A stretch of 64,000 nucleotides of DNA from an uncultured Pseudomonadales bacterium (GCA_964457085.1 CAYWDM010000001.1:45082-109081), one strand, 5' to 3'; counted from the stretch's first letter, positions 1 to 64,000 are shown. Translations and numbers: made by a program. Notes: generated from the sequence alone by a model not told the origin.

Positions 1-185
1 TACCCGGAGTTTTGGGAAATGAATCAAGTATTATTGATGAATCTCACAGTGTGGTTGGAATCAGTGGTACTCCACAATATACCAAGCCAGTTGAGTACCA
101 AGGCTGGACTGTTCCACCGGTACTATTAACTGGTCATCACATCAACATTGCTGCTTGGAAACAAGGCCAAAAAAAGAAACTATAA
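1..185 (+). CDS. trmD: tRNA (guanine37-N1)-methyltransferase TrmD, 3' partial (C-terminal ~60 aa, stop at 183-185)
   Basis: Frame 3 translates ...ESHSVVGISGTPQYTKPVEYQGWTVPPVLLTGHHINIAAWKQGQKKKL*, matching the conserved TrmD C-terminus (E. coli ...[44 protein letters not shown]...). Not in the ORF track because its start lies upstream of the window. Confidence 0.6.
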   Translation, partial: PGVLGNESSIIDESHSVVGISGTPQYTKPVEYQGWTVPPVLLTGHHINIAAWKQGQKKKL

Positions 186-329
186 TAAAGAATGGTGATT
201 AAAACGACTAATCACCTTGATAGTGAGCATAGTCGACCATACTGCGAAGTATCTTTGAAGGAAAAACATCTCTTAAAGTTTCAATTTCATTCACACAGAC
301 AGTGTATGTTGTTTTTTTGACAAAAAAAA

Positions 330-1217
330 CTATGTTTCTATTTCAGAAACTGCCTGAGTGATCGCTTTTTGCTTGAAATCCAGAATTTTTGTCAATTTTT
401 CACAATTAAGTGAAGTATTCTTTTGGTAGGGTCTATCAAGTGTAGCCAAATAAGCATTCAGATCTCCTGGCTTAACCTCATAGTCAAAACCTTTAACTTC
501 ACAAACCATTTTTGCAAAATCAAAATCTGTCCATTTTTCGCCGCTACTGGCATGGAACAATCCACTAGTGTTGGTACGCATTATAAAATCAATGACTTTA
601 GCAAAATCATTAATGTACGTAGGGCCAACATAGTGATTGGTAAATTGTGGGTATAGCTTCGAATCTTTAATACCCTGAATCACTCGATGTGCAAAATCTA
701 CCTTTGGATAGACATCAGATCGAAATGGCATATCAATTCTCAAAATCGTCCAAGGAATGGAAGATTCCATAACTGCAGATTCTGCTAATGCTTTTGTCTC
801 TCCGTACCATTCAATAGGACTCTGCACATCCTCTTCAGTGTAACTTTCCTCCTTATTACCATCGAACACATATGCGGTCGAGATATGAATCAAGTGTTTT
901 TCAGTTGCCTGACAAGCTTTAATTAAATTTTTAGTGCCATCCACATTTACTTGATACGCAACACCAGACTTGTCTCCTCGTTGTTTCCAGGCCGCGGTTA
1001 CATCAGTGAATGCTGCAAAATGAACTACATATTTGGCAGTTGGATTTGCTTCAAATCTGGCCATGATTTGATCAAACTTTGTAATATCTACCGGCATGGT
1101 TGGATGCAGGATGTCAAGATTTTCAAAGTTGTATGTTTCCCCGAAATCCGTGGCAAGTTTGGAGCCAATTAGACCATTTAAACCTGTGGTCAAGACATTT
1201 TGATTAGGAGTTGCCAT
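330..1217 (-). CDS. rmlD: dTDP-4-dehydrorhamnose reductase-like (RmlD substrate-binding fold)
   Basis: HISTAYVF and YGETKALAE motifs match the RmlD HYSTDYVF/YGKTKLAGE blocks. Start placed at the internal ATG (MATPNQ...) at 1217, preceded by a GAGGA RBS; this gives a 14-nt overlap with rmlB. The longer ORF in the track (to 1307) would overlap rmlB by about 100 nt. Confidence 0.65.
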   Translation of the reverse strand: MATPNQNVLTTGLNGLIGSKLATDFGETYNFENLDILHPTMPVDITKFDQIMARFEANPTAKYVVHFAAFTDVTAAWKQRGDKSGVAYQVNVDGTKNLIKACQATEKHLIHISTAYVFDGNKEESYTEEDVQSPIEWYGETKALAESAVMESSIPWTILRIDMPFRSDVYPKVDFAHRVIQGIKDSKLYPQFTNHYVGPTYINDFAKVIDFIMRTNTSGLFHASSGEKWTDFDFAKMVCEVKGFDYEVKPGDLNAYLATLDRPYQKNTSLNCEKLTKILDFKQKAITQAVSEIET

Positions 1218-2220
1218 ATTTTTCCTCAAAATATTTTTTATTTGTTGCAAGCAGTGGTCGCCACCATGACTCGTGTTGTTGGTACCAAGCAATTGTTCTG
1301 GCGACACCTTCTTCCAGTGACACAGTGGGACTCCAACCTAGTTCTTGATTGATGTGTGACCAATCAACTGCATAACGAAGGTCATGACCTGGTCGATCGG
1401 TGATGAAACGGATTGCGGACTCATCCTTCTGCATCTGGCCAATTATCATTTTAGCCAAATCAATGTTTGCTACATCATGAGTCAGGCCACCGATTAAGTA
1501 GGTATGATTGAGTTTCCCTTTAGTAATAATCAAATCAATTGCATTGCAGTGATCCTGAACATACAACCAATCTCTGACATTCAACCCATCACCATAGACC
1601 GGCACAGTTTTGTCATCAATTAGATTGGTAATAGCCAAAGGAATCATTTTCTCTGGAAATTGGAATTCACCGTAGTTGTTGGAACAATTGCTAATCGAGT
1701 AGGGTAACCCATAGGTATCGCCATAGGCTCGAACTAAATGATCAGAAGCAGCTTTGCTTGCAGAATATGGACTGTGTGGGTTATATGCTGTTTCACTGTT
1801 AAACTTCTCACTACTACCAAGCTCTAAACTACCAAAGACTTCGTCGGTTGAGATATGGTGAAAACGCTTCACTTGATGCTTCAGAGCTGCTTTAAGTAAC
1901 ACATGAGTTCCAATAACATTGGTCGTCAAGAAAACCTCGGGATTGGTAATCGAGCGATCCACATGAGTCTCTGCGGCAAAATGCACCACAATATCAACAC
2001 CAGACATCAGTGAATCAACTAGTTGTGAATCAGCGATATCTCCCTCTACAAATTGATACTTTGGATTATTGGCAATAGATTCTAAGCTGGACTTGTTTCC
2101 TGCATAGGTTAACAAGTCGAGATTGATTAGTTGATCCTCTGGATGGTTTTGCAGCCAATGTAAAACAAAATTTGCACCAATAAATCCTGCTCCACCTGTT
2201 ACTAAAATTTTATTACTCAT
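1204..2220 (-). CDS. rmlB: dTDP-glucose 4,6-dehydratase
   Basis: N-terminal ILVTGGAGFIGANFV Rossmann motif, DLLTYAGN, HFAAETHVDRS and the YSASKAASD catalytic YxxxK; length 338 aa, typical of RfbB/RmlB. Confidence 0.9.
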   Translation of the reverse strand: MSNKILVTGGAGFIGANFVLHWLQNHPEDQLINLDLLTYAGNKSSLESIANNPKYQFVEGDIADSQLVDSLMSGVDIVVHFAAETHVDRSITNPEVFLTTNVIGTHVLLKAALKHQVKRFHHISTDEVFGSLELGSSEKFNSETAYNPHSPYSASKAASDHLVRAYGDTYGLPYSISNCSNNYGEFQFPEKMIPLAITNLIDDKTVPVYGDGLNVRDWLYVQDHCNAIDLIITKGKLNHTYLIGGLTHDVANIDLAKMIIGQMQKDESAIRFITDRPGHDLRYAVDWSHINQELGWSPTVSLEEGVARTIAWYQQHESWWRPLLATNKKYFEEKYGNS

Positions 2221-2231
2221 ATAAAACTTCC

Positions 2232-2507
2232 TTATTGCTGTTCTTTTTCTCTGGAAACATCGATTAGTCGCTGTGTTTCTTCTCGACCTAGCTCACCTCT
2301 CACTCGAACATACATATCCTCTAACCGCTGATACTTTTTTTGCTGTGTTTCTAGGCTGCCATGATAATACCCAGCCAACAATGAAAGCACAATACAAAGT
2401 GCCAGCAAAAATCTGGTGGTGTTTTTTTGCGATAACCCAAACGGTATTAATTGTTTATTTGGCTCAGTCAAAAAGTTATTGAGTGAAGCCAAGTGATTTT
2501 TGGACAT
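2232..2507 (-). CDS. small bitopic membrane protein with C-terminal coiled coil (FtsB/DivIC-like architecture; function unknown)
   Basis: One TM segment (FLLALCIVLSLLAGYY) followed by a charged heptad-like segment (ETQQKKYQRLEDMYVRVRGELGREETQRLIDV). It overlaps the end of the LCP gene by 32 nt. Confidence 0.3.
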   Translation of the reverse strand: MSKNHLASLNNFLTEPNKQLIPFGLSQKNTTRFLLALCIVLSLLAGYYHGSLETQQKKYQRLEDMYVRVRGELGREETQRLIDVSREKEQQ

Positions 2508-3624
2508 ATGTTCGATACGTTGATGGCTCAGTTATTATATACACCCACTGCCCTTGATACTTATTTTTATTGATTGTTGGGTTATAGATAACACCAGAAT
2601 CCATGTCAATTTTTCCGCCATTTTTAGTTGCAACAGGAAGTGTTTGTTGCGTTATTTTTACTTCACTGAGTTTTGAAATAGTGTTTCCAATGCTCTTCTG
2701 CCAACCAACAGTTTCAATTCTAGATCGTGCAATACCAACTATTGTTTCAAATGGCAGTTGTTTGCTGAAATTTTGTTCATAAAAAATCCACAGTTTTGCA
2801 AGCAAGCTGGGATTTGTCAGTGTTTCTTTGTTGATAATCTTTTTGGAGAGAGCATCCAACACGAGCTGTTGTCTGATAGTTCGGGCATCATCGGTATTTT
2901 GGTTATTGTTGCCATGTCGACTACGAATGTATTGTGTTGCCTGTAAGCCACTGAGTGTCTGCTCACCGCTCTCGAACTCAACCTGTTGATAGAGTAACTT
3001 AGGGTCGTGAATCACTTTAATATCAACATCAGATCTGGGAAATGTTTTGTCAATGAATCCCACGGGGATGGTCAGCCTAATTCCTCCCAGCAAATCAATT
3101 AACTCAGCCAAGCTGGTTAAGGAAATACTCAGTGTGGAATGTATTGGAACGCCAGTGGTATCTGATAACTCCTTATGTAGTAGAGCATATGGCAAAGTTG
3201 GGTCTGCATCGTAGCCATATTGAAATAATGAGTTAATCTTTGCTTGATAGGCTTCTGACCAGAGATCTCTAGGTATAGAAAGTAAGTGGAGCTCCGCAAT
3301 TGCAGGATTAAGTGAGCCTAAAATAATAGTATCAGTCAAAACACCATCGCCTTTCCGATTGGGGAGTGAGTCAACCCCAAGCAGCAGAAAGTTAAACTTT
3401 CCATTATCCATCACTACTGGTGCATTCCAAGCAGTCTTGATTTTCTCAATCCAGAGCTGTGGTGTAGTTTTTGTCTCAACAAAAAATGGTTTTGCTGTAT
3501 TGAAAACGACAAAAACACCGATTCCTATACACAAAATAATTGGCAAAATTACCATTACCACTGCAAGCGCAGTCGACTGTATAATAATTCGCAGCCAGTT
3601 GATGGTTGGTTCTTCAGGCTTCAT
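2476..3624 (-). CDS. LytR-CpsA-Psr (LCP) family cell-envelope glycopolymer phosphotransferase
   Basis: N-terminal TM anchor, then the LCP signature blocks LLLGVDS...GDGVLTDTIIL and SIPRDL. Confidence 0.8.
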   Translation of the reverse strand: MKPEEPTINWLRIIIQSTALAVVMVILPIILCIGIGVFVVFNTAKPFFVETKTTPQLWIEKIKTAWNAPVVMDNGKFNFLLLGVDSLPNRKGDGVLTDTIILGSLNPAIAELHLLSIPRDLWSEAYQAKINSLFQYGYDADPTLPYALLHKELSDTTGVPIHSTLSISLTSLAELIDLLGGIRLTIPVGFIDKTFPRSDVDIKVIHDPKLLYQQVEFESGEQTLSGLQATQYIRSRHGNNNQNTDDARTIRQQLVLDALSKKIINKETLTNPSLLAKLWIFYEQNFSKQLPFETIVGIARSRIETVGWQKSIGNTISKLSEVKITQQTLPVATKNGGKIDMDSGVIYNPTINKNKYQGQWVYIITEPSTYRTYVQKSLGFTQ

Positions 3625-3645
3625 ACTTGAACATTATCGCATATT

Positions 3646-5394
3646 TTGACTAACAACTATAATCACATGGTGATAAAAAGAATAATCGTCGCACTAGTGT
3701 TGGGAATAGCAATTTTTGCAACAAGCTATCCATTGCTGCATGTTGGTTTCTTTAGGGTTCATGATTATACCCATGCTGCTCGTATTTCCGAAATGTCACG
3801 AGCTTTAGTTGATGGACACTTTCCAGTTCGTTGGAGTCCAAACCTTGGTTTTGGATATGGGATGCCGTTATTTAACTTTTATGCACCGCTTCCATATTAT
3901 GTTGGTTCTGCATTATATCTCTCAGGTTTCTCTATTATTGATACTATCAAACTACTATACTTTTTGAGCAATGTATTGACGATTGTTGGCACCTACAAAA
4001 TGGCAAGGTTGTATTTCGGTCGATCTGGTGCATTACTGGCAGCAGTCTTGGTTGGACTGGCACCTTATCGAGCTCTGAATCTATACATAAGAGGTGCTTT
4101 GAGTGAAACATATGGGCTGGCTTTTATACCATGGATAATTTACTCAGCAGTACTTCTACTTCGAGGGTTTAAACGTCAACTGCTGTTATTTACCCTTGCG
4201 ACTGCAAGCCTGGCACTCAGCCACAACATTTCGTTGCTCTTATCAACTCCGATCATTGGGATGTTTTTAGGCTTCGAATGGTTACACCAATTTATAGTAT
4301 CTAAAAAAATACACCTAAATCGTGTCGGCTGGTTGGCCTGGGGCTCATTCATTGCTTTACTGTTGGCAGCATTTTATGTTGTGCCAGCAATTGTTGAAAA
4401 AAACGCATCGAAACTAGACTCATACATTTTAGATTATTATTTTACCTACCAATTACATTTCCTCTATATACGACAGTTCTTCAATCATCATTGGCAATAT
4501 GGAGGCAGTGGTTGGGGACCAAATGACGATGTTAGTTTTGGATTGGGGTATGGACAATTAGCAGCAGTATTTATCTCTGGAATTCTTATTGGTGTTACCA
4601 CAATCAAAAAAATAAGAGTCCATTTTTTAAATATATTTAATTATCGATGGTTTTGGATTGCCATTGCTAGTGGTATCGGTATGCTTTTTAGCTTATTAAT
4701 GACCCTTGAGAAAACATTGTTTATTTGGCAATCACTTTCTTTTCTTAAATATGCGCAATTCCCATGGAGATGGTTGACCATTGCGGTGCCGATGCTGGCA
4801 CTATTTGGTGGAGTTTGCAGTTCGTTAATTCGCTCGAATAGACTGAGATACTTAATTGTTTTGGCACTAATTTCGTTGACCATTGCAGTCAACTTTACTT
4901 ACTTTAAGCCAAATAAATATCTTGATAATCCGCTTGACCTATATGTAGTTGAACCAAGATCAATTCGTGGAGGCATGAGTAGTATTTTGCCGGATTACAT
5001 TCCCAAGGCTATTCCCAAAAACCCAATTTCTGCTGTTGACTTAATTGCTAATACAACCGAGCTTGGAGACGCAAAAATTACGATTATTAATGATAAAGTT
5101 CAAGCAAAACTAATTAGTGTTTCAAGTAAAGATCAGCTTGCAATTAACTGGGCATTAGCGGATTTTCCAGGATGGGTCTTGGAGGTTGACGGCAAAAAAA
5201 TACCGAAAAAAGTGAGTGCCGTTGGCACTTTGATTAGTGATGTTCCACCAGGTGAACACTTAGTTGGAGCCGTACTGACTACGACTTCTGTACAATACTG
5301 GAGTCAAATTGCATCCATACTCGGATTGTTACTTTTATTAGCCACCACAAGTTTTTCCGCCAGCATCTCTCAATCACTCAATGCAAAAAAATAA
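3646..5394 (+). CDS. polytopic membrane protein, GT-C-like (paralog of 25616..27292; possibly COG5617/PTPS-related membrane family)
   Basis: At least 10 predicted TM helices plus a C-terminal soluble domain. Shares an N-terminal H-x-G-F-x-x-x-HD-x-x-x-H-x-x-R block and a later LKYAQFPWR block with the 25616 protein. Alternative start at 3667 (MVIKR), directly after a TATAAT hexamer at 3656-3661. Confidence 0.5.
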   Translation: MTNNYNHMVIKRIIVALVLGIAIFATSYPLLHVGFFRVHDYTHAARISEMSRALVDGHFPVRWSPNLGFGYGMPLFNFYAPLPYYVGSALYLSGFSIIDTIKLLYFLSNVLTIVGTYKMARLYFGRSGALLAAVLVGLAPYRALNLYIRGALSETYGLAFIPWIIYSAVLLLRGFKRQLLLFTLATASLALSHNISLLLSTPIIGMFLGFEWLHQFIVSKKIHLNRVGWLAWGSFIALLLAAFYVVPAIVEKNASKLDSYILDYYFTYQLHFLYIRQFFNHHWQYGGSGWGPNDDVSFGLGYGQLAAVFISGILIGVTTIKKIRVHFLNIFNYRWFWIAIASGIGMLFSLLMTLEKTLFIWQSLSFLKYAQFPWRWLTIAVPMLALFGGVCSSLIRSNRLRYLIVLALISLTIAVNFTYFKPNKYLDNPLDLYVVEPRSIRGGMSSILPDYIPKAIPKNPISAVDLIANTTELGDAKITIINDKVQAKLISVSSKDQLAINWALADFPGWVLEVDGKKIPKKVSAVGTLISDVPPGEHLVGAVLTTTSVQYWSQIASILGLLLLLATTSFSASISQSLNAKK

Positions 5395-6835
5395 CTCAAT
5401 AGCTGATGTAAAGCAAAAAACTGTGAGCGGAGTGCTTTCCTATTTCATTAGGACTGCCGTGTTACAAGCAGTAGGACTCGGAGCTGCAGCGCTACTCAGT
5501 GCTTTTTTATCGCCAGAGGACTTTGGTATTTATGGATTTGTGACGCAAATTATTGGTTTGGTTGTATTCTTTTCAGATATAGGTTTAGCAGCTGCACTGG
5601 TACAGAAGAAAGCTGAACCAACACTGCGAGAGTACAGGACAGCCTTTACTGCTCAACAAATCTTGGCATGGTTAATTGTTGGTGTAATCGGTGGGCTTGT
5701 CGGAAGTGGAGTATTACACCAAAAAATTGGCACAGCTGGAGAATGGGTATTACTCAGTTTAGCAATCTCTTTTCCACTGGCGAGCTTGAAAACAATTCCG
5801 TCAATTATTTTAGAAAGAAAACTAGATTTTAATAAATTAGTGCTGCCACAGATTGTTGAACAATTAGTATTCAACTTTTTATTAGTTTGGTTGGCTTGGA
5901 AAGGGTATGGAGTTAGTTCATTTGCAGTTGCAATTATTGCTCGATCGCTACTCGGGGTTTTGGCCATGTCTTTCATCCAACCCTGGGCAATTGGGTTTGA
6001 TTGGGAAAAATCTTCCCTCAAAAATTTATTACATTTTGGCCTTAAATTTCAGCTGAACGACTTCTTAGCAAGAATTAAAGATCAATTATTTTTTCTGGCC
6101 CTTGGGTGGTATCTGCCACTGCGAGACTTTGGATACATGCAGTGGGCAAAAAATTGGTCTATGTACCCATACAATTTAACTGTACAAAATATCATGGCCG
6201 TGACATTTCCAACTTTTTCAAGACTTCAAGATGATAAGTATTTACTCAAAAGGGCAATTGAAAAATCCATCTTCTTTATTTCAGTTGCAATTTTTCCATT
6301 GCTCGTCGGTATGGCAATTTTCTTACAGCCAATTATTGAATTGATTCCTAAATATGGGAAATGGCAGCCAGCTATCTTCAGTTTTGTGCTGTTTACACTG
6401 GGCATTGGCTGGTCAGCGATTTCCACACCACTCGTAAACACCCTAAATGCCATAGGCAAGATCAATCAAAGTCTTAAATTAATGGTTTTATGGACTATTT
6501 TGACCTGGATTTTGACACCAATTCTTGTCTGGAAATTTGGATTTAATGGAGTGGCGATCAGTTCTTTCGTCATCTCCTTCACCTCGTTCCTGCCAATTAT
6601 TATGGTTCAAAAAATTGTTCCTGTTCAAATTTGGGCCCAGGTTAAGCTACCACTCCTATCTGCAATTTGCATGGCTATTGTCGGAGTAGTAGGACTTAAT
6701 CACTGGTCACAAAGTTTTGTTACCTTAGGTCAAGGCGTCGTTTTCTGCACTGCCACATACGCAGCTACACTATTTGTTTTCGGCAAACAAAAAATAACTG
6801 CCGAAATTGCTTCACTATGGACAAAGAAAAAGTAA
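5381..6835 (+). CDS. wzx: Wzx-like polysaccharide/oligosaccharide flippase (MOP superfamily)
   Basis: 484 aa with about 12-14 TM helices and the polysaccharide-biosynthesis-protein N-terminal block (VLQAVGLGAAALLSAFLSPEDFGIYGFVTQIIGLVVFFSDIGLAAALVQ). Confidence 0.8.
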   Translation: MQKNNSIADVKQKTVSGVLSYFIRTAVLQAVGLGAAALLSAFLSPEDFGIYGFVTQIIGLVVFFSDIGLAAALVQKKAEPTLREYRTAFTAQQILAWLIVGVIGGLVGSGVLHQKIGTAGEWVLLSLAISFPLASLKTIPSIILERKLDFNKLVLPQIVEQLVFNFLLVWLAWKGYGVSSFAVAIIARSLLGVLAMSFIQPWAIGFDWEKSSLKNLLHFGLKFQLNDFLARIKDQLFFLALGWYLPLRDFGYMQWAKNWSMYPYNLTVQNIMAVTFPTFSRLQDDKYLLKRAIEKSIFFISVAIFPLLVGMAIFLQPIIELIPKYGKWQPAIFSFVLFTLGIGWSAISTPLVNTLNAIGKINQSLKLMVLWTILTWILTPILVWKFGFNGVAISSFVISFTSFLPIIMVQKIVPVQIWAQVKLPLLSAICMAIVGVVGLNHWSQSFVTLGQGVVFCTATYAATLFVFGKQKITAEIASLWTKKK

Positions 6836-8370
6836 TTTTTTTTTGGAAACGCTGGTGGCTGTTGATTATACTCATTGCAACGTTGTTGATTAGACTACCT
6901 TGGTTTTTGACTGCAACAATTCCCTTCAACTTTGACCATGGTAAAGACTCATTGGCAGTGATGCACATGGTCCTAACATACTCACCAAAGTTTATTGGTC
7001 CATGGACCAGTATTCCCGGTTTGTACTTTGGACCAGCTTGGTACTACTGGCTAGCTCCCTGGTACTTAGTCGGTGGTTTTAATCCGGTTTGGGGTGCAGT
7101 AGCGATGTGGGCGACCTCCATACTGGTAATTTGGTTAGTTAAAAAAGAGTTTGGCTGGTTGCCAGCACTGATTGTAGGCACTGCACCAACGTGGCTCACC
7201 ATTAGTTTTAGTGCCTGGAATCCTTTTCCAATGCCATTAATTAGTCTCTTGATGCTGATTGGAATCGAACATTTGCGACAAACAAGTGTCTTAGAAGTAA
7301 ATGGTAAACATTGGCGTTGGTGGGCACTAATTGGGCTAGCTGCCGGACTAGGATTTCATTTTTCAACTGCCTATGCGGTATTTTTTCCAATAATAATTAT
7401 TGCTTCTTTAGTTTTTTACCAGATTCGTTCAACATTCAGCCAGCTAGTAGTTTTAATTGCCTGTTTTGTGCTCATGTTTGTGCCTCAAATCTTTTTTGAA
7501 GTAAAAAACAATTTCTTAGAAACACGGGGAGTCATTAGATATATCACCACAGGGGATGGTCAAGCCAAAAGCACTGACACGCTGATAGCCGTAGCAATTA
7601 AAACGTTAGATGAGTTGAAATTGGGTGTACTTCCTGATGTTTGGATGAATAATTCTATGGCAACTGCAGTTATTGCAGCCATCTCGACTGTACTGCTACT
7701 TTTAGCAATTTTTTGGTCAGTTTATAAACACAAAGAGTGGGGTAGATGGTGGTTTGAAGTAGTGATCTGGATCGGACTACCTGTAGTAGGATTTACAATC
7801 CTCCACTACAACATTTGGTATGTTTTGGGGATGTTGCCGGTGGCTGTACTCTTTGTAGCGGATAAAATCCAGCGGTTGCCAAAGTTCCTCATCACCTTAT
7901 TTGTGGTACTGTCGTTACTCACCCCGATCACTAAGATTTGGAGATTTGTCGCTGAAGACCAGGTAAGACTCAGCCAAAGTCGACAACTATTGCCAATCAA
8001 GCTAGAGACCATCAAGAAAATTAGAGAGTTGGCTGGAAACAGACCATTCTCTGTCTATCACTATGTGCCTGACATCTATGACTTCACTTACCAATATTTA
8101 TATTTTTATCAGGCATATCAGGGAAAAATGCTCCCTGTCGAGTTTAACTATCAACCTAATTCTCCGACATATATCAGTGAGAAAGCAGAATTGCTACAGT
8201 TTTTTTCAAAAAGAGTTGATAACAGACAGCCTGAAGTAGTTTTTTATGTTGTGGAGAAACCAGATAATCAAAATTTTCTTAAGTCCTGGTGGGGTATGCA
8301 GCGTTTTTCTAAAATTGAGTCAGAATATCAATTGAGCGATGAAGTCACAATCTACACCGCGACACCATAG
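6817..8370 (+). CDS. polytopic membrane protein of unknown function (paralog of 51707..53146)
   Basis: F-x-F-D-x-G-x-D ... GPWTS.PG..FGPAWYYWL.PWYL block parallels FFFGDLGRD...GPQTSALP...SAWYFYLLLPGYLL in the 51707 protein. It has a C-terminal soluble domain. Confidence 0.5.
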   Translation: MDKEKVIFFWKRWWLLIILIATLLIRLPWFLTATIPFNFDHGKDSLAVMHMVLTYSPKFIGPWTSIPGLYFGPAWYYWLAPWYLVGGFNPVWGAVAMWATSILVIWLVKKEFGWLPALIVGTAPTWLTISFSAWNPFPMPLISLLMLIGIEHLRQTSVLEVNGKHWRWWALIGLAAGLGFHFSTAYAVFFPIIIIASLVFYQIRSTFSQLVVLIACFVLMFVPQIFFEVKNNFLETRGVIRYITTGDGQAKSTDTLIAVAIKTLDELKLGVLPDVWMNNSMATAVIAAISTVLLLLAIFWSVYKHKEWGRWWFEVVIWIGLPVVGFTILHYNIWYVLGMLPVAVLFVADKIQRLPKFLITLFVVLSLLTPITKIWRFVAEDQVRLSQSRQLLPIKLETIKKIRELAGNRPFSVYHYVPDIYDFTYQYLYFYQAYQGKMLPVEFNYQPNSPTYISEKAELLQFFSKRVDNRQPEVVFYVVEKPDNQNFLKSWWGMQRFSKIESEYQLSDEVTIYTATP

Positions 8371-8426
8371 TACTATTTGATTAAGACTTATCTTCACATC
8401 TGAAGTGATGTACACTGAATTTACTC

Positions 8427-9371
8427 ATGTCAGTCAAGTTATCAGTAGTCATAAATGTAAAAAACAATGCCAAAGAATTGGCAGTTTGTTTACAATCCGT
8501 AGCTTTTGCGGACGAAATTGTGGTGGTAGATATGGAGAGTACTGATGACTCAGTAAAAGTTGCCAAAAATGCAGGAGCAAAGCTTTTTGAACATCAGGAT
8601 GTTGGCTATGCAGACCCAGCGAGAAACTTTGCCATCTCTAAAGCAACAAATGCGTGGATTTTAGTCGTTGATGCAGATGAGGTAATTCCAGCACAGTTAG
8701 CTCAAGTTATTACCAAAACTATCTCAAATCAAAGTGGTGACGTGTACTGGTTACCAAGAACAAACATGATTTTTGGCATCTGGGCAGAACATGCTGGTTG
8801 GTGGCCAGATTTTCAACCGAGGTTGTTTAGAAAAGGACAGGTTTCTTGGGAAGTTGGAGTGCACCGTCTGCCAACTATTACAGGCCAACAAGTATATTTT
8901 GCAGCAGATCCAAATTGTGCAATCATGCACCATAACTACACTAGCGTTGACCACTATGTATCGAAATTAAATCGATACACCAGCATCCAAGCAACTGAGA
9001 GACCTCAGAAAAAAACCTCAGAATTTTCTGGTGCTGACTTAGTCAATGTCTTTAGAGCAGAATTTCTCTCGAGATTCTTTAAAGAAAAAGGCTTGCTGGG
9101 TAACGTTCAAGGTGTTGGACTCTCGTTTTTACAATCATTTTATGAAATTGTTATTACTTTAAAAATGTGGGAATTGCGAAAAGTTGTCGATGAAAGTGCT
9201 GGATCAGCTATTAGAAGGAGTGAGCCATCTGCTGCAGAAGTTACAGAGACGCTCGGAGCAGTGTCAAAACTGAGTAGTGAGTTACGGTACTGGATCGCAG
9301 AAACAGAAGTTAATAGATCAAGCGGACTGAGAAAAATAGTCTGGCAACTACGAAGAAAGTTTCGTATTTAA
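8427..9371 (+). CDS. GT2 glycosyltransferase, WaaE/LgtF-like
   Basis: LSVVINVKNN...VAFADEIVVVDMESTDDSVKVAKNAGAKL...VVDADE: GT2 DxD/DAD blocks. No C-terminal TM segment. Confidence 0.8.
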   Translation: MSVKLSVVINVKNNAKELAVCLQSVAFADEIVVVDMESTDDSVKVAKNAGAKLFEHQDVGYADPARNFAISKATNAWILVVDADEVIPAQLAQVITKTISNQSGDVYWLPRTNMIFGIWAEHAGWWPDFQPRLFRKGQVSWEVGVHRLPTITGQQVYFAADPNCAIMHHNYTSVDHYVSKLNRYTSIQATERPQKKTSEFSGADLVNVFRAEFLSRFFKEKGLLGNVQGVGLSFLQSFYEIVITLKMWELRKVVDESAGSAIRRSEPSAAEVTETLGAVSKLSSELRYWIAETEVNRSSGLRKIVWQLRRKFRI

Positions 9372-9394
9372 CCGAGTACGATATACTATCAACC

Positions 9395-10309
9395 ATGGAT
9401 TTAATCACAATTATCATTGTTAATTACAACACACCAAAAGATACTAAGGATTGTCTGTTGTCGCTGGGTGCCGTTAAAACTAATGGCTTCAAGTTCAATG
9501 TGATTATTGTTGACAATGGCTCCAAAGAAATACTTGAGCTCAAAGACAACCCAAAATACCCCAACTTTGAACTAATTCGTAGTGAATCTAATCTTGGTTT
9601 CACTGGTGGCAATAACTTAGGCATGAGTTATGGCGTAAAAAATTATCAATCCGACTATTTTTTACTGCTCAACTCTGACACTATTGTTGACCCTGATTTT
9701 TTAACACAGCTCTATCGACCATTGCAGTCAGATCCACAGGCTGGCATAGCTGGTTCAAAGATTTATTTTCATCGCGGTTTTGAGTTCCATGCAAAAAGCT
9801 ACCGCCAGGATCAGAAACATCAAGTACTCTGGTTTGCTGGTGGTAATGTAGATTGGCAAAATCTGGTTTCATTCCATCAAGGTGTAGACGAGGTTGATCG
9901 GGGACAATTTGACAGCCAAACTGAGTGCGACTTTATCACTGGGTGTTGTCTATTAATCAAACGAGAAATGATTGAACGTGTTGGCATTTTAGACAAGAAA
10001 TTCTTTTTATATTCAGAAGATGTTGACTACTCACTGCGGGTGGCAAAAGCTGGGTATAAAATACTGTTTTGTCCTAAGTCGATTATCTGGCATAAAATAG
10101 GACGTAGTAGTGGTGGAGCTGGATCAAAACTACAACAGTATTACCAAACTAGAAATCGTTTATTGCTCACCTTTAGACACGGCAATTTCCGTAGCAAATT
10201 ACTCGCTCTTAAACTGATTTGGGAATGGGTGATGCATGGTCAAGGTGGTGAACAACAAGGTGTTTGGGATTTTTTGTTAGGCAGACTTGGAAAACAAACG
10301 GTACTTTAG
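9395..10309 (+). CDS. GT2 glycosyltransferase (rhamnosyltransferase-like)
   Basis: IIIVNYNTPKDT...VIIVDNGSKE...NLGFTGGNNLG...LLLNSDT: canonical GT2_2 blocks. Confidence 0.85.
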   Translation: MDLITIIIVNYNTPKDTKDCLLSLGAVKTNGFKFNVIIVDNGSKEILELKDNPKYPNFELIRSESNLGFTGGNNLGMSYGVKNYQSDYFLLLNSDTIVDPDFLTQLYRPLQSDPQAGIAGSKIYFHRGFEFHAKSYRQDQKHQVLWFAGGNVDWQNLVSFHQGVDEVDRGQFDSQTECDFITGCCLLIKREMIERVGILDKKFFLYSEDVDYSLRVAKAGYKILFCPKSIIWHKIGRSSGGAGSKLQQYYQTRNRLLLTFRHGNFRSKLLALKLIWEWVMHGQGGEQQGVWDFLLGRLGKQTVL

Positions 10310-10315
10310 GAATTA

Positions 10316-11149
10316 ATGAGAAAAACAGCAATTACAGCAGTTATCATTGCCAAAAATGAAGCCGAGATGCTTCGAGGTTGTTTGAGTGGCTTGTCTTGGT
10401 GTGACAGTGTTTTGCTTATTGATAACGGATCAACAGATGAAACCGCCTCAATAGCTGAAAATTTTGGTGCCAAAATAATTCAATCAAAACACCTGTCTTT
10501 TGACAAATTGCGAACTGATGCACTGAAATATATTCAAACGCCGTGGGTATTTTATATTGATGCTGATGAGCGAGTAACTCCACAGCTAGCAAAGTCGATT
10601 GCGGTGCACCTTGAAACAGCTACACCTCCAACCAATGCATTTTCACTAATCCGTCAAAATATTTTTTATGGTCACAAAATGAAGTGGGGTGGCTGGCAAG
10701 ATGATAGAGTTACCCGAATTTTTAGACTACAAACGCTCACCAAGTGGAAAGGTAAAGTACACGAGAGTCCAGTTTTTGTTGGTCAAACGCAGCATTTGCC
10801 GTTGGCACTTATTCATCTCACTCACCGCAACACTACAGATGGATTATCAAAAACCATGGTTTGGACTAAAATCGAAGCAGAATTGTTGTTTTCTGCCGGT
10901 GTAAAACCTGTCACTGTCGGTACGATTATTAGAAAAATGGTGATGGAGTTTTGGAGACGTTCAGTTGTTTTCAAAGGCTGGAAAGATGGCCAGGTTGGAT
11001 TCATTGAGGCAATTGTCCAAGGAATAAATAAGGCATTAATTTACATACAAATCTGGGAATTACAACAAAAACCCAGTCTCAAAGAAACCTATACAGCGAT
11101 AGATGCTGACTTAAGTAATAAGTGGCAAACTGCCTCTTTGGAAAAGTAA
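10316..11149 (+). CDS. GT2 glycosyltransferase, WaaE/LgtF-like paralog
   Basis: TAVIIAKNEAEML...CDSVLLIDNGSTDETASIAENFGAKII...YIDADE. Confidence 0.8.
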   Translation: MRKTAITAVIIAKNEAEMLRGCLSGLSWCDSVLLIDNGSTDETASIAENFGAKIIQSKHLSFDKLRTDALKYIQTPWVFYIDADERVTPQLAKSIAVHLETATPPTNAFSLIRQNIFYGHKMKWGGWQDDRVTRIFRLQTLTKWKGKVHESPVFVGQTQHLPLALIHLTHRNTTDGLSKTMVWTKIEAELLFSAGVKPVTVGTIIRKMVMEFWRRSVVFKGWKDGQVGFIEAIVQGINKALIYIQIWELQQKPSLKETYTAIDADLSNKWQTASLEK

Positions 11150-11151
11150 GC

Positions 11152-12261
11152 ATGAGAATTGGTCTATATTCACCGTATGTGCCAAAACATTTTGGTGGTG
11201 GCGAAAAACATTTCTTTGATGTCGCGCTAGCACTCTCAAAAAAACATGAGGTGTTTGTTGGCATCCCAAGTAATAGCAATCAGCTGAGTGATAAAACTAG
11301 CAACTATATTCGAGAAAACTATAGTAAATTCCTCAATCGCTCACTGAAGCGAATTCATTTTTTGGCGTGCCCATTTGGAACAGATGCATTCTTCTTTAAC
11401 AAATTATTCTGGACTGGTCAATTTGATGCTTTTTATACAGTCACTGATGGCAGTCTTTTTTTTAGTTTAGCAAAACAAAATTACCTGCATATCCAGATCC
11501 CTTTTACAGACTCAAAAAAATCACTGATGGATCGAATGAAATTATCAATTTGGAGACACAAAAACACCAATTCGTACTTCACAAAACAGATCATAGAACA
11601 GTCTTGGAACGTCACCATCGACTCCGTGTTGCAGCCAATGGTTTCAGTTGAGCCGTTATTAATTAAACCAAGTGACCTACCACTCAAACAAAATATAATT
11701 CTGCATGTAGGTAGATTTTTCAGTCAATTGCATTGCAAGCGTCAAGATACTTTGGTGCAGATTTTCAGAGATTTGTTAAAAAAAAGACCAGAATTATCCG
11801 AAACTTGGAAACTAGTTCTCATTGGATCTGTTGAAGATCATCAATTTGCAAAAAAAGTTGAAAAGTCAGCCAAAGGATTACCGATTGAAATAATTCACAA
11901 CGTAGATCGAGATGATTTAAATAGTTGGTATAAAAAAGCTTCAATATATTGGCATGCTACAGGCTACGGTACTAATCCAGTTACCCAACCAGAAAAATCA
12001 GAGCATTTTGGAATTAGCACTGTTGAGGCGATGGCAGCAGGGTGTGCTCCTGTAGTAATAAACTTAGGTGGTCAAACAGAGATCCTGGTTGGTGAACTTA
12101 CTCAATATCTGTGGAACACCACAGCAGAGTGTGTGGATACAACCCTACAACTAATAGATGACCCTGCAAAAATGATTCTTGTCCAGCTGATGGCACAACA
12201 ACGTGCTAAACAATTCAATCAAGCCCGTTTTGATCAACAAGTCCTTGATATGGTAGAGTAA
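11152..12261 (+). CDS. GT4 (Glycos_transf_1) glycosyltransferase
   Basis: C-terminal EHFGISTVEAMAAGCAPVV block. Start at ATG 11152 (MRIGLYSPY), 2 nt after the upstream stop. Confidence 0.8.
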   Translation: MRIGLYSPYVPKHFGGGEKHFFDVALALSKKHEVFVGIPSNSNQLSDKTSNYIRENYSKFLNRSLKRIHFLACPFGTDAFFFNKLFWTGQFDAFYTVTDGSLFFSLAKQNYLHIQIPFTDSKKSLMDRMKLSIWRHKNTNSYFTKQIIEQSWNVTIDSVLQPMVSVEPLLIKPSDLPLKQNIILHVGRFFSQLHCKRQDTLVQIFRDLLKKRPELSETWKLVLIGSVEDHQFAKKVEKSAKGLPIEIIHNVDRDDLNSWYKKASIYWHATGYGTNPVTQPEKSEHFGISTVEAMAAGCAPVVINLGGQTEILVGELTQYLWNTTAECVDTTLQLIDDPAKMILVQLMAQQRAKQFNQARFDQQVLDMVE

Positions 12262-12265
12262 TCCT

Positions 12266-13153
12266 ATGCCAAATACAGTGCAAGTCTCCGCGCTTATTCC
12301 CAACTACAATGGCCGAAAACTACTGGCTCGATACCTTCCAAGTGTTTTAAATACACTTCGTAGTGGCGATGAATTGTTGATTGTTGATGATACCAGTACT
12401 GATGACAGTGTTGAGTGGCTGTGCAAAGTGTACCATGCAACTAAATTGCCAGTTTCAAAGGACTATGAGTTGTTTAGGGGCGATGCAATTAATGATGATA
12501 AAAAATCAATTGCAGTAACAATTGTTAAAAACCTTAAAAATTTGAGATTTGGTGCCAGTTGCAACCGAGGTGTTGAATTGGCAAAAGGCGAATTAATTTT
12601 TCTGTTAAACAGCGATGTTTCTCCACATGAAGGTTCACTCAAACAATTGCTTACCCACTTTGGGCCAACTCCTGAGAGCTCAAAAGTCTTTGGTGTTGGC
12701 TGCCTTGAGATTGAAACAGCCCAAAATGGCTCGTATGCAGGCAAGCAAAAAATCTGGTTCGAGCGTGGCTTATTTATGCACGCCAAGGCTGATGATTTTT
12801 CCTTTGGTGAAACTGCATGGGTAACTGGCGGCAGTGGCTTATTTAGTCGTAAAAAGTGGTTGGAGATTGGTGGTTTTGACCCACTTTTCTATCCGGCTTA
12901 CTGGGAAGACATTGATTTATCGTTTCAAGCCAGAAAATTAGGATATCAGATCTTATTCGATCCCAAGGCAATTGTTGATCATAACCACGAAACGACGAAC
13001 CAGACTGTATTTGGACAACAAAAAATTGCTGAAATGAGTTGGAAAAATGGCATTAAATTTGCCTGGAAAAACACGACCACAGTTCAAAAAATAGCATTTA
13101 TACTTTGGCAACCATTCTGGTGGTGGCAACGAGCTAAGCGTCGTCATGCTTAA
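12266..13153 (+). CDS. GT2 glycosyltransferase
   Basis: VSALIPNYNGRKLL...LLIVDDTSTDDS...LLNSDV GT2 blocks. Confidence 0.8.
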   Translation: MPNTVQVSALIPNYNGRKLLARYLPSVLNTLRSGDELLIVDDTSTDDSVEWLCKVYHATKLPVSKDYELFRGDAINDDKKSIAVTIVKNLKNLRFGASCNRGVELAKGELIFLLNSDVSPHEGSLKQLLTHFGPTPESSKVFGVGCLEIETAQNGSYAGKQKIWFERGLFMHAKADDFSFGETAWVTGGSGLFSRKKWLEIGGFDPLFYPAYWEDIDLSFQARKLGYQILFDPKAIVDHNHETTNQTVFGQQKIAEMSWKNGIKFAWKNTTTVQKIAFILWQPFWWWQRAKRRHA

Positions 13154-14738
13154 AAAAATACCGAGCTCTTATCTGTGGGTCGCCCTCATACTAGTGATTG
13201 CAGTTATCACCCGTTTTTACCAACTGGGTAACATACCCCATGGCATGACCTGGGACGAAGCAGCTATTGGCTACAATGGTCATGCAGTACTCACCACACG
13301 TCGAGATGAATGGCTCAAAAAACTACCCATCTCTTTTCGTTCATTTGGTGACTACAAGGCACCACTAGCAATTTATTTGAATGGATTTTTTACACTGCTA
13401 TTTGGCAACACAGTTTTTGCAGTTAGATTGCCTTTTGCCCTTATTGGACTATTAGCAATTGCTGGCTTGTACCTAGTCAGCTATGAATCACTGTTAAGAA
13501 GCACTTCAGCCACCACCGCTTCACAAAAAATAATTCGTATTAGCGTCATTTCAATTGCACTACTAGCGATTTCTCCTTGGCATATTCATTTTAGTAGAGT
13601 TGGATTTGAGTCAGGAATTGCATTGGGATTATTACTCTGTGGAGTAGGGTTGATGCTGCGAGGACTACGTCTAGAGAAATTTTTACCACTTTTTTTGGGT
13701 ATTTCCTGTGCTGCTGCAAGCTTGTATGCCTATCACAGTACCAAGATAGCACTGCCATTTCTCATGCTATTGTTGCTATGGTTTGTGGGATGGAAAAATA
13801 TCTTCAAGAAAAAATATTTTTGGTTGTTTGTCTGGGGTGGAATTACACTACTGCCACTGATATATGACCTCATTTGGGGACAAGGATTAACACGAGCTAG
13901 TACCCTAATTTTTAACAAAGGCTTTCCAATCAGTATAGTTTTAGCCACGATTTGGCAAAATTGGCTGAACCAGCTATCAATGAACTTTCTTTTCTTTGGC
14001 TGGACCGATACCCTCAGACATGGCACTGGACGATTTGGAGTCTTATATCTCATCGACTTAATTCCCCTAATTTGGTTGATGGTTAGAATGTTGACTCACA
14101 GAGTTAAATCAAATTTTTTAACTCAGCCAAAAATGATATCAGCAATTATTTTCTGGACATCTTGGCTAGTGATAGGATTACTGCCAGCTGTACTTGGAGA
14201 TATTACTCCACATCCTAATCGGTCATTACTTGCACTCCCAGGTTTTCTAATGCTAATTGTGATTGGCTGGGATGATTTGCTAGATACTCTCTCGTTAAAA
14301 AAAGCATGGTATTTGATTGGCATTATATATGTGCTACTAACTGCTAATTTTCTTCGTTACTACTTCACTACGTATGCAAAAAATAGTGCGGCTGATTTCT
14401 TTGACGGATATGTTGAAGCTGCAACTATAGCCAACCAAATTGAAAAAAATGGCTGGGAAAATAGCAAACCTGAAAAGATTTTGTTTACCTCTGACTATGG
14501 ACAGCCATATATTTTTGTATTGTTTGTAAAGAACCTCAATCCAATTTGGTATCAGGGTGGTGAGCTCTCAAAATACGAGTTCACTGACAAGATCAATACC
14601 GGAGATCTAATTCGTCCAAATACATTAATCGTGGCAAGTGAAATGGATGACATTCCACTTGAATGGGCAAATTATGTAGTTCATCGAAGCGATGGAGAAG
14701 TTGCATTCAAAATCTACTACCCCAAAGCAAAACCATAA
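13146..14738 (+). CDS. ArnT/PMT-like GT-C membrane glycosyltransferase (PMT_2-type)
   Basis: N-terminal TM, then the WDEAAIGYNGHAVL loop motif, FGDYKAPLAIYL, AVRLPFALIGL, multiple TM helices, and a later TPHPNRSL periplasmic-loop motif shared with the paralogs. Confidence 0.8.
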   Translation: MLKKIPSSYLWVALILVIAVITRFYQLGNIPHGMTWDEAAIGYNGHAVLTTRRDEWLKKLPISFRSFGDYKAPLAIYLNGFFTLLFGNTVFAVRLPFALIGLLAIAGLYLVSYESLLRSTSATTASQKIIRISVISIALLAISPWHIHFSRVGFESGIALGLLLCGVGLMLRGLRLEKFLPLFLGISCAAASLYAYHSTKIALPFLMLLLLWFVGWKNIFKKKYFWLFVWGGITLLPLIYDLIWGQGLTRASTLIFNKGFPISIVLATIWQNWLNQLSMNFLFFGWTDTLRHGTGRFGVLYLIDLIPLIWLMVRMLTHRVKSNFLTQPKMISAIIFWTSWLVIGLLPAVLGDITPHPNRSLLALPGFLMLIVIGWDDLLDTLSLKKAWYLIGIIYVLLTANFLRYYFTTYAKNSAADFFDGYVEAATIANQIEKNGWENSKPEKILFTSDYGQPYIFVLFVKNLNPIWYQGGELSKYEFTDKINTGDLIRPNTLIVASEMDDIPLEWANYVVHRSDGEVAFKIYYPKAKP

Positions 14739-16768
14739 TGGCAACAGCACTATTTTCACTCACTGATTGGCAATTCTGGGGTTTTACCTGTTTGCAGATA
14801 GCATTTGTTTTGATTGTGCTGCGTGGCCTTGGTTGGATTATTTTGCATAAACTGCAGTTCCAAGCCACTTCTTTTTTTCAGTCGGCATCCTGGCACAGTG
14901 TATTGATTTTCGTAGGACTAGCTTTCTTTACTTTGACAGCTTGGGCATTGGGTGAGCTTGGTCAAAGACACCTGCAATGGTTTGTAATTCTACTTGGATG
15001 TTTAGGCACCGTACTTGAATTTTTACAGAGACGTAGAAATAAAAAAGCTGAGAAACTGCATTTTAAGCTAAATATAAACGACAAAATGTTGGGAATAGCG
15101 ATACTCTTTGGAGTTGCATTACAACTGATTGCTATCGTGACCTCAGGAATCCGTGTGGGTGATACTGCTGACTTTTATTTTACCAATGCAGGGGATGGCA
15201 TGATGCATTTGGCTTTTTCCAGATCATTAATTGCTACATACCCGCCTGTTCGACCGGAATTAGCTAACATACCACTCACTAATTATCATTTTTTCACTGA
15301 TTTATTAATGGCTGAGCAATCAAGACTATTACAAATACCGATAGCACATAGTTTTTTCCAGTTTTGGCCGGTACTCTTGGCTTTAGGTAGTGCCATTTTA
15401 ATCATCAGCATTGTTCAACAATTCAGTAAGAGTGTCTCGATTACCTGGATTAGTCTGTTTTTCTGGTTTTTTAATGGAGAACTAGGCTATCTATTTAGCC
15501 TACTGATTCATCATACATTTAACTGGAATGTGGCAACTATAGAAAACTCAGCCGATCAATTTTTAAACATGCCACAAATGTTTGCCAAGACTTTAGTCTT
15601 TGCTGTGTATTGGCTGGGATTGTATTGGTACAAAAACTTGAAAATGAAAACCGACCAAAACATTTTTTTGGCAATTGTCTTACTAATTGCAGCTGCCACG
15701 GGTTATAAAATTTACTTTGGTTTATTTACTTTGGCACTAGTGATTGGCTTGTGGTTAGCTCAATTACTTACAAACCTACAGTCAAAAACCGCATTGGCTC
15801 ATCTGCAAATCCTAGGTAGACAATTTTTTTGGCTGTTGGTTGGATGCCTGTTTGTAGTAATGATATTAAGATCAGTGAGTACTGGATCAGGAAAACTCGG
15901 CTGGTACCCACTTGTCTGGCCAAAACTGTTAATCAGTAGTGAACATCTAGATCTCAAGGATCTCGCCAATCGACTGCAAATAAATGAGTATGCCGGAAAC
16001 ACTCCAAAAATTGTGCTCTTTAATAGCTTGGTTTTATTAATTGGGCTTTTAGCACTGTTTGGAACCAAACTGGTGGGAATGTGGTATTTTGTTCAATCAA
16101 AAACACTCAATTGGTACAGGGCAGTTTTGCTATCGGCACTCGTATCTGCAGGCATAATTGGACTCAATACTCTGCAAGATCCTGGTGGCTTTAATACCTA
16201 TAATTTCTTGCTTGTGGCCATGCAGCCACTATTTTTCCTCACGGTTTTGGTTTTAGACCAGTTATGGCAACAAAAAAAGATCCACACAAAAGTTATAGTC
16301 GTTGCGATTTTACTACTGGGATCTGTAAGACCAATCGCAAATTATCACAAATATTTTTCTGCGATTACTCACCATAGAGTTGAAGCTGCCTATTCAACCT
16401 CAGAGCTTCTAGCTCTTGATTGGATAGCAAATAATACACCAGTAGATACATTGGTCCAGGCATCACCACAAAGTGGTAAATCACGTCAGAACTCGTATAT
16501 CAGTTTTTTTGCGAAGCGTCCCACATATCTGGCTTTGGAAAGTATTGCCCAGTCACATGGAATCACTACCAAACAAAAAAGAATCGCATTGGAGTCTGCA
16601 GTTAGTGTCTCGAACTATGAGCTACTAGCTGCCAACATGCGTCAACTCGGTATAAACTATCTGTACGTTGAACATGAGTCCAGTCAAACAAAGATACTAG
16701 ACCTACTTGGAATTACGGAACACACAGTATTTACAAATGATGCAGCAACGATTGTGGTCTTCAACTAA
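14738..16768 (+). CDS. large polytopic membrane protein of unknown function
   Basis: Start taken at the ATG at 14738, overlapping the upstream stop as TAATG (MATALFSL...). About 14 TM helices; no recognisable catalytic motif. Confidence 0.45.
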   Translation: MATALFSLTDWQFWGFTCLQIAFVLIVLRGLGWIILHKLQFQATSFFQSASWHSVLIFVGLAFFTLTAWALGELGQRHLQWFVILLGCLGTVLEFLQRRRNKKAEKLHFKLNINDKMLGIAILFGVALQLIAIVTSGIRVGDTADFYFTNAGDGMMHLAFSRSLIATYPPVRPELANIPLTNYHFFTDLLMAEQSRLLQIPIAHSFFQFWPVLLALGSAILIISIVQQFSKSVSITWISLFFWFFNGELGYLFSLLIHHTFNWNVATIENSADQFLNMPQMFAKTLVFAVYWLGLYWYKNLKMKTDQNIFLAIVLLIAAATGYKIYFGLFTLALVIGLWLAQLLTNLQSKTALAHLQILGRQFFWLLVGCLFVVMILRSVSTGSGKLGWYPLVWPKLLISSEHLDLKDLANRLQINEYAGNTPKIVLFNSLVLLIGLLALFGTKLVGMWYFVQSKTLNWYRAVLLSALVSAGIIGLNTLQDPGGFNTYNFLLVAMQPLFFLTVLVLDQLWQQKKIHTKVIVVAILLLGSVRPIANYHKYFSAITHHRVEAAYSTSELLALDWIANNTPVDTLVQASPQSGKSRQNSYISFFAKRPTYLALESIAQSHGITTKQKRIALESAVSVSNYELLAANMRQLGINYLYVEHESSQTKILDLLGITEHTVFTNDAATIVVFN

Positions 16769-18461
16769 ACTAAGCTTTTTAATTACTTTGGTTGTAATGA
16801 GTGTGGCTGTGGTGCTACGGATCTGGCAGCTGTCCTCAATACCGTCATCACCGTATTGGGAAGAAACTGCACTTGGATACGATTCATATAGTTTACTAAA
16901 AACTGGAAAAGACCATCACGGTACTAACTGGCCGATTGTAGCCTTCGAATCATTTGGTGACTGGAAGCCAAGTGGTTATTTTTATGCGGCACTACCTAGC
17001 ATCGCTGTGTTTGGTTTATCAACATTTGCGGTGAGATTGCCCAGTGCCCTCGCTGGAGTTGGCATTGTCTGGTTATTCCCCAGTTTTTTTAGCTTACTTT
17101 TTAAAAAGAAGTTAAGTGTATATGAAACAGCATGGTTGCGAATAATTGCAGCAATCTGTCCATGGTTATTAGTTTTTTCCAGGGCAGCCTGGGAAGTAAA
17201 TCTAGCCACATTTTTGCTTTTAGCTGGCAGCATATTCTGGCTTAAAGCCTTGCAGGCTCAATCGATCAAGAAAAATTGGCTTCAAGCAATTGTGGCAGTT
17301 TGTTGTTTTGCAGCTGCTGCATATACGTACCATGCACTGCGAATCATTGCACCACTTTGGGCCATGGGTATTGGCTTAGATTGGTTGTTGGACTCACACC
17401 AAAAGAAATCACACTTTATTAAAAACAGCTTGCAGTTACTTTTGTGGGGCACAATCTGCGTACTATTATTACTGCCAATTGTTTTACAGCTGCAAAATAA
17501 AGCGGTTTCGCAACGCTTCCAAGAAACAAGCATTTTTTCAAGCCCTGATAGTGTTCTTACCAGCAATCGATTACGTGAGGAACAGGGGAATACTGTGTGG
17601 GCACGTGTGTTGCACCACCGATATCGGTATCAAGGTGCAGTTATTTTAGATAAAGTGCTACAGCATGCTTCGTTTAACTTTTTATTTGTAACCAGTGATA
17701 GTAATGCTCGCCACCGTGGCAGCATGTATGGTCAACTGCTATACCCAGATGTCGCATTAATTTTACTTGGAATTTTAGCTGTAATTTACACCAGAAACAC
17801 TCGAGGATGGTTACTTGGGTGGCTGTGGTTTGCGAGTGTATTACCAGCGAGTGTGAGTACAGCGACTCCACATGCACTGAGAACATTGCCATCAGCTCTG
17901 TTGTGGCTCAGTTTGAGTGGCTATGGTTTTTTTACACTCAAAGACTGGCTGTTTAAAGTGCTGAAACCACCAGTTCTTTCAAGCGTGATACTCGGTGCCA
18001 TTGTCCTGTTCTATGTTGGATTTGGGTGGCTGTGGTGGCACTCATATAGCACACTGTACCCAGTCAAATTTACCAGTGATTGGCAATATGGCTACTCACA
18101 AATGATAGAAACAACTTTGGCTCTCGGTAAGAATGCTACTGAGCTGCCAATTGTGATATCCAGACAGCAAGGTAGACCTGCCATGTTCTGGTGGTTCTAT
18201 ACCAAAACTGATCCAAAACGCGTTCAAGTTCTAGATCCTATTACTACTAAAGACCAAGGCGAGTTTCTAGTATTTGAAAATATACAATTTACTCGAGCAA
18301 TGGGTGATTTTAAACCGAACTCAATCATTGCATTGAGTGAAATGGAGTGGAGCAACATCAAAAAAGACCATCCGAGTTGGGAGCTATCAGAGCAATCAAC
18401 CATTCGTAATCCAGAGCATGAAATTGTTTGGTTGGTAGGCATTTTAAAAGAAACAAAATAA
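16737..18461 (+). CDS. ArnT/PMT-like GT-C membrane glycosyltransferase (paralog)
   Basis: YWEETALGYDSYSLL, FESFGDWKPSGYFY, AVRLPSALAGVGIVW and STATPHALRTL motifs. Start set at MMQQRLW (16737) so that TM1 begins at the N-terminus as in the paralogs; the ORF in the track begins at 16707. Confidence 0.72.
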   Translation: MMQQRLWSSTKLSFLITLVVMSVAVVLRIWQLSSIPSSPYWEETALGYDSYSLLKTGKDHHGTNWPIVAFESFGDWKPSGYFYAALPSIAVFGLSTFAVRLPSALAGVGIVWLFPSFFSLLFKKKLSVYETAWLRIIAAICPWLLVFSRAAWEVNLATFLLLAGSIFWLKALQAQSIKKNWLQAIVAVCCFAAAAYTYHALRIIAPLWAMGIGLDWLLDSHQKKSHFIKNSLQLLLWGTICVLLLLPIVLQLQNKAVSQRFQETSIFSSPDSVLTSNRLREEQGNTVWARVLHHRYRYQGAVILDKVLQHASFNFLFVTSDSNARHRGSMYGQLLYPDVALILLGILAVIYTRNTRGWLLGWLWFASVLPASVSTATPHALRTLPSALLWLSLSGYGFFTLKDWLFKVLKPPVLSSVILGAIVLFYVGFGWLWWHSYSTLYPVKFTSDWQYGYSQMIETTLALGKNATELPIVISRQQGRPAMFWWFYTKTDPKRVQVLDPITTKDQGEFLVFENIQFTRAMGDFKPNSIIALSEMEWSNIKKDHPSWELSEQSTIRNPEHEIVWLVGILKETK

Positions 18462-18462
18462 C

Positions 18463-18482
18463 AGTAGTCACTGTTTTTACTT
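18463..18482 (+). terminator. weak rho-independent terminator candidate downstream of the GT-C gene
   Basis: ACAGT-agtc-ACTGT hairpin followed by TTTTT. Confidence 0.3.
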
Positions 18483-18521
18483 GACCTTGAAATACCGCAA
18501 TTTTTTAGTCTCTTTTGATTT

Positions 18522-18527
18522 ATAATT
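18522..18527 (+). promoter_or_regulatory. candidate -10 hexamer (TATAAT) for argS
   Basis: Perfect TATAAT 22 nt upstream of the argS ATG; the -35 region is weak. Confidence 0.25.
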
Positions 18528-18548
18528 ACCACTTGAATCGAGTTAACC

Positions 18549-20402
18549 ATGAATTCAATTGCCAACACTATTACAACTGCACTACATGCCGTTTGGAGTC
18601 AGTTTTTTTCTGAGCTAGAATTTCCCAAAAATTCAGTGATAACTCGTCCCGAGGACTGGCAGTTTGGAGAGTATACGGTTAATTTAGCGATGGTGGCATT
18701 TCCACTGTTACCTGCTGAACTCAAAGCAAAATCACCTAACCCCAGGGCATTAGCTCAGTTATTTGCAGATGAACTCAAAAACGCACTCCCCACAGTCACA
18801 ATCACAGTTGCAGGGCCAGGGTTTATCAACTTTTCATTAAGTTCCAGCGACTTAATTAGTGAGGTTAATTCTGTATCCTCACAAACTAGTTTGCCGACAA
18901 AATTTTCCAACAAACAAGTTATTGTTGAGTTCACTGATCCAAACCCTTTCAAAGAATTTCATATTGGTCATCTCTATAGCAACATCGTTGGTGAATCTAT
19001 CTCAAGATTATTGGAAGTTGGTGGAGCACAGGTACATCGAGCCTGCTATCAGGGTGATGTCGGCATGCATGTGGCAAAATCAATTTGGGGTTTACGATCA
19101 AAGCTAGTAACTGACCAGCTAACCTTGTCTGAACTGGAATTACGCACGTTACCTGATAGAGTGAAATATCTCGGTCAAGCGTATGCTCTCGGTGCAACTG
19201 CATATGAAGAGCAGCCAACTGCAGCTGAAGAAATCAAAGATATTAATTACATGGTATTTATCTTTGGTCAAGAAAATTTAATGAAAGTGATGGATTGGCA
19301 GCCACAAGTTGACTATCGCTCAAAACTTTCTAGTGACCCCAAAAATCTGGATGAGATTCGAGAGCTGTATGTGAAAGGTAGAGCATGGAGCTTGGCATAT
19401 TTCGAAACAATTTATGCACGGCTGGGCACCAAGTTTGAAGAGTATTTTTTCGAAAGTTTGGTTGGAGAGCTAGGCTTACAATTAGTGAGAGAATCACAAG
19501 CAAAAGGTATTTTTGTCGAGAGTCAGGGTGCAGTGATCTATCCAGGTAGTCAGAAAAAACTGCATGACCGAGTCTTTATCAACTCTCACGGATTGCCAAC
19601 CTACGAAGCAAAAGAGCTAGGACTTGCTCCAGAGAAGTATCGACGAATACCCTATGACCACTCAATTATCATCACTGGTAATGAAATCGTTGAGTATTTT
19701 AAAGTACTACTAACTGCACTCAGTGAAATCCATCCAGAACTTGCTGCCAAGACAACTCACTTGTCCCATGGAATGGTACGTTTGCCAGACGGCAAAATGT
19801 CGAGTCGAACTGGCAAGATTCTCACCGGAGAATGGTTACTAGATGAATCAAAAGCTGAAGTTAAAAAGATTCTCGATGTATCTCAAGCAGAGGGCAAGTT
19901 AAAGCTTAGTACAGAGGAGCTTGATCACACTGCAGAATTGATTGGCCAAGCCGCTATTAAGTTTGCATTATTATCAAGTCGACTGGGTAAAGATATTTCA
20001 TTTGATTTTACTAACTCACTATCATTTGCTGGTTTTTCTGGCCCATACTTACAATACACAGTGACACGCTGTCAGAGTGTGCTTTCAAAAGCAGCCGCAC
20101 AGCAGATTCAATTCACCAAAAAACTGGCTGAAACTGAAGCTATAACTGCAGACGAACGATTAGTACTTATTCAGTTATCGAGAGCCCCAGAAGTTACAAC
20201 TCAAGCAATCTCCAATCTATCACCACACATTATCGCTGAATATTTGTTTGCATTGTCTCAATCATTTAACTCGTTTTACACCAACCAGCAAATTCTAAAC
20301 TCAGAGCATTCAAGTTTTAGACTAGCATTAACTGAGATGGTGGCAAAGACTGTGACTAGTGGTCTGTACTTACTAGGAATTACATCTCCTGAGCGGATGT
20401 AG
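18549..20402 (+). CDS. argS: arginine--tRNA ligase
   Basis: Class I aaRS HIGH motif (EFHIGHLYSNIVGE) and KMSK-like motif (GKMSSRTGK); 617 aa with a DALR-like C-terminal anticodon-binding region. Confidence 0.92.
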   Translation: MNSIANTITTALHAVWSQFFSELEFPKNSVITRPEDWQFGEYTVNLAMVAFPLLPAELKAKSPNPRALAQLFADELKNALPTVTITVAGPGFINFSLSSSDLISEVNSVSSQTSLPTKFSNKQVIVEFTDPNPFKEFHIGHLYSNIVGESISRLLEVGGAQVHRACYQGDVGMHVAKSIWGLRSKLVTDQLTLSELELRTLPDRVKYLGQAYALGATAYEEQPTAAEEIKDINYMVFIFGQENLMKVMDWQPQVDYRSKLSSDPKNLDEIRELYVKGRAWSLAYFETIYARLGTKFEEYFFESLVGELGLQLVRESQAKGIFVESQGAVIYPGSQKKLHDRVFINSHGLPTYEAKELGLAPEKYRRIPYDHSIIITGNEIVEYFKVLLTALSEIHPELAAKTTHLSHGMVRLPDGKMSSRTGKILTGEWLLDESKAEVKKILDVSQAEGKLKLSTEELDHTAELIGQAAIKFALLSSRLGKDISFDFTNSLSFAGFSGPYLQYTVTRCQSVLSKAAAQQIQFTKKLAETEAITADERLVLIQLSRAPEVTTQAISNLSPHIIAEYLFALSQSFNSFYTNQQILNSEHSSFRLALTEMVAKTVTSGLYLLGITSPERM

Positions 20403-20437
20403 TTTTTACTGACAGAGAGCTGTTTTTTCAGGGGTGA

Positions 20438-22126
20438 GTGTGTATGATATTGAGTATGTTCAAACGAGCCATAGATTGGTGGTTACTCGGAATCTTGATC
20501 ATAGCTGTGGTAGTTCGCAGTCTTTTTTTTGGACAGCAACCTTCAGGTACTTACTGGGATGAAACTGCAATTCTAGTTGATGCCAAAGCATTAGCTGAAA
20601 CTGGCCGTGATATGCATGGCTTGAGTGGTTGGCAATTAATCTTTCCCTCTTATGGTGATTACAAAATGCCGGTGTTGATCTGGTTGGCTGCAGCCAGTGT
20701 CAAATTTTTTGGTGTTTCAGCTTGGGCCCTGCGACTTCCCAGTTTGTTGGCAGGAATTGCAACAGTCTGGGTAAGCTATGCACTTGCCAAACGAGTCTGG
20801 CCAAATCAGCCACATGCAGCCCATTTTTCAGCCCTCGCTGTTGCACTCGCCCCTTGGGACATTATCTTTTCAAAAACAGCTTTTGAGGGACATGTAGCTC
20901 AGTTTTTTTTGGCACTGTCTGCGTTACTATTGCTATCCAAAAAAAATCGCTGGCTGACTAGCGTACTCGGTGCTTTTTTTGGAGTGGTAGCTACGTATAC
21001 CTATTTTAGCGTCAGATTTGTTTGGCCAATAGTTTTGCTTGGTGTCTGTGCAATTATCTGGAGTGAACTGCCGCTCAAACAAAAATGGAATCTTCGCTCG
21101 ATGCTAAAGCTTGGTTGGTTACAGTTACTATTACCCGCCGTGTTTTTTATTGTTTTGATGATTCCGATGTCAAAGTCACCTTTCTACGATATTTCAAATG
21201 CTTTTAGACTCAATGCGGATTCTGTTCTCAAAAGCCAAGATTGGCCACTGATTTCAAATCAAGATAGAAAAATTGCAGGCAATCAATTTCTTGACAGATT
21301 TGCCTTTCATCGCCACTGGTTAATGGCACAAGCGTTATTTGAGAATTATGGAGATCATCTTAATCTCAGTTATTTATTTTTAAACGGTGATAGTAACTTA
21401 CGTCATGGGACGGGAAGCCACGGTGTGTTTTTACTCATTTGGCTGCCAGCGTTTGTATTGGGTTGGATAGTAATTTGGAGTAAATCACCAGTTGTGGGTG
21501 CCAGTTTACTACTATGGTGGCTTGCAGCTTTGTTACCAGCATCGGTTCCAGAAACCACCCCACATGCATTGAGATCGCTCAACGCTTTAGTCCCACTGTG
21601 TTTGGTGATGGGGCTTGGTGCTAGTTCGATTTTGAGTTGGATCACCCAACTGAATAAAAAAATACCCATCATTGCAGTTAGCTTGGTAATCGCATCAACT
21701 GGGCTGATGGTGGTAAGCATTTGGGATTTTTTGTTGTATTACCACACCAGCTATCAGCAGTTGGCTTACCAAAGTTGGCAAAGTGATTTTAATCGCACCA
21801 TTAATACCATTCTTTTTTTTAGAAAACAAAACCAGCCGGTATATATCGAACATAGTGATGACAAGTTTTTTCTATGGACCCTGCAAAGTGTAGACTTTAG
21901 ACACAAACCAGCCAATATGGTTGAGAAAAATTTTCAATTTACTCAAATTGGTGACCTTCATTTTGGAAAAATTGCACTGAATAATCTACATGAATATTCT
22001 GGTGCATTAATTCTCATCAAACCTGAACGGTTGACTGAACTAACAGCCAACCAAAACCTTCAGCCACAAATCTATCAAACCATAACTGATGCTTCAGGCA
22101 GCTATGTACTAGCTCAAATGCCATGA
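20438..22126 (+). CDS. ArnT/PMT-like GT-C membrane glycosyltransferase (paralog)
   Basis: YWDETAILVDAKAL, FPSYGDYKMPVLIWL, ALRLPSLLAGIATVW and VPETTPHALRSL motifs. A GGGGTGAG RBS precedes the 20438 ATG. Confidence 0.75.
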   Translation: MCMILSMFKRAIDWWLLGILIIAVVVRSLFFGQQPSGTYWDETAILVDAKALAETGRDMHGLSGWQLIFPSYGDYKMPVLIWLAAASVKFFGVSAWALRLPSLLAGIATVWVSYALAKRVWPNQPHAAHFSALAVALAPWDIIFSKTAFEGHVAQFFLALSALLLLSKKNRWLTSVLGAFFGVVATYTYFSVRFVWPIVLLGVCAIIWSELPLKQKWNLRSMLKLGWLQLLLPAVFFIVLMIPMSKSPFYDISNAFRLNADSVLKSQDWPLISNQDRKIAGNQFLDRFAFHRHWLMAQALFENYGDHLNLSYLFLNGDSNLRHGTGSHGVFLLIWLPAFVLGWIVIWSKSPVVGASLLLWWLAALLPASVPETTPHALRSLNALVPLCLVMGLGASSILSWITQLNKKIPIIAVSLVIASTGLMVVSIWDFLLYYHTSYQQLAYQSWQSDFNRTINTILFFRKQNQPVYIEHSDDKFFLWTLQSVDFRHKPANMVEKNFQFTQIGDLHFGKIALNNLHEYSGALILIKPERLTELTANQNLQPQIYQTITDASGSYVLAQMP

Positions 22127-23703
22127 AAAAAATTCTCACTGTATTACAAGCAGAGTGGTTTATTTTATGTTGCATCACACTCATTGCACTGGTAGTGAGA
22201 TTCTGGCACTTAGATACATTGCCTGCAGCTCTCAACAGAGATGAGGCTGCACTTGGATACAACGCCTGGATGCTACAGACAATCGGCAAAGATGAGTGGG
22301 GGAAATCGTGGCCTCTCACCCTAAAGTCATTTGGTGACTATAAGTTACCTGGCTATCCATTAGTAACAATTGTAAGTTTTAGTTTTTTCGGTCGCAGTGA
22401 CTGGAGTGTGCGTTTCCCATCAGCATTAGCTGGCACCCTGCTTCCTCTCGCTGTTTGGTACTTAACCAAGCAATTACAATGGAAAAAAAACAAACGATTA
22501 CTTGCAGCTGTGCTTGTGGCACTACTGCCATTTTCGATATTTTATTCAAGAATGGCATTTGAGGCTAACGTTGCTCTGACACTAATGGTTTGGGTATTTG
22601 GCTTGTTACTTAGGTTCATGCAACAGAAATCAACGTTGATGATCTTGTTGCCACTAAGTATTTGGTTAGCTGCTATTTTTACGTACAACACACCACTTTT
22701 ATTGACCCCATTCCTAATCATTGGATTACTGGTTTGGTTTGGAAAAAATAAAAAACCTCAAACTTTTTTCGCCGTAATCGGCCTATCTTTGGTACTGTTA
22801 ATTTCTACAGCACTACTGTGGCAATTAAATAGTCAAAAGGCCGGAATCAGTATTTTTACTGATCCAACAATCGAGACAAAAATCATCGAAGTCTACACTG
22901 CTAAATCCGGAATTGATCGGTTGTTGGCAAGTCGGTACGTCGTCTATGCTGAAATGCTCAACCAACATTTTTGGGAGAGTTGGTCAAGTAGTTTCTTGGT
23001 AACTCATGGGGGAAGTCACCCTTGGCACACTGTTCCGGGGACAGGTCACATCACTTGGTTTGGGTATCTATTTGGTTGTTTGGGAGTCTTATTGAGTAGC
23101 ATCTCAATCATTCAGACACTACTTAAAAAACAAGATTTATCCCGTACTCAGCGAGGCGAAGGCTTACTGATTTGGTTATTACTTGCCGGCTTAGCACCTT
23201 CTGTTGTGACGGTAGATTCACCACATGCCACTAGAAGCCTCATTTTTATGTTATTACTCGCTGTATTTTCAGCTGTGGGTGTAAGTAATTTTTATGTGTT
23301 TCTCAAAAAAACCGCTCCAAGTGTTTTACTGGCTGCGACAGTTGGCCTCTGGCTATTTGGAACCGGCACTACTGGAAAATATTTAGTCAGCTATTTCACT
23401 GAGTATCCAAATCTGCAGACAATCTTTCAGCCCGGGTTAGAGGTAGCACTCTCACAATTAAAGAAAACAGATAAACCAGTATTAGTTGCTGGTGATGGCT
23501 ATACCTATATTTCAATCGCTTGGTATTTACCGGTTAAACCACAAGCGTTTCTAGACACGATTACCAGACATAAAGTAGATACAATCGGATTTGAACTGGG
23601 CAGATCAGTGGATGTATTTACCATTAGACCAGACTTTAAAACTCCTGATGTCACTAATTCGGCCCAACTAGAATGGACTGCCAGTGGGTGGGTAACTCAC
23701 TAG
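22123..23703 (+). CDS. ArnT/PMT-like GT-C membrane glycosyltransferase (paralog)
   Basis: NRDEAALGYNAWML, LKSFGDYKLPGYPLV, SVRFPSALAGTLLPL and VDSPHATRSL motifs. ATGA overlap with the upstream gene. Confidence 0.75.
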   Translation: MKKILTVLQAEWFILCCITLIALVVRFWHLDTLPAALNRDEAALGYNAWMLQTIGKDEWGKSWPLTLKSFGDYKLPGYPLVTIVSFSFFGRSDWSVRFPSALAGTLLPLAVWYLTKQLQWKKNKRLLAAVLVALLPFSIFYSRMAFEANVALTLMVWVFGLLLRFMQQKSTLMILLPLSIWLAAIFTYNTPLLLTPFLIIGLLVWFGKNKKPQTFFAVIGLSLVLLISTALLWQLNSQKAGISIFTDPTIETKIIEVYTAKSGIDRLLASRYVVYAEMLNQHFWESWSSSFLVTHGGSHPWHTVPGTGHITWFGYLFGCLGVLLSSISIIQTLLKKQDLSRTQRGEGLLIWLLLAGLAPSVVTVDSPHATRSLIFMLLLAVFSAVGVSNFYVFLKKTAPSVLLAATVGLWLFGTGTTGKYLVSYFTEYPNLQTIFQPGLEVALSQLKKTDKPVLVAGDGYTYISIAWYLPVKPQAFLDTITRHKVDTIGFELGRSVDVFTIRPDFKTPDVTNSAQLEWTASGWVTH

Positions 23704-23803
23704 TTACAAGACACCACCGTTCTATCCAGAGGTAAAATAGTTCACTCTTTAAACAAACAGCTACTGTGCAATCAGCTTTGAGTATATAATAGGTTCGATT
23801 TCT

Positions 23804-24583
23804 ATGATTTCAGTGGTACTTGCAACCTACAATGAGTCTCAGAATTTGCCAAATTGTCTCAAGGCAGTTGCTTTTGCTGACGAAATTATTGTGGTTGATG
23901 GTCAATCAACAGACGACACAGTAGCAGTTGCAAAAAGTTTTGGTGCTCGAGTAATTAGCACCACCAACAAAGCCAACTTTCACATCAACAAACAAATGGC
24001 AATTGATGCAGCCAAATTTGATCTAGTTTTACAATTAGATGCCGATGAGATCGTCGATGAGCAACTCACTCGATTTATACTCAAAATTAATACTGATCCA
24101 AAGTTTGAACATACAAAAAATGCTTGGTGGATCAAACGAAAGAACTATTTGCTTGGTCGTTGGCTTTCTAAAGGTGGCCAGTATCCAGATCCCGTAATCC
24201 GATTGCTGCGACGTGGCAAAGCCAAACTCCCGATGAAAGACGTGCACGAACAAATGGTTGTTGAAGGAGAGATTGGATCTGCACAAGGACACTTATTACA
24301 CTATTCAAATCCAACTTTTTCCGATTACCTACGCAAATTTAATACTTATACCTCATTCAAAGCAACTCAATTAGCTGATGCAAAAATCATGCTAACGCCA
24401 GCAAACAGTTTTAGATACCTTTGTTGGCTTCCTAAGATCACTTTTTTGTCACTTTACATTAGACATCGAGGCTATGTAGACGGGGCAGCAGGATTTGTGT
24501 TTGCGTTAATGAGCGGGCTCCACCACGCAGTTAGCTACTTAAAGCTCTGGGAGATCAAAAACTATGGCAATCATACAGATTGA
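23804..24583 (+). CDS. GT2 glycosyltransferase, WaaE/LgtF-like paralog
   Basis: ISVVLATYNESQNL...VAFADEIIVVDGQSTDDTVAVAKSFGARVI...LDADE. A TATATAAT element lies about 15 nt upstream. Confidence 0.8.
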   Translation: MISVVLATYNESQNLPNCLKAVAFADEIIVVDGQSTDDTVAVAKSFGARVISTTNKANFHINKQMAIDAAKFDLVLQLDADEIVDEQLTRFILKINTDPKFEHTKNAWWIKRKNYLLGRWLSKGGQYPDPVIRLLRRGKAKLPMKDVHEQMVVEGEIGSAQGHLLHYSNPTFSDYLRKFNTYTSFKATQLADAKIMLTPANSFRYLCWLPKITFLSLYIRHRGYVDGAAGFVFALMSGLHHAVSYLKLWEIKNYGNHTD

Positions 24584-25619
24584 CACCAGCCCGCTTAATA
24601 CCGGTCATTCAATTAGGGGTATAGGCACATACACCAGGCTTTTAGTTGACGCACTGCAGACTCAGACTCAATTCACCATTCAGCTCACCGGTGAGTCAAA
24701 AAGCTTGAGTAAACCAGACTTAATTCACTATCCCTTTTTTGATTTGTTCAACGCCAGTATTCCACTGATTAAACGTGCTAAAAGAGTGGTTACCATTCAC
24801 GATGTTATTCCATTGTTGTTTCCTAAATACTATCCAGTTGGGAGACGAGGCAAACTTGCCTTATATCGTCAAAAGTTGATGCTCAATACTGTTGATGCGG
24901 TCATTACTGACTCAGCAGTTTCTAAACAAGATATTATTAGAGAATTATCGGTCCCAGATCATAAAATCACTGTAGTGCCACTTGCTGCCAACCCCGCACT
25001 AGAGGCAGTAGATGCGTCACAAATCAAGTTGGTACGTAAACAGTTTAACCTGCCTAAAGAGTATGTGTTGTATGTGGGCGACATTAATTACAACAAAAAT
25101 GTGCCACAACTCATCAAGGCAATGAAGTCATTACCTGAATCACTCGATTTAGTATTGGTTGGCAAAAACTTCTACCCACACGACATTCCTGAATGGCGGT
25201 GGATAGAGGCACAAATTGCACTCAGCAATGTTGTAAATCGGATCCATTTCATTACCACGGTGGCATCAGATGATACGTTGACTATGAGCTCACTGTATTC
25301 GGGAGCTATTTGTTATGTCCAACCGTCACTCTATGAAGGTTTTGGACTGCCAGTACTTGAGGCTATGCGTTGTAATGTGCCAGTCATTGCCAGCAATCGA
25401 GGATCACTTCCAGAGGTGGGTGGTGGCACAATCACGCTAACAGAACCCACTGCCGAAAGTTTTTCAACTGCGATAGCAGAAATACTAGACTGGTCAGACA
25501 CCCACTTAGAACAAAGTTTGCGAAAGCAACGTATTTGGTTAAAACATTTTTCGTGGCAGGAAACTGCTCTACAAACAGCTGCAGTGTACGCAAAAGTATT
25601 ATCTATAAAGAATCTATGA
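24564..25619 (+). CDS. GT4 (Glycos_transf_1) glycosyltransferase
   Basis: YVQPSLYEGFGLPVLEAMRCNVPVIASNRGSLPEV: canonical GT4 E-x7-E region. Confidence 0.85.
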   Translation: MAIIQIDTSPLNTGHSIRGIGTYTRLLVDALQTQTQFTIQLTGESKSLSKPDLIHYPFFDLFNASIPLIKRAKRVVTIHDVIPLLFPKYYPVGRRGKLALYRQKLMLNTVDAVITDSAVSKQDIIRELSVPDHKITVVPLAANPALEAVDASQIKLVRKQFNLPKEYVLYVGDINYNKNVPQLIKAMKSLPESLDLVLVGKNFYPHDIPEWRWIEAQIALSNVVNRIHFITTVASDDTLTMSSLYSGAICYVQPSLYEGFGLPVLEAMRCNVPVIASNRGSLPEVGGGTITLTEPTAESFSTAIAEILDWSDTHLEQSLRKQRIWLKHFSWQETALQTAAVYAKVLSIKNL

Positions 25620-27292
25620 AATGGTTTTGGTGGTACTTTTTAGTTATTGTAAGCGTTCTGATTGCAGGTCGTGTCTATCTGCATGCAGGTTTTCCATACA
25701 CCCATGACGGTGAAAATCATTTAGCACGATTTGCGAATTATAAATTGGCTCTCAAAGAGGGGCAATTTCCTCCTAGGTTTGCTCCAAACTTGCTCAATCG
25801 ATATGGCTATCCAGTTTTTAATTACAACTACCCACTCGCAAATATCCTCTCAATCCCATTTAGTGCCGCACACATTCCTTACGAGACCACATTTAAGTTT
25901 TTGTCCCTAATCGCTATTGGTTTACTGGTAGTAGGTGTGGCAAATTGGCTGTATTTCCTAAAATTAACTAGATTAGGTCAATTTGCAGGTGTGCTGGCTG
26001 TTGTGAGTAGTCCCGTAGTCATCAATATGACTTTCTTTCGAGGTAATATTGGAGAGCTCTGGGCAATTGCATTGATGAGCATGGTGCTGTGGCAAATCGA
26101 ACAGTATTTACAGAAAAAATGTACTGCTCATTGGCAAATTTGGCTTTGGACTGCATTACTACTCTCGCACAATGTTACAGCTATCTTTGCAGTCCCAATT
26201 CTTTGGGGATATGCAGCAACCAGAACCTGGCAACTTGGCTTAAAACCTGCAGTATTACTACCGCAACTGCGGTCATTTCTGATTTCATTGCTGTTAGTAG
26301 CTTGGTTTTGGGTGCCAGCAATTTTTGAAAAAAAATTAATTGTGCTGGACGGTGCCGGATCCATCAATCAGTTCGTCGGTCATTTCGCCACACTCTCACA
26401 AATTATAGCTGCACCAATTCGATTTGGTTTTTCATATGTCGGTCAAGTTGATACCTTGAGTTTTGGAATTGGCTTAGCTGTCGTTATCAGCTTGTTGCTA
26501 GTTGCCAGTGCCTTACTGAGACTGATTGGAGAGTTTGTGACAAAGAAACCAGTTATAGATCTCCCATCATGGCTGCCCGCTTCATTTATGGCCACCCTCG
26601 GTTTCATTTGGTTACAACTACCCAGTAGCCTATATGTTTGGCAACAGATTGATATTCTGAAGTATGCCCAATTTCCTTGGAGGTTTGGAATATTTGCATT
26701 ACTGTTCTCACTACCACTAATTGGTTGGGCAACAAGTTCCACAACCCTAAACAAACCACTCAGAATACTGTTGTGGCTGGCACTAGCAATACAAATTGCC
26801 CAAACCATTCCACTCAAAGCACTTGAATATTTTAGCCATGATGGGGATTATTACGACTCATATGGACAATCTACCAGCACTCAAAACGAAAATAGAGCTA
26901 AAGACTTTGAATATTTAAATATTGGCGATTGGCAACCAACTGCAAAAATCATTTCTGGTGATGGTGTGGTGACTACTCAGTCTTGGCGCGGCTCAAATCG
27001 TCAGTATCAAGTTGTGACCACGACTCCGAGTACAGTAGTCGAACCTACGATGGTATTTGCTGGCTGGGAAACATATGTGGATGGTAAGTTGGTGGATTAT
27101 CAGGATTCTGATGAAATTGCTGGTCGACTTGCTTATGCTTTAGATGCTGGGACACATGAAATCAACAGTACTTTTACCCAACACACTTGGCCAAGAATGT
27201 TGGGAAATTCCATCAGCGTAGTAACAGTTGTGTTGCTGAGTATAGCAACTGGATATCGAGTATTTCGACGAAAACATGTCACAGCTCATTAA
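25616..27292 (+). CDS. polytopic membrane protein, GT-C-like (paralog of 3646..5394)
   Basis: Start at ATG 25616 (MKWFWWYF), giving an ATGA overlap with the upstream stop. Shares the HAGFPYTHDGENHLAR and LKYAQFPWR blocks with the 3646 protein. Confidence 0.5.
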   Translation: MKWFWWYFLVIVSVLIAGRVYLHAGFPYTHDGENHLARFANYKLALKEGQFPPRFAPNLLNRYGYPVFNYNYPLANILSIPFSAAHIPYETTFKFLSLIAIGLLVVGVANWLYFLKLTRLGQFAGVLAVVSSPVVINMTFFRGNIGELWAIALMSMVLWQIEQYLQKKCTAHWQIWLWTALLLSHNVTAIFAVPILWGYAATRTWQLGLKPAVLLPQLRSFLISLLLVAWFWVPAIFEKKLIVLDGAGSINQFVGHFATLSQIIAAPIRFGFSYVGQVDTLSFGIGLAVVISLLLVASALLRLIGEFVTKKPVIDLPSWLPASFMATLGFIWLQLPSSLYVWQQIDILKYAQFPWRFGIFALLFSLPLIGWATSSTTLNKPLRILLWLALAIQIAQTIPLKALEYFSHDGDYYDSYGQSTSTQNENRAKDFEYLNIGDWQPTAKIISGDGVVTTQSWRGSNRQYQVVTTTPSTVVEPTMVFAGWETYVDGKLVDYQDSDEIAGRLAYALDAGTHEINSTFTQHTWPRMLGNSISVVTVVLLSIATGYRVFRRKHVTAH

Positions 27293-28469
27293 ACTACCCT
27301 GGGTACAGCGAGAGTCTGACACTCCCATTTGGCTGAAAATTGCCTACCTAGTTTTAATGTGGCGAATTGCACTTGGAGTAGTTGGAGTCATAGCTAGCAG
27401 AATTTTGCCATATCAGCCAAGTTTTCCCTATTCTGAAAACCTACTACAGCGACCAATGGCACCAAGCATTGCAAAGTGGGGTGGGTTTGACGGCGTGCAT
27501 TACCTGACAATTATTGACAGAGGATACGCCGGAACTGGACTAATTCAAGCATTTTTCCCAATCTTTCCAGTAACGGTAAAACTGGCAGCTAAATTTGTTG
27601 AACCAGTGGATCCGGTGTTAGTTGGTCTAACCCTCAATCTATTTCTTACTTGGCTGGCGGCTGTCATTGCCTGGTATTTACTACGTCGAGATGTGAGCGA
27701 GCAACAAGCTTGGTTTGGCATACTAGCACTGTTACTTTTTCCCACTAGTTTGTTTTTTGGTGCCCTCTACAGCGAAGCTCTTTTTCTGTGTCTGTCACTG
27801 TGGGCACTACTGGCGATGCGTCAACAGCGGTGGTGGCTATCAGCGGGATTAATTGCCATAGCGAGTGCTACTCGAATAACCGGCATATTTTTACTCATAC
27901 CATTAGCTTGGGAGTGGGCAAGTGCTCGACACTGGCATGGCCACAAATTAGCAAAACAATCACCACAGTTAGTGGCACTACTAGCAATTGGAACCCTTGG
28001 TCTACTTGGCTACATGCTCTATCTCTGGAGATTTTTTGGTGACCCGCTCTATTTTTTGCATGTACAAGCTGAATTTGGTGCCGGTCGATCAGAGACGATT
28101 ATTATCTATCCACAAGTTGTCTGGCGTTACCTGAAGATGCTGATCACAGTCAAACCTCATGACTGGAAATTTTTCTCGATTTGTCTCGAGTTTCTAGCAG
28201 GGACGCTGCCAATGCTGGCGTTACTAAAATGGTGGCGATTAGTGAGACCAAGTTATCTGCTCTATGGCTTAGCTTGTTTTCTGTTACCAACCGTTACCGG
28301 TACTTTTTCAAGCATGCCTCGTTATTTATTAGTCGTTTGGCCAATTTTCTTGGGATTGGCGATCTGGAGTAAAAAACACACCCCAAGTTTCATTCTTTAC
28401 CTGATTTTTTCAACAGTCTTGCTTATAATCAACACCGTGCTATTCATTCAGGGATACTGGGTAGCCTAA
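27276..28469 (+). CDS. polytopic membrane protein, possible PIG-V/GT76-like or GT87-like mannosyltransferase
   Basis: WGGFDGVHYLTIIDRGY block resembles the W-D-x-x-H-F-x-x-I-A-x-x-GY motif of PIG-V-type mannosyltransferases; 8-10 TM helices. Assignment is tentative. Confidence 0.35.
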   Translation: MSQLIKLPWVQRESDTPIWLKIAYLVLMWRIALGVVGVIASRILPYQPSFPYSENLLQRPMAPSIAKWGGFDGVHYLTIIDRGYAGTGLIQAFFPIFPVTVKLAAKFVEPVDPVLVGLTLNLFLTWLAAVIAWYLLRRDVSEQQAWFGILALLLFPTSLFFGALYSEALFLCLSLWALLAMRQQRWWLSAGLIAIASATRITGIFLLIPLAWEWASARHWHGHKLAKQSPQLVALLAIGTLGLLGYMLYLWRFFGDPLYFLHVQAEFGAGRSETIIIYPQVVWRYLKMLITVKPHDWKFFSICLEFLAGTLPMLALLKWWRLVRPSYLLYGLACFLLPTVTGTFSSMPRYLLVVWPIFLGLAIWSKKHTPSFILYLIFSTVLLIINTVLFIQGYWVA

Positions 28470-28475
28470 AATACT

Positions 28476-29423
28476 ATGTTTGATACTCACCAAAAATTAA
28501 AAATTGTTGTTACCGGTGGAGCAGGGTTTATTGCCTCTCATGTAGTTGATGCGTATTTGGCACTTGGCCATAGCGTCACCGTACTAGATAACCTCAGCAG
28601 TGGCAATCGAGACAATCTCAATTCTGCAGCTCATTTTATCGAAGTTGATATTACCGATAAAACCAAAGTTCAAGAGATTATTCTTAACGAACGACCAGAT
28701 GTGATTAACCATCACGCGGCTCATATTTTAGTTGGCCATAGTGTCACCGACCCACAATTTGATGCAGAGACAAATATTATTGGATTGTTGAATATCATGG
28801 AAGCAGCTCGCCAAATTCCAGTCCGCAAACTGATTTTTGCAGCCACCGGTGGAGCCATGTATGGCAACACCACCACTCCCTTTAACGAATCCATGAAAGA
28901 GCTCCCTGAATCGCCCTATGGTGTTTCTAAAAGAGCAGGGGAGCTATACCTGAACTACTACCACAAGCAATTTGGGATTCCATATATCTCGCTACGCTAC
29001 TCCAACGTCTATGGTCCTCGTCAAAATCCTCATGGTGAATCTGGAGTGATTGCCATCTTTTCTGAAATGCTGGCTCAAGGCAAACAGCCAGTTCTCAATG
29101 GTGACGGTACCAATACTCGTGATTATGTGTATGTTTCTGACGTGGCTGCTGCCAATGTCTTGGCACTCACCAGCGATTTTGTGGGTGAGCTCAATATTGG
29201 TACCACCACTGAAATTAGCACCAATGAGGTCTATGACAAAGTAGCTGAAGGTTTGGGAATTTCCAATGACAAACACTATGGCCCACCACGTGCTGGCGAT
29301 GTCACCGCAAGTTCACTAAACTTTCAAAAAGCTACCCAAATTTTGGGTTGGGAACCTCAAGTTAATTTTGAAGAGGGCGTGCGAAGAGTGACTGAATGGT
29401 ATAAGACACGAAAAATCAGCTAA
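28476..29423 (+). CDS. NAD-dependent sugar-nucleotide epimerase/dehydratase (GalE-like SDR)
   Basis: VVTGGAGFIASHVV Rossmann motif and YGVSKRAGE catalytic YxxxK; 315 aa. Confidence 0.8.
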   Translation: MFDTHQKLKIVVTGGAGFIASHVVDAYLALGHSVTVLDNLSSGNRDNLNSAAHFIEVDITDKTKVQEIILNERPDVINHHAAHILVGHSVTDPQFDAETNIIGLLNIMEAARQIPVRKLIFAATGGAMYGNTTTPFNESMKELPESPYGVSKRAGELYLNYYHKQFGIPYISLRYSNVYGPRQNPHGESGVIAIFSEMLAQGKQPVLNGDGTNTRDYVYVSDVAAANVLALTSDFVGELNIGTTTEISTNEVYDKVAEGLGISNDKHYGPPRAGDVTASSLNFQKATQILGWEPQVNFEEGVRRVTEWYKTRKIS

Positions 29424-29495
29424 TCCTTACGCTTGATAGAGAAAAAAAGAATAGTAGTTAGCACAATCGCTAGAATTCCCACATACCCTGATGCC

Positions 29496-29753
29496 CTAAC
29501 GAACGATTCTGGAAGCATGTCTTCTGTCCTTTCTGAATTCTTTAATTAGTAGAATACCATACACAAATGTTAGAATTCCAGCCGAGAAAAGATAGATGAC
29601 GCTCATCTGACTTTGTAGATCATTATTAAATAACAAAGTCATGCTATATAGAAATAAACTCTTTGATATATCCAATAGATACAAAGCAATATGCTTTATT
29701 TGCAATCTGTCCAACTCCACCGTTGGCCAAGCTACTCTTATCTTCATACCCAC
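29496..29753 (-). CDS. small hypothetical membrane protein (possibly spurious or a remnant)
   Basis: 85-aa ORF with one or two hydrophobic segments in an otherwise unassigned 380-bp gap. No motif support. Confidence 0.2.
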   Translation of the reverse strand: MGMKIRVAWPTVELDRLQIKHIALYLLDISKSLFLYSMTLLFNNDLQSQMSVIYLFSAGILTFVYGILLIKEFRKDRRHASRIVR

Positions 29754-29805
29754 AACTCTATCCGCTCTTCCTTACACTTCGCTGACAATGCTACACTAAC
29801 AAACA

Positions 29806-30585
29806 ATGCAGATATTGGATATTTTCACCAAGTACCATGAACTTTTAAGTGAGCTGACCATGCGTGAGATTAAACAGCGCTACAAACAGTCAGTGCTTGG
29901 CTATGCCTGGGTGATTCTCAATCCGTTTTTTCAGATGATTGTGATGGCTTTTGTGTTTTCAATCGTGATGAGAATTCCTGATTTGGGAGTGCCGTACTCA
30001 CTCTATCTCTATGCAGGTCTATTGCCATGGACACTGTTTTCAAACTCACTCTCAAGTGCCACTAATGTTTTAGTCGCTAATGCGGGACTAATTACCAAGA
30101 TTTATTTTCCTCGAGAAGTGTTTGTGGCTAGTACCATCATGGCTAAGATTGTGGACTATTTACTAGCATCGACGGTGTTCATAGCGTTTTTGATTTACTA
30201 TCAGATTCCCATGACTTGGAATATTTTGTGGGTGCTGCCGATTTTTGCAATTCAACAGCTATTTACTTATGGATTGTCACTGATTTTGGCTGCCGCAAAT
30301 TTGTTTTACCGTGACATTCAATATTTACTTGGTTTGGTGATTCTGATTTGGATGTACCTAACCCCAGTAATTTACTCAACAGAGATTTTTCCAGCTCAGT
30401 ATCGCTGGATTTTTCAAATCAATCCCATGTCGGTAATTATTAATGCCTATCGTCAGGTGATTCTAGCTGGCGGTACGCCAAACATTCGGAGCTTGGTAAT
30501 CGCTCTCGTCCTGTCACTACTCTTATTGGCCGGTGGCTACAAACTGTTCAAGAAACTTGAGGGTGTGTTTGCTGACGTGGTGTAA
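29806..30585 (+). CDS. wzm: ABC-2 type polysaccharide/teichoic-acid export permease (Wzm/TagG-like)
   Basis: 259 aa with 6 TM helices; N-terminal RYKQSVLGYAWVILNP block typical of Wzm/KpsM/TagG permeases. Confidence 0.8.
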   Translation: MQILDIFTKYHELLSELTMREIKQRYKQSVLGYAWVILNPFFQMIVMAFVFSIVMRIPDLGVPYSLYLYAGLLPWTLFSNSLSSATNVLVANAGLITKIYFPREVFVASTIMAKIVDYLLASTVFIAFLIYYQIPMTWNILWVLPIFAIQQLFTYGLSLILAAANLFYRDIQYLLGLVILIWMYLTPVIYSTEIFPAQYRWIFQINPMSVIINAYRQVILAGGTPNIRSLVIALVLSLLLLAGGYKLFKKLEGVFADVV

Positions 30586-30611
30586 TCAGCAATCAATTTA
30601 ATCTCAATCTC

Positions 30612-32018
30612 CTATCGATGCGGTGCGATTTCTTGCCAAGATTTGTCTGAGACCTTGAGCATTTCAGGGAAATTTGCCATAAATGCGGGTCTAAAACGAA
30701 AAATCTCACTAGAATATTGGCTATTAAGGGTTTTGCCGTCAACTGCGTTATCAAAATTACGACGTAAGACGATGCCATTGCCAACTTGACTCTTATCCCA
30801 AGCCACAAAAGTACCTTCCCCGATAAACTTACGATCGGTCACATCGGGGTCATTATCACTACTGATTGTCAATTGGCCGTCAGTTACCAACACTGCCGAA
30901 ATATTGGCTGTTGCAGTGGCAGGATCAGTACTTATGGTACTGTAGCCAACGTCAGCTGTTACCACCACATTTCCGGAGGTAAAAATTCCTAAGAAAGCGT
31001 CATTAGAGACGGAGGTTAGTTGCGGGGTAGCTGATAAAGAAGTATTGCGAAACTCAAGATCAGCTGGAATAAATAGAGTTACTCGTTTACCACTGTTTAT
31101 GGTAATTGGTGCAGTCCCAGCCACACTTTCATCCAAGATAAACGGTGATGCCCCGGTATAGAGATACATTTGACTGGAGTTAGCGCCCTGCGCAGCGATC
31201 AAAGACTGAAGTTCGCTCAGATTCCCAAACTCAGCTAGTTGATTACGATACGCTTGATAGTAATAGGCATAATCAATTTGAGGGGTCAGCATGCCGGTGG
31301 CGTTGCCATTATCAGCTGAAGTACGATCACCTGTTTGATGGATGTGGGTATCTGAGCCACTTCTGTCACTCTCAATGATGCCCGCAGGTCCCACAGTGGC
31401 AAATCCCACAGAATCAGTACCACTCAAGCCAACCATCATGCTGGGAATACAAGTGCCACTGGCGATACAACTATCAAATGGCACTTTCGAGCGAATTTTA
31501 TACTTGGCATAGATTTGACCGCCATATACCTGCCACCATGCCTCATTAGCATTGAGATCAGTTACAAAAATGTTGACCGTATCATTGGCACCAATCCCAG
31601 CATATTCACAGACATAATCTTGACCACTGGAATAGGGACAACTACAGGCATACAGTGGACCACTATGAGCTGGGGCTGGTGTCGGTAATAGAACGGTGAC
31701 TCGGTAGTCATCAGTTGAAACATCATGGTTAGTAATAACTTTGACCGAGTCAGAAATAGAAGTAGCTGGAAAAGTTTGATTTAGACTCGCAGAAAATGCA
31801 CTAGCAGTGGTGCCGACTACATCCTGAGCAGTTGGGGGAGCACCAAATTGTTGACACATGCCACCAGTCACAGTGCTATCGAGAGGATCGTTATAGAGGT
31901 TGATCTGAATAACAGGAGTGGGAGTCTGAGCTTGCACTAGAGGCAGCAAGACCGAGCTTGACGAGATACTCGTTAAAACCAGCAAACACCAAAAAACTTG
32001 ACCGAGATGTCGGTGCAT
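30612..32018 (-). CDS. secreted hypothetical protein (signal peptide, 8 Cys)
   Basis: N-terminal signal peptide (MHRHLGQVFWCLLVLTSISSSSVLLPLVQA/QTP) with no further TM segment. Cys clusters CSCPYSSGQDYVCEY and CIASGTCIP. GC-richer than its surroundings; convergent with wzm. Confidence 0.55.
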   Translation of the reverse strand: MHRHLGQVFWCLLVLTSISSSSVLLPLVQAQTPTPVIQINLYNDPLDSTVTGGMCQQFGAPPTAQDVVGTTASAFSASLNQTFPATSISDSVKVITNHDVSTDDYRVTVLLPTPAPAHSGPLYACSCPYSSGQDYVCEYAGIGANDTVNIFVTDLNANEAWWQVYGGQIYAKYKIRSKVPFDSCIASGTCIPSMMVGLSGTDSVGFATVGPAGIIESDRSGSDTHIHQTGDRTSADNGNATGMLTPQIDYAYYYQAYRNQLAEFGNLSELQSLIAAQGANSSQMYLYTGASPFILDESVAGTAPITINSGKRVTLFIPADLEFRNTSLSATPQLTSVSNDAFLGIFTSGNVVVTADVGYSTISTDPATATANISAVLVTDGQLTISSDNDPDVTDRKFIGEGTFVAWDKSQVGNGIVLRRNFDNAVDGKTLNSQYSSEIFRFRPAFMANFPEMLKVSDKSWQEIAPHR

Positions 32019-32117
32019 GAGAGTAGTATGGAGGATGTGGAGTGGGGAAGCAATTAAGAAACATGGTTCTTAAAACCTCTGCAACAAACAGTAGTAGCAA
32101 AATAGCAATCACTCAGT

Positions 32118-32372
32118 CGCAACAGTTTAGTTTTTGCTACAATGAGTGAGCCATGACCCAAGATACAGATATTGCCATCAAGATAGATCACGTTAGCAAG
32201 CTTTTTCATAAGCAGAAACAACGTACCTTTAAAGAGCTTGTCCCTGCATTACTTGGTGGTGAAAAAGCAGTCGACAGTTTTTGGGGACTATAAGATGTCA
32301 ATCTTTAGATAAAGAGGCGAGATAGTCGAAATAATTGGTCTAACCAAAGTGGTAAAAGTACTTGTTAAATTC
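32118..32372 (+). repeat. degenerate duplicate of the wzt promoter and 5' coding region (homologous to about 38221..38468)
   Basis: A 16-nt identical block (agtttttgctacaatg), then ATGACCCAAGATACAGA... The first roughly 135 nt of coding sequence are in frame at roughly 90% identity by eye; the rest has indels and substitutions and ends near the Walker-A ggtaaaagtac. Confidence 0.7.
32154..32293 (+). pseudogene. wzt: truncated, frameshifted remnant of the Wzt/TagH ABC-ATPase N-terminus
   Basis: Translates MTQDTDIAIKIDHVSKLFHKQKQRTFKELVPALLGGEKAVDSFWGL, then a frameshift and stop. Compare the intact MTQDTDLAIKINHVSKLFHKQKQRTFKELIPALLGGEKAIDSFWAL at 38245. Confidence 0.65.
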
Positions 32373-32392
32373 AATTATGTACTTGAACTATA

Positions 32393-33151
32393 ATGCAAAA
32401 TAATTCTTTAATTAATGACGCTAGCTATCTACATTGGGACAGTGTTTTTTTCGGTTATTCAATAGCAAAGGTTCAGAATAACGAGATAAATGATCAAGAA
32501 CTCAGTATTTTTATAAACGACCTATTTAAAAAGAATTACAAACTTGTTTATTTCTTTGATGAATCCATGTCTAGGGTAAGCACACAAGACCTATCAGACT
32601 TAAATGGAAAGTTGGTTGATACCAAAGTAATATATTCAAAATTACTGGTTAATGGTAATCGTTTTATTAATTCTTCTAACTACGAGTCCTATCTTCATCA
32701 CGCTTCAAACCAGCGACTTCTCAGTTTAGCACTTCAGAGTGGCAAACATTCAAGATATTACACCGACGCTAACTTTAAAAAAAATGAATATATCAAACTT
32801 TATTCAACTTGGTTGCATAAATCACTTGAGGGATCAATTGCTGATGAAATATACATTCACAAGTGTGGTACAAAAGAGGTGGGATTAATAACACTAAAAC
32901 TTAATAAGAAGATAGCAGAAATTGGGTTGCTTTCTGTTGATGTTAATTATCGAAGGAAGCATATCGCTTCAAATTTAATGAGTGGAGTTATCAACTTTGC
33001 AAGTAGCCGCAATTGCCGTTCGATTGAAGTTGCCACACAACAATCAAATTTGGAAGCATGTGGTTTTTATGAAAAACAAGGATTTTCAAAAATAAAGGTA
33101 ATAAATATTTATCATTTTTGGAACCAAAATAATGAAAAAAATTCCATTTAA
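32393..33151 (+). CDS. wecD: GNAT acetyltransferase, WecD-like (dTDP-fucosamine acetyltransferase)
   Basis: HWDSVFFGYSIAKV parallels the WecD N-terminal W-x-x-x-FFG-x-x-S-A-x-V block, and IEVATQQSNLEACGFYEKQGF parallels [26 protein letters not shown]/R-x-x-G-x-G/A-like region (RRKHIASNLM). Immediately upstream of and overlapping wecE, as in the ECA cluster. Confidence 0.6.
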   Translation: MQNNSLINDASYLHWDSVFFGYSIAKVQNNEINDQELSIFINDLFKKNYKLVYFFDESMSRVSTQDLSDLNGKLVDTKVIYSKLLVNGNRFINSSNYESYLHHASNQRLLSLALQSGKHSRYYTDANFKKNEYIKLYSTWLHKSLEGSIADEIYIHKCGTKEVGLITLKLNKKIAEIGLLSVDVNYRRKHIASNLMSGVINFASSRNCRSIEVATQQSNLEACGFYEKQGFSKIKVINIYHFWNQNNEKNSI

Positions 33152-34283
33152 TTCACCACATCTAGCAGGAAAAGAATTCGAATATGTTTCTAATGCATAT
33201 AGAAGTGGACATCTTGCTGGTGGAGGTGAATATACCAAGTTAGCTCAAAGTTTTCTCGAGAAGAAGCTTAAATGTAAAAAAGTATTGCTTACGCATTCCT
33301 GCACTGCAGCACTTGAAATGTCAGCAATCTTAGCAAATGTTATGCCAGGCGATGAGGTCATTATGCCTTCTTTCACATTTGTTTCCACGGCCAACGCCTT
33401 TGTGTTAAGGGGAGCAATTCCTGTTTTTATTGACATCAAAAAAGATACGCTCAATATGGATGAAAAATTAATTGAAGCAGCAATAACCTCCAAAACAAAA
33501 GCTATTGCTCCTGTTCATTATGCGGGTGTCGGATGTGAAATGGACTCAATTATGGCCATAGCTAAATCAAATAATTTAATGGTTATTGAGGATGCTGCTC
33601 AGGCATACTTATCCAAATATAATAATGAAAACTTAGGTACTATTGGAAATTTAGCGGCTCTTAGTTTTCATGAAACAAAAAATGTGATCTCCGGAGAAGG
33701 AGGAGCACTCCTGATAAACGATGAATCAATATTTGAACGTGCAGAAATTATTTGGGAAAAAGGCACTAATAGATCAAAATTTTTTAGAGGTCAAGTAGAT
33801 AAATATACATGGGTAGACGTTGGATCATCATTTTTGCCAAGTGAAATTATGGCTGCCTTCTTACTTGCTCAATTGGAGAAGGGTGAATTAATTACTCGAA
33901 AGAGATTAAAACTTTGGAATAGGTATGATGAGAAACTAAAAAAATTGCAAGCTTTGGGTCTAATAAAGCTTCCAAGAATTCCAGCAAATACGTCTCAAAA
34001 TGCTCATATTTACTACATTATTTTAAAAAACCTTGAAGTGAGACAAAAACTCATTAGTTACTTAAATAGTCTGGGAATCATGTCTGTGTTTCATTATATT
34101 CCACTTCACTCGTCTCCAGCTGGATTAAGATTTGGCAAAATTGGTTCAAAAATGGATGAAACTGATTCAATTTCAAATACACTTTTGCGACTACCACTGT
34201 TTTTTGATTTAAAGCTTCACGATCAAGATAGAGTTGTAGATGCGGTATATAAGTATTTTGGAGTAACAAATCTCAACACCTAA
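33132..34283 (+). CDS. wecE: DegT/DnrJ/EryC1 PLP aminotransferase, WecE-like (dTDP-4-amino-4,6-dideoxygalactose transaminase)
   Basis: KVLLTHSCTAALEM, GDEVIMPSFTFVSTANAFVLRGA, IEDAAQAY, SFHETKNVISGEGGALLINDE and ERAEIIWEKGTNRSKFFRGQVDKYTWVDVGSS match the E. coli WecE blocks nearly residue for residue. Confidence 0.85.
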   Translation: MKKIPFNSPHLAGKEFEYVSNAYRSGHLAGGGEYTKLAQSFLEKKLKCKKVLLTHSCTAALEMSAILANVMPGDEVIMPSFTFVSTANAFVLRGAIPVFIDIKKDTLNMDEKLIEAAITSKTKAIAPVHYAGVGCEMDSIMAIAKSNNLMVIEDAAQAYLSKYNNENLGTIGNLAALSFHETKNVISGEGGALLINDESIFERAEIIWEKGTNRSKFFRGQVDKYTWVDVGSSFLPSEIMAAFLLAQLEKGELITRKRLKLWNRYDEKLKKLQALGLIKLPRIPANTSQNAHIYYIILKNLEVRQKLISYLNSLGIMSVFHYIPLHSSPAGLRFGKIGSKMDETDSISNTLLRLPLFFDLKLHDQDRVVDAVYKYFGVTNLNT

Positions 34284-34284
34284 T

Positions 34285-35214
34285 TTAAAATCCTAGCTTT
34301 TTTTCAACAATATATAGAGGTCGACGCTTAGACTCTAAATAGTTTCTGCCAAGATATTCTCCCATAATACCAAGAATTACCATCTGGATTCCGTTAAAAA
34401 AAATGATTAAAACAATTAAGGAAGCCCATCCAAGTATAGGAATTCCAAAAAAAAGTTTTCGATAAATGACAACGAATGCTAGAATTGCCGACAACATAAC
34501 CGTTAAAAAACCCAATCTACTTGCTAACTTCAAAGGATAATCCGTAAAAGATGAAATCGCATTCAGTGCTAATATGAATTGTTTAGAAAAGCTATATTTT
34601 GATTGGCCACTATATCTTTTCCCATGTGTAACTGGTTGACCTATATGTCTAAAGCCTACCCATCCAATTAATCCAACAAGATATCTGTTGTTTTCCCTAA
34701 ACTCTCTTAAGCTGTCTACCACCTGTTTCGTCATTATTCTAAAAATTGTAGAATTAATTACGATTTTTTCAGTCATCATGCTTTTTATAATTACATTAAA
34801 TATCTCAGAAGTAAATTTCTTAAAAAAGCCAAATTGTTTATTAATTCTGACCCCGTAAACAACGTCATACCCATCCTTAAGTTTATTAAATAGCAGAATA
34901 ATATCTTCAGGTCTGTCCTGTAAATCACCATCCATCATAACCACATAGTCGCCACTGGCATGATCTAATCCAGCTGTAATTGCTACGTGATGACCAAAAT
35001 TTCTAGAAAATTTAACTATTTTGACTCTCTTATCATTTTTATTTAAATCCTGAAGATATTTGAAGGTTTGATCTGAACTACCATCATCTACCATAATCAT
35101 TTCCCAGTCTAAATCCGGAAAATCTTTTATCATTGCATTTTTAACCCTCTTATATAAAACCTGAATAATTGAGTCATCATTAAAATTAGGAATTACAATA
35201 GAAATCATTTTCAT
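34285..35214 (-). CDS. GT2 polyprenyl-phosphate glycosyltransferase (GtrB/ArnC/DPM1-like) with C-terminal TM helices
   Basis: ISIVIPNFNDD...MIMVDDGSSDQT...VVMMDGDLQDRPEDI GT2 blocks, plus two C-terminal TM helices (LTVMLSAILAFVVIY and LIVLIIFFNGIQMVILGIMGEYLGR), typical of the GtrB/ArnC family. Confidence 0.85.
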   Translation of the reverse strand: MKMISIVIPNFNDDSIIQVLYKRVKNAMIKDFPDLDWEMIMVDDGSSDQTFKYLQDLNKNDKRVKIVKFSRNFGHHVAITAGLDHASGDYVVMMDGDLQDRPEDIILLFNKLKDGYDVVYGVRINKQFGFFKKFTSEIFNVIIKSMMTEKIVINSTIFRIMTKQVVDSLREFRENNRYLVGLIGWVGFRHIGQPVTHGKRYSGQSKYSFSKQFILALNAISSFTDYPLKLASRLGFLTVMLSAILAFVVIYRKLFFGIPILGWASLIVLIIFFNGIQMVILGIMGEYLGRNYLESKRRPLYIVEKKLGF

Positions 35215-35279
35215 AAGCTTTTTTTTGTGATTTATTGGGTACCTCGATTGTTAATATATATCCAATGAGATTAGTTTAT

Positions 35280-36968
35280 TCACTTTATTTCAAGTATGTT
35301 TTTTTTTGGAATGTTAACCGAGATATCGTAATTCCATATATACAAAAATTTGTTTTTTTCAAATTCGATGGCTTCATTTTCCAATCCAAATTGATCGCGC
35401 ATTTCAACAATATCACAGCTGGACGTATTACTTTGCTTACTTTTATCAACGTAAACAAATGTTTTTTGGATGTTAGCGTCTGGTTCATACCATTTTTTGT
35501 ATGAAAACCAATAGTAAGGAATCACTTTTCCCCAATCGCACAAAATGGAACGAATAACAATAGTATTTCTAGAATAATAGGTATTGTTAGAAGAATCCCA
35601 ATATCCAGCAAACCCTTTCTTTAATGACTTTTTGTTTAATAAGTCAATCAAAGTAATATTTGCGTCTAACCTATTATATTCATTAAAGCGCTTTAGTTCA
35701 TCTTTTAGAGTATTTAAAAATGAATGTGTATTTATCAACAAATGGACAATCATTAATAAATACAATATCACTTTAAGTCTATTATAAGATGTTAATGCCA
35801 CTGCAAGGAATTGATAAATAACCAGATACATTGTCACTACAAGTAAAATGTGGTATCTGATTGTTTCACCTCCAGCTACGGGTCTGGCACTAAAAACATA
35901 AATTACACAACTAAAAATCGGCAATGAACACAGAAAAAAATGAAATGGGTTGTTATTTCTAATCGATTTATACAAAATAAATATAATTCCAAAAAGAAAC
36001 AAAGTAATAACAAGAATATTTAATGCCGAGCTAAAACTAATCATTGACAGCATTTGTCTTCCAAAAAAATTCCTAAAAGGAATTAATGCATTAATATCAT
36101 TAAAAAATATTCCTATATTTGAGCCTAATTTATCCAAAGTTACAAACATGCTGGACTCGTCATACATGACAGCAATGTATTTAGAAAAAAACATTCTCAA
36201 TAAACTCGATAAAAATATGCACATTAATGAGTAGACAGATATCCTAAGTATGCTAAATTTTGCTCGATTACTTAATAAAAAAAAGATAAAGTTTACCAAT
36301 GCTAGAGGGATCAAAATCATGTAAGTGATAAATGGGTCACCAAAGGCTTGTAGCAATAATAATGTTAAACATATTAGCGTTTTAGTTCCGATTCTAATTT
36401 TTTCGCCTTTAGGATAAATAATTTCTTCGTATAAACTATAAATTGCTAATAATATTAGAGGAATATCCTTTCTGAACATTGCAGCATCAATTAGATAAAT
36501 AAGAGGGCCTAGTAAGGTTGAGATGATAATCAGCAATAACAAGTAGTTAGATATCTGACTTTTTTTAAATGTAAAGATCTTCTTAACGAGAACCCCAAGT
36601 GCGAAAACATTCACAAAAGTTTGAAAAAAGATGACTAGAAAAAACGTTTTGTAGCTTATTCCAAATATTAAATAAATTGGAATCATATAAAACATCACTT
36701 GAAATAGCAAAGGTGTAGGAGGCATTAAGTAAACACCAAAATTGCCTCGCATTAACTCATCAAATAAGAGATAATAAGCAGCCCAATCACTTTGAAAGAT
36801 TGCTCCACTGGAAATATAAAATGAGTAGAGTAAACCAATGCAAATTAAGCCTAAATAAAAAAGTGAAATATTAGAAACTCTTTTAGAAGCTACATGAATG
36901 AAATAAATTAAGCTAGATACCAACCTCTGCATATCAGGTATAATACTGATTAAATTTCGAAACATCAA
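35280..36968 (-). CDS. large polytopic membrane protein (candidate GT-C partner of the adjacent GtrB-like GT2)
   Basis: 562 aa with more than 10 TM helices and a C-terminal soluble domain. Sits immediately upstream of the GT2 and is co-oriented with it. No catalytic motif recognised. Confidence 0.4.
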   Translation of the reverse strand: MMFRNLISIIPDMQRLVSSLIYFIHVASKRVSNISLFYLGLICIGLLYSFYISSGAIFQSDWAAYYLLFDELMRGNFGVYLMPPTPLLFQVMFYMIPIYLIFGISYKTFFLVIFFQTFVNVFALGVLVKKIFTFKKSQISNYLLLLIIISTLLGPLIYLIDAAMFRKDIPLILLAIYSLYEEIIYPKGEKIRIGTKTLICLTLLLLQAFGDPFITYMILIPLALVNFIFFLLSNRAKFSILRISVYSLMCIFLSSLLRMFFSKYIAVMYDESSMFVTLDKLGSNIGIFFNDINALIPFRNFFGRQMLSMISFSSALNILVITLFLFGIIFILYKSIRNNNPFHFFLCSLPIFSCVIYVFSARPVAGGETIRYHILLVVTMYLVIYQFLAVALTSYNRLKVILYLLMIVHLLINTHSFLNTLKDELKRFNEYNRLDANITLIDLLNKKSLKKGFAGYWDSSNNTYYSRNTIVIRSILCDWGKVIPYYWFSYKKWYEPDANIQKTFVYVDKSKQSNTSSCDIVEMRDQFGLENEAIEFEKNKFLYIWNYDISVNIPKKNILEIK

Positions 36969-37031
36969 GATGTGCTGTTACAGCAAAATAACTTGAATTA
37001 ATTCAAAAAAGACCAAAAGTAAAAATACTAT

Positions 37032-37904
37032 ATGCTAACCTCACATATCTGCCAAGAACGAGACTTTGAAGAAGAGTGGTTTGCCAAAAGTTCTAAGGTA
37101 ATGTATAGCTCATTTCAAAGATACATGAGAGATTTCAAGAAAGCAAATAAACTTAAAATCAAATTACCGATCCTTTATCACAGAAAAATGTGGGAGTTTT
37201 GTTATATTTATCAGGCTTTACTTGAAAACAAAAAATTAGGACCTGATAACATTGGTTTGGGTTTTGGAGTCGGCAAAGAGCCTCTCGCATCTATATTTGC
37301 CTCCCTTGGCTGTGGAATAGTTGCAACTGATCTTGAGCCAGTTTTAGCTAATAAGTTGGGTTGGTCAAAGTCTAATCAGCACTCATCTTCACTCGTTGAT
37401 TTAAACATGTATAAGATATGTCCAAAGGAAAGTTTTAATCGTTTGGTTTCGTTTGAAAATGTCAATATGAACCTAATCCCTAAAAAGTTTAGTCGCAAAT
37501 TTGACTTTACATGGTCGTCATGCTCTTTAGAGCATTGTGGGAACTTGGAGCTAGCAGAAGATTTTATTGTTAATCAGCTTGATTGCTTAAAAGATGACGG
37601 TATAGCAGTTCATACGACGGAATTCAATCTGTCATCTAACACGGACACATTAACTGAAGGGGAAACAATTATTTTTAGAAAAATAGACATTGATCGAATT
37701 GTGAACAAATTACAAAAAATGGGTGCTCAAATTACAATTGATTATTCAGTCACTCAAAATGATAGGTTTTCACATTCAAATACTGATTTTCCACCATATA
37801 CCCATAATCCTCACCTCAAACTTGAGCTAGGAAATTGGATATCTACATCAATAGGCTTAATTATCAAAAAAAAGAAAAACTTTTTTCAAATTTTCCACTG
37901 GTAA
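37032..37904 (+). CDS. putative class I SAM-dependent methyltransferase-like protein
   Basis: Gly-rich motif-I-like GLGFGVGKEPLASIFASLGCGIVATDLE and a later acidic block FDFTWSSCSLEHCGNLE. Function uncertain. Confidence 0.35.
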   Translation: MLTSHICQERDFEEEWFAKSSKVMYSSFQRYMRDFKKANKLKIKLPILYHRKMWEFCYIYQALLENKKLGPDNIGLGFGVGKEPLASIFASLGCGIVATDLEPVLANKLGWSKSNQHSSSLVDLNMYKICPKESFNRLVSFENVNMNLIPKKFSRKFDFTWSSCSLEHCGNLELAEDFIVNQLDCLKDDGIAVHTTEFNLSSNTDTLTEGETIIFRKIDIDRIVNKLQKMGAQITIDYSVTQNDRFSHSNTDFPPYTHNPHLKLELGNWISTSIGLIIKKKKNFFQIFHW

Positions 37905-38022
37905 AGTTTAATCATAGATAATTACCCAAACTTACATTAAGTATATTATTTCATTACAGGGACTAAATTGAATTCGAACTCACTATCCTCAAAGGAAAAA
38001 TTCTGCTTCGTATCATTTTTAT

Positions 38023-38096
38023 ATTCTTAAGTGTCTCTTTTGCAACTAACAATTAGAGATTTGTTTATTAAACCTCTTAGAATACACTTAAAGAAT
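38023..38096. repeat. imperfect 12-nt inverted repeat (ATTCTTAAGTGT ... ACACTTAAAGAAT) in the AT-rich leader upstream of wzt
   Basis: Arms at 38023-38034 and 38084-38096, separated by about 49 nt. Confidence 0.3.
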
Positions 38097-38226
38097 ACAA
38101 ATTGCCTGCACAGCAGATTTAAGTCGAGAAGACAATCAATCAGATTGACACTATAGTGTTTTTTTCAATAAACTTTTACAACCATACCAACGAAACTAAT
38201 CTTCACAGTAGAATTTGCAGAGTTTT

Positions 38227-38235
38227 TGCTACAAT
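38227..38235 (+). promoter_or_regulatory. extended -10 promoter element TGcTACAAT for wzt, conserved in both wzt copies
   Basis: TGnTACAAT sits 9-10 nt upstream of ATG 38245, implying a very short or leaderless 5' UTR. The identical element precedes the remnant copy at about 32124-32132. Confidence 0.3.
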
Positions 38236-38244
38236 GGATACGTC

Positions 38245-38952
38245 ATGACCCAAGATACAGACTTAGCTATCAAAATAAATCACGTTAGCAAACTTTTTCA
38301 TAAACAGAAACAGCGTACTTTTAAAGAACTCATCCCTGCATTACTTGGTGGTGAAAAAGCAATTGATAGTTTTTGGGCACTACAAGATATAAATCTGGAG
38401 ATTAAAAAAGGCGAGACAGTAGGAATTATTGGACCCAATGGTAGTGGTAAAAGTACACTACTAAAGTTAATTGCTGGAGTAAGCAACCCCACAAAAGGCA
38501 CAATTACCGTCAATGGTCGAATTGCCCCGCTGATTGAACTCGGAGCAGGATTTCACCCAGAACTTACTGGTCGTGAGAATGTGTTTATGAATGGAGTTAT
38601 TCTAGGAATGTCTAGGAAGGAAATTGAATTAAAATTCAACCAAATAGTCGATTTTGCTGAACTATGGGAGTTTATTGATCAGCCAGTCAAACACTATAGC
38701 AGCGGCATGTACTTGAGGCTGGCATTTGCGGTGGCGATTCATACTGAACCGGAAATACTACTGGTGGATGAGATTTTAGCGGTAGGAGATGCTGCTTTTC
38801 AGGAGAAATGTTTTAACGTAGTCAAAAGATTTCAAAAAATGAAAATTACAATCATCATTGTCTCACACAACATAAGTCAAATTAACAATTTCTGTTCTAC
38901 AATAGTGAGACTAAATTTAGGAAAAACTATCAATGTCGAGAACAGAAATTGA
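38245..38952 (+). CDS. wzt: ABC transporter ATP-binding protein Wzt/TagH-like (nucleotide-binding domain only)
   Basis: Walker A GPNGSGKSTLL, Q-loop, ABC signature YSSGMYLRLAFA, Walker B ILLVDEILAVGD and H-loop VSHN. Only 235 aa, so there is no C-terminal carbohydrate-binding domain. Confidence 0.85.
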   Translation: MTQDTDLAIKINHVSKLFHKQKQRTFKELIPALLGGEKAIDSFWALQDINLEIKKGETVGIIGPNGSGKSTLLKLIAGVSNPTKGTITVNGRIAPLIELGAGFHPELTGRENVFMNGVILGMSRKEIELKFNQIVDFAELWEFIDQPVKHYSSGMYLRLAFAVAIHTEPEILLVDEILAVGDAAFQEKCFNVVKRFQKMKITIIIVSHNISQINNFCSTIVRLNLGKTINVENRN

Positions 38953-39379
38953 AAATCAAATTAAGAATTCATCTTTAAAACTAATTATGGAGATGTCTTT
39001 AGCTCTTAAAAATAATTCTGTGAAAAAATCTTTTTCTCCTCAAGATGACAAGATTTTTTCTCAATTAGTAACTGAACTAGAAGCTAATTTTTACTCCTTT
39101 AAAAGGAGCGATGACCTAAAAAAACCATTTAGTCCTCTTAGAAGCTTGGTATATGAGTACCTATTTAGATATCTACGGAAACAAATACTATTTAACCAAG
39201 CCACCAAAGAGTCACTTAAACTGCTTGCAGCCAGAACATTAAGTTTTCCTATGAATGAGGTGTATGAACTAAAAAAAGAAAACGAATTGTTAAAATCAGA
39301 AATTGAAAGCATAAAAAAAGTACTTTCAAAGCTTGAAAGTACTCAAAGTAAAAATCGACGCTATATTAATCGCATATGA
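38933..39379 (+). CDS. coiled-coil protein of unknown function
   Basis: 148 aa, charged and helical with a C-terminal heptad-like stretch (ELKKENELLKSEIESIKKVLSKLEST). Overlaps the wzt stop by 20 nt and the next GT start by 4 nt. Confidence 0.4.
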   Translation: MSRTEIENQIKNSSLKLIMEMSLALKNNSVKKSFSPQDDKIFSQLVTELEANFYSFKRSDDLKKPFSPLRSLVYEYLFRYLRKQILFNQATKESLKLLAARTLSFPMNEVYELKKENELLKSEIESIKKVLSKLESTQSKNRRYINRI

Positions 39380-41598
39380 AAAAGGCATTGATTATTGATT
39401 GCCAGATTTTCCAGAGTAGTACTTACTTTCGAGGAATTGGTAGATATTCCTTAAAATTATTGGAAAATATTTTGCCGTTACTTAAGGAAAAGGGTTTTTC
39501 AAATATTTTATTTCTTTTAAATAAAGACATTTCCACTTCAAACGATTTATCGGTTCTAAAAAAACTCAAGGCTGAATTCATTTTTATTAATTTAGGAAAA
39601 AACCCAAAAGCTAACCTCACCAATGAGAAACAAAAAATTAGATTGATTGACAGATACATTAGTCAAGAATTGTCTGAATTTGATGTATTTTTTCTAATGT
39701 TGAGTAATTTTGAAATTAATAACTCTTTCAGTGTTTTTCCAACAGAAACAACAAACTTACTTTTATTTTATGATTTGATACCTCATTTATTTCAGGATTT
39801 CTATTTAAGAACATCCGAGTTTGCTGATGAATATTATTTTAGATTTCGTAATATATTCAAAGCACATCAAATATTCAGTATTTCTGAAACTACAAAAAAT
39901 GATTTAATTACCTTTTTAAACATTAATGCAAATAAAATAATAAATATTGCTGGAGCTAGCATCATTTCGGTTGACTCACCTAGAAAAAAAATAAATAAAT
40001 TTAAAAATTACATACTTCTTCCAACAGGCAATGAATATAGAAAAAACAACCGGTACGCAATTAAATGCTTTGAGAGCTTACTAGATGACGAAAAATTTGA
40101 AGACGTTGAACTAGTTTTGACTTCAAACTTTGATTCTGACACTTCAAATCAACTCTTAAACGATATAAACGATTCGGTCGCGAAACGAATTCATTTTGCT
40201 GGCAATGTTTCAGACAACGATCTCTCCATACTATATTCTGAGGCTAGATTAATATTTTTTCCGTCATTATACGAAGGCCTAGGACTTCCTGTACTTGAAG
40301 CAATGACTTATTCGAAACCGATAGTAGCTTCAAACATATCTGTCTTTAGAGAATTCCAAGATAAAAATCTTATTTTTTGCGATTCCAAAGATGTTAGATC
40401 AGGAGTTAAAGCCCTAAAACTCCAACTTAAGAAATCGACAGCAATTGATTATTCCAAAACTCTTTTAAATTTTACTTGGACTAATTCAGCTACACAATTT
40501 ATTAAAAACCTCATTCCAGCTGTTAATCAAACACATAATAGAAAAAAGGTTGCAATTTTAACTCCAAATCCAGAAGGCTATTCTGCGATTGGCAAGGTAA
40601 CTCAAAATTTAGCTGCTTATTTGTCAGACTTTGTTGATGTAACCCTATTCATTGAAGATGGGGATAGAAATGTTGAGATTAGGAAATCATTTGCAAAATA
40701 TTGCTGGCCCACCAAATATTTATATGAAACAAATATAAACGAGCTTAATTCTTTTGATCGTATAATTATTCAAATGGGTAACTCAGCGTTCCACAGACTT
40801 TCATATCTTTGGGCTAGTATTATTTCAAGCAAGCTAATTCTTCATGACACTAATTTGCAGGGTTTAATTAATTGTATGTCAGATGAAAATGCTGAATTTG
40901 AGAACAGAATAAAGCTAGAAAAAGACTATTCAAAGGTATTAAGAATAAATAAAATCTCATACCCCAGTATTCTTGAAAAAGCCTCACAAGTAGTAGCACA
41001 TTCGATATTCGCAAGAAAACAGTTGTTGTCATATAAATCGAAATGCATCATCGCTGGCTTGCCAGTTCCAGGATTTATTAACACATTTAAAAATAAATCA
41101 AAAAAGCTCAAAGTTGGATTTGCAGGCATTATTGCAGACGCCAAAGGATTGAGTTTGCTGGAAAAACTGATATATAAATTCGATGATATTGAATTCATAA
41201 TTTTTGGCTTTCAACTCGGCAAACTACCAAATTTTTTAGGCACGGACATCTCTCAAAATGTTAAGTTGTATGTAAATCCGACCGACTTTGAATTTAACAA
41301 TTGTCTTGAAGAAATAGACTTACTTCTTTCATTTAGAGAAACAACAAATGGAGAGTCATCGCTATCAACACTTGAAGCAATGAGAGTCGGAGTACCGCCA
41401 ATTGTAAATAATATTGGTTGGTTTTCTGAGATTCCCGATAACTCTTGCTTTAAAGTTACTAGCCATGATGATGTTATCTCTATGTTTTCTGATTTACTGT
41501 CTCTTAGGAGAATAATTGACGAGAAGATTCCAAACTGCAAAAAATTTATCGAGAGTTATCATTCTTTCAACGACTACTCTAAATTTTTGATAAAATGA
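39376..41598 (+). CDS. tandem-domain GT4 glycosyltransferase (two Glycos_transf_1-like modules; WbdA-like architecture)
   Basis: First module FFPSLYEGLGLPVLEAMTYSKPIVASNISVFREF at about aa 290-325; second module ETTNGESSLSTLEAMRVGVPPIVNNIGWFSEI near the C-terminus; 740 aa. Confidence 0.7.
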   Translation: MKKALIIDCQIFQSSTYFRGIGRYSLKLLENILPLLKEKGFSNILFLLNKDISTSNDLSVLKKLKAEFIFINLGKNPKANLTNEKQKIRLIDRYISQELSEFDVFFLMLSNFEINNSFSVFPTETTNLLLFYDLIPHLFQDFYLRTSEFADEYYFRFRNIFKAHQIFSISETTKNDLITFLNINANKIINIAGASIISVDSPRKKINKFKNYILLPTGNEYRKNNRYAIKCFESLLDDEKFEDVELVLTSNFDSDTSNQLLNDINDSVAKRIHFAGNVSDNDLSILYSEARLIFFPSLYEGLGLPVLEAMTYSKPIVASNISVFREFQDKNLIFCDSKDVRSGVKALKLQLKKSTAIDYSKTLLNFTWTNSATQFIKNLIPAVNQTHNRKKVAILTPNPEGYSAIGKVTQNLAAYLSDFVDVTLFIEDGDRNVEIRKSFAKYCWPTKYLYETNINELNSFDRIIIQMGNSAFHRLSYLWASIISSKLILHDTNLQGLINCMSDENAEFENRIKLEKDYSKVLRINKISYPSILEKASQVVAHSIFARKQLLSYKSKCIIAGLPVPGFINTFKNKSKKLKVGFAGIIADAKGLSLLEKLIYKFDDIEFIIFGFQLGKLPNFLGTDISQNVKLYVNPTDFEFNNCLEEIDLLLSFRETTNGESSLSTLEAMRVGVPPIVNNIGWFSEIPDNSCFKVTSHDDVISMFSDLLSLRRIIDEKIPNCKKFIESYHSFNDYSKFLIK

Positions 41599-42731
41599 AA
41601 AAGATTTTGATAATTAGTCCCTTTTTGCCCTCAAGGGATGTTGATGGTGGCTCAAAACGTTTATTTTTTTTATTAAAAGAGCTGTCAATATACTTTGATA
41701 TAGATTTAATTTATTTAAGGACTGAGCAAACTCCGCATCTTGATCAGAGAATTAAAGTTTTTTGTAAAAAAGTTACATCAATTGAGATTGAACATAACAT
41801 AACCTCAGTGTGGAGTACACCGTTTTGGTTTTACAAGTGGTACTCAAAAAAACTTCGTGAAGAAGTTGACATGCAGCTTAAAAAAACAAAATATTATTTA
41901 ATTCAAGTAGAATCTACCCAACTACTTTACCTTTCAGATTTACTTCCAAAGCATGTTTTTAAAATTTTTTCTGCTTACGATGTTTCCACGATTTCTTTCT
42001 TTAGACGACAATTTGATAAACCGCTACCAGTCAGAGTCTTAAATTATTTTAGAGTGTTTCGGGTATATCTTTTTGAACTATTCAACCTAAGTAAATTTAA
42101 CCTAATTCTATCTGTTTCGATTGATGACGCACAATACATTAAGAAACTTTTTGGAATTAATTGCACTCTGGTCCTTGAAAACGGAATAGAAGAAATTAAA
42201 AAAAGAGTCAAAAATACTTCTAATAAAACCATTGTTGGCTTTTTAGGCTCATATGAGCATCATCCAAACACACAGGCTGTATCATTCATTATTAATAAAA
42301 TTTTACCAGAAATTGATGGTACTGATTCTATTTTGTTTTGCATTGCTGGCGGTAAATTGCCATTTAAGCCATCCTCGCCTTTAATAAACTATATTGGATA
42401 TATCAAAAATTTGGATGACTTTTTTTCTCAAATAGATGTATTCATTGCACCAATTTTTTCTGGATCTGGCTCTAGAATAAAGATTCTTGATGCCTTAGCT
42501 CATAAAATTCCCGTTATTTCAACAAATATTGGAGCAGAGGGGCTTCCCAGTTGTGTTACAAAATACATAAGAATTGCGAACTCAGGGAAAGAATTCGCAA
42601 TTGCATTGAAAACTTTGAACAAAGAACACGTTAGCATTTTTTCAGATGCAGATCTTAAGAACATTATTTGGAGCAATATAGTATCAAAATATGTTTTTCA
42701 GCTCAAAAAAATAATTAATGAGTATGAATAG
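41595..42731 (+). CDS. GT4 (Glycos_transf_1) glycosyltransferase
   Basis: FSGSGSRIKILDALAHKIPVISTNIGAEGL C-terminal block. Confidence 0.7.
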   Translation: MKKILIISPFLPSRDVDGGSKRLFFLLKELSIYFDIDLIYLRTEQTPHLDQRIKVFCKKVTSIEIEHNITSVWSTPFWFYKWYSKKLREEVDMQLKKTKYYLIQVESTQLLYLSDLLPKHVFKIFSAYDVSTISFFRRQFDKPLPVRVLNYFRVFRVYLFELFNLSKFNLILSVSIDDAQYIKKLFGINCTLVLENGIEEIKKRVKNTSNKTIVGFLGSYEHHPNTQAVSFIINKILPEIDGTDSILFCIAGGKLPFKPSSPLINYIGYIKNLDDFFSQIDVFIAPIFSGSGSRIKILDALAHKIPVISTNIGAEGLPSCVTKYIRIANSGKEFAIALKTLNKEHVSIFSDADLKNIIWSNIVSKYVFQLKKIINEYE

Positions 42732-44085
42732 AAAAATTTGGTTTGACATTTCATATCTCTCAAATTGGTCTGGCAACCCAGTAGGTATAATTAGAGTTCA
42801 AATGGAGCTAGCTCATAGATTGCTTCAAACAGATGGCGTGTCATTTTGCAAATATAATTCAAAAAACTGTTCCTTTGAAAAAATACCCAAATCTGAAGTG
42901 ATGTCCATTTTACTGAGAATCAAAAGTGGATCCAATAAAACTAAGGTAATTCCTAAACACTCAAAGCTAGGATTTTTAAAAAAAGATTTATTTAATTTGA
43001 TTAAATCAAAGAGCACGAATCGAAGTTTTCATATTGCTATTGATTTATTGTCAGAAAGAATTAGCGATTTCTTTTTTAAGTATTTAATAATGCCATTCAA
43101 GTTGATGAGGTTAAATGGATTGATTTGCAGCTTTAAAAAATTAAATTTTATAAAAAGACAACCAGATTCTATTTTTGATCAGAACTCGATATACATCAAT
43201 ATAGGTTTACATTGGGAAGAGCCTATTTTTTATGAAATTTTACAACAAAAAATATTAAAGAATTTGAGTGTGATCACAATGTGCTTCGATTTAATTCCAG
43301 TTTTGAAACCTGAATATTTTCTCAATAAGTTGACTAAAATATTTCGGTACTATTTTTTTCTTCAAAATAAAGTGTCTGACAAAATCGTGTGCATTTCAGA
43401 ATTTACAAAAGTTGAATTTGAGAAATGGACAAGAAATAATTTCAATCATACAGCCTCAACAATGGTAATCCATTTATCAACACCCAAAAAAAATACTTCA
43501 AAAAATATTTTGGTACCCAATCGATTCGGTATATATACCCCGTTATCATTTATTTTATATGTTTCTACAATTGAATCAAGAAAAAATCATCAGATATTGT
43601 TTGATGCGTACAAACTTGCATACAAAAAAGACAAGCTGAATGAAATGCCACACTTAATTTTGGTTGGCAGATTAGGTTGGGGTGTTGAAAAAACAATTTC
43701 TGATTTTTACTCAAATTCTGAGCTGCAACAGAAAATATCCATATTTCACGATGTTTCAGATGCGGAGTTACATAATCTTTATTTGAATTGTTGCTTCACT
43801 GTTTACCCATCAAAATATGAGGGCTGGGGCTTGCCTATTTCTGAGTCCCTTGTATGGGGGAAATTTTGTATTGCTTCGGACAATTCATCCTTGAGAGAGG
43901 CAAGTCAAAATCTTGCTGAGCATATTTCTGAGACTGACGTCGAACTATGGTATAGAGTAATCTTAAAATATTACCAAAACGAATCTCTATTAAAGATAAA
44001 AGAAGAAAATATTAAATTGGAGTACAGATCAAGATCCTGGGAAAACTTTTATAATGACTTTATGAGTTACGTCTTGAAAGAGTAG
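42718..44085 (+). CDS. GT4 (Glycos_transf_1) glycosyltransferase with an N-terminal extension of about 250 aa
   Basis: VYPSKYEGWGLPISESLVWGKFCIASDNSSLREA block. Confidence 0.7.
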   Translation: MSMNRKIWFDISYLSNWSGNPVGIIRVQMELAHRLLQTDGVSFCKYNSKNCSFEKIPKSEVMSILLRIKSGSNKTKVIPKHSKLGFLKKDLFNLIKSKSTNRSFHIAIDLLSERISDFFFKYLIMPFKLMRLNGLICSFKKLNFIKRQPDSIFDQNSIYINIGLHWEEPIFYEILQQKILKNLSVITMCFDLIPVLKPEYFLNKLTKIFRYYFFLQNKVSDKIVCISEFTKVEFEKWTRNNFNHTASTMVIHLSTPKKNTSKNILVPNRFGIYTPLSFILYVSTIESRKNHQILFDAYKLAYKKDKLNEMPHLILVGRLGWGVEKTISDFYSNSELQQKISIFHDVSDAELHNLYLNCCFTVYPSKYEGWGLPISESLVWGKFCIASDNSSLREASQNLAEHISETDVELWYRVILKYYQNESLLKIKEENIKLEYRSRSWENFYNDFMSYVLKE

Positions 44086-44128
44086 GTATTTGTCTTACCA
44101 TATTGATACAATTAGTTGTAATTAATTC

Positions 44129-45052
44129 ATGAAAAAACTGTTTATAACAATTCCAGCATTCAATGAGGAAAAGTCAATTGCGGCTGTTATAAAATCCATT
44201 CCAAAAAAGATCCCTGGTATTAGTTCTATCAAAATTTTAGTTTGGAGTGATGGATCATTGGACAATACTGCCACAGTTGCGAGTGAAGCTGGTGCAGATT
44301 ATGTTTTTAATAGTCCAAGGAATTTTGGTTTGGCATACACATTTGATCAGGCAAGCAAAAAAGCAATTGAACTTGGTGCAGATATAGTTGTGAATACTGA
44401 CGCTGACAACCAATATGACCAAAAAGAGATTTTAAATCTAGTCAAACCAATTCTCGACAATAAAGCAGACATAGTAAGTGGAGATAGACAGATCGCTACC
44501 CTTTCACATATGCCAAACTCAAAAAAATATGGCAATATGATTGGCAGCTGGGTTATTAGAAATTTATCTGAATCCAACATTCAAGATGCATCTTCTGGAT
44601 TCAGAGCCTATAACAAAAAAGCAATTCAATTATTTAGGATATTTTCAAGACACACATACACACATGAAACATTAATCCAAGCTGTATATGGTGGTTTGTC
44701 AGTGATTGAGGTGCCTGTGACATTTAAGAAAAGATCCTCAGCATCAGGACAATCACGGCTAATTGGTGACGTAATAAGCCACATTCTCAAGTCTGGACTC
44801 ACCATAGTTAGAACTATCCTAATGTTCAGAGCACTAAGGTTAATGCTGATCCTTGGTTCAATAGAATTATTTTTTGCATTGATACTTAGCTTGCGCTATC
44901 TATACCTACTTTTGGTATTAAATGTTGGAGTAGGCCACACACAATCTCTAATCTTAGCTTCTATGCTGTTTACCATGTCACTAATCTCCTATTTACTTGG
45001 TATTATTGCTGACTTAATTGCGGTTAACCGCAAAATCATGATAGGTTGGTAA
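44129..45052 (+). CDS. GT2 polyprenyl-phosphate glycosyltransferase (GtrB/ArnC/DPM1-like) with C-terminal TM helices
   Basis: LFITIPAFNEEKSI...VWSDGSLDNT...VVNTDADNQYD GT2 blocks and two C-terminal TM helices. Confidence 0.8.
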   Translation: MKKLFITIPAFNEEKSIAAVIKSIPKKIPGISSIKILVWSDGSLDNTATVASEAGADYVFNSPRNFGLAYTFDQASKKAIELGADIVVNTDADNQYDQKEILNLVKPILDNKADIVSGDRQIATLSHMPNSKKYGNMIGSWVIRNLSESNIQDASSGFRAYNKKAIQLFRIFSRHTYTHETLIQAVYGGLSVIEVPVTFKKRSSASGQSRLIGDVISHILKSGLTIVRTILMFRALRLMLILGSIELFFALILSLRYLYLLLVLNVGVGHTQSLILASMLFTMSLISYLLGIIADLIAVNRKIMIGW

Positions 45053-45060
45053 CTATTTAT

Positions 45061-45954
45061 ATGAATTTTAACTTTTCATTTGATTTCTGGACATTATGGG
45101 GGCTCTGTGCTCAAACTTTGTTTTTTGGCAGGTTTGTACTGCAGTGGCATCAATCAGAAAAAGCTAAGAAGGTTGTGATGCCTACATATTTTTGGCATTT
45201 AAGCTTGCTTGGTGCTGCCATGTTCGGTGTGTATGCGTTAGTTCGACAGGACATAGTTTTTATCATTACAGCCATCTTGCAATTAGTTCTCTATGGTAGA
45301 AATCTAGTAATAGCTATTAACCAGCCAAAAGAACCATCTCCATTTGTTAGCGGAAACTTAGAAGATAAATATCACACTAAGAATCCAGTTTCAAAATTAT
45401 TAATGAATCATTTTCTACGTGAATTTACTCACATACTAGATGAAGCTAAATCAAGGCACTCAATTAAAACGATATGCGAAGTTGGTTGCGGAGAAGGTGA
45501 ATTGCTTAAAATTCTTCATCAAAAATTCCCAGATGCTAAATTGTCTGCCTGTGATATTGCGAATTCCGAAACAAAAAAAGCTAAAACAAACACAAAAGAT
45601 TTTAATGTTCATTTTACAAACCAAAATGCCGAAAAATTATCTCAATATACTAATAAACAATTCGACTTAGTTATTTGCTGTGAGGTGCTAGAACACTTAG
45701 AAAATCCTCAGAATGGAATCTCAGAGCTAAATAGAATTGCCAAATTTGGAGTAACTTCTGTTCCTCTTGAACCACTCTGGAGTTTACTCAACCTCTTTAG
45801 ACTAAAATATATTTCTTCTCTGGGAAATACTCCAGGGCATTTGAATAATTGGTCATCGCAATCATTTATGTCGAATATTCTTAATCAGAAATCAACTATT
45901 ATCCTCAAAAAACTGCCATTACCATGGCAAATGTATTTACTAAAATTTGAATAA
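45061..45954 (+). CDS. fusion protein: LAB_N (lipid-A-biosynthesis N-terminal type) 3-TM domain plus class I SAM methyltransferase
   Basis: N-terminus GLCAQTLFFGRFVLQWHQSEKAKKVVMPTYFWHLSLLGAAMFGVYALVRQDIVFIITAILQLVLYGRNL matches the LAB_N consensus (F-x-R-F-x-x-QW-x-x-SEK-x-K-x-x-x-P-x-x-FW ... Y-x-RNL). C-terminal ICEVGCGEGELLKIL ... DLVICCEVLEHLENP is the methyltransferase motif I/II. ATG at 45061 chosen; the ORF in the track opens at a TTG at 45046. Confidence 0.6.
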   Translation: MNFNFSFDFWTLWGLCAQTLFFGRFVLQWHQSEKAKKVVMPTYFWHLSLLGAAMFGVYALVRQDIVFIITAILQLVLYGRNLVIAINQPKEPSPFVSGNLEDKYHTKNPVSKLLMNHFLREFTHILDEAKSRHSIKTICEVGCGEGELLKILHQKFPDAKLSACDIANSETKKAKTNTKDFNVHFTNQNAEKLSQYTNKQFDLVICCEVLEHLENPQNGISELNRIAKFGVTSVPLEPLWSLLNLFRLKYISSLGNTPGHLNNWSSQSFMSNILNQKSTIILKKLPLPWQMYLLKFE

Positions 45955-45959
45955 AACAT

Positions 45960-46523
45960 ATGTCACAAGAGTCTGAGGGTATTTTTTCACCATTTCTAAG
46001 AAAACAGCGTTATGTACAAGCCAAGAAATATGTACCAAAACGTGCAAAACTGCTTGATATAGGCTGTGGGTCTGGAGGTTTTAGTCACTATGTACCAAAG
46101 TCTGTTAGTTATTTTGGAATAGATGCGCAGCTTCGATGGCCAAAAAAAATTAAGAACTTCGGTGTGGCAAAAATAGGCAAAAAGTATCCAATGTTTGTCC
46201 AAGAGGATTCCTTCGATTGTATCGTTAGCTTGGCGGTTATCGAGCACTTATCAGACCCACTAATACTAATTACTGAGTCACAGAAATATCTCAAAAACAA
46301 TGGCGTGCTGATTCTCACGACTCCGCATCCTATAGGTAGATTTTGGCATGACTATGGCGCCAAAATAGGTTGGTTTAGTCATGAAGCTAGTGAAGAACAT
46401 GAACAATTTATAGATTTGAGGTTCATGAACAAAATGCTAAATGGTACAAAAATGAAATTGATCAATTATCGCAGATTCTTATTTGGATTTAATCAGATTT
46501 TTGTGCTGAAAAAAACTCTGTAA
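45960..46523 (+). CDS. class I SAM-dependent methyltransferase
   Basis: AKLLDIGCGSGGFSHYV motif I and DCIVSLAVIEHLSDP motif II-like. Confidence 0.7.
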   Translation: MSQESEGIFSPFLRKQRYVQAKKYVPKRAKLLDIGCGSGGFSHYVPKSVSYFGIDAQLRWPKKIKNFGVAKIGKKYPMFVQEDSFDCIVSLAVIEHLSDPLILITESQKYLKNNGVLILTTPHPIGRFWHDYGAKIGWFSHEASEEHEQFIDLRFMNKMLNGTKMKLINYRRFLFGFNQIFVLKKTL

Positions 46524-48542
46524 ACGATTAACCGTGTCGTCTATTGCTAATAAAATAACTAAAATTAAAAGTGACGCAATTGATTTAATCAAGTCTTCCA
46601 TGGAAAATCTAAAGTCACGGAAAATTGGCAGAAACATACTTAAATCTGAAAAAAGTGTGCCTGAATTTACAAAGAATAAGTTTTTGAATGATCCAACATA
46701 TAATGGTTGCATTACTGTCTCAAGAACTATAGAACCGTAAAGTTGATAAGCTGAGATTGTGGCAAGGAAAACAAATACATATTTATTCAATGTTTTTTCA
46801 AGATATGGTATTAGTAAAATAAACACAAAAGGCATTACTGCGATAAATTGTCTCAGAGGTTGGGAGCCTCCACCGAATGATCCGAGATATGCATGTGGAG
46901 CTAAATGAAGAAGAATCATCAATATCGAGATTGAAAAAATATCAATTTTTTTATTTATGAGACTTATGCTCCCTTTTATAATTTTTCTAAATGACTTGGC
47001 AGCAAAAATTGAATATGGCATCCACAAAAATATACCTACCCTCGAATCAATGAAGTTGCCAACAAAATTCCGTAAAAACGGAAATGGTGAGATACCTCTA
47101 TAATTAACTTGATTTGAATAAAAACTCTTCAGAGATATTGATCCAAAAAGTAAGTAATTTACTAAGAAAAAAGATAAAATTAACAATAAATATGGTGCAA
47201 CCAATAAATCAACACCAAATCTATTTTTTTTGAAATCTATATTTATCCAAAAGTAAACCGATGCCAAAAATATTGATGTCAGCAAATATTTAACACCGAG
47301 CAAAGGTAGTAGACCTAGAAATATAATTGAAATTATTTTGTAAATTGGCATATTCAAACGAAAAGAAACAAGTGAAAACATAAAGACAGTGGATGCAATT
47401 ATTTCTGGATAAATAGCTGTAATAAAGAATAGCTCAGGAGAAAGGATGGTGAAAATACCTATTAACAATAAGGGGGACTTAAATCCTGGAAAATATATTT
47501 TAACAACTTTAAAAAATAAATACGTTTGAATAATAAAAATGACACTCATTAATATATACCCAGACTGTTGTACAGTTAAATAGTTTGAAAAGATAAATCT
47601 AGATGGAATCAAAATAAAACTCATTAAATATCCATGAGCACTATATAATTTTCCATCTTTCGGTGAAAAATATGCATGCGTTTCTGCCCCATTTATATTT
47701 GGTATTTGATTGACAAGGTTTCCTTGATAGAGACTTGTCATATCTATTGTTCTATTTTCAACTTGGTTAAGCATATTTAGAAGATAATGTGGTTCATCTC
47801 CTATTGCATCAAATCGATGAGAATAAATTGCTAGCAACACTGTTAAAATAATAAGTGCTAAGAATTTCACTAGGTTATGAATTTTTGACCTATCTAAGAA
47901 TTTAAAAAATGAAAAAGTAAGTAAAACAACAAACACAGATAAAATAACCAACTTTACTGAAATAAAATCATCTAGAGCGAAGCCATTATTTGAAATTAAT
48001 TCTAACTCCATTCCTCGTACCGTAATTCCTTTTCTTAATCCCACAAGTGAAAACTCTACATTAGACTCATCATAATGATTGTTAAACTCAAACTTGTTTT
48101 CGACATTACCGCCCCAAATAAAAAAAATGTGTTCATATATTTTTTTTTTGGCTTTATTAGCCAAAACATTTACGCCCAGCAATGGTGTCCCATTGTTTTC
48201 TCTAGTATCTAACTCATAGTCCACAGTCAAGCGATATTTTCCCCTTGCCAATTTCATATATGGACCATGACTGATAAGACCAGGTGCAGTGCTTGTTATT
48301 TTTAGATTTTGCGAGTCATCTCTTGTAAAATCAACCAATTCTTGATTCGCCCATAATCCCAGTGGTCCCTCATAATAAAAGTTGGAAACTTTATCAGGCA
48401 TTATTTTTTTTTGAAAAAGAAACAAAAAAAATCCAACTAACGCGACAAAAGAAAACAAGAATGATATTCTAAATACATAAAACAAAAACTTTTGATTGGA
48501 TCTAAGTTTTAACATTCTTTGTACCTTTAATAATGAGATCAT
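46479..48542 (-). CDS. large polytopic membrane protein of unknown function (N-terminal TM, an extracytoplasmic domain of about 130 aa, then more than 10 TM helices)
   Basis: 687 aa. Contains A9 and A10 coding homopolymers (plus-strand T-runs at 48404-48412 and 48140-48149). ATGA-type overlap with the upstream FkbM gene. Confidence 0.5.
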   Translation of the reverse strand: MISLLKVQRMLKLRSNQKFLFYVFRISFLFSFVALVGFFLFLFQKKIMPDKVSNFYYEGPLGLWANQELVDFTRDDSQNLKITSTAPGLISHGPYMKLARGKYRLTVDYELDTRENNGTPLLGVNVLANKAKKKIYEHIFFIWGGNVENKFEFNNHYDESNVEFSLVGLRKGITVRGMELELISNNGFALDDFISVKLVILSVFVVLLTFSFFKFLDRSKIHNLVKFLALIILTVLLAIYSHRFDAIGDEPHYLLNMLNQVENRTIDMTSLYQGNLVNQIPNINGAETHAYFSPKDGKLYSAHGYLMSFILIPSRFIFSNYLTVQQSGYILMSVIFIIQTYLFFKVVKIYFPGFKSPLLLIGIFTILSPELFFITAIYPEIIASTVFMFSLVSFRLNMPIYKIISIIFLGLLPLLGVKYLLTSIFLASVYFWINIDFKKNRFGVDLLVAPYLLLILSFFLVNYLLFGSISLKSFYSNQVNYRGISPFPFLRNFVGNFIDSRVGIFLWMPYSIFAAKSFRKIIKGSISLINKKIDIFSISILMILLHLAPHAYLGSFGGGSQPLRQFIAVMPFVFILLIPYLEKTLNKYVFVFLATISAYQLYGSIVLETVMQPLYVGSFKNLFFVNSGTLFSDLSMFLPIFRDFRFSMEDLIKSIASLLILVILLAIDDTVNRLQSFFQHKNLIKSK

Positions 48543-49561
48543 TTGCTGCTTTTCTCTCCATTGTGTACAAAAATTAAATTTGCGAACGTGGTATATACCA
48601 ATTCATACGGCAACAACTTAAAAAAACTGAGCAGCTTATTCTTTTGACTCTCACTTCCAAATGTCAAATATTCAACTATTATGACCTTTGGGTTTATTTT
48701 TTTAAAGTTTAGTGATTCTAAAACATCAATTTCTGTCCCCTCTGTATCAATACTTAAAATATCAATGGACTCAATACCATTTTCAGTGATAATTTGCTCA
48801 AGTGATTTTACTGTTACAAATAGCTCGCTTTTTTTCTGCTTTCTTAAACGGTCAATTTTAGAGTCCACCAATCTAGACCAGTCAGGAGAAGAATCACTTA
48901 TCTCAAACTTACGCTGACCAGTCACACTAGAAACTGCTGTCTGAAAAACCTTATCTCTAAATTTACTTGCTAGTTTGTAGTTTTCGGGGTTTGGCTCGAA
49001 ACAAATTCCTTTCCAACCCTGTTTTTCAAAGTAATAAGTATTTGAATAAGTAATTCCATCTGCAGCACCCACATCAAGAAAAAAACCTTTTTTTGGTAAT
49101 TTAATATTATTTGAAATCCAGCTATCCTCACCAAATTGAGAGAAAAATATTTTACTTCCCTTACTATGTAGGTTTGATTTGCCATTCAATATGATTAATT
49201 TTTGAATCTCATAAACCGAGTTCATTCTTATTTGCAGATCAGTGAATGACCTTTGGTATTGTCCAAACACTTGTTCAATTTCTTTAAACTTTTGTTCTTG
49301 TAGCTTAATTAAATCTTGATGGTTCAATATGTCATTATTTAGAATGAGAAAGAGAGATTTTACATATTCATTAAAATGAATTTGAGCAGCTGAATATTTG
49401 AATAATTGCTTGTAAATAGCATCTCTCAAAAATCCAAAATTGCGATTTTTTGCTGATGATTTAAAAGTCACAAAATTTTCTTGAATTAGTTTAAGCAAAG
49501 ACCCTTTAGTGTCATACTTTTTTACTTCTGTACTATTGCTGATATTTTTTTTCATGCTCAT
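48539..49561 (-). CDS. FkbM-family methyltransferase
   Basis: GFFLDVGAADGITYSNTYYFEKQGWKGICFEPNPENYKLA is the Methyltransf_21/FkbM core; 340 aa with an N-terminal domain of about 140 aa. Confidence 0.75.
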   Translation of the reverse strand: MSMKKNISNSTEVKKYDTKGSLLKLIQENFVTFKSSAKNRNFGFLRDAIYKQLFKYSAAQIHFNEYVKSLFLILNNDILNHQDLIKLQEQKFKEIEQVFGQYQRSFTDLQIRMNSVYEIQKLIILNGKSNLHSKGSKIFFSQFGEDSWISNNIKLPKKGFFLDVGAADGITYSNTYYFEKQGWKGICFEPNPENYKLASKFRDKVFQTAVSSVTGQRKFEISDSSPDWSRLVDSKIDRLRKQKKSELFVTVKSLEQIITENGIESIDILSIDTEGTEIDVLESLNFKKINPKVIIVEYLTFGSESQKNKLLSFFKLLPYELVYTTFANLIFVHNGEKSSK

Positions 49562-49585
49562 ATTTAATTTTGTAACAAATAAATA

Positions 49586-50572
49586 CTATTTCTTTTCTAC
49601 CATCCCCACACCCCAACCGACTAATCCAATCAATATTCTAAACACTCCCAGTAGAGACGTCAGGGCCACGATGGCACTGCCTGATTCGCCCAGCTGCGAG
49701 TAAAAGTACATGAATCCTGCCTCAGTGGCCCCAAAACCCGCAAATGAGATTGGAAGTGTGGTTACTGCACTCACCACCGGCTGAATCACAAAAAACTGCC
49801 ACCAGCTAGTCTGGAAACCTACCGCCACCGCCAACACATATATTAAAACCAACCATAACAGCTGCATCACCAAACCCAGTCCAAAAGCCTCCATAAAAGC
49901 CCGTTTATGGGTTTCTAAGTAACTCTCGATTCTGAGTAACTGAGAGACTCGATTAATCAACGGAAAATGACTTAACTGTAATGGGGAATAGACAAAGCCA
50001 AATAGACCGGCGACTCCAGCAAATAAACCTACAAATAACCACATCACACTCGTGGGTATGCTGGCCACTCCCCACAACTGTACTGCCAAAACTCCTAAAA
50101 ACCCAATCACCACTAATCCAAACAAACCCATCAGTCGATCAAGCAGCATCGTGAATACCAATTTTGATTTGGAGAGTCCTAAACTAGTCAATGCTGTCCA
50201 CTTCACCAGGTCACCACCCATGCTACTGGGCATAAATAGGTTGTAAAACAATCCCAACATCGTGGCTCTAAAAAATGCTCCAATTTGTTGCCCGGATGGC
50301 GATGGCACAGTTAATAACGCCCAGCGAATTGCTGCCAGATAAGCAAGCAACAGCTCACCAACCATAAAAATCGCCAACGCCCACCAACTAGTCTGTAGTA
50401 ACCGTGACCATAACTCAGCCGGATCTACTTGGCGAAACACCACATAGAGCAAAGCTATAGTCAATCCAATTCGCCAACTATAGCTGAGAAAAACAGAGCC
50501 AAAATTTTTTGCTCTACCACTAGCACCATTCGTATCTAATTCGGAAACTTTCTTAACAGGCATGACAGCCAT
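49586..50572 (-). CDS. flippase-like/UPF0104 (LPG-synthase-TM-type) membrane protein
   Basis: 8 TM helices with a conserved MGGDLVKW-type block; this family is commonly paired with GT2 enzymes. GC-richer than the block to its left. Confidence 0.55.
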   Translation of the reverse strand: MAVMPVKKVSELDTNGASGRAKNFGSVFLSYSWRIGLTIALLYVVFRQVDPAELWSRLLQTSWWALAIFMVGELLLAYLAAIRWALLTVPSPSGQQIGAFFRATMLGLFYNLFMPSSMGGDLVKWTALTSLGLSKSKLVFTMLLDRLMGLFGLVVIGFLGVLAVQLWGVASIPTSVMWLFVGLFAGVAGLFGFVYSPLQLSHFPLINRVSQLLRIESYLETHKRAFMEAFGLGLVMQLLWLVLIYVLAVAVGFQTSWWQFFVIQPVVSAVTTLPISFAGFGATEAGFMYFYSQLGESGSAIVALTSLLGVFRILIGLVGWGVGMVEKK

Positions 50573-50716
50573 TATAGCCTAGTGAGTGGAAAAAAATGAA
50601 GTGTGGCTAGACTACCTATGGGGTATGAGACAGTAGATAAATACTCCTTTGATCACAAACTTCAATGACAGCTCAATAATTCTGAGCTACAATGATCTAA
50701 TAATTACTCATCAAAA

Positions 50717-51121
50717 ATGAAACAACCCACTAAACCAACCCAAACCCACAGCAAAATCAAAGTTGTTGCCAAACCAGTCGAAGCCAAGCCTGCTCACCCC
50801 AACTTCAGCACTCCCTTCAATGAATATTTTCATTTACTCGATGCAGTTGATGGCAAACAACGCTACAACGACGAATTTGGTTCAATCCTCATTCTTGCAT
50901 TGGTTGAAGAAGTAGGAGAAATGGCTCGTGCCTACCTGGCCAAACATGGTCGCAAGAAACACAATCTAGCAGCCCAAAATGATGAATCATACAAACAAGA
51001 GCTCGGTGACTTATTAGTTACAATCCTACGCATTGCTCGTATCAAAAAAATCAATCTAGATGAGCGAATTCGCTACACCATTGAAAAGGTCAAAGAACGC
51101 AAGTTGAAACCAAAAGAGTGA
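50717..51121 (+). CDS. MazG-like nucleotide pyrophosphohydrolase domain protein
   Basis: EEVGEMARAY and ELGDLLVTILRIARI blocks, typical of the small all-helical MazG/NTP-PPase family. Confidence 0.5.
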   Translation: MKQPTKPTQTHSKIKVVAKPVEAKPAHPNFSTPFNEYFHLLDAVDGKQRYNDEFGSILILALVEEVGEMARAYLAKHGRKKHNLAAQNDESYKQELGDLLVTILRIARIKKINLDERIRYTIEKVKERKLKPKE

Positions 51122-51124
51122 CGA

Positions 51125-51553
51125 TTAACTCAAGAATTTTTTAATGTCTGCTTGATCGAGAAGCCCTGTTGAGTCGCAAGTTGCCATCAATGCTCTACTT
51201 GGTTGCTGCTTAAATCCAACATAAGTCACTGTAATTATTTGTTTTTTTACTTGTCTAATTGCAGGCAATAAATCTGTGTCTGACGAAATGAGAAACGCTC
51301 TTGAAAATGATTTCTCATATCCTGCCACAACCAGATCTACAGCCATCTGTACATCAACACCTTTTTCGTGAAACACCCCGTTGTTTTTGAGCAAATATCC
51401 CAAATGATAAGTCACGCCGCAATCTTTTAAATGCTGAAGCAATTTGCGTTGTCCGTTAAATAATCTTTGAGACTTTACATCAGTACTATTCTTAATTGCT
51501 CCGATGTAAAAATGACACTCGAAACTTGATTCTTTATCAACTAAGCTCTTCAT
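51125..51553 (-). CDS. NYN/LabA-like domain protein
   Basis: GVDVQMAVDLVV ... LISSDTDLLPAI acidic blocks characteristic of the NYN (LabA/YacP-like) nuclease fold. Confidence 0.5.
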   Translation of the reverse strand: MKSLVDKESSFECHFYIGAIKNSTDVKSQRLFNGQRKLLQHLKDCGVTYHLGYLLKNNGVFHEKGVDVQMAVDLVVAGYEKSFSRAFLISSDTDLLPAIRQVKKQIITVTYVGFKQQPSRALMATCDSTGLLDQADIKKFLS

Positions 51554-51580
51554 ATGCTAGTGCTAATAAAATAAAAAAAC

Positions 51581-51620
51581 CTGCGAAGACTTTGCAGTGT
51601 CGCAGGCGAGTTTAGTACTT
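51581..51620 (-). terminator. rho-independent terminator for the minus-strand gene ending at 51707
   Basis: Read on the minus strand: GC-rich inverted repeat CCTGCGA / TCGCAGG with a 13-nt loop, followed by a T7 tract (plus-strand A-run 51581-51587). Confidence 0.55.
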
Positions 51621-51706
51621 GTAGTCTAGCAAATCTCTCTGAAAACTCAAGTATCATGCACTAAGTTTAGCCACCTAGTCCAACATATTTCTGACAAATC
51701 ACCCAA

Positions 51707-53146
51707 TTACTGTTTCCTCAAAATTCTGACGTTTAGTTTCGGATTGCACTCAATTTTCTGAAGCTCTGTACTTGAACCAAACTGTGTTAATTCATTGTAT
51801 GCGGTCTTGCCGTGTTCATAGACTGAATCCTCCACAAATACCGCCATCAGCTGAGCCTCGTTAATTTGAGTGTCGAGTTTCTTGACAATACAGCCCGCTT
51901 GCTTGAGCAAATACTGGAACTCAATGCCGTTATGATAGGGATAAAAGTTTGCCTGAACACTTACGAAAAGTGGCTCCTTCACCGCTGCACAAACCATCTG
52001 TGCACAGCTCACACTTTGTTCAATCGAGCGTGGAGCTGCAATCAGATACTGCTGTAGTTGTTTTGGTTGTAACCAGATGAATAACCAACACCCAACTAGT
52101 AAAAAACGCCATCGACCCTGCAACCAAACGACTGACAGTGTTGCAGCAACTAACAATGGAAAAACATAGTGTGCTTGAATTTGTACCGGAAGAAATAAGT
52201 AGGCAAGAGTAGTAGTTAAAAACCAAACCAGCAGCAGTATGCCCTCACTATTTTTTGGTGAGCGAAGCGATTTGAGAGCCAACCCAACTGTCACCACCAC
52301 ACTTACCAGTAATAGCCAATTCTGCCAATTACTTCCTCCAGCCAATACAAACCGTTCGATCGCTGCAACTTTGGTTGGTAAATCGGTACCCTGTTGTACC
52401 AGCTTCTCCTGAAACAACATCATCTTTGTGAGTGGAAATTGATGTCGTAGTTCAAAAAACACCATGGGAGCAAAAGTTACACCTAACCCAACTCCCAAAC
52501 CCAGCCACCAACGCCACCAACCTACTTGTCGCCAACTCAAAATCACCAACCACAGCAGCACCGCTGGTGCCGCCGAATATGAGAATCCAATTGCCAATGC
52601 CAGAGCCAGACCTGAAATGGCAATCATCGCCCAACTTTGTATCGGTTTTTTTACCTGAGAAGTTGCCCTCCAAACCAGACTCACCACAATTCCGACCACT
52701 AGAAACAAGGCTACGAATGATGGATTCCAAACCAAACGCTGTTGCAACACCATTTGCGGTTGTACTGCTAGCACCAAGCCAGCTAGCCAAACTCGCCACC
52801 AATACTCCGGCTTTCGCTTTGCCAGCCACCACAGTAAGCCACCAAAAATCAATACATGGATGACGATTGAGCTATACATAGAACTCAGCGGATCTGCATT
52901 TGTCAGCAAGTATCCGGGGAGCAACAAATAAAAATACCAAGCACTCTGATTAAATGGCAAGGCACTCGTTTGTGGACCAAGTAATGGCGGTTTTCCAGTC
53001 TCCAGCCATTCTTGCAGCACGTAGTAGTCTCGACCCAGATCCCCAAAGAAAAACAAGCTTTCTCGAGCCTGAAATAAACGTAGGTCAACGAATAAAAACA
53101 GCAATCCGATAACTGCCACCCATTGCTGCCAAGTGTATTTCTGCAT
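51707..53146 (-). CDS. polytopic membrane protein of unknown function (paralog of 6817..8370)
   Basis: Shared FFFGDLGRD ... GPQTSALP ... WYFYLLLPGYLL blocks; 479 aa with more than 10 TM helices. Starts 2 nt after the UXS-like gene stop. Confidence 0.45.
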   Translation of the reverse strand: MQKYTWQQWVAVIGLLFLFVDLRLFQARESLFFFGDLGRDYYVLQEWLETGKPPLLGPQTSALPFNQSAWYFYLLLPGYLLTNADPLSSMYSSIVIHVLIFGGLLWWLAKRKPEYWWRVWLAGLVLAVQPQMVLQQRLVWNPSFVALFLVVGIVVSLVWRATSQVKKPIQSWAMIAISGLALALAIGFSYSAAPAVLLWLVILSWRQVGWWRWWLGLGVGLGVTFAPMVFFELRHQFPLTKMMLFQEKLVQQGTDLPTKVAAIERFVLAGGSNWQNWLLLVSVVVTVGLALKSLRSPKNSEGILLLVWFLTTTLAYLFLPVQIQAHYVFPLLVAATLSVVWLQGRWRFLLVGCWLFIWLQPKQLQQYLIAAPRSIEQSVSCAQMVCAAVKEPLFVSVQANFYPYHNGIEFQYLLKQAGCIVKKLDTQINEAQLMAVFVEDSVYEHGKTAYNELTQFGSSTELQKIECNPKLNVRILRKQ

Positions 53147-53147
53147 C

Positions 53148-54179
53148 TCAAATTACTTGTCGAAAATAGGCGATGGTTTTTTCTAGTCCTGCAGCAAAAT
53201 CGACTTTAGGTTCAAAACCAAGAACTGATTGGGCTTTATCGATATTTGGACGTCGTTTAGTTGGATCATCGGCTGGTAATGGCAAATACTGGTATTTCTC
53301 TGCCTGTGCTGGCTTTCCAGATACCGCGGCCTCGATTATTTTTGCTGTTTCCAGAGCTGTGAACTCACCTGGATTACCTAAATTAATTGTTTCACCTGAG
53401 AGACGACCACCTGCAGCTAACGCAAGGATTCCTTCCACCAAGTCACTGACATAACAATATGATCTGGTTTGTTGACCATCACCATAAATAGTTAATGGTT
53501 CACCCTGTAATGCTTGCTTAATAAAGTTGGGAATAATGCGGCCATCATTGAGGTCCATCCGTGGACCATAGGTATTAAAAATACGCACGATTCTAACGTC
53601 CATCCCAAAATCTCGCTGATGCACCCCACAAATTGTCTCACCAAGTCGCTTCGACTCATCATAACAAGAACGTTTGCCATTTGGATTGACATTACCCCAA
53701 TAACTTTCAAGCTGTGGATGCACTAATGGGTCACCGTAGACTTCTGAAGTACTGGCAAACAAAAAGCGTGCTGGGGACCGCATTTCTTTGAGCCATTCCA
53801 ACAACCGATGTGTGGCCATACTATTAACCATATAGGTCTCTACTGGATGAGCTTGGTACCCGGGAGGGGAAGCCGGGGAAGCAAAATGCAAGACCACATC
53901 AAGCTGTTGCTCACCAGTAATCACTGCTGCTGGTAAATAACTTTTTGGATCTTGCGTAACGTCAGCCTCAATAAAAGTCCATGACTCACTCGATAGCTGC
54001 ATCTCTTTGGCGATTTGATTTAGCTCCGTGATGTTGCGTCGTTGACCAGAAATAAAATTATCCACCCCGATCACAGCTGCACCCAAATCCCAGAGAGTTT
54101 CAACTAGATGCGAGCCAATAAAACCAGCGGCTCCGGTAACCAAAACTAGCTTGCCTGCAAAAAAGGATAAATCAGTCAT
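53148..54179 (-). CDS. UDP-glucuronate decarboxylase-like SDR (UXS/ArnA-C-terminal family)
   Basis: VLVTGAAGFIGSHLVE Rossmann motif, YDESKRLGE catalytic YxxxK, and the UXS-type block RIVRIFNTYGPRM ... DGRIIPNFIKQALQGEPLTIYGDGQQTRSYCYVSDLVEG. Confidence 0.8.
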   Translation of the reverse strand: MTDLSFFAGKLVLVTGAAGFIGSHLVETLWDLGAAVIGVDNFISGQRRNITELNQIAKEMQLSSESWTFIEADVTQDPKSYLPAAVITGEQQLDVVLHFASPASPPGYQAHPVETYMVNSMATHRLLEWLKEMRSPARFLFASTSEVYGDPLVHPQLESYWGNVNPNGKRSCYDESKRLGETICGVHQRDFGMDVRIVRIFNTYGPRMDLNDGRIIPNFIKQALQGEPLTIYGDGQQTRSYCYVSDLVEGILALAAGGRLSGETINLGNPGEFTALETAKIIEAAVSGKPAQAEKYQYLPLPADDPTKRRPNIDKAQSVLGFEPKVDFAAGLEKTIAYFRQVI

Positions 54180-54207
54180 AGCATGATTCTATCGCATCAC
54201 TAGTTGT

Positions 54208-55137
54208 TTGGATATTCTCTCAGTGTGTTTTTTGGAGCTATACTTATTTATACTGATTTTGCAATTTGTGTGTATGCAAAAAATTGATTTCTCAAAATAT
54301 TTCATATTCCTTGCATTTGTCCAGTTACTATTACTGGGCTGGATGGGTTGGAGATTTAAGTTCACTGGCCGACTATTAGCTAGTGCCCAGCAAGAACTAC
54401 AACGTACTCGCGAAGATAATCAACGGTTGCTGTCGGCAGCAGAATTAACCAGGCTTACTAGTTCTAATCAAGTAGCTTTTAATAACAACAAGTTTCTGCT
54501 CGATGAATTCGGAGCACTCCGCTGTGTGGATAAGGTCGATCAGCGATATGTAACCGAAAGTTTTGCCTACGGCTGGGCCACCAAACGCTCTAACACTGAT
54601 TGGGAGCTCAATTGTGGTATCTCTAATGAATTTAACACCCAGCGAATAACTACATTAAACGCTCAAGTGTCTTTTGCATGTTCTATCGCTCTAAATCAAC
54701 ACTGTGGAGGCATGAGACAAAACACTAATACATCACTCTGCAAACAGATCTCGACCAAAATAGGACAATTTGTGAGTGATTCTGCCATGGTTACACCACT
54801 GCAACTATACGTTGGCACTGTTTCTTCGGAAGAAGTTGCCCAAACCAGAACAGCCGAGAACGTAATGAACTCACCTTTCATGCATCAAATTACCGTCGAA
54901 CAACAACATGAATCGTCACTATTTTCAGTCGTTTTTTATTCACCTCAAAAAACTCTAGTCGCTAGTGATGATATGTACAGTGAACCACTCAGTTCTCATC
55001 GTCGATACACCCTTGAATTCACTACTTATGAACCAAAAACCATTGAACAGATCAAACCATTTGTGGCCAAAGTGTTGAGCAATTTTACTTTCTTGCCAGC
55101 TGTGCCCCAAAGTTGTGGCACGTATTACGGATACTAG
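54208..55137 (+). CDS. hypothetical membrane-anchored or secreted protein
   Basis: N-terminal hydrophobic segment, then a Cys-containing soluble region. No recognised motif. Confidence 0.3.
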   Translation: MDILSVCFLELYLFILILQFVCMQKIDFSKYFIFLAFVQLLLLGWMGWRFKFTGRLLASAQQELQRTREDNQRLLSAAELTRLTSSNQVAFNNNKFLLDEFGALRCVDKVDQRYVTESFAYGWATKRSNTDWELNCGISNEFNTQRITTLNAQVSFACSIALNQHCGGMRQNTNTSLCKQISTKIGQFVSDSAMVTPLQLYVGTVSSEEVAQTRTAENVMNSPFMHQITVEQQHESSLFSVVFYSPQKTLVASDDMYSEPLSSHRRYTLEFTTYEPKTIEQIKPFVAKVLSNFTFLPAVPQSCGTYYGY

Positions 55138-55186
55138 ACCTCGACTCTGACTGGCATTCTTACCTCCGAGCCAGCATAATAGTGTT

Positions 55187-56812
55187 GTGACTAATCGGAG
55201 CCAATTATTTGCGTTTCTCAAGAAACCCCAGACACTAACGCTGGCAATCGTCGTTTTAGCACTGTCACTAAGACTGCCATTACTGAGTGGGTCATTGTGG
55301 ATGGACGAAGCTGCACAAGCACTCGAGAGTATCCGACCACTAACGCAACAACTCCAAATTCGTGACGATTTTCAACCGCCATTACTACACCTGATCACTC
55401 ATTTTGCCCTACGCATCAGTCACAGCGAGTGGTGGCTCCGCTGGTGGGGAGCAGTGCTGCCAGGAGTTTTAACTATTTGGCTGGTTCCCTCAATTGCCCA
55501 AACTCTATTCACCATACCAAACAAAACTAACACCAAAATATCAGCCGGGATAATTGGGTCGATTGCTGCTTTTTGGTTGGCCACCAATAGTTTTCATGTT
55601 TTTTTCTCTCAAGAACTACGGCCGTACAGTCTAGCTGCACTCTTTGCAATCTTGAGCTGGTTGTTACTGCTTAAAAACTCCCCCAGACGATGGTTCATCC
55701 TCGCAAGTCTTGCCGGACTGTATTCAACCTATTTATACCCCTTTGTCTTAATCGGCCAATTTGGTTATTTATTGCTGTGGGATCGCAAGTCTTGGTTATC
55801 ACATCTATTTACTGGAGCGTTGATTATCTTGGGATTTGCCCCTTGGATGCCTAGTTTTTTTGGTCAACTCCAAGCTGGACAACAGTTACGGCTTGATCTG
55901 CCTGGGTGGGAAAGCGTTGTCAGTTTTTCGCAACTTAAAGTTCTGCCACTGCTCTTTGGGAAATGGTTGTTTGGACTTCGAGATTTAGCTCTCACTTGGC
56001 CATGGCTCAGTTCGCTGGTTATTTTTTTTGGACTCACTAGTTACATCTCATGGAATCTCTGGAAATCAAGTGAAAATACCACCTTGAGAATTGAGTTTCA
56101 AAAACTCACCAAACTGGTTGTTGGTTGGGGAGTGATACCACTCATCACAGCTTGGGTGGTGTCTTTTTGGGTGCCTGTAATTCAACCCAAACGGGTGCTA
56201 TGGCTCTGGCCACTGGGAGCACTGCTGCTTGCTTGGTTGCTCGTGAGTGCCGTTTGCAGTAAGTCCTCCAGCACCAAAGTAGCAGGGTTAATACTCGGTG
56301 TGTTCCTACTAATACTCAATGTGGTTGGACTCACAGATTATTACTCCAATCCACTGCTCCAACGAGAAGACTGGAGAGGTCTGCAACAAAAAATTACACA
56401 GGGATATTCTCCAGGCAGTACTATTTTAATTTTTGGCTTCCCGGCACCATTTGCCAGTTGGCAGTGGTACGACCAAAACACATTTCCCAGCATCAGCACC
56501 GGTTATTTATCTGAGAAATCACCTGAATATGTGCATGTATTGCTGAACCAAGTTTCTGAGTATCGATTTGTGCTCGTTTTTGACTATCTCCGAACCCTGA
56601 CTGATCCTCAAAACCTAATACTCACCAGCCTCGAAAGTTCTGGCTACAAGGGTGTTGGAGTCATTGATACGCCTAACATTGGCTTTGTTCGAATTTACAC
56701 TCGACCAGATAATTTGCTTGGCCTCAACACCAATCCAGGTGGTTTGCTAAGTCAGTCAGATCAATTAAACTGGGTGACGTCAACAATAGACTTACAAGGA
56801 AATAACCCATGA
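55187..56812 (+). CDS. GT-C membrane glycosyltransferase, ArnT/PMT-like (more divergent fifth paralog)
   Basis: LRLPLLSGSLWMDEAAQA N-terminal loop motif; 12-13 TM helices; C-terminal soluble domain. Confidence 0.55.
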   Translation: MTNRSQLFAFLKKPQTLTLAIVVLALSLRLPLLSGSLWMDEAAQALESIRPLTQQLQIRDDFQPPLLHLITHFALRISHSEWWLRWWGAVLPGVLTIWLVPSIAQTLFTIPNKTNTKISAGIIGSIAAFWLATNSFHVFFSQELRPYSLAALFAILSWLLLLKNSPRRWFILASLAGLYSTYLYPFVLIGQFGYLLLWDRKSWLSHLFTGALIILGFAPWMPSFFGQLQAGQQLRLDLPGWESVVSFSQLKVLPLLFGKWLFGLRDLALTWPWLSSLVIFFGLTSYISWNLWKSSENTTLRIEFQKLTKLVVGWGVIPLITAWVVSFWVPVIQPKRVLWLWPLGALLLAWLLVSAVCSKSSSTKVAGLILGVFLLILNVVGLTDYYSNPLLQREDWRGLQQKITQGYSPGSTILIFGFPAPFASWQWYDQNTFPSISTGYLSEKSPEYVHVLLNQVSEYRFVLVFDYLRTLTDPQNLILTSLESSGYKGVGVIDTPNIGFVRIYTRPDNLLGLNTNPGGLLSQSDQLNWVTSTIDLQGNNP

Positions 56813-57957
56813 TGAACGTCGGTATCGATATCACCAGCTTGCTCTATGACCGCGGCGTCTCTCGGTATACCAATAATCTAGTCAGAGCATTGTCTAAACA
56901 ACCAACGGTGGCATTAAAACTTTTCGGTTCAAGTTGGCGTCAGCGAAGCGTCTTGGCTAAACGAGCAAAAGATATTTTATTAAAACGACCCAGTAGACTA
57001 CATGAGGTGAATATCCAACCATGGCCACCTAGCATGTTGTCTTGGCTATGGAGATATAACCAAGCACCAGTTAGCAAGCTATTTCCAGACTTAACCGTGA
57101 TCCACAGTTGGGATTGGTTGCAACCACCAGACAAAGACATTCCCTTAGTTTCCACCATCCATGATCTTGCCATTCTCAAGTTCCCCGATACTGCCCACCC
57201 AGATATTTTGGCGGCACATCGTCGATCATGGGATGTACTCAGAGAACGACAGGCGAAAATCATTGCTGTCAGTCAAGCTACGAAGCGCGACATCGTTGAA
57301 CTGCTGCATATTCCACAATATGACATTACTGTCATCCCCGAAGCATTGCCCATGGAAATTAGAGAAACCGCCAGATTGCTTGATGCCAATGAAGAGTTGT
57401 ATTATCAAATTAAACGCAGTCTAGAACTTACCAAACCCTACATTTTTTTTGTGGGTACCAGAGAACCTCGAAAAAATCTCTTAAAGCTCATCGAAGCCTG
57501 GAAACCTCTGGCGAATGAGCTGCAATTAATCATTGCCGGTGCCGCTGGTTGGGATACTACTAGCAGCGCAACTTTTGATCACCCCAATTTACGTTTCCTG
57601 GGTAAGGTGAGTGATGAACAACTTGAGGTGCTGTACAACAACGCAGAAGCATTTGTATATCCCAGTATCTACGAAGGTTTTGGCTTGCCGATCCTTGAAG
57701 CTTTTTATCACCTCAAACCAGTGGTAGCTGCAAATATTCCCGCTATTGCAGAAGTTGCTGGCAATGCCGCAGTTTTGGTAGATCCGTATGACGCCGAAGC
57801 AATTCGCAACGGAATCTTAAAAGTACTCAATGAAACACCAGAACAGCAGCAGATCAGAGCCCAGCGAATGGTGATTCGTGGTCAGATGTTTGATTGGGAC
57901 AGAGTCGCTACTGCTACAATTGAGGTATATCAATCAGCGGTTAAGGAGCGCGGTTAA
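56809..57957 (+). CDS. GT4 (Glycos_transf_1) glycosyltransferase
   Basis: VYPSIYEGFGLPILEAFYHLKPVVAANIPAIAEVAG block; ATGA overlap with the upstream gene. Confidence 0.85.
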   Translation: MMNVGIDITSLLYDRGVSRYTNNLVRALSKQPTVALKLFGSSWRQRSVLAKRAKDILLKRPSRLHEVNIQPWPPSMLSWLWRYNQAPVSKLFPDLTVIHSWDWLQPPDKDIPLVSTIHDLAILKFPDTAHPDILAAHRRSWDVLRERQAKIIAVSQATKRDIVELLHIPQYDITVIPEALPMEIRETARLLDANEELYYQIKRSLELTKPYIFFVGTREPRKNLLKLIEAWKPLANELQLIIAGAAGWDTTSSATFDHPNLRFLGKVSDEQLEVLYNNAEAFVYPSIYEGFGLPILEAFYHLKPVVAANIPAIAEVAGNAAVLVDPYDAEAIRNGILKVLNETPEQQQIRAQRMVIRGQMFDWDRVATATIEVYQSAVKERG

Positions 57958-57960
57958 TCC

Positions 57961-59232
57961 ATGGCGGTCGATACTTCCACCACCAAAGACACCCCCCAAA
58001 CCCTGCCACCTCGGCTGCGTTTTGCCATTGACGGAAACGAAGCTAATGTCAGCAATCGTGTCGGCAGCAATGTCTATGCCTTTGAAATAGTTCGACATCT
58101 TGAGTTGATTACTCGCAACCGACCTGATATCAGCAGCACCATATTATTATCTGCTCCTCCACAAGAACACCTACCCACAGCCCGAGTTGGTTGGGAGTAT
58201 TTAGTTGTTTCACCATCCCGACTCTGGACGCAGTGGGCCCTACCGATTCACATCTTTTGGCATAAAGCTGACTACGATGTGTTGTTTACTCCAGGCCATT
58301 ATGGTCCTCGATTCTCTTCCATTCCCTACGTGAGTTCGGTAATGGATCTGGCATTTCTCAAATTTCCTGATGATTTTAAAATGAGTGATTTACTGCAGTT
58401 GAAAGCATGGACCGAATATAGCGTTAAGCGAGCAGCTACTGTTGTTGCCATTAGCGAATTCACCAAAAAAGAAATCGTTCGCTATTACAATAAATCCCAA
58501 AAAGATATTGTTGTCGCATATCCAGATATTTCTCTAAAACCAAAGTATAGCTTTAAACGCTTCGTGCACTTTTTGAAAGCTCACCAAATCACCGGTCCAT
58601 ATATCCTCAGTGTCGGCACTATCCAACCTAGAAAAAATCTCATTCGTCTAATCGAGGCTTTTGAAAATATTGCCGATGACATCACTATCAGCAAATCAAT
58701 CCCACAGCCACTGTTGGCAAAGAAGTCGATCCGCAACGTCTTAGCAGGCAAACAGAAATCCAAACCAGCAGAACCGCTAAAATTAGTTTTGGCTGGCAAA
58801 ATTGGTTGGTTGGCAGAAGAAATTCTCCAAAAAATCAACCAATCACCACTAAAGGATCGAATCATCATGACCGGATTTGTGCCTGATGACCTCAAATCAC
58901 CGCTCTATGAGCATAGTGTCTGTACTGCCATGGTCAGTCCCTACGAAGGTTTTGGCATTCCAGCGTTGGAAGCTATGGCCAGCGGTGGCATTGCTATGGT
59001 CGCCAACACCGCCAGTCTACCGGAAGTAGTGGGAGATGCCGGCATTTTGGTCAATCCCAACAACGCCGGCTCCATTGCCAATGGCTTACTCCAAACACTA
59101 CACTTGACCGCCAAAGAACGTTCTCGTTTAATCAAGCTCGGGCAACTGCAGTGCTCCAAATTTAGTTGGCAGCAATCTGCTACTGCGATATTGCAGATTC
59201 TAGAATCACTGGCCGACAAATCTCTGACATGA
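57961..59232 (+). CDS. GT4 (Glycos_transf_1) glycosyltransferase
   Basis: VSPYEGFGIPALEAMASGGIAMVANTASLPEVVGDAG block. Confidence 0.85.
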   Translation: MAVDTSTTKDTPQTLPPRLRFAIDGNEANVSNRVGSNVYAFEIVRHLELITRNRPDISSTILLSAPPQEHLPTARVGWEYLVVSPSRLWTQWALPIHIFWHKADYDVLFTPGHYGPRFSSIPYVSSVMDLAFLKFPDDFKMSDLLQLKAWTEYSVKRAATVVAISEFTKKEIVRYYNKSQKDIVVAYPDISLKPKYSFKRFVHFLKAHQITGPYILSVGTIQPRKNLIRLIEAFENIADDITISKSIPQPLLAKKSIRNVLAGKQKSKPAEPLKLVLAGKIGWLAEEILQKINQSPLKDRIIMTGFVPDDLKSPLYEHSVCTAMVSPYEGFGIPALEAMASGGIAMVANTASLPEVVGDAGILVNPNNAGSIANGLLQTLHLTAKERSRLIKLGQLQCSKFSWQQSATAILQILESLADKSLT

Positions 59233-59738
59233 CGGCTGCCACACCCACTACCATTATCGGCATTGACCCTGGATATGATCGACTTGGCTGGGCAATTGGC
59301 CAACTCGATACCCACAAACACTGGACTAGTATCGACTATGGCTGCATCCAAACAGATGCAAAACAAACAATTTTTGAACGATATCGTGAAATCCAAACTG
59401 AACTAACTGCATTACTTGAGGAATTTCATCCTAATACTGCAGGTATTGAAGCCGTGTTCTTTAGCAACAATCAAAAAACTGCTATGCGCGTCAGCGAAGT
59501 ACGAGGACTCATCATCAGCGAGTTGCTGCGAAATCAAGTAACAGTCTGTGAATTTACCCCAAATCAAATCAAACAAGCAGTTACTGGTTTTGGCAGTGCT
59601 GATAAGACTGCAGTTGCGAAAATGGTACAAAGTACGTTACAACTAGAGCATATCGCTGTGGTCGATGACGCCATGGATGCCTTGGCGACACTCATCACCT
59701 GTCAATCTTGGCTCGGAAAACCACCTCCACAGCTCTAA
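59229..59738 (+). CDS. ruvC: crossover junction endodeoxyribonuclease RuvC
   Basis: IIGIDPGYDRLGWAI N-terminal catalytic block and FFSNNQKTAMRVSEVRG. Start at ATG 59229, giving an ATGA overlap with the GT4 stop. Confidence 0.88.
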   Translation: MTAATPTTIIGIDPGYDRLGWAIGQLDTHKHWTSIDYGCIQTDAKQTIFERYREIQTELTALLEEFHPNTAGIEAVFFSNNQKTAMRVSEVRGLIISELLRNQVTVCEFTPNQIKQAVTGFGSADKTAVAKMVQSTLQLEHIAVVDDAMDALATLITCQSWLGKPPPQL

Positions 59739-59745
59739 ACAAAGC

Positions 59746-60318
59746 ATGATCGCATTTATTACCGGACGGTCTGAAGTTTTATCTGATCAAGTTATTATTC
59801 ATACCGCAAGCGGGGTAGGGTATGGCGTGACTGTAGGTAGTCGACTAGCGGCCAAACTAAGCACGCAGTTAGATTCCTCTCTGTATATCCACACTTTTGT
59901 GAAGGAAGATCGCTTAGAGCTCTATGGTTTCGCCACTATTGAAGAAAAAAGACTATTTACTACCGTGCTTGATGTCTCAGGTGTCGGACCAAAAACTGCC
60001 ATCGCTCTCATTGATGCAGGAGCCGATCGACTGATTACCAGTGTCCAGCAAGCAGATTTAAGTTTTTTCACCTCTGTACCTAGAGTCGGCAAAAAACTTG
60101 GCCAAAAAATCATCATTGAACTCACTTCGAAACTAGGCAGTCTGAAACAACTTGACTTAGGGCCAGTCTCACCCCAAAAACAAGACGTGATCGATGCACT
60201 CACTAACCTTGGCTTTACGCCAGAGCTAGCTGCAGATGCAGTCAGTCAAATCCCAGTTGATGAACTGCCACTGGGTGCAGCCATTAAAGCTGCCGTTAAA
60301 ATTGCTGGTAAAGTGTAA
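59746..60318 (+). CDS. ruvA: Holliday junction DNA helicase subunit RuvA
   Basis: MIAFITGR N-terminus, the (HhH)2 region VSGVGPKTAIALI, and a C-terminal domain III. Start at ATG 59746. Confidence 0.85.
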   Translation: MIAFITGRSEVLSDQVIIHTASGVGYGVTVGSRLAAKLSTQLDSSLYIHTFVKEDRLELYGFATIEEKRLFTTVLDVSGVGPKTAIALIDAGADRLITSVQQADLSFFTSVPRVGKKLGQKIIIELTSKLGSLKQLDLGPVSPQKQDVIDALTNLGFTPELAADAVSQIPVDELPLGAAIKAAVKIAGKV

Positions 60319-60328
60319 TTGAATTACT

Positions 60329-61384
60329 ATGAATCAACGTTTTCATCATCAGCCAGTTCCACCAAAACCACCTGTGACATCTGTTGTCCAAGAGCTGGTC
60401 AGCAAACCATCTCCAGATGAGGAAATGCTGTTCACTTCTCTTCGAGCCCAGAGTTGGGACGATTTTTCGGGGCAAGCCACGGTCAAAAAATCACTCCGAA
60501 TTGCTATTGGTGCTACTAAAAAACGTCATGAGCCACTTGATCACATTTTACTGTATGGCCCTCCAGGTCTAGGCAAAACTACGCTGTCACATTTGGTGGC
60601 AAAAGAGCTTGGCTGTGCCATCAAAATCACTTCAGGCACTGCACTTGCCAAAGCCGGTGACTTAGCGGCCATTCTCACGAACCTTGAAGATGGCGATATT
60701 TTGTTTGTCGATGAGATTCACCGACTACCCAAGATTGTAGAAGAAACACTCTATCCAGCTATGGAAGACTATGCTCTTGATATTGTCATTGGCAAAGGTC
60801 CATCAGCCCGAACTGTAAGACTCGATTTACCTAAGTTCACCTTAATTGGTGCCACTACTCGATTTGGTCTACTAACCGGACCATTTAGAGATCGGTTTGG
60901 AATCATCCACCGTCTTGAATTCTATCAACCTGAAGGTTTGGTTGAGATCATTGGCCAAGCAGCCAAACGGCTCTCGTTTACACTCAGTGCAGACGCTGCT
61001 CTTGCAGTTGCCAAACGTGCTCGAGGTACACCTCGAATTGCATTGAAATTACTCAAGCGAGTGCGAGATTTTGCGGAAGTCCAAGAACAAACAAAAGTAA
61101 CTGACGATACCGTAATTGCTGCTCTATTATTACTGGCCATCGATGAATTGGGACTTGATGAAAATGACCGACAATTTTTATCACTTTTGATCACTAAGCA
61201 TGATGGTGGGCCGGTGGGACTCTCAACGATTGCTGCCACAGTTCGCGAGGATCAAGGCACTATCGAAGAAGTTGTGGAGCCATACCTAATGCAGATTGGC
61301 TTCATGAAGCGAACTAGCCAAGGTAGAGTGGTGACCCCAGCGGCATATCATCATCTGGGATTTCCAACTCCCAAAAATATTTAA
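60329..61384 (+). CDS. ruvB: Holliday junction DNA helicase RuvB
   Basis: AAA+ Walker A LLYGPPGLGKTTL, Walker B ILFVDEIHRL, sensor and arginine-finger region, and a winged-helix C-terminus. Confidence 0.93.
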   Translation: MNQRFHHQPVPPKPPVTSVVQELVSKPSPDEEMLFTSLRAQSWDDFSGQATVKKSLRIAIGATKKRHEPLDHILLYGPPGLGKTTLSHLVAKELGCAIKITSGTALAKAGDLAAILTNLEDGDILFVDEIHRLPKIVEETLYPAMEDYALDIVIGKGPSARTVRLDLPKFTLIGATTRFGLLTGPFRDRFGIIHRLEFYQPEGLVEIIGQAAKRLSFTLSADAALAVAKRARGTPRIALKLLKRVRDFAEVQEQTKVTDDTVIAALLLLAIDELGLDENDRQFLSLLITKHDGGPVGLSTIAATVREDQGTIEEVVEPYLMQIGFMKRTSQGRVVTPAAYHHLGFPTPKNI

Positions 61385-62487
61385 TTAGCACTCCATTTGT
61401 CAATTTTTGTCCAAATTGTTTCCCATTTATAAAGGTGTACTCCTTTTTGTACAAATCCCCATTTTGGCTCTCTCAGCAACTCATTAAATAATATCTGAGC
61501 ACCTTCTTGGTGCATTAATTTCCCTGGATGGGCTTCAGTTTGTGACACAGGCTTCCAGTTGCCCCAATCTTCGACATTAAGACCAAAGATTACTCCATCT
61601 GCCTGATGTACCAATTTTTCATACTCTTTCATTACAAAACTTTGATTTACATGATTAATGTCATCATAGGTAGCACACCAATCGTGACCACCAAAACTAT
61701 TGAAATTAAAGAACATCACTTTTCTGTTGGTTTGGATGTCTTTCACAAATTCCTGCATGTAACAATAATTTGCATATGACTCGGATAGGGTAATTTGTGT
61801 GTGTCGACCTATGATTGTTTCCCAGCTACTACTCTCAGGAGAAAACTGTTCCCAAAATTCTGGTTGAGTGCAGATTTTTCGCAGCCGTTCATGTATTTGA
61901 TCCTCTCCTGGATATTTGTCTGAAGGCGACTCAAAATCATTCCAAACCATACCTACGATATATAAATCTGGTTTTAAATAACGCTCTGCAGCCTCAAAAT
62001 TCGCATAATATTCAAGTCCGTCATCAGCCAACTGAGCAAAGGAATACACCTTGGTGGGACGAACTATATTCATTCTTTGTTCAAGCAAAGTTGTGATTCG
62101 TTCGGTTTCCAAAACACCAATGCCATATACATATGAATCCCCAATGAAAGCAACTTTAAACACTTTTGAGTTATATTTTTCTGGATAATCAGTATTTTCA
62201 GCCACATGCTTCCACAAAGTCCGCAGATCTTTGAGTCGATGCTCAACTAAAAATGGTAGCTTGCCTGCACCAAGCAAGTTATAGGTTTTTTCCTCTGGTA
62301 CGTATCCATATGCTGACCATTTTTGATAAATTACCTTGTCAAAATGCTCAAGTTCAATTTTTCTAACTCCAAAAAATACCGCCACTCCAACCGAGAGTAA
62401 TAAAACGGTAAATTTTAAAACAAAACCCAATAGTGTCCTCTTATATTTAATTAATAAATTTGCCATAAAACATCCGAATATAGTCAA
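61381..62487 (-). CDS. membrane-anchored SGNH/GDSL-like hydrolase
   Basis: N-terminal TM anchor, then a GDS block (KVAFIGDSYVYGIG); a later SGNH block is plausible (GMVWNDFE). Confidence 0.45.
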   Translation of the reverse strand: MTIFGCFMANLLIKYKRTLLGFVLKFTVLLLSVGVAVFFGVRKIELEHFDKVIYQKWSAYGYVPEEKTYNLLGAGKLPFLVEHRLKDLRTLWKHVAENTDYPEKYNSKVFKVAFIGDSYVYGIGVLETERITTLLEQRMNIVRPTKVYSFAQLADDGLEYYANFEAAERYLKPDLYIVGMVWNDFESPSDKYPGEDQIHERLRKICTQPEFWEQFSPESSSWETIIGRHTQITLSESYANYCYMQEFVKDIQTNRKVMFFNFNSFGGHDWCATYDDINHVNQSFVMKEYEKLVHQADGVIFGLNVEDWGNWKPVSQTEAHPGKLMHQEGAQILFNELLREPKWGFVQKGVHLYKWETIWTKIDKWSAN

Positions 62488-62531
62488 GATACTATCCTAT
62501 CGGGTATACTGCTTGTCAAGGTAGCTTTTTT

Positions 62532-63158
62532 ATGTCTATTTTTGTCGACAAACACGGACGTCACTTGAGCAACGATGAAGCTTTTTCTAGAATAGTGATT
62601 AGATTTCAAACTATTTGGCTGGAAATAGTGACCGGCTGGTTGTGGTGGGGCGTCGGCTCAATTCCATTTCATAGTCTGCGAATTTTTTTCTATACTCTAG
62701 CAGGCATGGAACTGGGCAAAGGTTCAACCATTCATATGCAAGCCAGAATCTATGATCCCAGACACATTCGCATTGGTGAGGATACCTTAATCGGCGAAAA
62801 AGCCACTCTCGATGGTCGCAAACAACTTCCAAACTCAAAAGGTGGCCTTACCATCGGAAATCATGTAGATATCGCCTCAGAAGTGATGATCTGGACCAGT
62901 GAACATGACATCCATTCAGCAGACATGCATGCTATAGAACAAGCCGTAGTAATTGAAGATTATGTTTTTATTGGGCCACGAGCCATCATTTTGCCTGGAG
63001 TTACGATTGGACGTGGGGCAATTATTGCCGCTGGTGCAGTTGTTACCAAATCAGTCGAGCCTGGAGATATCGTGGCTGGCACACCTGCCAAACCAATTGC
63101 CAAAAGACAACAAACTCAATTTTCATATCGATTAGGTAGACCAAGATTTTTTCAATAA
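62532..63158 (+). CDS. hexapeptide-repeat (left-handed beta-helix) acetyltransferase, WcaF-like
   Basis: Repeating [LIV]G-x-x-x-x hexads (IGEDTLIGEKATL, IGNHVDIASEVMI, IGPRAIILPGVTIGRGAIIAAGAVV) and an N-terminal hydrophobic segment as in WcaF-type sugar O-acetyltransferases. Confidence 0.8.
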   Translation: MSIFVDKHGRHLSNDEAFSRIVIRFQTIWLEIVTGWLWWGVGSIPFHSLRIFFYTLAGMELGKGSTIHMQARIYDPRHIRIGEDTLIGEKATLDGRKQLPNSKGGLTIGNHVDIASEVMIWTSEHDIHSADMHAIEQAVVIEDYVFIGPRAIILPGVTIGRGAIIAAGAVVTKSVEPGDIVAGTPAKPIAKRQQTQFSYRLGRPRFFQ

Positions 63159-63166
63159 ACGTATTT

Positions 63167-64000
63167 ATGCCAAGAAATCCCATCGTCCTCTCAATCATTG
63201 TTGTTTCTTACAATACTAAAGAACTAACCCTCCAAACCCTTAAATCAGCAATCACTGACATCCATCACAGTCGACTGCTGCACGGTAAAACTGAAATATT
63301 TTTAGTTGATAATAATTCACATGACGGTTCTCCAGCTGCTTGCCAGGCATTGTTTGAAGAGTTGCATTTTCCTCATTTTCAGGTCTTCGCCAATACCGAT
63401 AATCTAGGTTTTGCCAAAGCAAATAATCAGGCTGCAGAACAGTCTCATGGTGAGTTCGTGCTGTTACTCAATTCGGATACCATTACCCATTCCGGTGCTT
63501 TAGAAACTCTAGTCAAGACATTCCAAGAACACCCCATCCAAGATGAAACAGCGTTTGCTACAAACTCAACTGCAACTGATCGACTGGGAATGCTGACTCC
63601 AAAGTTGCACAACCCAGATGGCTCATGGCAACGACAGGGTGGTGATCTGCCAACTCTATTCAGCATATTTGCTCAAATGAGCCTTATAGACGACATTCCA
63701 CTCATCGGTGGCTTATTACCCTCAACTCAACATACTGGCCAACACGGCCTCAATCTTGAGCATGACGAATCAGATATCGTACCCCTAGGTTGGATCGCAG
63801 GCACAGCTCTGATGATTCGCCGCAGCATGGCAGAGGAAATCGGCTGGCTGGACGGTAATATTTTTATGTATGGTGAAGATATGGAATATTGCCTCCGTGC
63901 CAAAAATCACCACTGGGATGTGGCCATTCAACCAAAAGCAATTATCACTCACTATGGCTGTGCCAGTTCATCTTCAGAAAATGCTATTCTTGGTGAGGTG
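63167..64000 (+). CDS. GT2 glycosyltransferase, 3' partial (runs off the window end)
   Basis: LSIIVVSYNTKELT...FLVDNNSHDGS...NLGFAKANNQA...LLLNSDT GT2 blocks. No stop before 64000. Confidence 0.75.
   Translation, partial: MPRNPIVLSIIVVSYNTKELTLQTLKSAITDIHHSRLLHGKTEIFLVDNNSHDGSPAACQALFEELHFPHFQVFANTDNLGFAKANNQAAEQSHGEFVLLLNSDTITHSGALETLVKTFQEHPIQDETAFATNSTATDRLGMLTPKLHNPDGSWQRQGGDLPTLFSIFAQMSLIDDIPLIGGLLPSTQHTGQHGLNLEHDESDIVPLGWIAGTALMIRRSMAEEIGWLDGNIFMYGEDMEYCLRAKNHHWDVAIQPKAIITHYGCASSSSENAILGEV

What the first reader, a model, noticed from the sequence alone, without database searches (positions are those of the whole stretch)
13146..23703. Expansion of five ArnT/PMT-like GT-C glycosyltransferases with conserved periplasmic-loop motifs
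Four adjacent paralogs (13146, 16737, 20438, 22123) plus a divergent fifth (55187) share three motifs. The first is W/Y-(D/E)-E-(A/T)-A-(I/L)-GY after TM1. The second is FGDYK-x-P followed by (A/S)VR(L/F)P(S/F)ALAG. The third is a late (T/S)PH(A/P)xRSL loop: TPHPNRSL, TPHALRTL, TPHALRSL, SPHATRSL. This many GT-C enzymes in one locus implies several distinct lipid-linked-sugar transfer steps onto protein, lipid or polymer acceptors. PMT_2 proteins are usually single-copy, e.g. ArnT or actinobacterial Pmt.
Basis: partly seen in the sequence, partly recalled or inferred. Interest (0 to 1): 0.6.

Follow-up and report, generated by a model that had tools for sequence, protein, structure and literature searches.

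The report
Conserved ArnT-like glycosyltransferase paralogs, Patescibacteria
Four ancient, intact copies of a membrane sugar-transferring enzyme (ArnT/PMT-like, GT-C fold) sit in a cell-envelope sugar-polymer gene cluster that is conserved across a whole group of ultra-small bacteria (Microgenomates), so this is an inherited, already-annotated enzyme family rather than a local gene expansion.

Summary
ORFs 13146-14738 (A), 16737-18461 (B), 20438-22126 (C) and 22123-23703 (D) are intact paralogs, 25-31% identical (BLASTP E 1e-16 to 1e-39), and they share the quoted motifs. The fifth ORF (55187-56812) is a much more distant relative, seen only by profile comparison (97.5% probability). It keeps the DE motif but has DFQ in place of GDYK and PKR in place of PH..R.

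They are GT-C glycosyltransferases. Two reach the Pfam PMT_2 cut-off. The AlphaFold models (pLDDT 92 and 88) match STT3/PglB, Pmt4, ArnT and ALG9/12. A family HMM aligns the motif-2 lysine with the ArnT lysine I remember as phosphate-binding (K85).

The "expansion" reading fails. In 82 Microgenomates species each paralog has its own ortholog clade (40-45% identity within a clade, 23-29% between). The order GT2-A-B-C-D-GT2-GT4-YfhO-like recurs (A-B-C-D in 36 of 59 loci; C next to D in 63 of 69). All motif residues are near-invariant in every clade.

PMT_2 enzymes are also commonly multi-copy in Gram-positive bacteria.

The neighbouring genes point to extracytoplasmic building or decoration of a wall glycopolymer: an LCP ligase, a Wzx-like flippase, an ABC-2 exporter, and several GT2/GT4 enzymes. 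In nine species the upstream GT2 is fused to A. Donor, sugar and acceptor are inferred, not shown. This is a new member of a known kind, of modest interest.

The parts
13146..14738 (+). Paralog A, 530 aa, GT-C (PMT_2-like) glycosyltransferase
   Evidence: PMT_2 22.4 bits, below the 26.1 cut-off. BLASTP to B, C, D at 1e-21 to 1e-25. 37 orthologs keep DE, SFGD.K, PH..R invariant. Its start overlaps the stop of the upstream GT2 by 8 nt. It is fused to that GT2 in 9 species.
14738..16768 (+). X, 676-aa polytopic membrane protein of unknown family, inserted between A and B
   Evidence: No Pfam or NCBIfam hit. Only 9 homologs in 5.8 billion proteins. No profile relation to A-D and no PDB sequence hit. 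Absent from L003 and L004.
16737..18461 (+). Paralog B, 574 aa, GT-C glycosyltransferase
   Evidence: No Pfam hit of its own, but BLASTP 6e-39 to C. 50 orthologs have invariant motif residues.
18549..20402 (+). Arginyl-tRNA synthetase embedded in the cluster, not part of the glycosylation system
   Evidence: The ortholog in L001 and L003 carries Arg_tRNA_synt_N, tRNA-synt_1d and DALR_1. It lies between B and C in only 9 of 59 loci.
20438..22126 (+). Paralog C, 562 aa, GT-C glycosyltransferase
   Evidence: PMT_2 31.6 bits, above the cut-off. 63 orthologs. Directly upstream of D in 63 of 69 loci.
22123..23703 (+). Paralog D, 526 aa, GT-C glycosyltransferase
   Evidence: PMT_2 35.7 bits; PMT 22.0 bits against a 22.7 cut-off. 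AF2 model pLDDT 92.2, pTM 0.92. Foldseek hits to GT-C enzymes at E 5e-10 to 2e-5. ATGA overlap with the stop of C.
55187..56812 (+). E, 541 aa, remote fifth relative forming a separate GT-C subfamily
   Evidence: No Pfam hit itself, but most orthologs carry PF13231 and are named GT39 or mannosyltransferase. hhalign to the A-D profile 97.5%, E 6.9e-12. AF2 pLDDT 88; Foldseek hits ALG12, ALG9, DPY19, ArnT and PglB.
12266..13153 (+). GT2d, soluble family-2 glycosyltransferase functionally linked to A
   Evidence: Glycos_transf_2 and Glyco_tranf_2_3. Single-ORF GT2d-A fusions of 800-920 aa in 9 of 28 loci.
8427..12261 (+). GT2a, GT2b, GT2c and GT4: the conserved upstream cytoplasmic glycosyltransferases
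   Evidence: Pfam; conserved order in relatives.
23804..29423 (+). Conserved downstream block: GT2e, GT4, YfhO/PTPS_related-like GT-C (25535-27292), polytopic Z (27276-28469) and an NAD epimerase
   Evidence: Pfam. The ortholog in L003 carries PTPS_related. GT2e follows D in 67 of 78 loci; Y lies downstream in 66 of 67.
2476..8370 (.). LCP ligase (2476-3624, -), second YfhO-like protein (3646-5394), Wzx-type flippase (5381-6835), and a GT-C-like protein (6817-8370)
   Evidence: LytR_cpsA_psr 88 bits, Polysacc_synt_3 174 bits. PTPS_related 33 bits. 6817 versus 51707 BLASTP 1e-8.
29806..30585 (+). ABC-2 (Wzm-like) permease; the partner ATPase is at 38215-38952
   Evidence: Pfam ABC2_membrane and ABC_tran.
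51707..53146 (-). Further remote GT-C relative, 479 aa
   Evidence: hhalign of its family profile against A-D: 92.9%, E 3.8e-7 over the N-terminal 190 residues.

Best explanation
A, B, C and D are four anciently diverged, catalytically intact GT-C (GT-C_A, PMT_2/ArnT-like) glycosyltransferases from a Patescibacteria (Microgenomates) genome. They belong to a vertically inherited, tightly packed cell-envelope glycan gene cluster: GT2-GT2-GT4-GT2-A-B-C-D-GT2-GT4-YfhO-like-Z-epimerase. An LCP ligase, a Wzx-type flippase and an ABC-2 exporter lie nearby.

Proposed mechanism (inferred). A glycan is started and built on undecaprenyl phosphate in the cytoplasm by the GT2 and GT4 enzymes, then exported. 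On the outer face of the membrane it is extended or decorated by A-D. Each would use a polyprenyl-monophosphate sugar donor and add a different sugar or linkage. The LCP enzyme would then attach the product to peptidoglycan.

Inferred roles within each enzyme:
- The Asp-Glu pair at the start of the first external helix is the catalytic base.
- The D.K lysine and the late PH..R loop hold the donor phosphate.
- The [FY]SR..[FW]E glutamate occupies the second external loop, like ArnT D158.

Shown: homology, fold, intactness, orthology, synteny, and the K-to-K85 alignment. Inferred: donor, sugars, acceptor, and residue roles.
For: Family and fold:
- Pfam PMT_2 for C and D.
- AF2 model at pLDDT 92 with Foldseek probability 1.0 to STT3/PglB/AglB, Pmt4, ArnT, ALG9 and Emb.
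- The sub-HMM hits Cm ArnT at 24.7 bits and Ec ArnT at 13.9 bits, against shuffles of the Ec ArnT fragment at 0.24 +/- 1.27 (max 8.6). It aligns K of GDYK with ArnT K85 and VRLPSALAG with ArnT ARLAVALSG.
- ArnT numbering was checked against the 5ezm alignment, which runs +3 relative to the numbering I recall from the ArnT structure paper.

Ancient and functional:
- 1:1 positional orthologs at 37-59% identity, against 22-33% between paralogs.
- Four monophyletic clades.
- Motif residues are near-invariant in 37, 50, 63 and 81 orthologs.
- Synteny counts and overlapping start/stop codons.

Context:
- LCP ligase, Wzx-like flippase, GT2/GT4 enzymes, epimerases and an ABC-2 transporter.
- GT2d-A fusions in 9 species.

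Precedent: PMT_2 GT-C enzymes (GacL, GtlB, CsdD/F, GtsC) glycosylate Gram-positive wall polymers from C55-P-sugars, with soluble GT-A partners and Wzx-type flippases in some systems (PMC8035078). Several GT-C enzymes act on one exported polymer in mycobacteria (PMC11127046).
Against: - No ArnC/GtrB-type polyprenyl-phosphate sugar synthase lies in the conserved cluster. The two clear ones (34285-35214, 44129-45052) sit in the variable low-GC island next to other polytopic proteins.
- No GtrA-type flippase was identified.
- The family profile finds no PDB sequence at E <= 1, and no NCBIfam model reaches its cut-off.
- The best Foldseek hits are oligosaccharyltransferases, not ArnT.
- DE-to-DE equivalence with ArnT is not recovered by pairwise sequence alignment.
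- No priming phosphoglycosyltransferase was found among the ORFs I scanned; about eight of the 51 were not scanned.
- The acceptor is entirely unknown.
Confidence: 0.6

Rival explanations
1. A-D are protein O-glycosyltransferases, like actinobacterial Pmt (GT39). They would glycosylate secreted, S-layer or pilus proteins from polyprenyl-P-mannose or similar donors, with each paralog serving a different substrate class.
For: DE motif after TM1. D scores 22.0 bits on Pfam PMT, just under the 22.7 cut-off. Public annotations read 'glycosyltransferase family 39' and 'mannosyltransferase'. Foldseek hits Pmt4 at E 2.4e-6. A conserved secreted protein is encoded nearby at 30612-32018(-).
Against: PF02366 is not reached by any paralog, and no PMT_4TMC or MIR domain appears. 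The context is dominated by polymer-type genes: LCP ligase, Wzx, ABC-2 and many GT2/GT4. Database names are automatic.
Confidence: 0.2
2. A-D modify or elongate a membrane glycolipid or lipoglycan (LTA-like, or lipomannan/LAM-like) rather than a peptidoglycan-linked polymer.
For: ArnT itself acts on a lipid. PMT_2 enzymes such as GtlB and CsdF glycosylate LTA. YfhO-like proteins are in the same cluster.
Against: No LtaS-type synthase was noticed among the ORFs I scanned. An LCP ligase sits at the cluster edge, which favours a wall-linked product.
Confidence: 0.12
3. A-D are oligosaccharyltransferase-like enzymes that transfer a preassembled oligosaccharide en bloc from undecaprenyl-pyrophosphate.
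For: The top Foldseek hits for D are STT3, AglB and PglB (E 5e-10 to 1e-6, TM 0.51-0.57). A Wzx-type flippase is present.
Against: No WWDYG-type motif in any of 231 orthologs. The C-terminal external domain is only about 90 residues. The PMT_2 and ArnT sequence signal, including the lysine aligned to K85, fits monophosphate donors.
Confidence: 0.06
4. The paralogs are recent duplicates or decaying pseudogene-like copies.
For: None found.
Against: Paralogs are 23-29% identical, while each has orthologs at 37-59% in other species. All are full length with invariant motifs.
Confidence: 0.01

Closest known systems
PMT_2-domain GT-C enzymes of Gram-positive multi-component transmembrane glycosylation systems (GacL, GtlB, CsdD/CsdF, GtsC, YkcB)
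   Same: Same Pfam domain and polytopic architecture. Encoded in cell-wall polymer loci alongside GT-A enzymes, a Wzx- or GtrA-type flippase and YfhO-like relatives, with several copies per genome (PMC8035078).
   Different: In those systems each GT-C is usually paired with its own membrane-linked C55-P-sugar synthase. Here four GT-C genes lie together without an ArnC/GtrB-type partner, and one of them is fused in some species to a soluble WbbL-like GT2. No biochemical data exist for this family.
ArnT (GT83, Und-P-L-Ara4N:lipid A transferase; PDB 5EZM/5F15)
   Same: GT-C_A fold (Foldseek E 1.9e-5). Similar size with a small C-terminal periplasmic domain. A DE pair after TM1. The Lys of D.K.P aligns with ArnT K85 of the FEKP motif. 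An acidic residue lies near the D158 position.
   Different: No NCBIfam ArnT model is hit. The family profile finds no ArnT sequence in the PDB. The HEHxQR loop (H265/H267/R270) has no demonstrable counterpart. These organisms have no outer membrane or lipid A (my own knowledge).
Mycobacterial arabinogalactan/LAM GT-C set (EmbA/B/C, AftA-D)
   Same: Several paralogous GT-C enzymes, partly in tandem, act on an exported polymer that is then ligated to peptidoglycan by an LCP enzyme (PMC11127046). Foldseek hits to Emb and AftD.
   Different: Emb and Aft proteins are about twice as long and carry carbohydrate-binding modules. Their donor comes from a UbiA-type synthase, which was not seen among the ORFs I scanned.
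Protein O-mannosyltransferases (GT39, Pmt)
   Same: DE motif in loop 1, a near-threshold PF02366 match for D, and 'GT39' names in public annotation.
   Different: Below the PMT cut-off, with no PMT_4TMC or MIR domains. The gene context is polysaccharide-type.

Membership tests
GT-C fold (GT-C_A class) glycosyltransferases | Polytopic membrane protein whose predicted structure superposes on solved GT-C enzymes | tested here: met
   D: pLDDT 92.2; Foldseek probability 1.0 to STT3, AglB, PglB, Pmt4, ArnT, ALG9 and Emb; TM 0.43-0.57. E: pLDDT 88; hits to ALG12, ALG9, DPY19, ArnT and PglB.
GT-C fold (GT-C_A class) glycosyltransferases | Conserved acidic residue(s) in the first extracytoplasmic loop just after TM1 | tested here: met
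   D40-E41 start the first helix after TM1 in the model. DE is invariant in 37, 50, 63 and 78-of-81 orthologs.
GT-C fold (GT-C_A class) glycosyltransferases | Uses a lipid-phosphate-linked sugar donor | not testable with these tools
   Needs an enzyme assay.
Pfam PMT_2 (PF13231) | Score at or above the gathering cut-off of 26.1 bits | tested here: inconclusive
   D 35.7 and C 31.6 (met). A 22.4 (below). B and E have no hit. Most orthologs of D and E carry PF13231.
ArnT (GT83) equivalog | NCBIfam ArnT model reached, or significant sequence match to solved ArnT | tested here: not met
   No ArnT model among the NCBIfam hits. The profile against PDB sequences gives no hit at E <= 1. hhalign to E. 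coli ArnT gives 4% probability.
ArnT (GT83) equivalog | Lysine equivalent to K85, which I recall as phosphate-binding (role from memory) | tested here: met
   The sub-HMM alignment starts at K of GDYK, opposite Cm ArnT K85 and Ec K61. Scores are 24.7 and 13.9 bits against a shuffle maximum of 8.6, the shuffles being of the E. coli fragment.
ArnT (GT83) equivalog | HEHxQR loop (H265, H267, R270) | tested here: inconclusive
   It is not aligned by HMMER. GG.HPWH (D residues 297-302) and PH..R (367-371) are candidate counterparts by position only.
Protein O-mannosyltransferase (GT39, Pfam PMT PF02366) | PF02366 at or above 22.7 bits, plus a PMT_4TMC C-terminal module | tested here: not met
   D scores 22.0 bits and the others have no hit. 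No PMT_4TMC appears.
Oligosaccharyltransferase (GT66, STT3/PglB/AglB) | WWDYG-type motif in a large C-terminal external domain | tested here: not met
   0 of 231 orthologs carry the motif. The C-terminal domain is about 90 residues.
Agl23-like subfamily (TIGR03663) | Score at or above 126 bits | tested here: not met
   D 43.4 bits and A 21.3 bits, over the N-terminal part only.

The most novel reading that the evidence does not exclude
The cluster is a Microgenomates-wide, lineage-defining extracytoplasmic assembly line. At least six GT-C enzymes would take part: the four ancient ArnT-like paralogs, a YfhO-like enzyme and Z. Together they would build a so-far undescribed wall-linked glycopolymer, in a way comparable to mycobacterial arabinogalactan. 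The GT2d-A fusion would mark a coupled enzyme pair in which a soluble GT-A domain is tethered to the GT-C enzyme that works with it.
Probability: 0.3. Interest if true: 0.6.

Novelty: new member of a known kind. Interest (0 to 1): 0.33.

Why it matters
Patescibacteria have very small genomes, and almost nothing is known experimentally about their cell envelope. A roughly 20-kb cluster rich in GT-C enzymes, conserved in dozens of Microgenomates species, marks a probably important surface glycan. It also gives defined targets for study: four paralog clades with invariant residues, and a natural GT2-GT-C fusion. For the scan itself, the result corrects the reading. This is an inherited and already-annotated enzyme family, not an unusual local expansion.

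Tried and rejected
- Single-sequence and profile searches of the D family against PDB sequences found nothing useful.
- hhalign of the family profile against single E. coli ArnT was weak, at 4% probability.
- The full-length HMM against ArnT aligned only TM2-TM6, with p 5e-4.
- Pairwise alignment of the first loop with ArnT did not recover DE-to-DE above shuffles. That equivalence is therefore reported as positional only.
- hmmalign did not force the N-terminal alignment.
- X (14738-16768) was tested as a possible sixth paralog and rejected.
- Eight literature searches were run; the six aimed at CPR/Patescibacteria/Microgenomates found no paper on this cluster.
- The pseudogene/recent-duplicate idea and the oligosaccharyltransferase idea were considered and rejected or down-weighted.


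Full report
**What is in the sequence.** The window is a gene-dense stretch with about 41% G+C and a 31% G+C island at roughly 32-49.5 kb. ORFs A (13146-14738, 530 aa), B (16737-18461, 574 aa), C (20438-22126, 562 aa) and D (22123-23703, 526 aa) are all on the + strand. They are polytopic membrane proteins, with 10-12 hydrophobic segments by a simple hydropathy count. They are clearly homologous, at 25-31% identity and BLASTP E 9e-16 to 6e-39.

C has ILV rather than GY after DETA, and D has R rather than W/Y before DE. I add a fourth shared motif, [FY]SR..[FW]E.

The four genes are not strictly adjacent. A 676-aa membrane protein X (true start 14738, a one-base overlap with the stop of A) separates A from B. 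Arginyl-tRNA synthetase separates B from C. Start and stop codons overlap at GT2d/A (8 nt), A/X (1 nt), X/B (32 nt) and C/D (ATGA), which indicates co-transcription.

**The fifth protein.** E (55187-56812) is only 19% identical to A in the multiple alignment. Its best BLASTP E against the four is 0.08, and it has no Pfam hit of its own. Its orthologs mostly carry PF13231 and are named 'glycosyltransferase family 39' or 'mannosyltransferase'.

A profile-profile comparison of the E family with the A-D family gives 97.5% probability, E 6.9e-12, over 425 columns. In that alignment DE pairs with DE. GDYK pairs with DFQ, so the lysine is replaced by an invariant glutamine. PH..R pairs with an invariant PKR. 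The AlphaFold model of E (pLDDT 88) matches ALG12, ALG9, DPY19, ArnT and PglB. E is therefore a real but remote relative that forms its own subfamily.

**What the proteins are.**
- Pfam PMT_2 is above its cut-off for D (35.7 bits) and C (31.6), just below for A (22.4), and absent for B. D also scores 22.0 on PMT against a cut-off of 22.7.
- No NCBIfam model reaches its cut-off.
- A 44-sequence profile finds no PDB sequence at E <= 1.
- The AlphaFold model of D is confident (pLDDT 92.2, pTM 0.92).
- Foldseek places it with probability 1.0 among GT-C enzymes: STT3/AglB/PglB (E 5e-10 to 1e-6, TM 0.51-0.57), Chaetomium Pmt4 (2.4e-6), ArnT (1.9e-5), then ALG9, Emb and AftD.
- None of 231 orthologs has a WWDYG-type motif, and the C-terminal external domain is only about 90 residues. 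They are therefore not oligosaccharyltransferases.

**Do the motifs match the ArnT/PMT catalytic loop?** I took E. coli ArnT from NC_000913. I aligned it with the Cupriavidus ArnT chain 5EZM, whose chain index runs +3 relative to the residue numbering I recall from the ArnT structure paper. That fixes D55-E56 in GPDEGRY, E84-K85 in YFEKP, D158 in NTLD, H265/H267/R270 in HEHWQR, and Y345 in KLPGY.

An HMM of the TM1-TM3 region, built from 231 A-D orthologs, hits Cupriavidus ArnT at 24.7 bits and E. coli ArnT at 13.9 bits. Five hundred shuffles of the E. coli fragment gave 0.24 +/- 1.27, with a maximum of 8.6. The alignment begins exactly at the lysine of GDYK, opposite ArnT K85. It pairs VRLPSALAG with ArnT ARLAVALSG. 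So motif 2 is the ArnT FEKP/TM3 signature. From memory of the ArnT structure paper, K85 contacts the undecaprenyl phosphate.

The full-length HMM alignment places the [FW]E glutamate within three residues of ArnT D158.

For motif 1 the match is positional only. DE starts the first external helix right after TM1, 34 residues before the lysine, compared with 30 in ArnT. This is where GT-C enzymes carry their proposed catalytic Asp (PMC11127046). Pairwise alignment of the loop did not recover DE-to-DE above shuffles.

**Age and conservation.** The closest homologs are all Patescibacteria of the Microgenomates group: Pacebacteria, Woesebacteria and Beckwithbacteria. In three relatives fetched by exact protein look-up, every paralog has a positional ortholog at 37-59% identity, against 22-33% between paralogs.

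Across 82 species-representative loci:
- The four groups form essentially monophyletic clades. Mean identity is 40-45% within a clade and 23-29% between clades.
- C lies directly upstream of D in 63 of 69 loci.
- A-B-C-D occur in that order in 36 of 59 loci with at least 7 kb of upstream sequence.
- GT2e follows D in 67 of 78 loci.
- A YfhO-like gene lies downstream in 66 of 67 loci.
- DE, S[FY]GD.K, R.P...G, SR..[FW]E and PH..R are near-invariant within each of the four clades.

The duplications therefore predate the divergence of these lineages, and all four copies are under purifying selection. This is not a local expansion and not decay.

**Context and likely function.** The conserved cluster reads GT2a-GT2b-GT2c-GT4-GT2d-A-(X)-B-(ArgS)-C-D-GT2e-GT4-Y (YfhO/PTPS_related-like)-Z (polytopic)-epimerase-ABC-2 permease. 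Upstream lie an LCP ligase, a second YfhO-like protein, a Wzx-type flippase and a further GT-C-like protein. RmlD- and dehydratase-type genes flank it.

This is the gene set of a secondary cell-wall glycopolymer pathway. PMT_2-domain GT-C enzymes are known to glycosylate such polymers from C55-P-sugars on the outer face of the membrane in Gram-positive bacteria. Several occur per genome, and some systems use a soluble GT-A enzyme and a Wzx-type flippase (PMC8035078). In mycobacteria several GT-C enzymes act on one exported polymer (PMC11127046).

I therefore propose that A-D each add a distinct sugar or linkage to an exported, wall-bound glycan. A useful clue is that GT2d and A form a single 800-920-aa ORF in 9 of the 28 loci where they are adjacent. 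This links A functionally to that GT2.

Weak points:
- No ArnC/GtrB-type donor synthase, GtrA-type flippase or priming enzyme was found in the conserved part.
- GT2d looks WbbL-like rather than DPM1-like.
- The acceptor is unknown.

Protein O-glycosylation, lipoglycan modification and en-bloc transfer remain as rivals, in decreasing order of likelihood.

**How many GT-C proteins are there?** More than five. The family of 51707-53146(-) matches the A-D profile at 92.9% probability, E 3.8e-7, over the N-terminal module. 6817-8370 is related to it (BLASTP 1e-8). 3646-5394 and 25535-27292 are YfhO/PTPS_related-like. The low-GC island carries two ArnC/PgfS-type synthases, each next to a large polytopic protein. 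X is unrelated to A-D and restricted to close relatives.

**Novelty.** Public annotation already calls these proteins GT39 or ArnT-family glycosyltransferases. The fold and the general mechanism are well known, and multi-copy PMT_2 sets are ordinary. What appears undescribed in the searched literature is the conserved four-paralog cluster in Microgenomates and the GT2-GT-C fusions. I rate this a new member of a known kind, of modest interest.

Noticed in passing
window 32300-49600: A low-GC island (31% against 41-45%) carries GNAT, DegT aminotransferase, GT4s, methyltransferases and the ABC ATPase (38215-38952). It also holds two classical donor-synthase/GT-C-like pairs. The first is an ArnC/PgfS-type GT2 at 34285-35214(-) next to polytopic 35280-36968(-). 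The second is an AglJ/DPM-like GT2 at 44129-45052, plus a LAB_N-methyltransferase at 45046-45954, next to polytopic 46479-48542(-). In relative L001 the ABC ATPase follows the permease much more closely. The island looks like a variable, horizontally acquired glycan-decoration region.
   Followed up: partly
L004:2706-5195, and L005, L018, L019, L023, L043, L044, L060, L083: The ortholog of GT2d (window 12266-13153) and paralog A are one continuous ORF of 800-920 aa in nine species. This is a natural GT2-GT-C fusion.
   Followed up: yes
window 51707-53146 (-); relatives P0253, P0256, P0327, P0267: Homologs of this GT-C-like protein occur as 780-1008-aa proteins with one or two N-terminal GT2 domains. 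N-terminal GT2 fusion to polytopic GT-C-like proteins therefore recurs in these lineages. The family also has invariant cysteines in its C-terminal external domain.
   Followed up: partly
window 14738-16768: X is a 676-aa polytopic protein wedged between A and B. Only 9 homologs exist in the 5.8-billion-protein collection. It has no Pfam, NCBIfam or PDB match. Strongly conserved motifs include NA.DGMMHLAF, FPPVRPE, PLTNYHYFTDL and ENSADQFLNMPQMFA. Its function is unknown.
   Followed up: partly
window 18549-20402: Arginyl-tRNA synthetase sits inside the glycosyltransferase cluster. It lies between B and C in only 9 of 59 related loci, so it is a lineage-specific insertion of a housekeeping gene.
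   Followed up: partly
L032, L041, L046, L053, L055, L056, L063, L084: A rearranged version of the cluster, with order B-D-C-Y followed by GT2a-GT2b-GT2c-GT4, recurs in about eight species.
   Followed up: no
record titles of L005, L008, L010, L011, L027, L058 and many others: Many MAG records carrying this Patescibacteria-type cluster are titled 'uncultured Pseudomonadales', 'Vitreimonas', 'Methylococcaceae' or 'Limisphaerales'. These are probably mislabelled or contaminated bins.
   Followed up: no
window 30612-32018 (-): A 468-aa protein with an N-terminal signal-like sequence and no Pfam hit. It is conserved at the same position in relative L001. It is a possible surface protein and a conceivable glycosylation target.
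   Followed up: no
window 49586-50572 (-): An LPG_synthase_TM (PF03706) family membrane protein lies at the edge of the low-GC island.
   Followed up: no
window 59166-61384: RuvC-, RuvA- and RuvB-like genes, judged from their sequences only, follow the glycosyltransferase region. This is ordinary housekeeping context.
   Followed up: no

Follow-up and report, generated by a model that had tools for sequence, protein, structure and literature searches.

An AT-rich cassette between conserved flank genes

The window analysed here is a stretch of 64,000 nucleotides in which an AT-rich block of about 17 kb lies between resident genes. The features of the block and its flanks are listed below (L numbers denote loci from other genomes).

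1204–2220, minus strand: RmlB, dTDP-glucose 4,6-dehydratase (TIGR01181 equivalog, 461.7 bits, cutoff 365.1)
29806–30585, plus strand: wzm, resident ABC-2 permease of the left flank (PF01061, 69.8 bits)
30612–32018, minus strand: resident 468-aa protein directly 5′ of the remnant (orthologs in L111 and L112)
32135–32143, plus strand: TGCTACAAT, extended –10-like element, remnant copy (14-nt block identity)
32153–32378, plus strand: wzt 5′ pseudogene remnant (homology to intact wzt)
32393–33151, plus strand: WecD-like GNAT N-acetyltransferase (PF00583, 50.8 bits)
33132–34283, plus strand: WecE, dTDP-4-amino-4,6-dideoxyhexose transaminase (NF008687 equivalog, 592 bits, cutoff 375)
34285–35214, minus strand: GT2, ArnC/GtrB/PgfS type, polyprenyl-phosphate sugar synthase-like (PF00535, 106.6 bits)
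35280–36968, minus strand: mem562, 562-aa polytopic membrane protein (at least 11 TM helices and a C-terminal beta-rich domain)
37032–37904, plus strand: unk290, 290-aa protein (sub-threshold Methyltransf_23 and Methyltransf_11, E 0.03–0.07)
38227–38235, plus strand: TGCTACAAT element, intact wzt copy (14-nt block identity)
38245–38952, plus strand: intact wzt, 235 aa (PF00005, 88 bits)
38933–39379, plus strand: cc148, 148-aa coiled-coil protein (weak coiled-coil Pfam matches only)
39376–41598, plus strand: GT4_740, 740-aa GT4 (PF00534, 85 bits, two GT4 stretches)
41595–42731, plus strand: GT4 glycosyltransferase, 378 aa (PF13692, 57.5 bits)
42718–44085, plus strand: GT4 glycosyltransferase, 455 aa (PF00534, 67.7 bits)
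44129–45052, plus strand: GT2, Dpm1/AglJ type, C-terminal membrane anchor (PF00535, 61.7 bits)
45046–45954, plus strand: LAB_N membrane domain fused to a class I SAM methyltransferase (PF07578, 84.7 bits; PF08241, 58.9 bits)
45960–46523, plus strand: SAM methyltransferase, 187 aa (PF13489, 59.5 bits)
46479–48542, minus strand: 687-aa polytopic membrane protein with an invariant GDEPHY loop (rare, uncharacterised family)
48539–49561, minus strand: FkbM-family methyltransferase with N-terminal coiled coil, last cassette gene (PF05050, 79.7 bits)
49586–50572, minus strand: LPG_synthase_TM/flippase-like membrane protein, resident, right flank (PF03706, 117.5 bits)
50717–51121, plus strand: MazG-like protein, right flank (PF03819; 80% identical ortholog in L111)

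We found that GC content is 0.319 across positions 32373–49575 as compared to flank values of 0.407 (left) and 0.436 (right). The preliminary description had placed the drop and the recovery at these two positions, and a two-change-point maximum-likelihood fit puts the edges close by, at 32289 and 49600 (GC 0.431, 0.319 and 0.435; log-likelihood gain of 206). Mean GC3 is 0.279 in the 15 cassette genes and 0.371 in 37 flank genes (Mann-Whitney P=7e-8), codon usage changes together with GC, and the switch in tetranucleotide profiles coincides exactly with the block. In composition the ~17-kb glycan cassette is distinct from its flanks, and the discontinuity is sharp and highly significant. As had been described, profile searches of the block found no integrase or transposase; there was also no island-flanking or att-type repeat around it, and no tRNA or Rfam match in the window.

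Judged from its sequence, the host genome is a Patescibacteria (CPR) MAG: the closest Wzt/wzm loci and named protein matches are from Paceibacterota, Shapirobacteria, Doudnabacteria, Nomurabacteria and the Patescibacteria group. RuvB, ArgRS and RmlB each form a singleton cluster at 90% identity in the collections that we searched, where no genome is closer than ~85% in wzm and none has the same cassette. The wzm gene is 70–85% identical (aa) to wzm in CPR relatives and has a flank-like GC3 of 0.465. The 468-aa gene (GC 0.455) has no Pfam, NCBIfam or PHROG match, and the LPG-synthase gene has a GC of 0.456 (TIGR00374, 49.8 bits, cutoff 43.2). The rmlB gene lies in the native-GC flank (gene GC 0.408), and its product would supply dTDP-4-keto-6-deoxyglucose, the substrate of WecE.

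Gene content of the cassette

The cassette contains the intact wzt, WecE, a WecD-like GNAT, two membrane-anchored GT2s, three GT4 ORFs, three clear methyltransferases and two polytopic membrane proteins of 562 and 687 aa. The gene list of the preliminary description holds for most of these; the WecD-like GNAT stays below cutoff (NF008212, 81.5 bits, cutoff 219), and the fourth methyltransferase that it had counted is a sub-threshold candidate (E about 0.03). The GNAT is a putative dTDP-4-amino-4,6-dideoxyhexose N-acetyltransferase, and homologs that are 36–40% identical lie directly 5′ of WecE in L114 and L115, where a GT2 and a large membrane protein follow the adjacent pair. The two closest WecE homologs with known context adjoin a GNAT, and the GT-rich clusters in which they lie have PMT_2 genes at their flanks.

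The first GT2 matches PgfS (NF047588, 236 bits) and ArnC (NF007986, 189 bits) models over its full length, below cutoff, and the second resembles polyprenyl-phosphate hexose synthases (TIGR04182, 97 bits; NF041391, 87 bits; also below cutoff). Next to the first GT2, mem562 matched no family in profile searches and its AF2 model is unusable (pLDDT 44); its context suggests an extracytoplasmic glycosyltransferase partner of that GT2. The neighbouring unk290 (AF2 pLDDT 33) gave no match in a PDB search and, from its context, is possibly the fourth methyltransferase. The cc148 protein has a motif in common with the N-terminus of the FkbM methyltransferase (39% over 44 aa, E=5e-6), which itself scores above cutoff with TIGR01444 (65.5 bits, cutoff 37.7). 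GT4_740 is a candidate polymerising glycosyltransferase; its best non-self matches are 33–37% identical, and every named one is CPR.

The 687-aa protein belongs to a family with 129 representatives (E<1e-3) among 1.84 billion proteins, in which G248, D249, E250 and Y253 are invariant. Pfam searches matched none of 30 members, and a PDB search with the protein gave no match either. An hhalign comparison with PMT_2-type paralogs aligned GDE with WDE (probability 20%, E 0.001), so the protein is possibly GT-C-like; its role is assigned from context. Among the scanned proteins, we identified no initiating phosphoglycosyltransferase.

A broken copy of the wzt 5′ end at the left edge

A decaying duplicate of the wzt 5′ end with an identical promoter block had been described at the left edge, and BLASTN recovers it: 32129–32361 aligns with 38221–38456 at 82.6% identity over 236 nt with 3 gaps (E=6e-54), the ungapped core at 32129–32313 is 85% identical, and the intact copy lies 6,092 nt downstream. 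From an ATG at 32153, codons 1–46 (138 nt, 32153–32290) are in frame and 87.7% identical (nt) to those of the intact wzt. A TAA stop stands at codon 47 (32291–32293), and past it a second stop, three indels and a destroyed Walker A mark heavy decay until homology stops near 32378, at about codon 75.

Both copies have the same 14-nt block TTTTTGCTACAATG, and TGCTACAAT lies within it. The motif TGCTA.A.T is conserved 5′ of wzt in L111 and L112, and sequence farther upstream is not. No terminator is predicted between the remnant element and wecD, and a generic promoter scan gave a result not above chance; from its conservation, the remnant copy of TGCTACAAT may now drive wecD-wecE. The remnant is absent from all relatives compared, so the preliminary description withstands its own test, an identical block with remnant in every related genome. 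Among ~110 fetched wzt loci outside the genome we found no nearby 5′-end remnant of this kind, second partial Wzt-like matches in a few non-CPR loci being set aside in this survey.

Relatives share the flanks and differ after wzt

The left flank has a conserved order of GT4, two membrane proteins, epimerase, wzm and the 468-aa gene, and the right flank consists of the flippase-like LPG_synthase_TM gene followed by MazG. Left-flank synteny is kept in L005, L007, L009, L014 and L112 (GT4 67%, epimerase 81%, wzm 85% and 468-aa gene 57% identical in L112, whose fetched stretch does not reach the right flank). L111 has both flanks in common (wzm 84%, 468-aa gene 58%, LPG synthase 67%, MazG 80%); its LPG-synthase ortholog lies in the same position, with homology ending at the stop codon, and is likewise abutted by an AT-rich cassette. 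In L111 and L112 the 468-aa ortholog lies 3′ of wzm with one or a few small ORFs between, and neither locus has homologs of the cassette genes. Ten more CPR loci have wzm-wzt in common and different DNA downstream. These comparisons bear out the swappable cassette that had been postulated: from wzt to the right flank the DNA is different in every relative. It is also AT-rich in all of them, with GC falling 8–15 points past wzt; low GC characterises these cassettes across the lineage and gives no support for an exotic donor. A single cassette in L113 holds homologs from both sides of the intact wzt, namely unk290 (37% identical), mem562 (42%), FkbM (53%) and GT4_740 (37%), and by this co-occurrence the 17 kb appear to be one functional unit.

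Intact Wzt consists of the nucleotide-binding domain only; the Wzt_C carbohydrate-binding module is absent, TagH and Wzt models score 177–198 bits, under their cutoffs, and the nearest relatives are CPR proteins with 60–79% identity. Between relatives, residues 1–189 are 74–93% identical and residues 190 to the end 16–68%. BLASTN homology to eight relatives ends at 38801–38816, and the gene has a conserved part (38245 to ~38811) and a cassette-specific tail (~38812–38952); in L111 and L112, GC3 falls within wzt. These alignments indicate that in this clade the switch from conserved to variable sequence normally lies inside wzt near codon 190, that the conserved 5′ two-thirds of the gene are the usual left homology arm, and that the final ~45 codons move together with the cassette.

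To the extent that the two copies can be polarised, the intact wzt looks like the incoming one. GC3 over its codons 1–189 is 0.32 as compared to 0.49–0.51 in L110–L113 and 0.47 (0.465) in the resident wzm, but the contrast between the two copies over codons 1–46 is modest (0.35 vs. 0.24). Over codons 1–46 the intact copy has 9 derived changes, mostly GC to AT, and the remnant 3. Differences between the copies are 11 synonymous and 6 nonsynonymous, where neutral expectation is 20% synonymous (P=8e-5), and this excess indicates alleles that were both functional while they diverged in different genomes. The data indicate that the resident allele survives as the remnant and that the intact wzt is the incoming copy. 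Over the same codons the copies are 71–75% identical to L111, L110 and L109 and are each other's closest relatives; their 87.7% identity implies that the donor was related to the host.

Origin of the cassette

We consider it probable that the block forms the variable section of a Wzm/Wzt (ABC-transporter-dependent) surface polysaccharide locus and that donor DNA replaced a resident block. A related CPR donor would have given one contiguous ~17.2-kb piece, wecD to FkbM, with its own promoter and wzt. Homology in the LPG-synthase gene or past it would probably have joined its right end, and its left end would have joined illegitimately within the resident wzt near codon 75, as in homology-facilitated illegitimate recombination. 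The joint at wzt would have deleted the resident cassette, while the resident promoter and wzt 5′ end stayed behind as a pseudogene directly 5′ of wecD-wecE, whose transcription it may direct. Recombination at wzt had been named as the likely mechanism; the mosaic gene agrees with this for the clade, but plain homologous recombination leaves no duplicate, so the event here needed an illegitimate or unequal joint.

The remnant is near-pristine in its 5′ part and decayed in its 3′ part (3 derived changes at 138 sites in codons 1–46 vs. 20 at 87 sites in codons 47–75; Fisher P=7e-7), which a single recent truncation does not predict. A refinement of the replacement model with a different left joint, which we regard as a tentative minority reading, accounts for this: the donor already had an old decayed wzt remnant 5′ of wecD, and a homologous left crossover with the functional resident wzt fused fresh resident codons 1–46 to old donor codons 47–75. 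Such serial displacement would also explain the synonymous excess in the 5′ part of the remnant, agrees with wzt as the habitual left arm, and has precedent in T6SS effector-immunity modules and Rhs loci, where displacement leaves orphaned fragments (PMC5361080). Against it, none of the ~110 surveyed loci has a comparable remnant, and the heterogeneity could come from selection on the promoter and leader now preceding wecD-wecE or from a mutation cluster at an illegitimate joint. The duplicate flanks the first 5.9 kb only, a geometry also expected from Campbell-type (duplicative) insertion, and we hold it doubtful that insertion was all that happened. A circularised ~5.9-kb piece from a related genome (wecD, wecE, GT2, mem562, unk290, promoter and the first ~75 wzt codons) would have integrated through one crossover with the 5′ end of the resident wzt, creating direct repeats at 32129–32365 and 38221–38456, with intact wzt to FkbM as the older resident cassette. 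The repeats do bound this segment precisely, the recurring GNAT–WecE pair suggests a portable side-chain module, and the AT-rich cassettes of relatives mean that low GC is no mark of newness for the wzt-to-FkbM part. However, resident wzt past the crossover should be flank-like, and codons 61–150 have a GC3 of 0.27–0.37; the L113 cassette joins homologs from either side of wzt, and the wecD-to-unk290 and wzt-to-FkbM parts show no difference in base or tetranucleotide composition. Copying of the wzt 5′ end within a long-resident, intrinsically low-GC cassette, followed by decay of one copy and with no horizontal transfer involved, is improbable. The lineage-wide low GC past wzt and the mutual closeness of the copies would fit, but a neutral pseudogene should have changed more than the intact gene, the synonymous bias fits two functional alleles, and nothing else in the cassette occurs in duplicate.

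A distant donor, AT-rich or enterobacterial, had been argued for from WecE, and we regard it as very improbable. The protein is a genuine WecE: it exceeds the cutoff of the enterobacterial-type equivalog model, and its scores against E. coli-type structures are ~455 bits (6BLG, 458 bits; 4PIW, 453 bits). Its best non-self matches among 5.8 billion proteins, however, are only 60–66% identical and are scattered over cyanobacteria, Proteobacteria and Bacteroidota with no closer enterobacterial match; Wzt and GT4_740 have CPR proteins as nearest relatives, and the incoming wzt and promoter block are 88% identical (nt) to the resident remnant. Least probable of all, to the point of near dismissal, is an assembly or binning chimera of two organisms. 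The genome is a MAG, and Logan contigs of run SRR12261225 break at 31984 and 48191–48218. But these contigs match the window at 100% identity (31984–48218 and 48191–53240), so both junctions were independently assembled, with the GC transitions well inside, 381 nt and ~1.4 kb from contig ends; its stops and indels mark the remnant as a true pseudogene and not a collapsed repeat, and L111 has a like arrangement at its LPG-synthase gene. Taken together, what had been observed is confirmed and its first interpretation as a serotype-switching island is partly supported: the replacement-type glycan island stands, with the broken wzt copy at its left edge as the probable mark of a past swap, and the foreign origin read from WecE does not.

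Predicted function

Equivalog-level matches of both RmlB and WecE support a precursor pathway in which host RmlB, cassette WecE and the GNAT would make a dTDP-4-acetamido-4,6-dideoxyhexose. By their family matches, the GT4s would assemble a polymer on a lipid carrier, the methyltransferases would modify or cap it, and the incoming Wzt with the resident Wzm would export it. The two pairs of GT2 and large membrane protein may add side-chain sugars outside the membrane. The locus is of a familiar kind, here in a little-studied phylum.

Composition and edges of the block

We found that the block of glycan genes (32373-49575) has a GC content of 0.319, as compared to 0.407 in the left flank and 0.436 in the right flank. 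When we fitted two change points by likelihood on 26-56 kb, the edges fell at 32289 and 49600, which is within 85 nt and 25 nt of the positions where the preliminary description had placed the drop and the recovery of base composition (about 32373 and 49575), and the segment GC values were 0.431, 0.319 and 0.435, with a log-likelihood gain of 206. GC at third codon positions (GC3) ranges from 0.23 to 0.34 in all 15 block genes (mean 0.279), while the mean of 37 flank genes is 0.371 (Mann-Whitney P=7e-8). Tetranucleotide profiles in 2-kb windows change over exactly at the block; the discontinuity is thus present in base composition, codon usage and tetranucleotides alike. The genes from wecD to unk290 and those from wzt to FkbM do not differ in composition, and we rejected base composition as a means to separate these two parts.

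Contigs from an independent Logan assembly (run SRR12261225) correspond to window 31984-48218 and 48191-53240 at 100% identity. Because two independent contigs match in this way, the two junctions are not artefacts of one assembly, and an assembly chimera is an unlikely source of the block. The Logan contigs break 145 nt 5' of the wzt repeat (31984) and within the gene for a 687-aa membrane protein (48191-48218).

The preliminary description had seen no integrase or transposase, and we likewise found no integrase, recombinase, transposase or phage-type gene among the ORFs of the block or its neighbours (Pfam, and PHROGs for the unknown proteins). The 64-kb window contains neither a tRNA nor an Rfam match. 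The sole significant direct repeat detected by the repeat finder is the wzt 5' end, which does not enclose the whole block. The block has neither the integrase nor the tRNA or att-type repeats of a classical integrative genomic island. The observation of a distinct block with a duplicate of wzt is solid.

Gene content of the cassette and its surroundings

Features of the cassette, its resident flanks and two genes elsewhere in the window
2476-3624, LCP-family transferase
5381-6835, MOP/Wzx-like flippase
29806-30585, plus strand, wzm (resident)
30612-32018, minus strand, 468-aa gene (resident)
32153 to ~32378, remnant of wzt (5' pseudogene)
32393-33151, plus strand, wecD, GNAT, weakly WecD-like (NF008212 81.5 bits, cutoff 219; TIGR02382 43 bits, cutoff 195)
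33132-34283, plus strand, wecE, at equivalog level (NF008687 592 bits, cutoff 375)
minus strand, GT2, ArnC/GtrB/PgfS-like
35280-36968, minus strand, mem562, 562-aa polytopic membrane protein, no family match
37032-37904, plus strand, unk290, 290-aa protein, sub-threshold methyltransferase matches only
38245-38952, plus strand, intact wzt, 235 aa, nucleotide-binding domain only, without Wzt_C
38933-39379, plus strand, cc148, 148-aa coiled-coil protein
39376-41598, plus strand, GT4_740, the 740-aa member of three GT4 glycosyltransferases, with two GT4 stretches
GT2, Dpm1/AglJ-like
LAB_N-methyltransferase fusion
second methyltransferase
46479-48542, minus strand, 687-aa polytopic membrane protein, no family match
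48539-49561, minus strand, FkbM methyltransferase, last cassette gene
49586-50572, minus strand, LPG synthase (resident)
50717-51121, plus strand, MazG (resident)

This inventory agrees in essence with the one read earlier from the sequence, except that the fourth methyltransferase counted there is unproven, with sub-threshold matches only. The wzm product matches PF01061 at 69.8 bits (cutoff 26.9) and the Wzm/RfbD and KpsM NCBIfam models over their full length, below the equivalog cutoffs; Wzt scores 88 bits against PF00005, and its scores against TagH models (189-198 bits) and the Wzt/RfbE model (177 bits) stay below the equivalog cutoffs. PF14524, the Wzt carbohydrate-binding domain, marks only the terminal-cap-dependent subclass of Wzm/Wzt loci; it is absent from the 235-aa Wzt and present in some homologs of ~400 aa. 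In the relatives L004, L006, L007, L109 and L110, wzm and wzt are adjacent. By these domain assignments, the locus has the predicted Wzm, cognate Wzt and cytoplasmic polymerising glycosyltransferases of ABC-transporter-dependent polysaccharide assembly. No initiating polyprenyl-phosphate phosphoglycosyltransferase of the WecA/WbaP type was found in a Pfam scan of ~50 window ORFs (mostly >=130 aa), and its gene may lie elsewhere in the genome. We also found that cc148 and the N-terminal region of FkbM have a 44-residue motif in common (39% identity, E=5e-6).

The rest of the window consists of glycan-biosynthesis genes with housekeeping genes in between, and includes RmlB, an RmlD-like protein, the LCP transferase, the MOP flippase, many GT2s and GT4s, four PMT_2-type paralogs, ArgRS and RuvB. 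Parts of a second glycan route (RmlB, RmlD-like, LCP-family glycopolymer transferase, MOP/Wzx-like flippase, GT2s and GT4s) lie at 330-12261, and the ArgRS gene is enclosed by the PMT_2-type paralogs (13146-14738, 16707-18461, 20438-22126 and 22123-23703; pairwise E 1e-21 to 1e-51).

Relatives carry different gene sets at the same position

L111, a relative on a 277-kb Logan contig, is syntenic with the window on both sides of the block: wzm is 84% identical, the 468-aa gene 58%, wzt 76%, the LPG_synthase_TM/flippase-like gene 67% and MazG 80%. The L111 cassette, which lies between wzt and the LPG synthase gene, encodes two GT4s, an 826-aa protein, a methyltransferase, an epimerase and a further GT4, and its first 5 kb have a GC content of 0.25-0.30 as compared to 0.44-0.49 in the flanks. 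Homology between the window and L111 stops exactly at the LPG-synthase stop codon, which is the right edge of the block. In a second relative, L112 (a 151-kb contig), the left flank is conserved (GT4 67%, membrane proteins 49% and 60%, epimerase 81%, wzm 85%, 468-aa gene 57%, wzt 75%), and yet another gene set follows wzt, with GC falling from 0.41-0.51 to 0.32-0.36. No gene of the cassette has a homolog in L111 or L112. Ten further CPR loci have wzm-wzt in common and differ downstream, where GC is 8-15 points lower after wzt; matches of the other CPR loci to the cassette are at most weak, paralog-level matches to GT4s.

Different gene sets thus occupy one slot in relatives at ~75-85% identity in core-like genes, none of them conspecific, and on this comparison the slot is a replacement hot spot. 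The preliminary description had proposed a switchable cassette, and the comparison across genomes supports that reading: different cassettes lie between conserved flanks in L111 and beside the conserved left flank in L112, the discontinuity in composition is real, and the relatives are without this block and without the remnant. As judged from these loci, low GC is a lineage-wide property of the slot contents and not the mark of an exotic donor. The orthologous flanks, non-homologous content and lower GC and codon usage are, by the same alignments, those of a replacement-type variable glycan island.

In another CPR locus, L113, the cassette 3' of wzt contains homologs of unk290 (37%), mem562 (42%), FkbM (53%) and GT4_740 (37%). 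Since genes from both sides of the intact wzt occur together in this one cassette, the 17 kb behaves as one functional unit. L113 also has BrnT, DUF6922 and two AbiEii genes between wzm and wzt and just 3' of wzt (2591-6554; NCBI GCA_964521215.1, CAZFRD010000001.1), and from these toxin-antitoxin/abortive-infection-type genes the wzm/wzt junction seems to tolerate insertions. In L111 (594-1034) and L112 (5957-6406), a small ORF follows wzm (59% identity between them), and a GT2 and NTP-transferase pair lies 5' of wzt (L111 5147-8508, L112 8389-9904; 69-71% identity). The window has neither of these, and the stretch from the 468-aa gene to wzt is therefore variable in the clade as well.

The usual boundary lies inside wzt

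When we compared Wzt with its closest homologs, residues 1-185 were 85-96% identical and residues 191-235 only 16-36%. Between L111 and L112, Wzt identity is 93% ahead of residue 189 and drops to 29% beyond it, and between clade relatives overall the N-terminal 189 residues are 74-93% and the C-terminal ~45 residues 16-68% identical. BLASTN homology of the intact wzt of the window to eight relatives ends at 38801-38816 in 8/8, an interval of 16 nt at codons ~186-191. Along the wzt of L111 and L112 (10001-10735), GC3 falls from ~0.55-0.60 to ~0.25 inside the gene, and in this clade flank therefore usually gives way to cassette within wzt, at ~codons 150-190. The left homology arm is thus the conserved 5' two-thirds of wzt, and the 3' tail moves with the cassette. 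Recombination at wzt, which had been suggested earlier as the likely mechanism, is borne out by this mosaic gene as a habit of the clade; plain double homologous recombination does not account for the present event, in which a duplicate was left.

A remnant of wzt at the left edge of the block

The repeat finder aligned 32129-32313 with 38221-38405 at 85% identity, and by BLASTN the repeat extends over 236 nt (82.6% identity, 3 gaps, E=6e-54). The block TTTTTGCTACAATG is identical in the remnant and intact wzt copies. The second, decaying copy of the wzt promoter and 5' end that had been described on the left flank is thus confirmed. From an ATG at 32153, codons 1-46 of the remnant are in frame and codon 47 is TAA; 3' of this codon there are a second stop and three indels, and the Walker A motif is destroyed. 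The homology ends at ~32378, ~15 nt upstream of the wecD ATG. No remnant of this kind was found near wzt in the other fetched loci, and a few non-CPR loci give second partial Wzt-like matches.

Nine nucleotides separate the wzt ATG from a promoter-like element upstream of it, TGCTA(C/G)A(A/G)T (window 32135-32143 and 38227-38235; L111 and L112 ~9980-9990). L111 and L112 have the element, as do the two copies in the window, but conservation does not reach farther upstream. On its conservation alone, this suggests a near-leaderless wzt promoter or transcript in the sub-clade in which wzt lies apart from wzm. With 29 promoter-like sites where 34.5 were expected, a generic promoter scan did not exceed chance, and it did not flag the TGCTA element. 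No terminator was predicted between the remnant and wecD-wecE, and the resident promoter and wzt 5' end may drive these two genes. We also considered a GTTTTTGC block 5' of both wzt copies as a vestige of the wzm 3' end, as wzm ends with GTTTTTGCCGATATTG in the CPR loci L109 and L110, and rejected it because a match of 8 nt is too weak.

Over codons 1-46 the remnant and the intact gene are 87.7% identical at the nucleotide level, and their identity to L111, L110 and L109 is 71-75%, from which it follows that the donor was a relative. The differences between the copies are 11 synonymous to 6 nonsynonymous, where the neutral expectation is 20% synonymous (P=8e-5). Because of this synonymous excess, the copies diverged as functional alleles in separate genomes and not by decay after a local duplication, and a duplication in situ is unlikely. 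When the differences were polarised with four outgroups, the intact copy had 9 derived changes, most of them GC to AT, and the remnant 3, with 5 ambiguous. GC3 of the conserved part of wzt is flank-like, at 0.49-0.51, in L110-L113, which are relatives of similar flank GC. In the window GC3 is 0.47 for the resident wzm, 0.32 for codons 1-189 and 0.24 for codons 1-46 of the intact wzt, and 0.35 for codons 1-46 of the remnant. These results indicate that the remnant is the resident copy and the intact wzt the incoming one. The changes derived in the remnant are unevenly spread, with 3 in 138 sites over codons 1-46 as compared to 20 in 87 over codons 47-75 (Fisher P=7e-7), and this heterogeneity is a feature that a single recent truncation does not predict.

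How the cassette may have been exchanged

Plain double homologous recombination leaves no duplicate, and the present event is therefore unusual. We infer the following recombination path, which has the pattern of homology-facilitated illegitimate recombination. A contiguous donor piece from wecD to FkbM, with its own promoter and wzt, would have replaced the resident cassette, with the right joint at or beyond the conserved LPG-synthase gene and an illegitimate left joint in the resident wzt at ~codon 75 (~32378), so that the resident promoter and wzt 5' end would now lie directly 5' of wecD-wecE. Alternatively, a Campbell-type event could have inserted the 5.9-kb wecD-unk290 module alone, as the direct repeats enclose just the 5.9 kb from wecD to unk290, and the order of GNAT and WecE, then GT2 and a large membrane protein, recurs on two other contigs with WecE homologs (L114 and L115), which makes a portable side-chain module plausible. 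However, the intact wzt is AT-rich in codon usage well past any possible crossover, and genes of both parts co-occur in L113; we therefore regard insertion of the module alone as improbable and prefer replacement by the contiguous wecD-FkbM piece.

The uneven decay of the remnant has several possible sources. A fresh resident 5' end may have recombined with an older remnant upstream of the donor wecD, which would make the remnant chimeric and implies serial displacement; selection may have kept the promoter and leader (the 46-codon ORF) 5' of wecD-wecE; or mutations may have clustered at the illegitimate joint. The wzt 5' end and its near-leaderless promoter could also be a fixed docking and expression site for serial cassette displacement in the clade, where incoming cassettes bring either a wzt 3' tail that matches or wzt in full, and unequal events leave chimeric 5' remnants that are kept for promoter reuse, here by wecD-wecE. 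We hold this to be a speculative proposal that is probably incorrect. If true, it would parallel, for glycans, the known displacement arrays of Rhs, CDI and T6SS toxins, and would allow integrase-free, rapid surface change in ultra-small episymbionts, altering host attachment or phage receptors.

Affinity of the genome and the cassette

Among species-representative genomes, the closest loci to the intact Wzt are all from Patescibacteria/CPR MAGs (60-72% identity) and include Paceibacterota, Shapirobacteria, "Patescibacteria group" and several PATE bins titled "Pseudomonadales". The resident wzm is 70-77% identical to wzm of the same CPR loci, and the left-flank order GT2, GT4, two membrane proteins, epimerase, wzm, wzt is kept in several of them. 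In a collection of 5.8 billion proteins, Wzt identity reaches 79% once self matches are set aside, and the named matches are Patescibacteria; homologs of GT4_740 in the same collection are only 33-37% identical, and every named one is CPR. Given these relatives of Wzt and GT4_740, the cassette has CPR affinity.

The preliminary description had taken a WecE close to the enterobacterial protein as support for foreign origin. The protein is a true WecE (453-458 bits against PDB 4PIW and 6BLG), but its best database matches reach only 60-66% identity and are drawn equally from cyanobacteria, Alpha- and Gammaproteobacteria and Bacteroidota, with no closer match in enterobacteria. Because WecE is very conserved, its likeness to E. 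coli WecE says nothing on origin; the argument for foreign origin does not hold, and import from a distant phylum is unlikely. The two closest WecE homologs whose context was fetched (L114 and L115, 64-65%) adjoin a GNAT in GT-rich clusters flanked by PMT_2 genes, and one of the two contigs has a 59% identical homolog of a resident flank epimerase. Both have the order GNAT, WecE, GT2, very large membrane protein (L114 7291-12848, L115 7253-12336; membrane proteins of 875 and 708 aa), with GT2s and large membrane proteins that are not homologous to those of the window. This suggests a recurring functional layout built from different parts.

RuvB, ArgRS and RmlB of the window are singleton clusters at 90% identity among ~15 billion proteins. 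In the collections searched there was no genome closer than ~85% in wzm, a metagenome scan with wzm gave nothing above 73%, and searches of the 5.8 billion proteins with Wzt and GT4_740 found no near-identical cassette. The exact 259-aa Wzm occurs on an 808-bp NCBI contig (GCA_041443065.1) that ends just past both ends of wzm (29806-30585), and the gene call of the 315-kb contig is 241 aa; the short contig might reflect strain-level branching beside wzm or be a duplicate assembly fragment. Six Patescibacteria-like loci (L004-L006, L009, L013 and L014) have 'Pseudomonadales' in their public titles (e.g. isolate HK-STAS-PATE-17), and such group labels are unreliable.

Predicted function of the cassette

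RmlB, encoded at 1204-2220, matches TIGR01181 at 462 bits (cutoff 365), and from this family match the host RmlB would make dTDP-4-keto-6-deoxyglucose. WecE would aminate this sugar at C4 and the GNAT would probably acetylate the product; by its scores, below the equivalog cutoffs, the WecD-like protein appears to be a related GNAT only. RmlB and WecE belong, with RmlA and WecD, to the dTDP-Fuc4NAc branch of enterobacterial common antigen (ECA) synthesis. No matches to WecF, WzxE, WzyE or WzzE were found among the window proteins scanned, and with these ECA assembly genes absent the locus is not an ECA locus. The three GT4s would build the chain on a lipid carrier, GT4_740 having a two-domain layout like that of a WbdA-type polymerase, and three or four methyltransferases would modify or cap it. 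The resident Wzm and the incoming Wzt would then export the chain, presumably without gating by a terminal cap, because this Wzt is without a carbohydrate-binding domain (compare PMC9445017). By context only, a membrane-anchored GT2 and the large polytopic protein paired with it, of which there are two sets, may carry out synthesis of a lipid-linked donor and then extracytoplasmic transfer.

We found that mem562 and the 687-aa protein each have at least 11 TM segments. The 687-aa family is rare, with 129 representatives at E<1e-3 among 1.84 billion proteins, and has an invariant GDEPHY loop (GDE..Y) and the invariant residues G248, D249, E250, Y253, H303, P369 and R564. Thirty members of the family gave no Pfam match, and a PDB profile search gave a chance match only. 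When the 687-aa protein was aligned by hhalign with the PMT_2-type paralogs of the window, the probability was only 20%, and a phmmer comparison of all window membrane proteins did not connect either of the two in the cassette to another. Single-sequence AlphaFold2 models of unk290 (pLDDT 33) and mem562 (pLDDT 44) were unusable.

CPR cells are generally described as being without an outer membrane. As CPR are presumed to have none, a wall-linked or lipid-linked glycopolymer is likelier than an LPS O-antigen, and beside this reading we note that an LCP-family transferase gene is present in the window.

Comparison with known systems

Low-GC O-antigen and capsule clusters are replacement-type flexible genomic islands ('glycotypes') that are exchanged by recombination in conserved flanks, without an integrase. 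The cassette resembles them in its conserved flanks, non-homologous sets at one position, low GC and absence of an integrase. The closest described analogue is the CPA locus of Pseudomonas syringae (the 'TET operon' wzt-wbdD-wbdA), in which wzm and everything upstream are conserved, the locus from wzt onward is variable, horizontally swapped and sets LPS type and tailocin sensitivity, and an integrase is not consistently adjacent (PMC7820976). Both loci are variable from wzt on and have a two-domain GT4 polymerase and a methyltransferase. In contrast to the P. syringae locus, the clade of the window switches inside wzt, near codon 190; its Wzt has no C-terminal carbohydrate-binding domain; the host belongs to the CPR and presumably has one membrane only, so that the product would not be an LPS O-antigen; and the locus has a scar, the wzt 5' pseudogene, as well as additional genes upstream (wecD to unk290).

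A pattern of homology-facilitated illegitimate recombination is documented (PMC3240628), and displacement of T6SS effector modules that leaves orphaned fragments has been proposed (PMC5361080). The window is like the displacement seen for T6SS effector-immunity, Rhs and CDI modules in that an incoming module is anchored in conserved sequence and takes the place of the variable part, while orphaned pieces of the displaced gene stay behind beside it. In those systems, however, the anchor lies upstream, with 3' fragments or immunity genes accumulating downstream, whereas in the window the fragment is a 5' one, lies upstream, and the anchor would be on the right. The window also has one scar and no array.

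The layout also recalls ArnB-ArnC-ArnT, Gtr and three-component glycosylation systems (PMC11127046), as the aminotransferase and N-acyltransferase adjoin an ArnC/GtrB-like GT2 and a polytopic protein, and the second GT2 (Dpm1/AglJ-like) lies near another large membrane protein. Unlike in the Arn and Gtr systems, the large membrane proteins match no GT-C family and no flippase component was identified; the sugar would be a dTDP-linked 4-amino-4,6-dideoxyhexose and not the UDP-Ara4N of Arn. The multi-domain GT4 polymerase, coiled-coil methyltransferases and Wzm/Wzt exporter resemble WbdA, WbdD and Wzt of E. coli O9a (PMC3482155, PMC9445017), and the motif and coiled coils of FkbM and cc148 are reminiscent of WbdD (PMC3482155), although the window has neither the Wzt carbohydrate-binding domain nor a kinase domain. 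The differences from known glycan islands are thus the phylum, the breakpoint in the ATPase gene, the short Wzt and the 5' scar with possible promoter reuse.

Implications

These findings do not overturn current views and would be expected by specialists in glycan-locus evolution; they provide a well-documented example in an under-explored phylum and no surprise. The wzt scar is a rare sequence-level record of one swap, and gives rise to the hypotheses on promoter reuse and serial displacement. Uncharacterised families of the cassette, above all the 687-aa 'GDEPHY' membrane protein, are candidate extracytoplasmic glycosyltransferases. CPR/Patescibacteria are mostly uncultured, many are thought to live attached to host cells, and their surface glycans are probably important in host recognition and in susceptibility to phages. 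Taken together, these data show that CPR diversify a Wzm/Wzt-exported glycan as well-studied bacteria do their O-antigens and capsules, by refilling a fixed slot with unrelated AT-rich gene sets.
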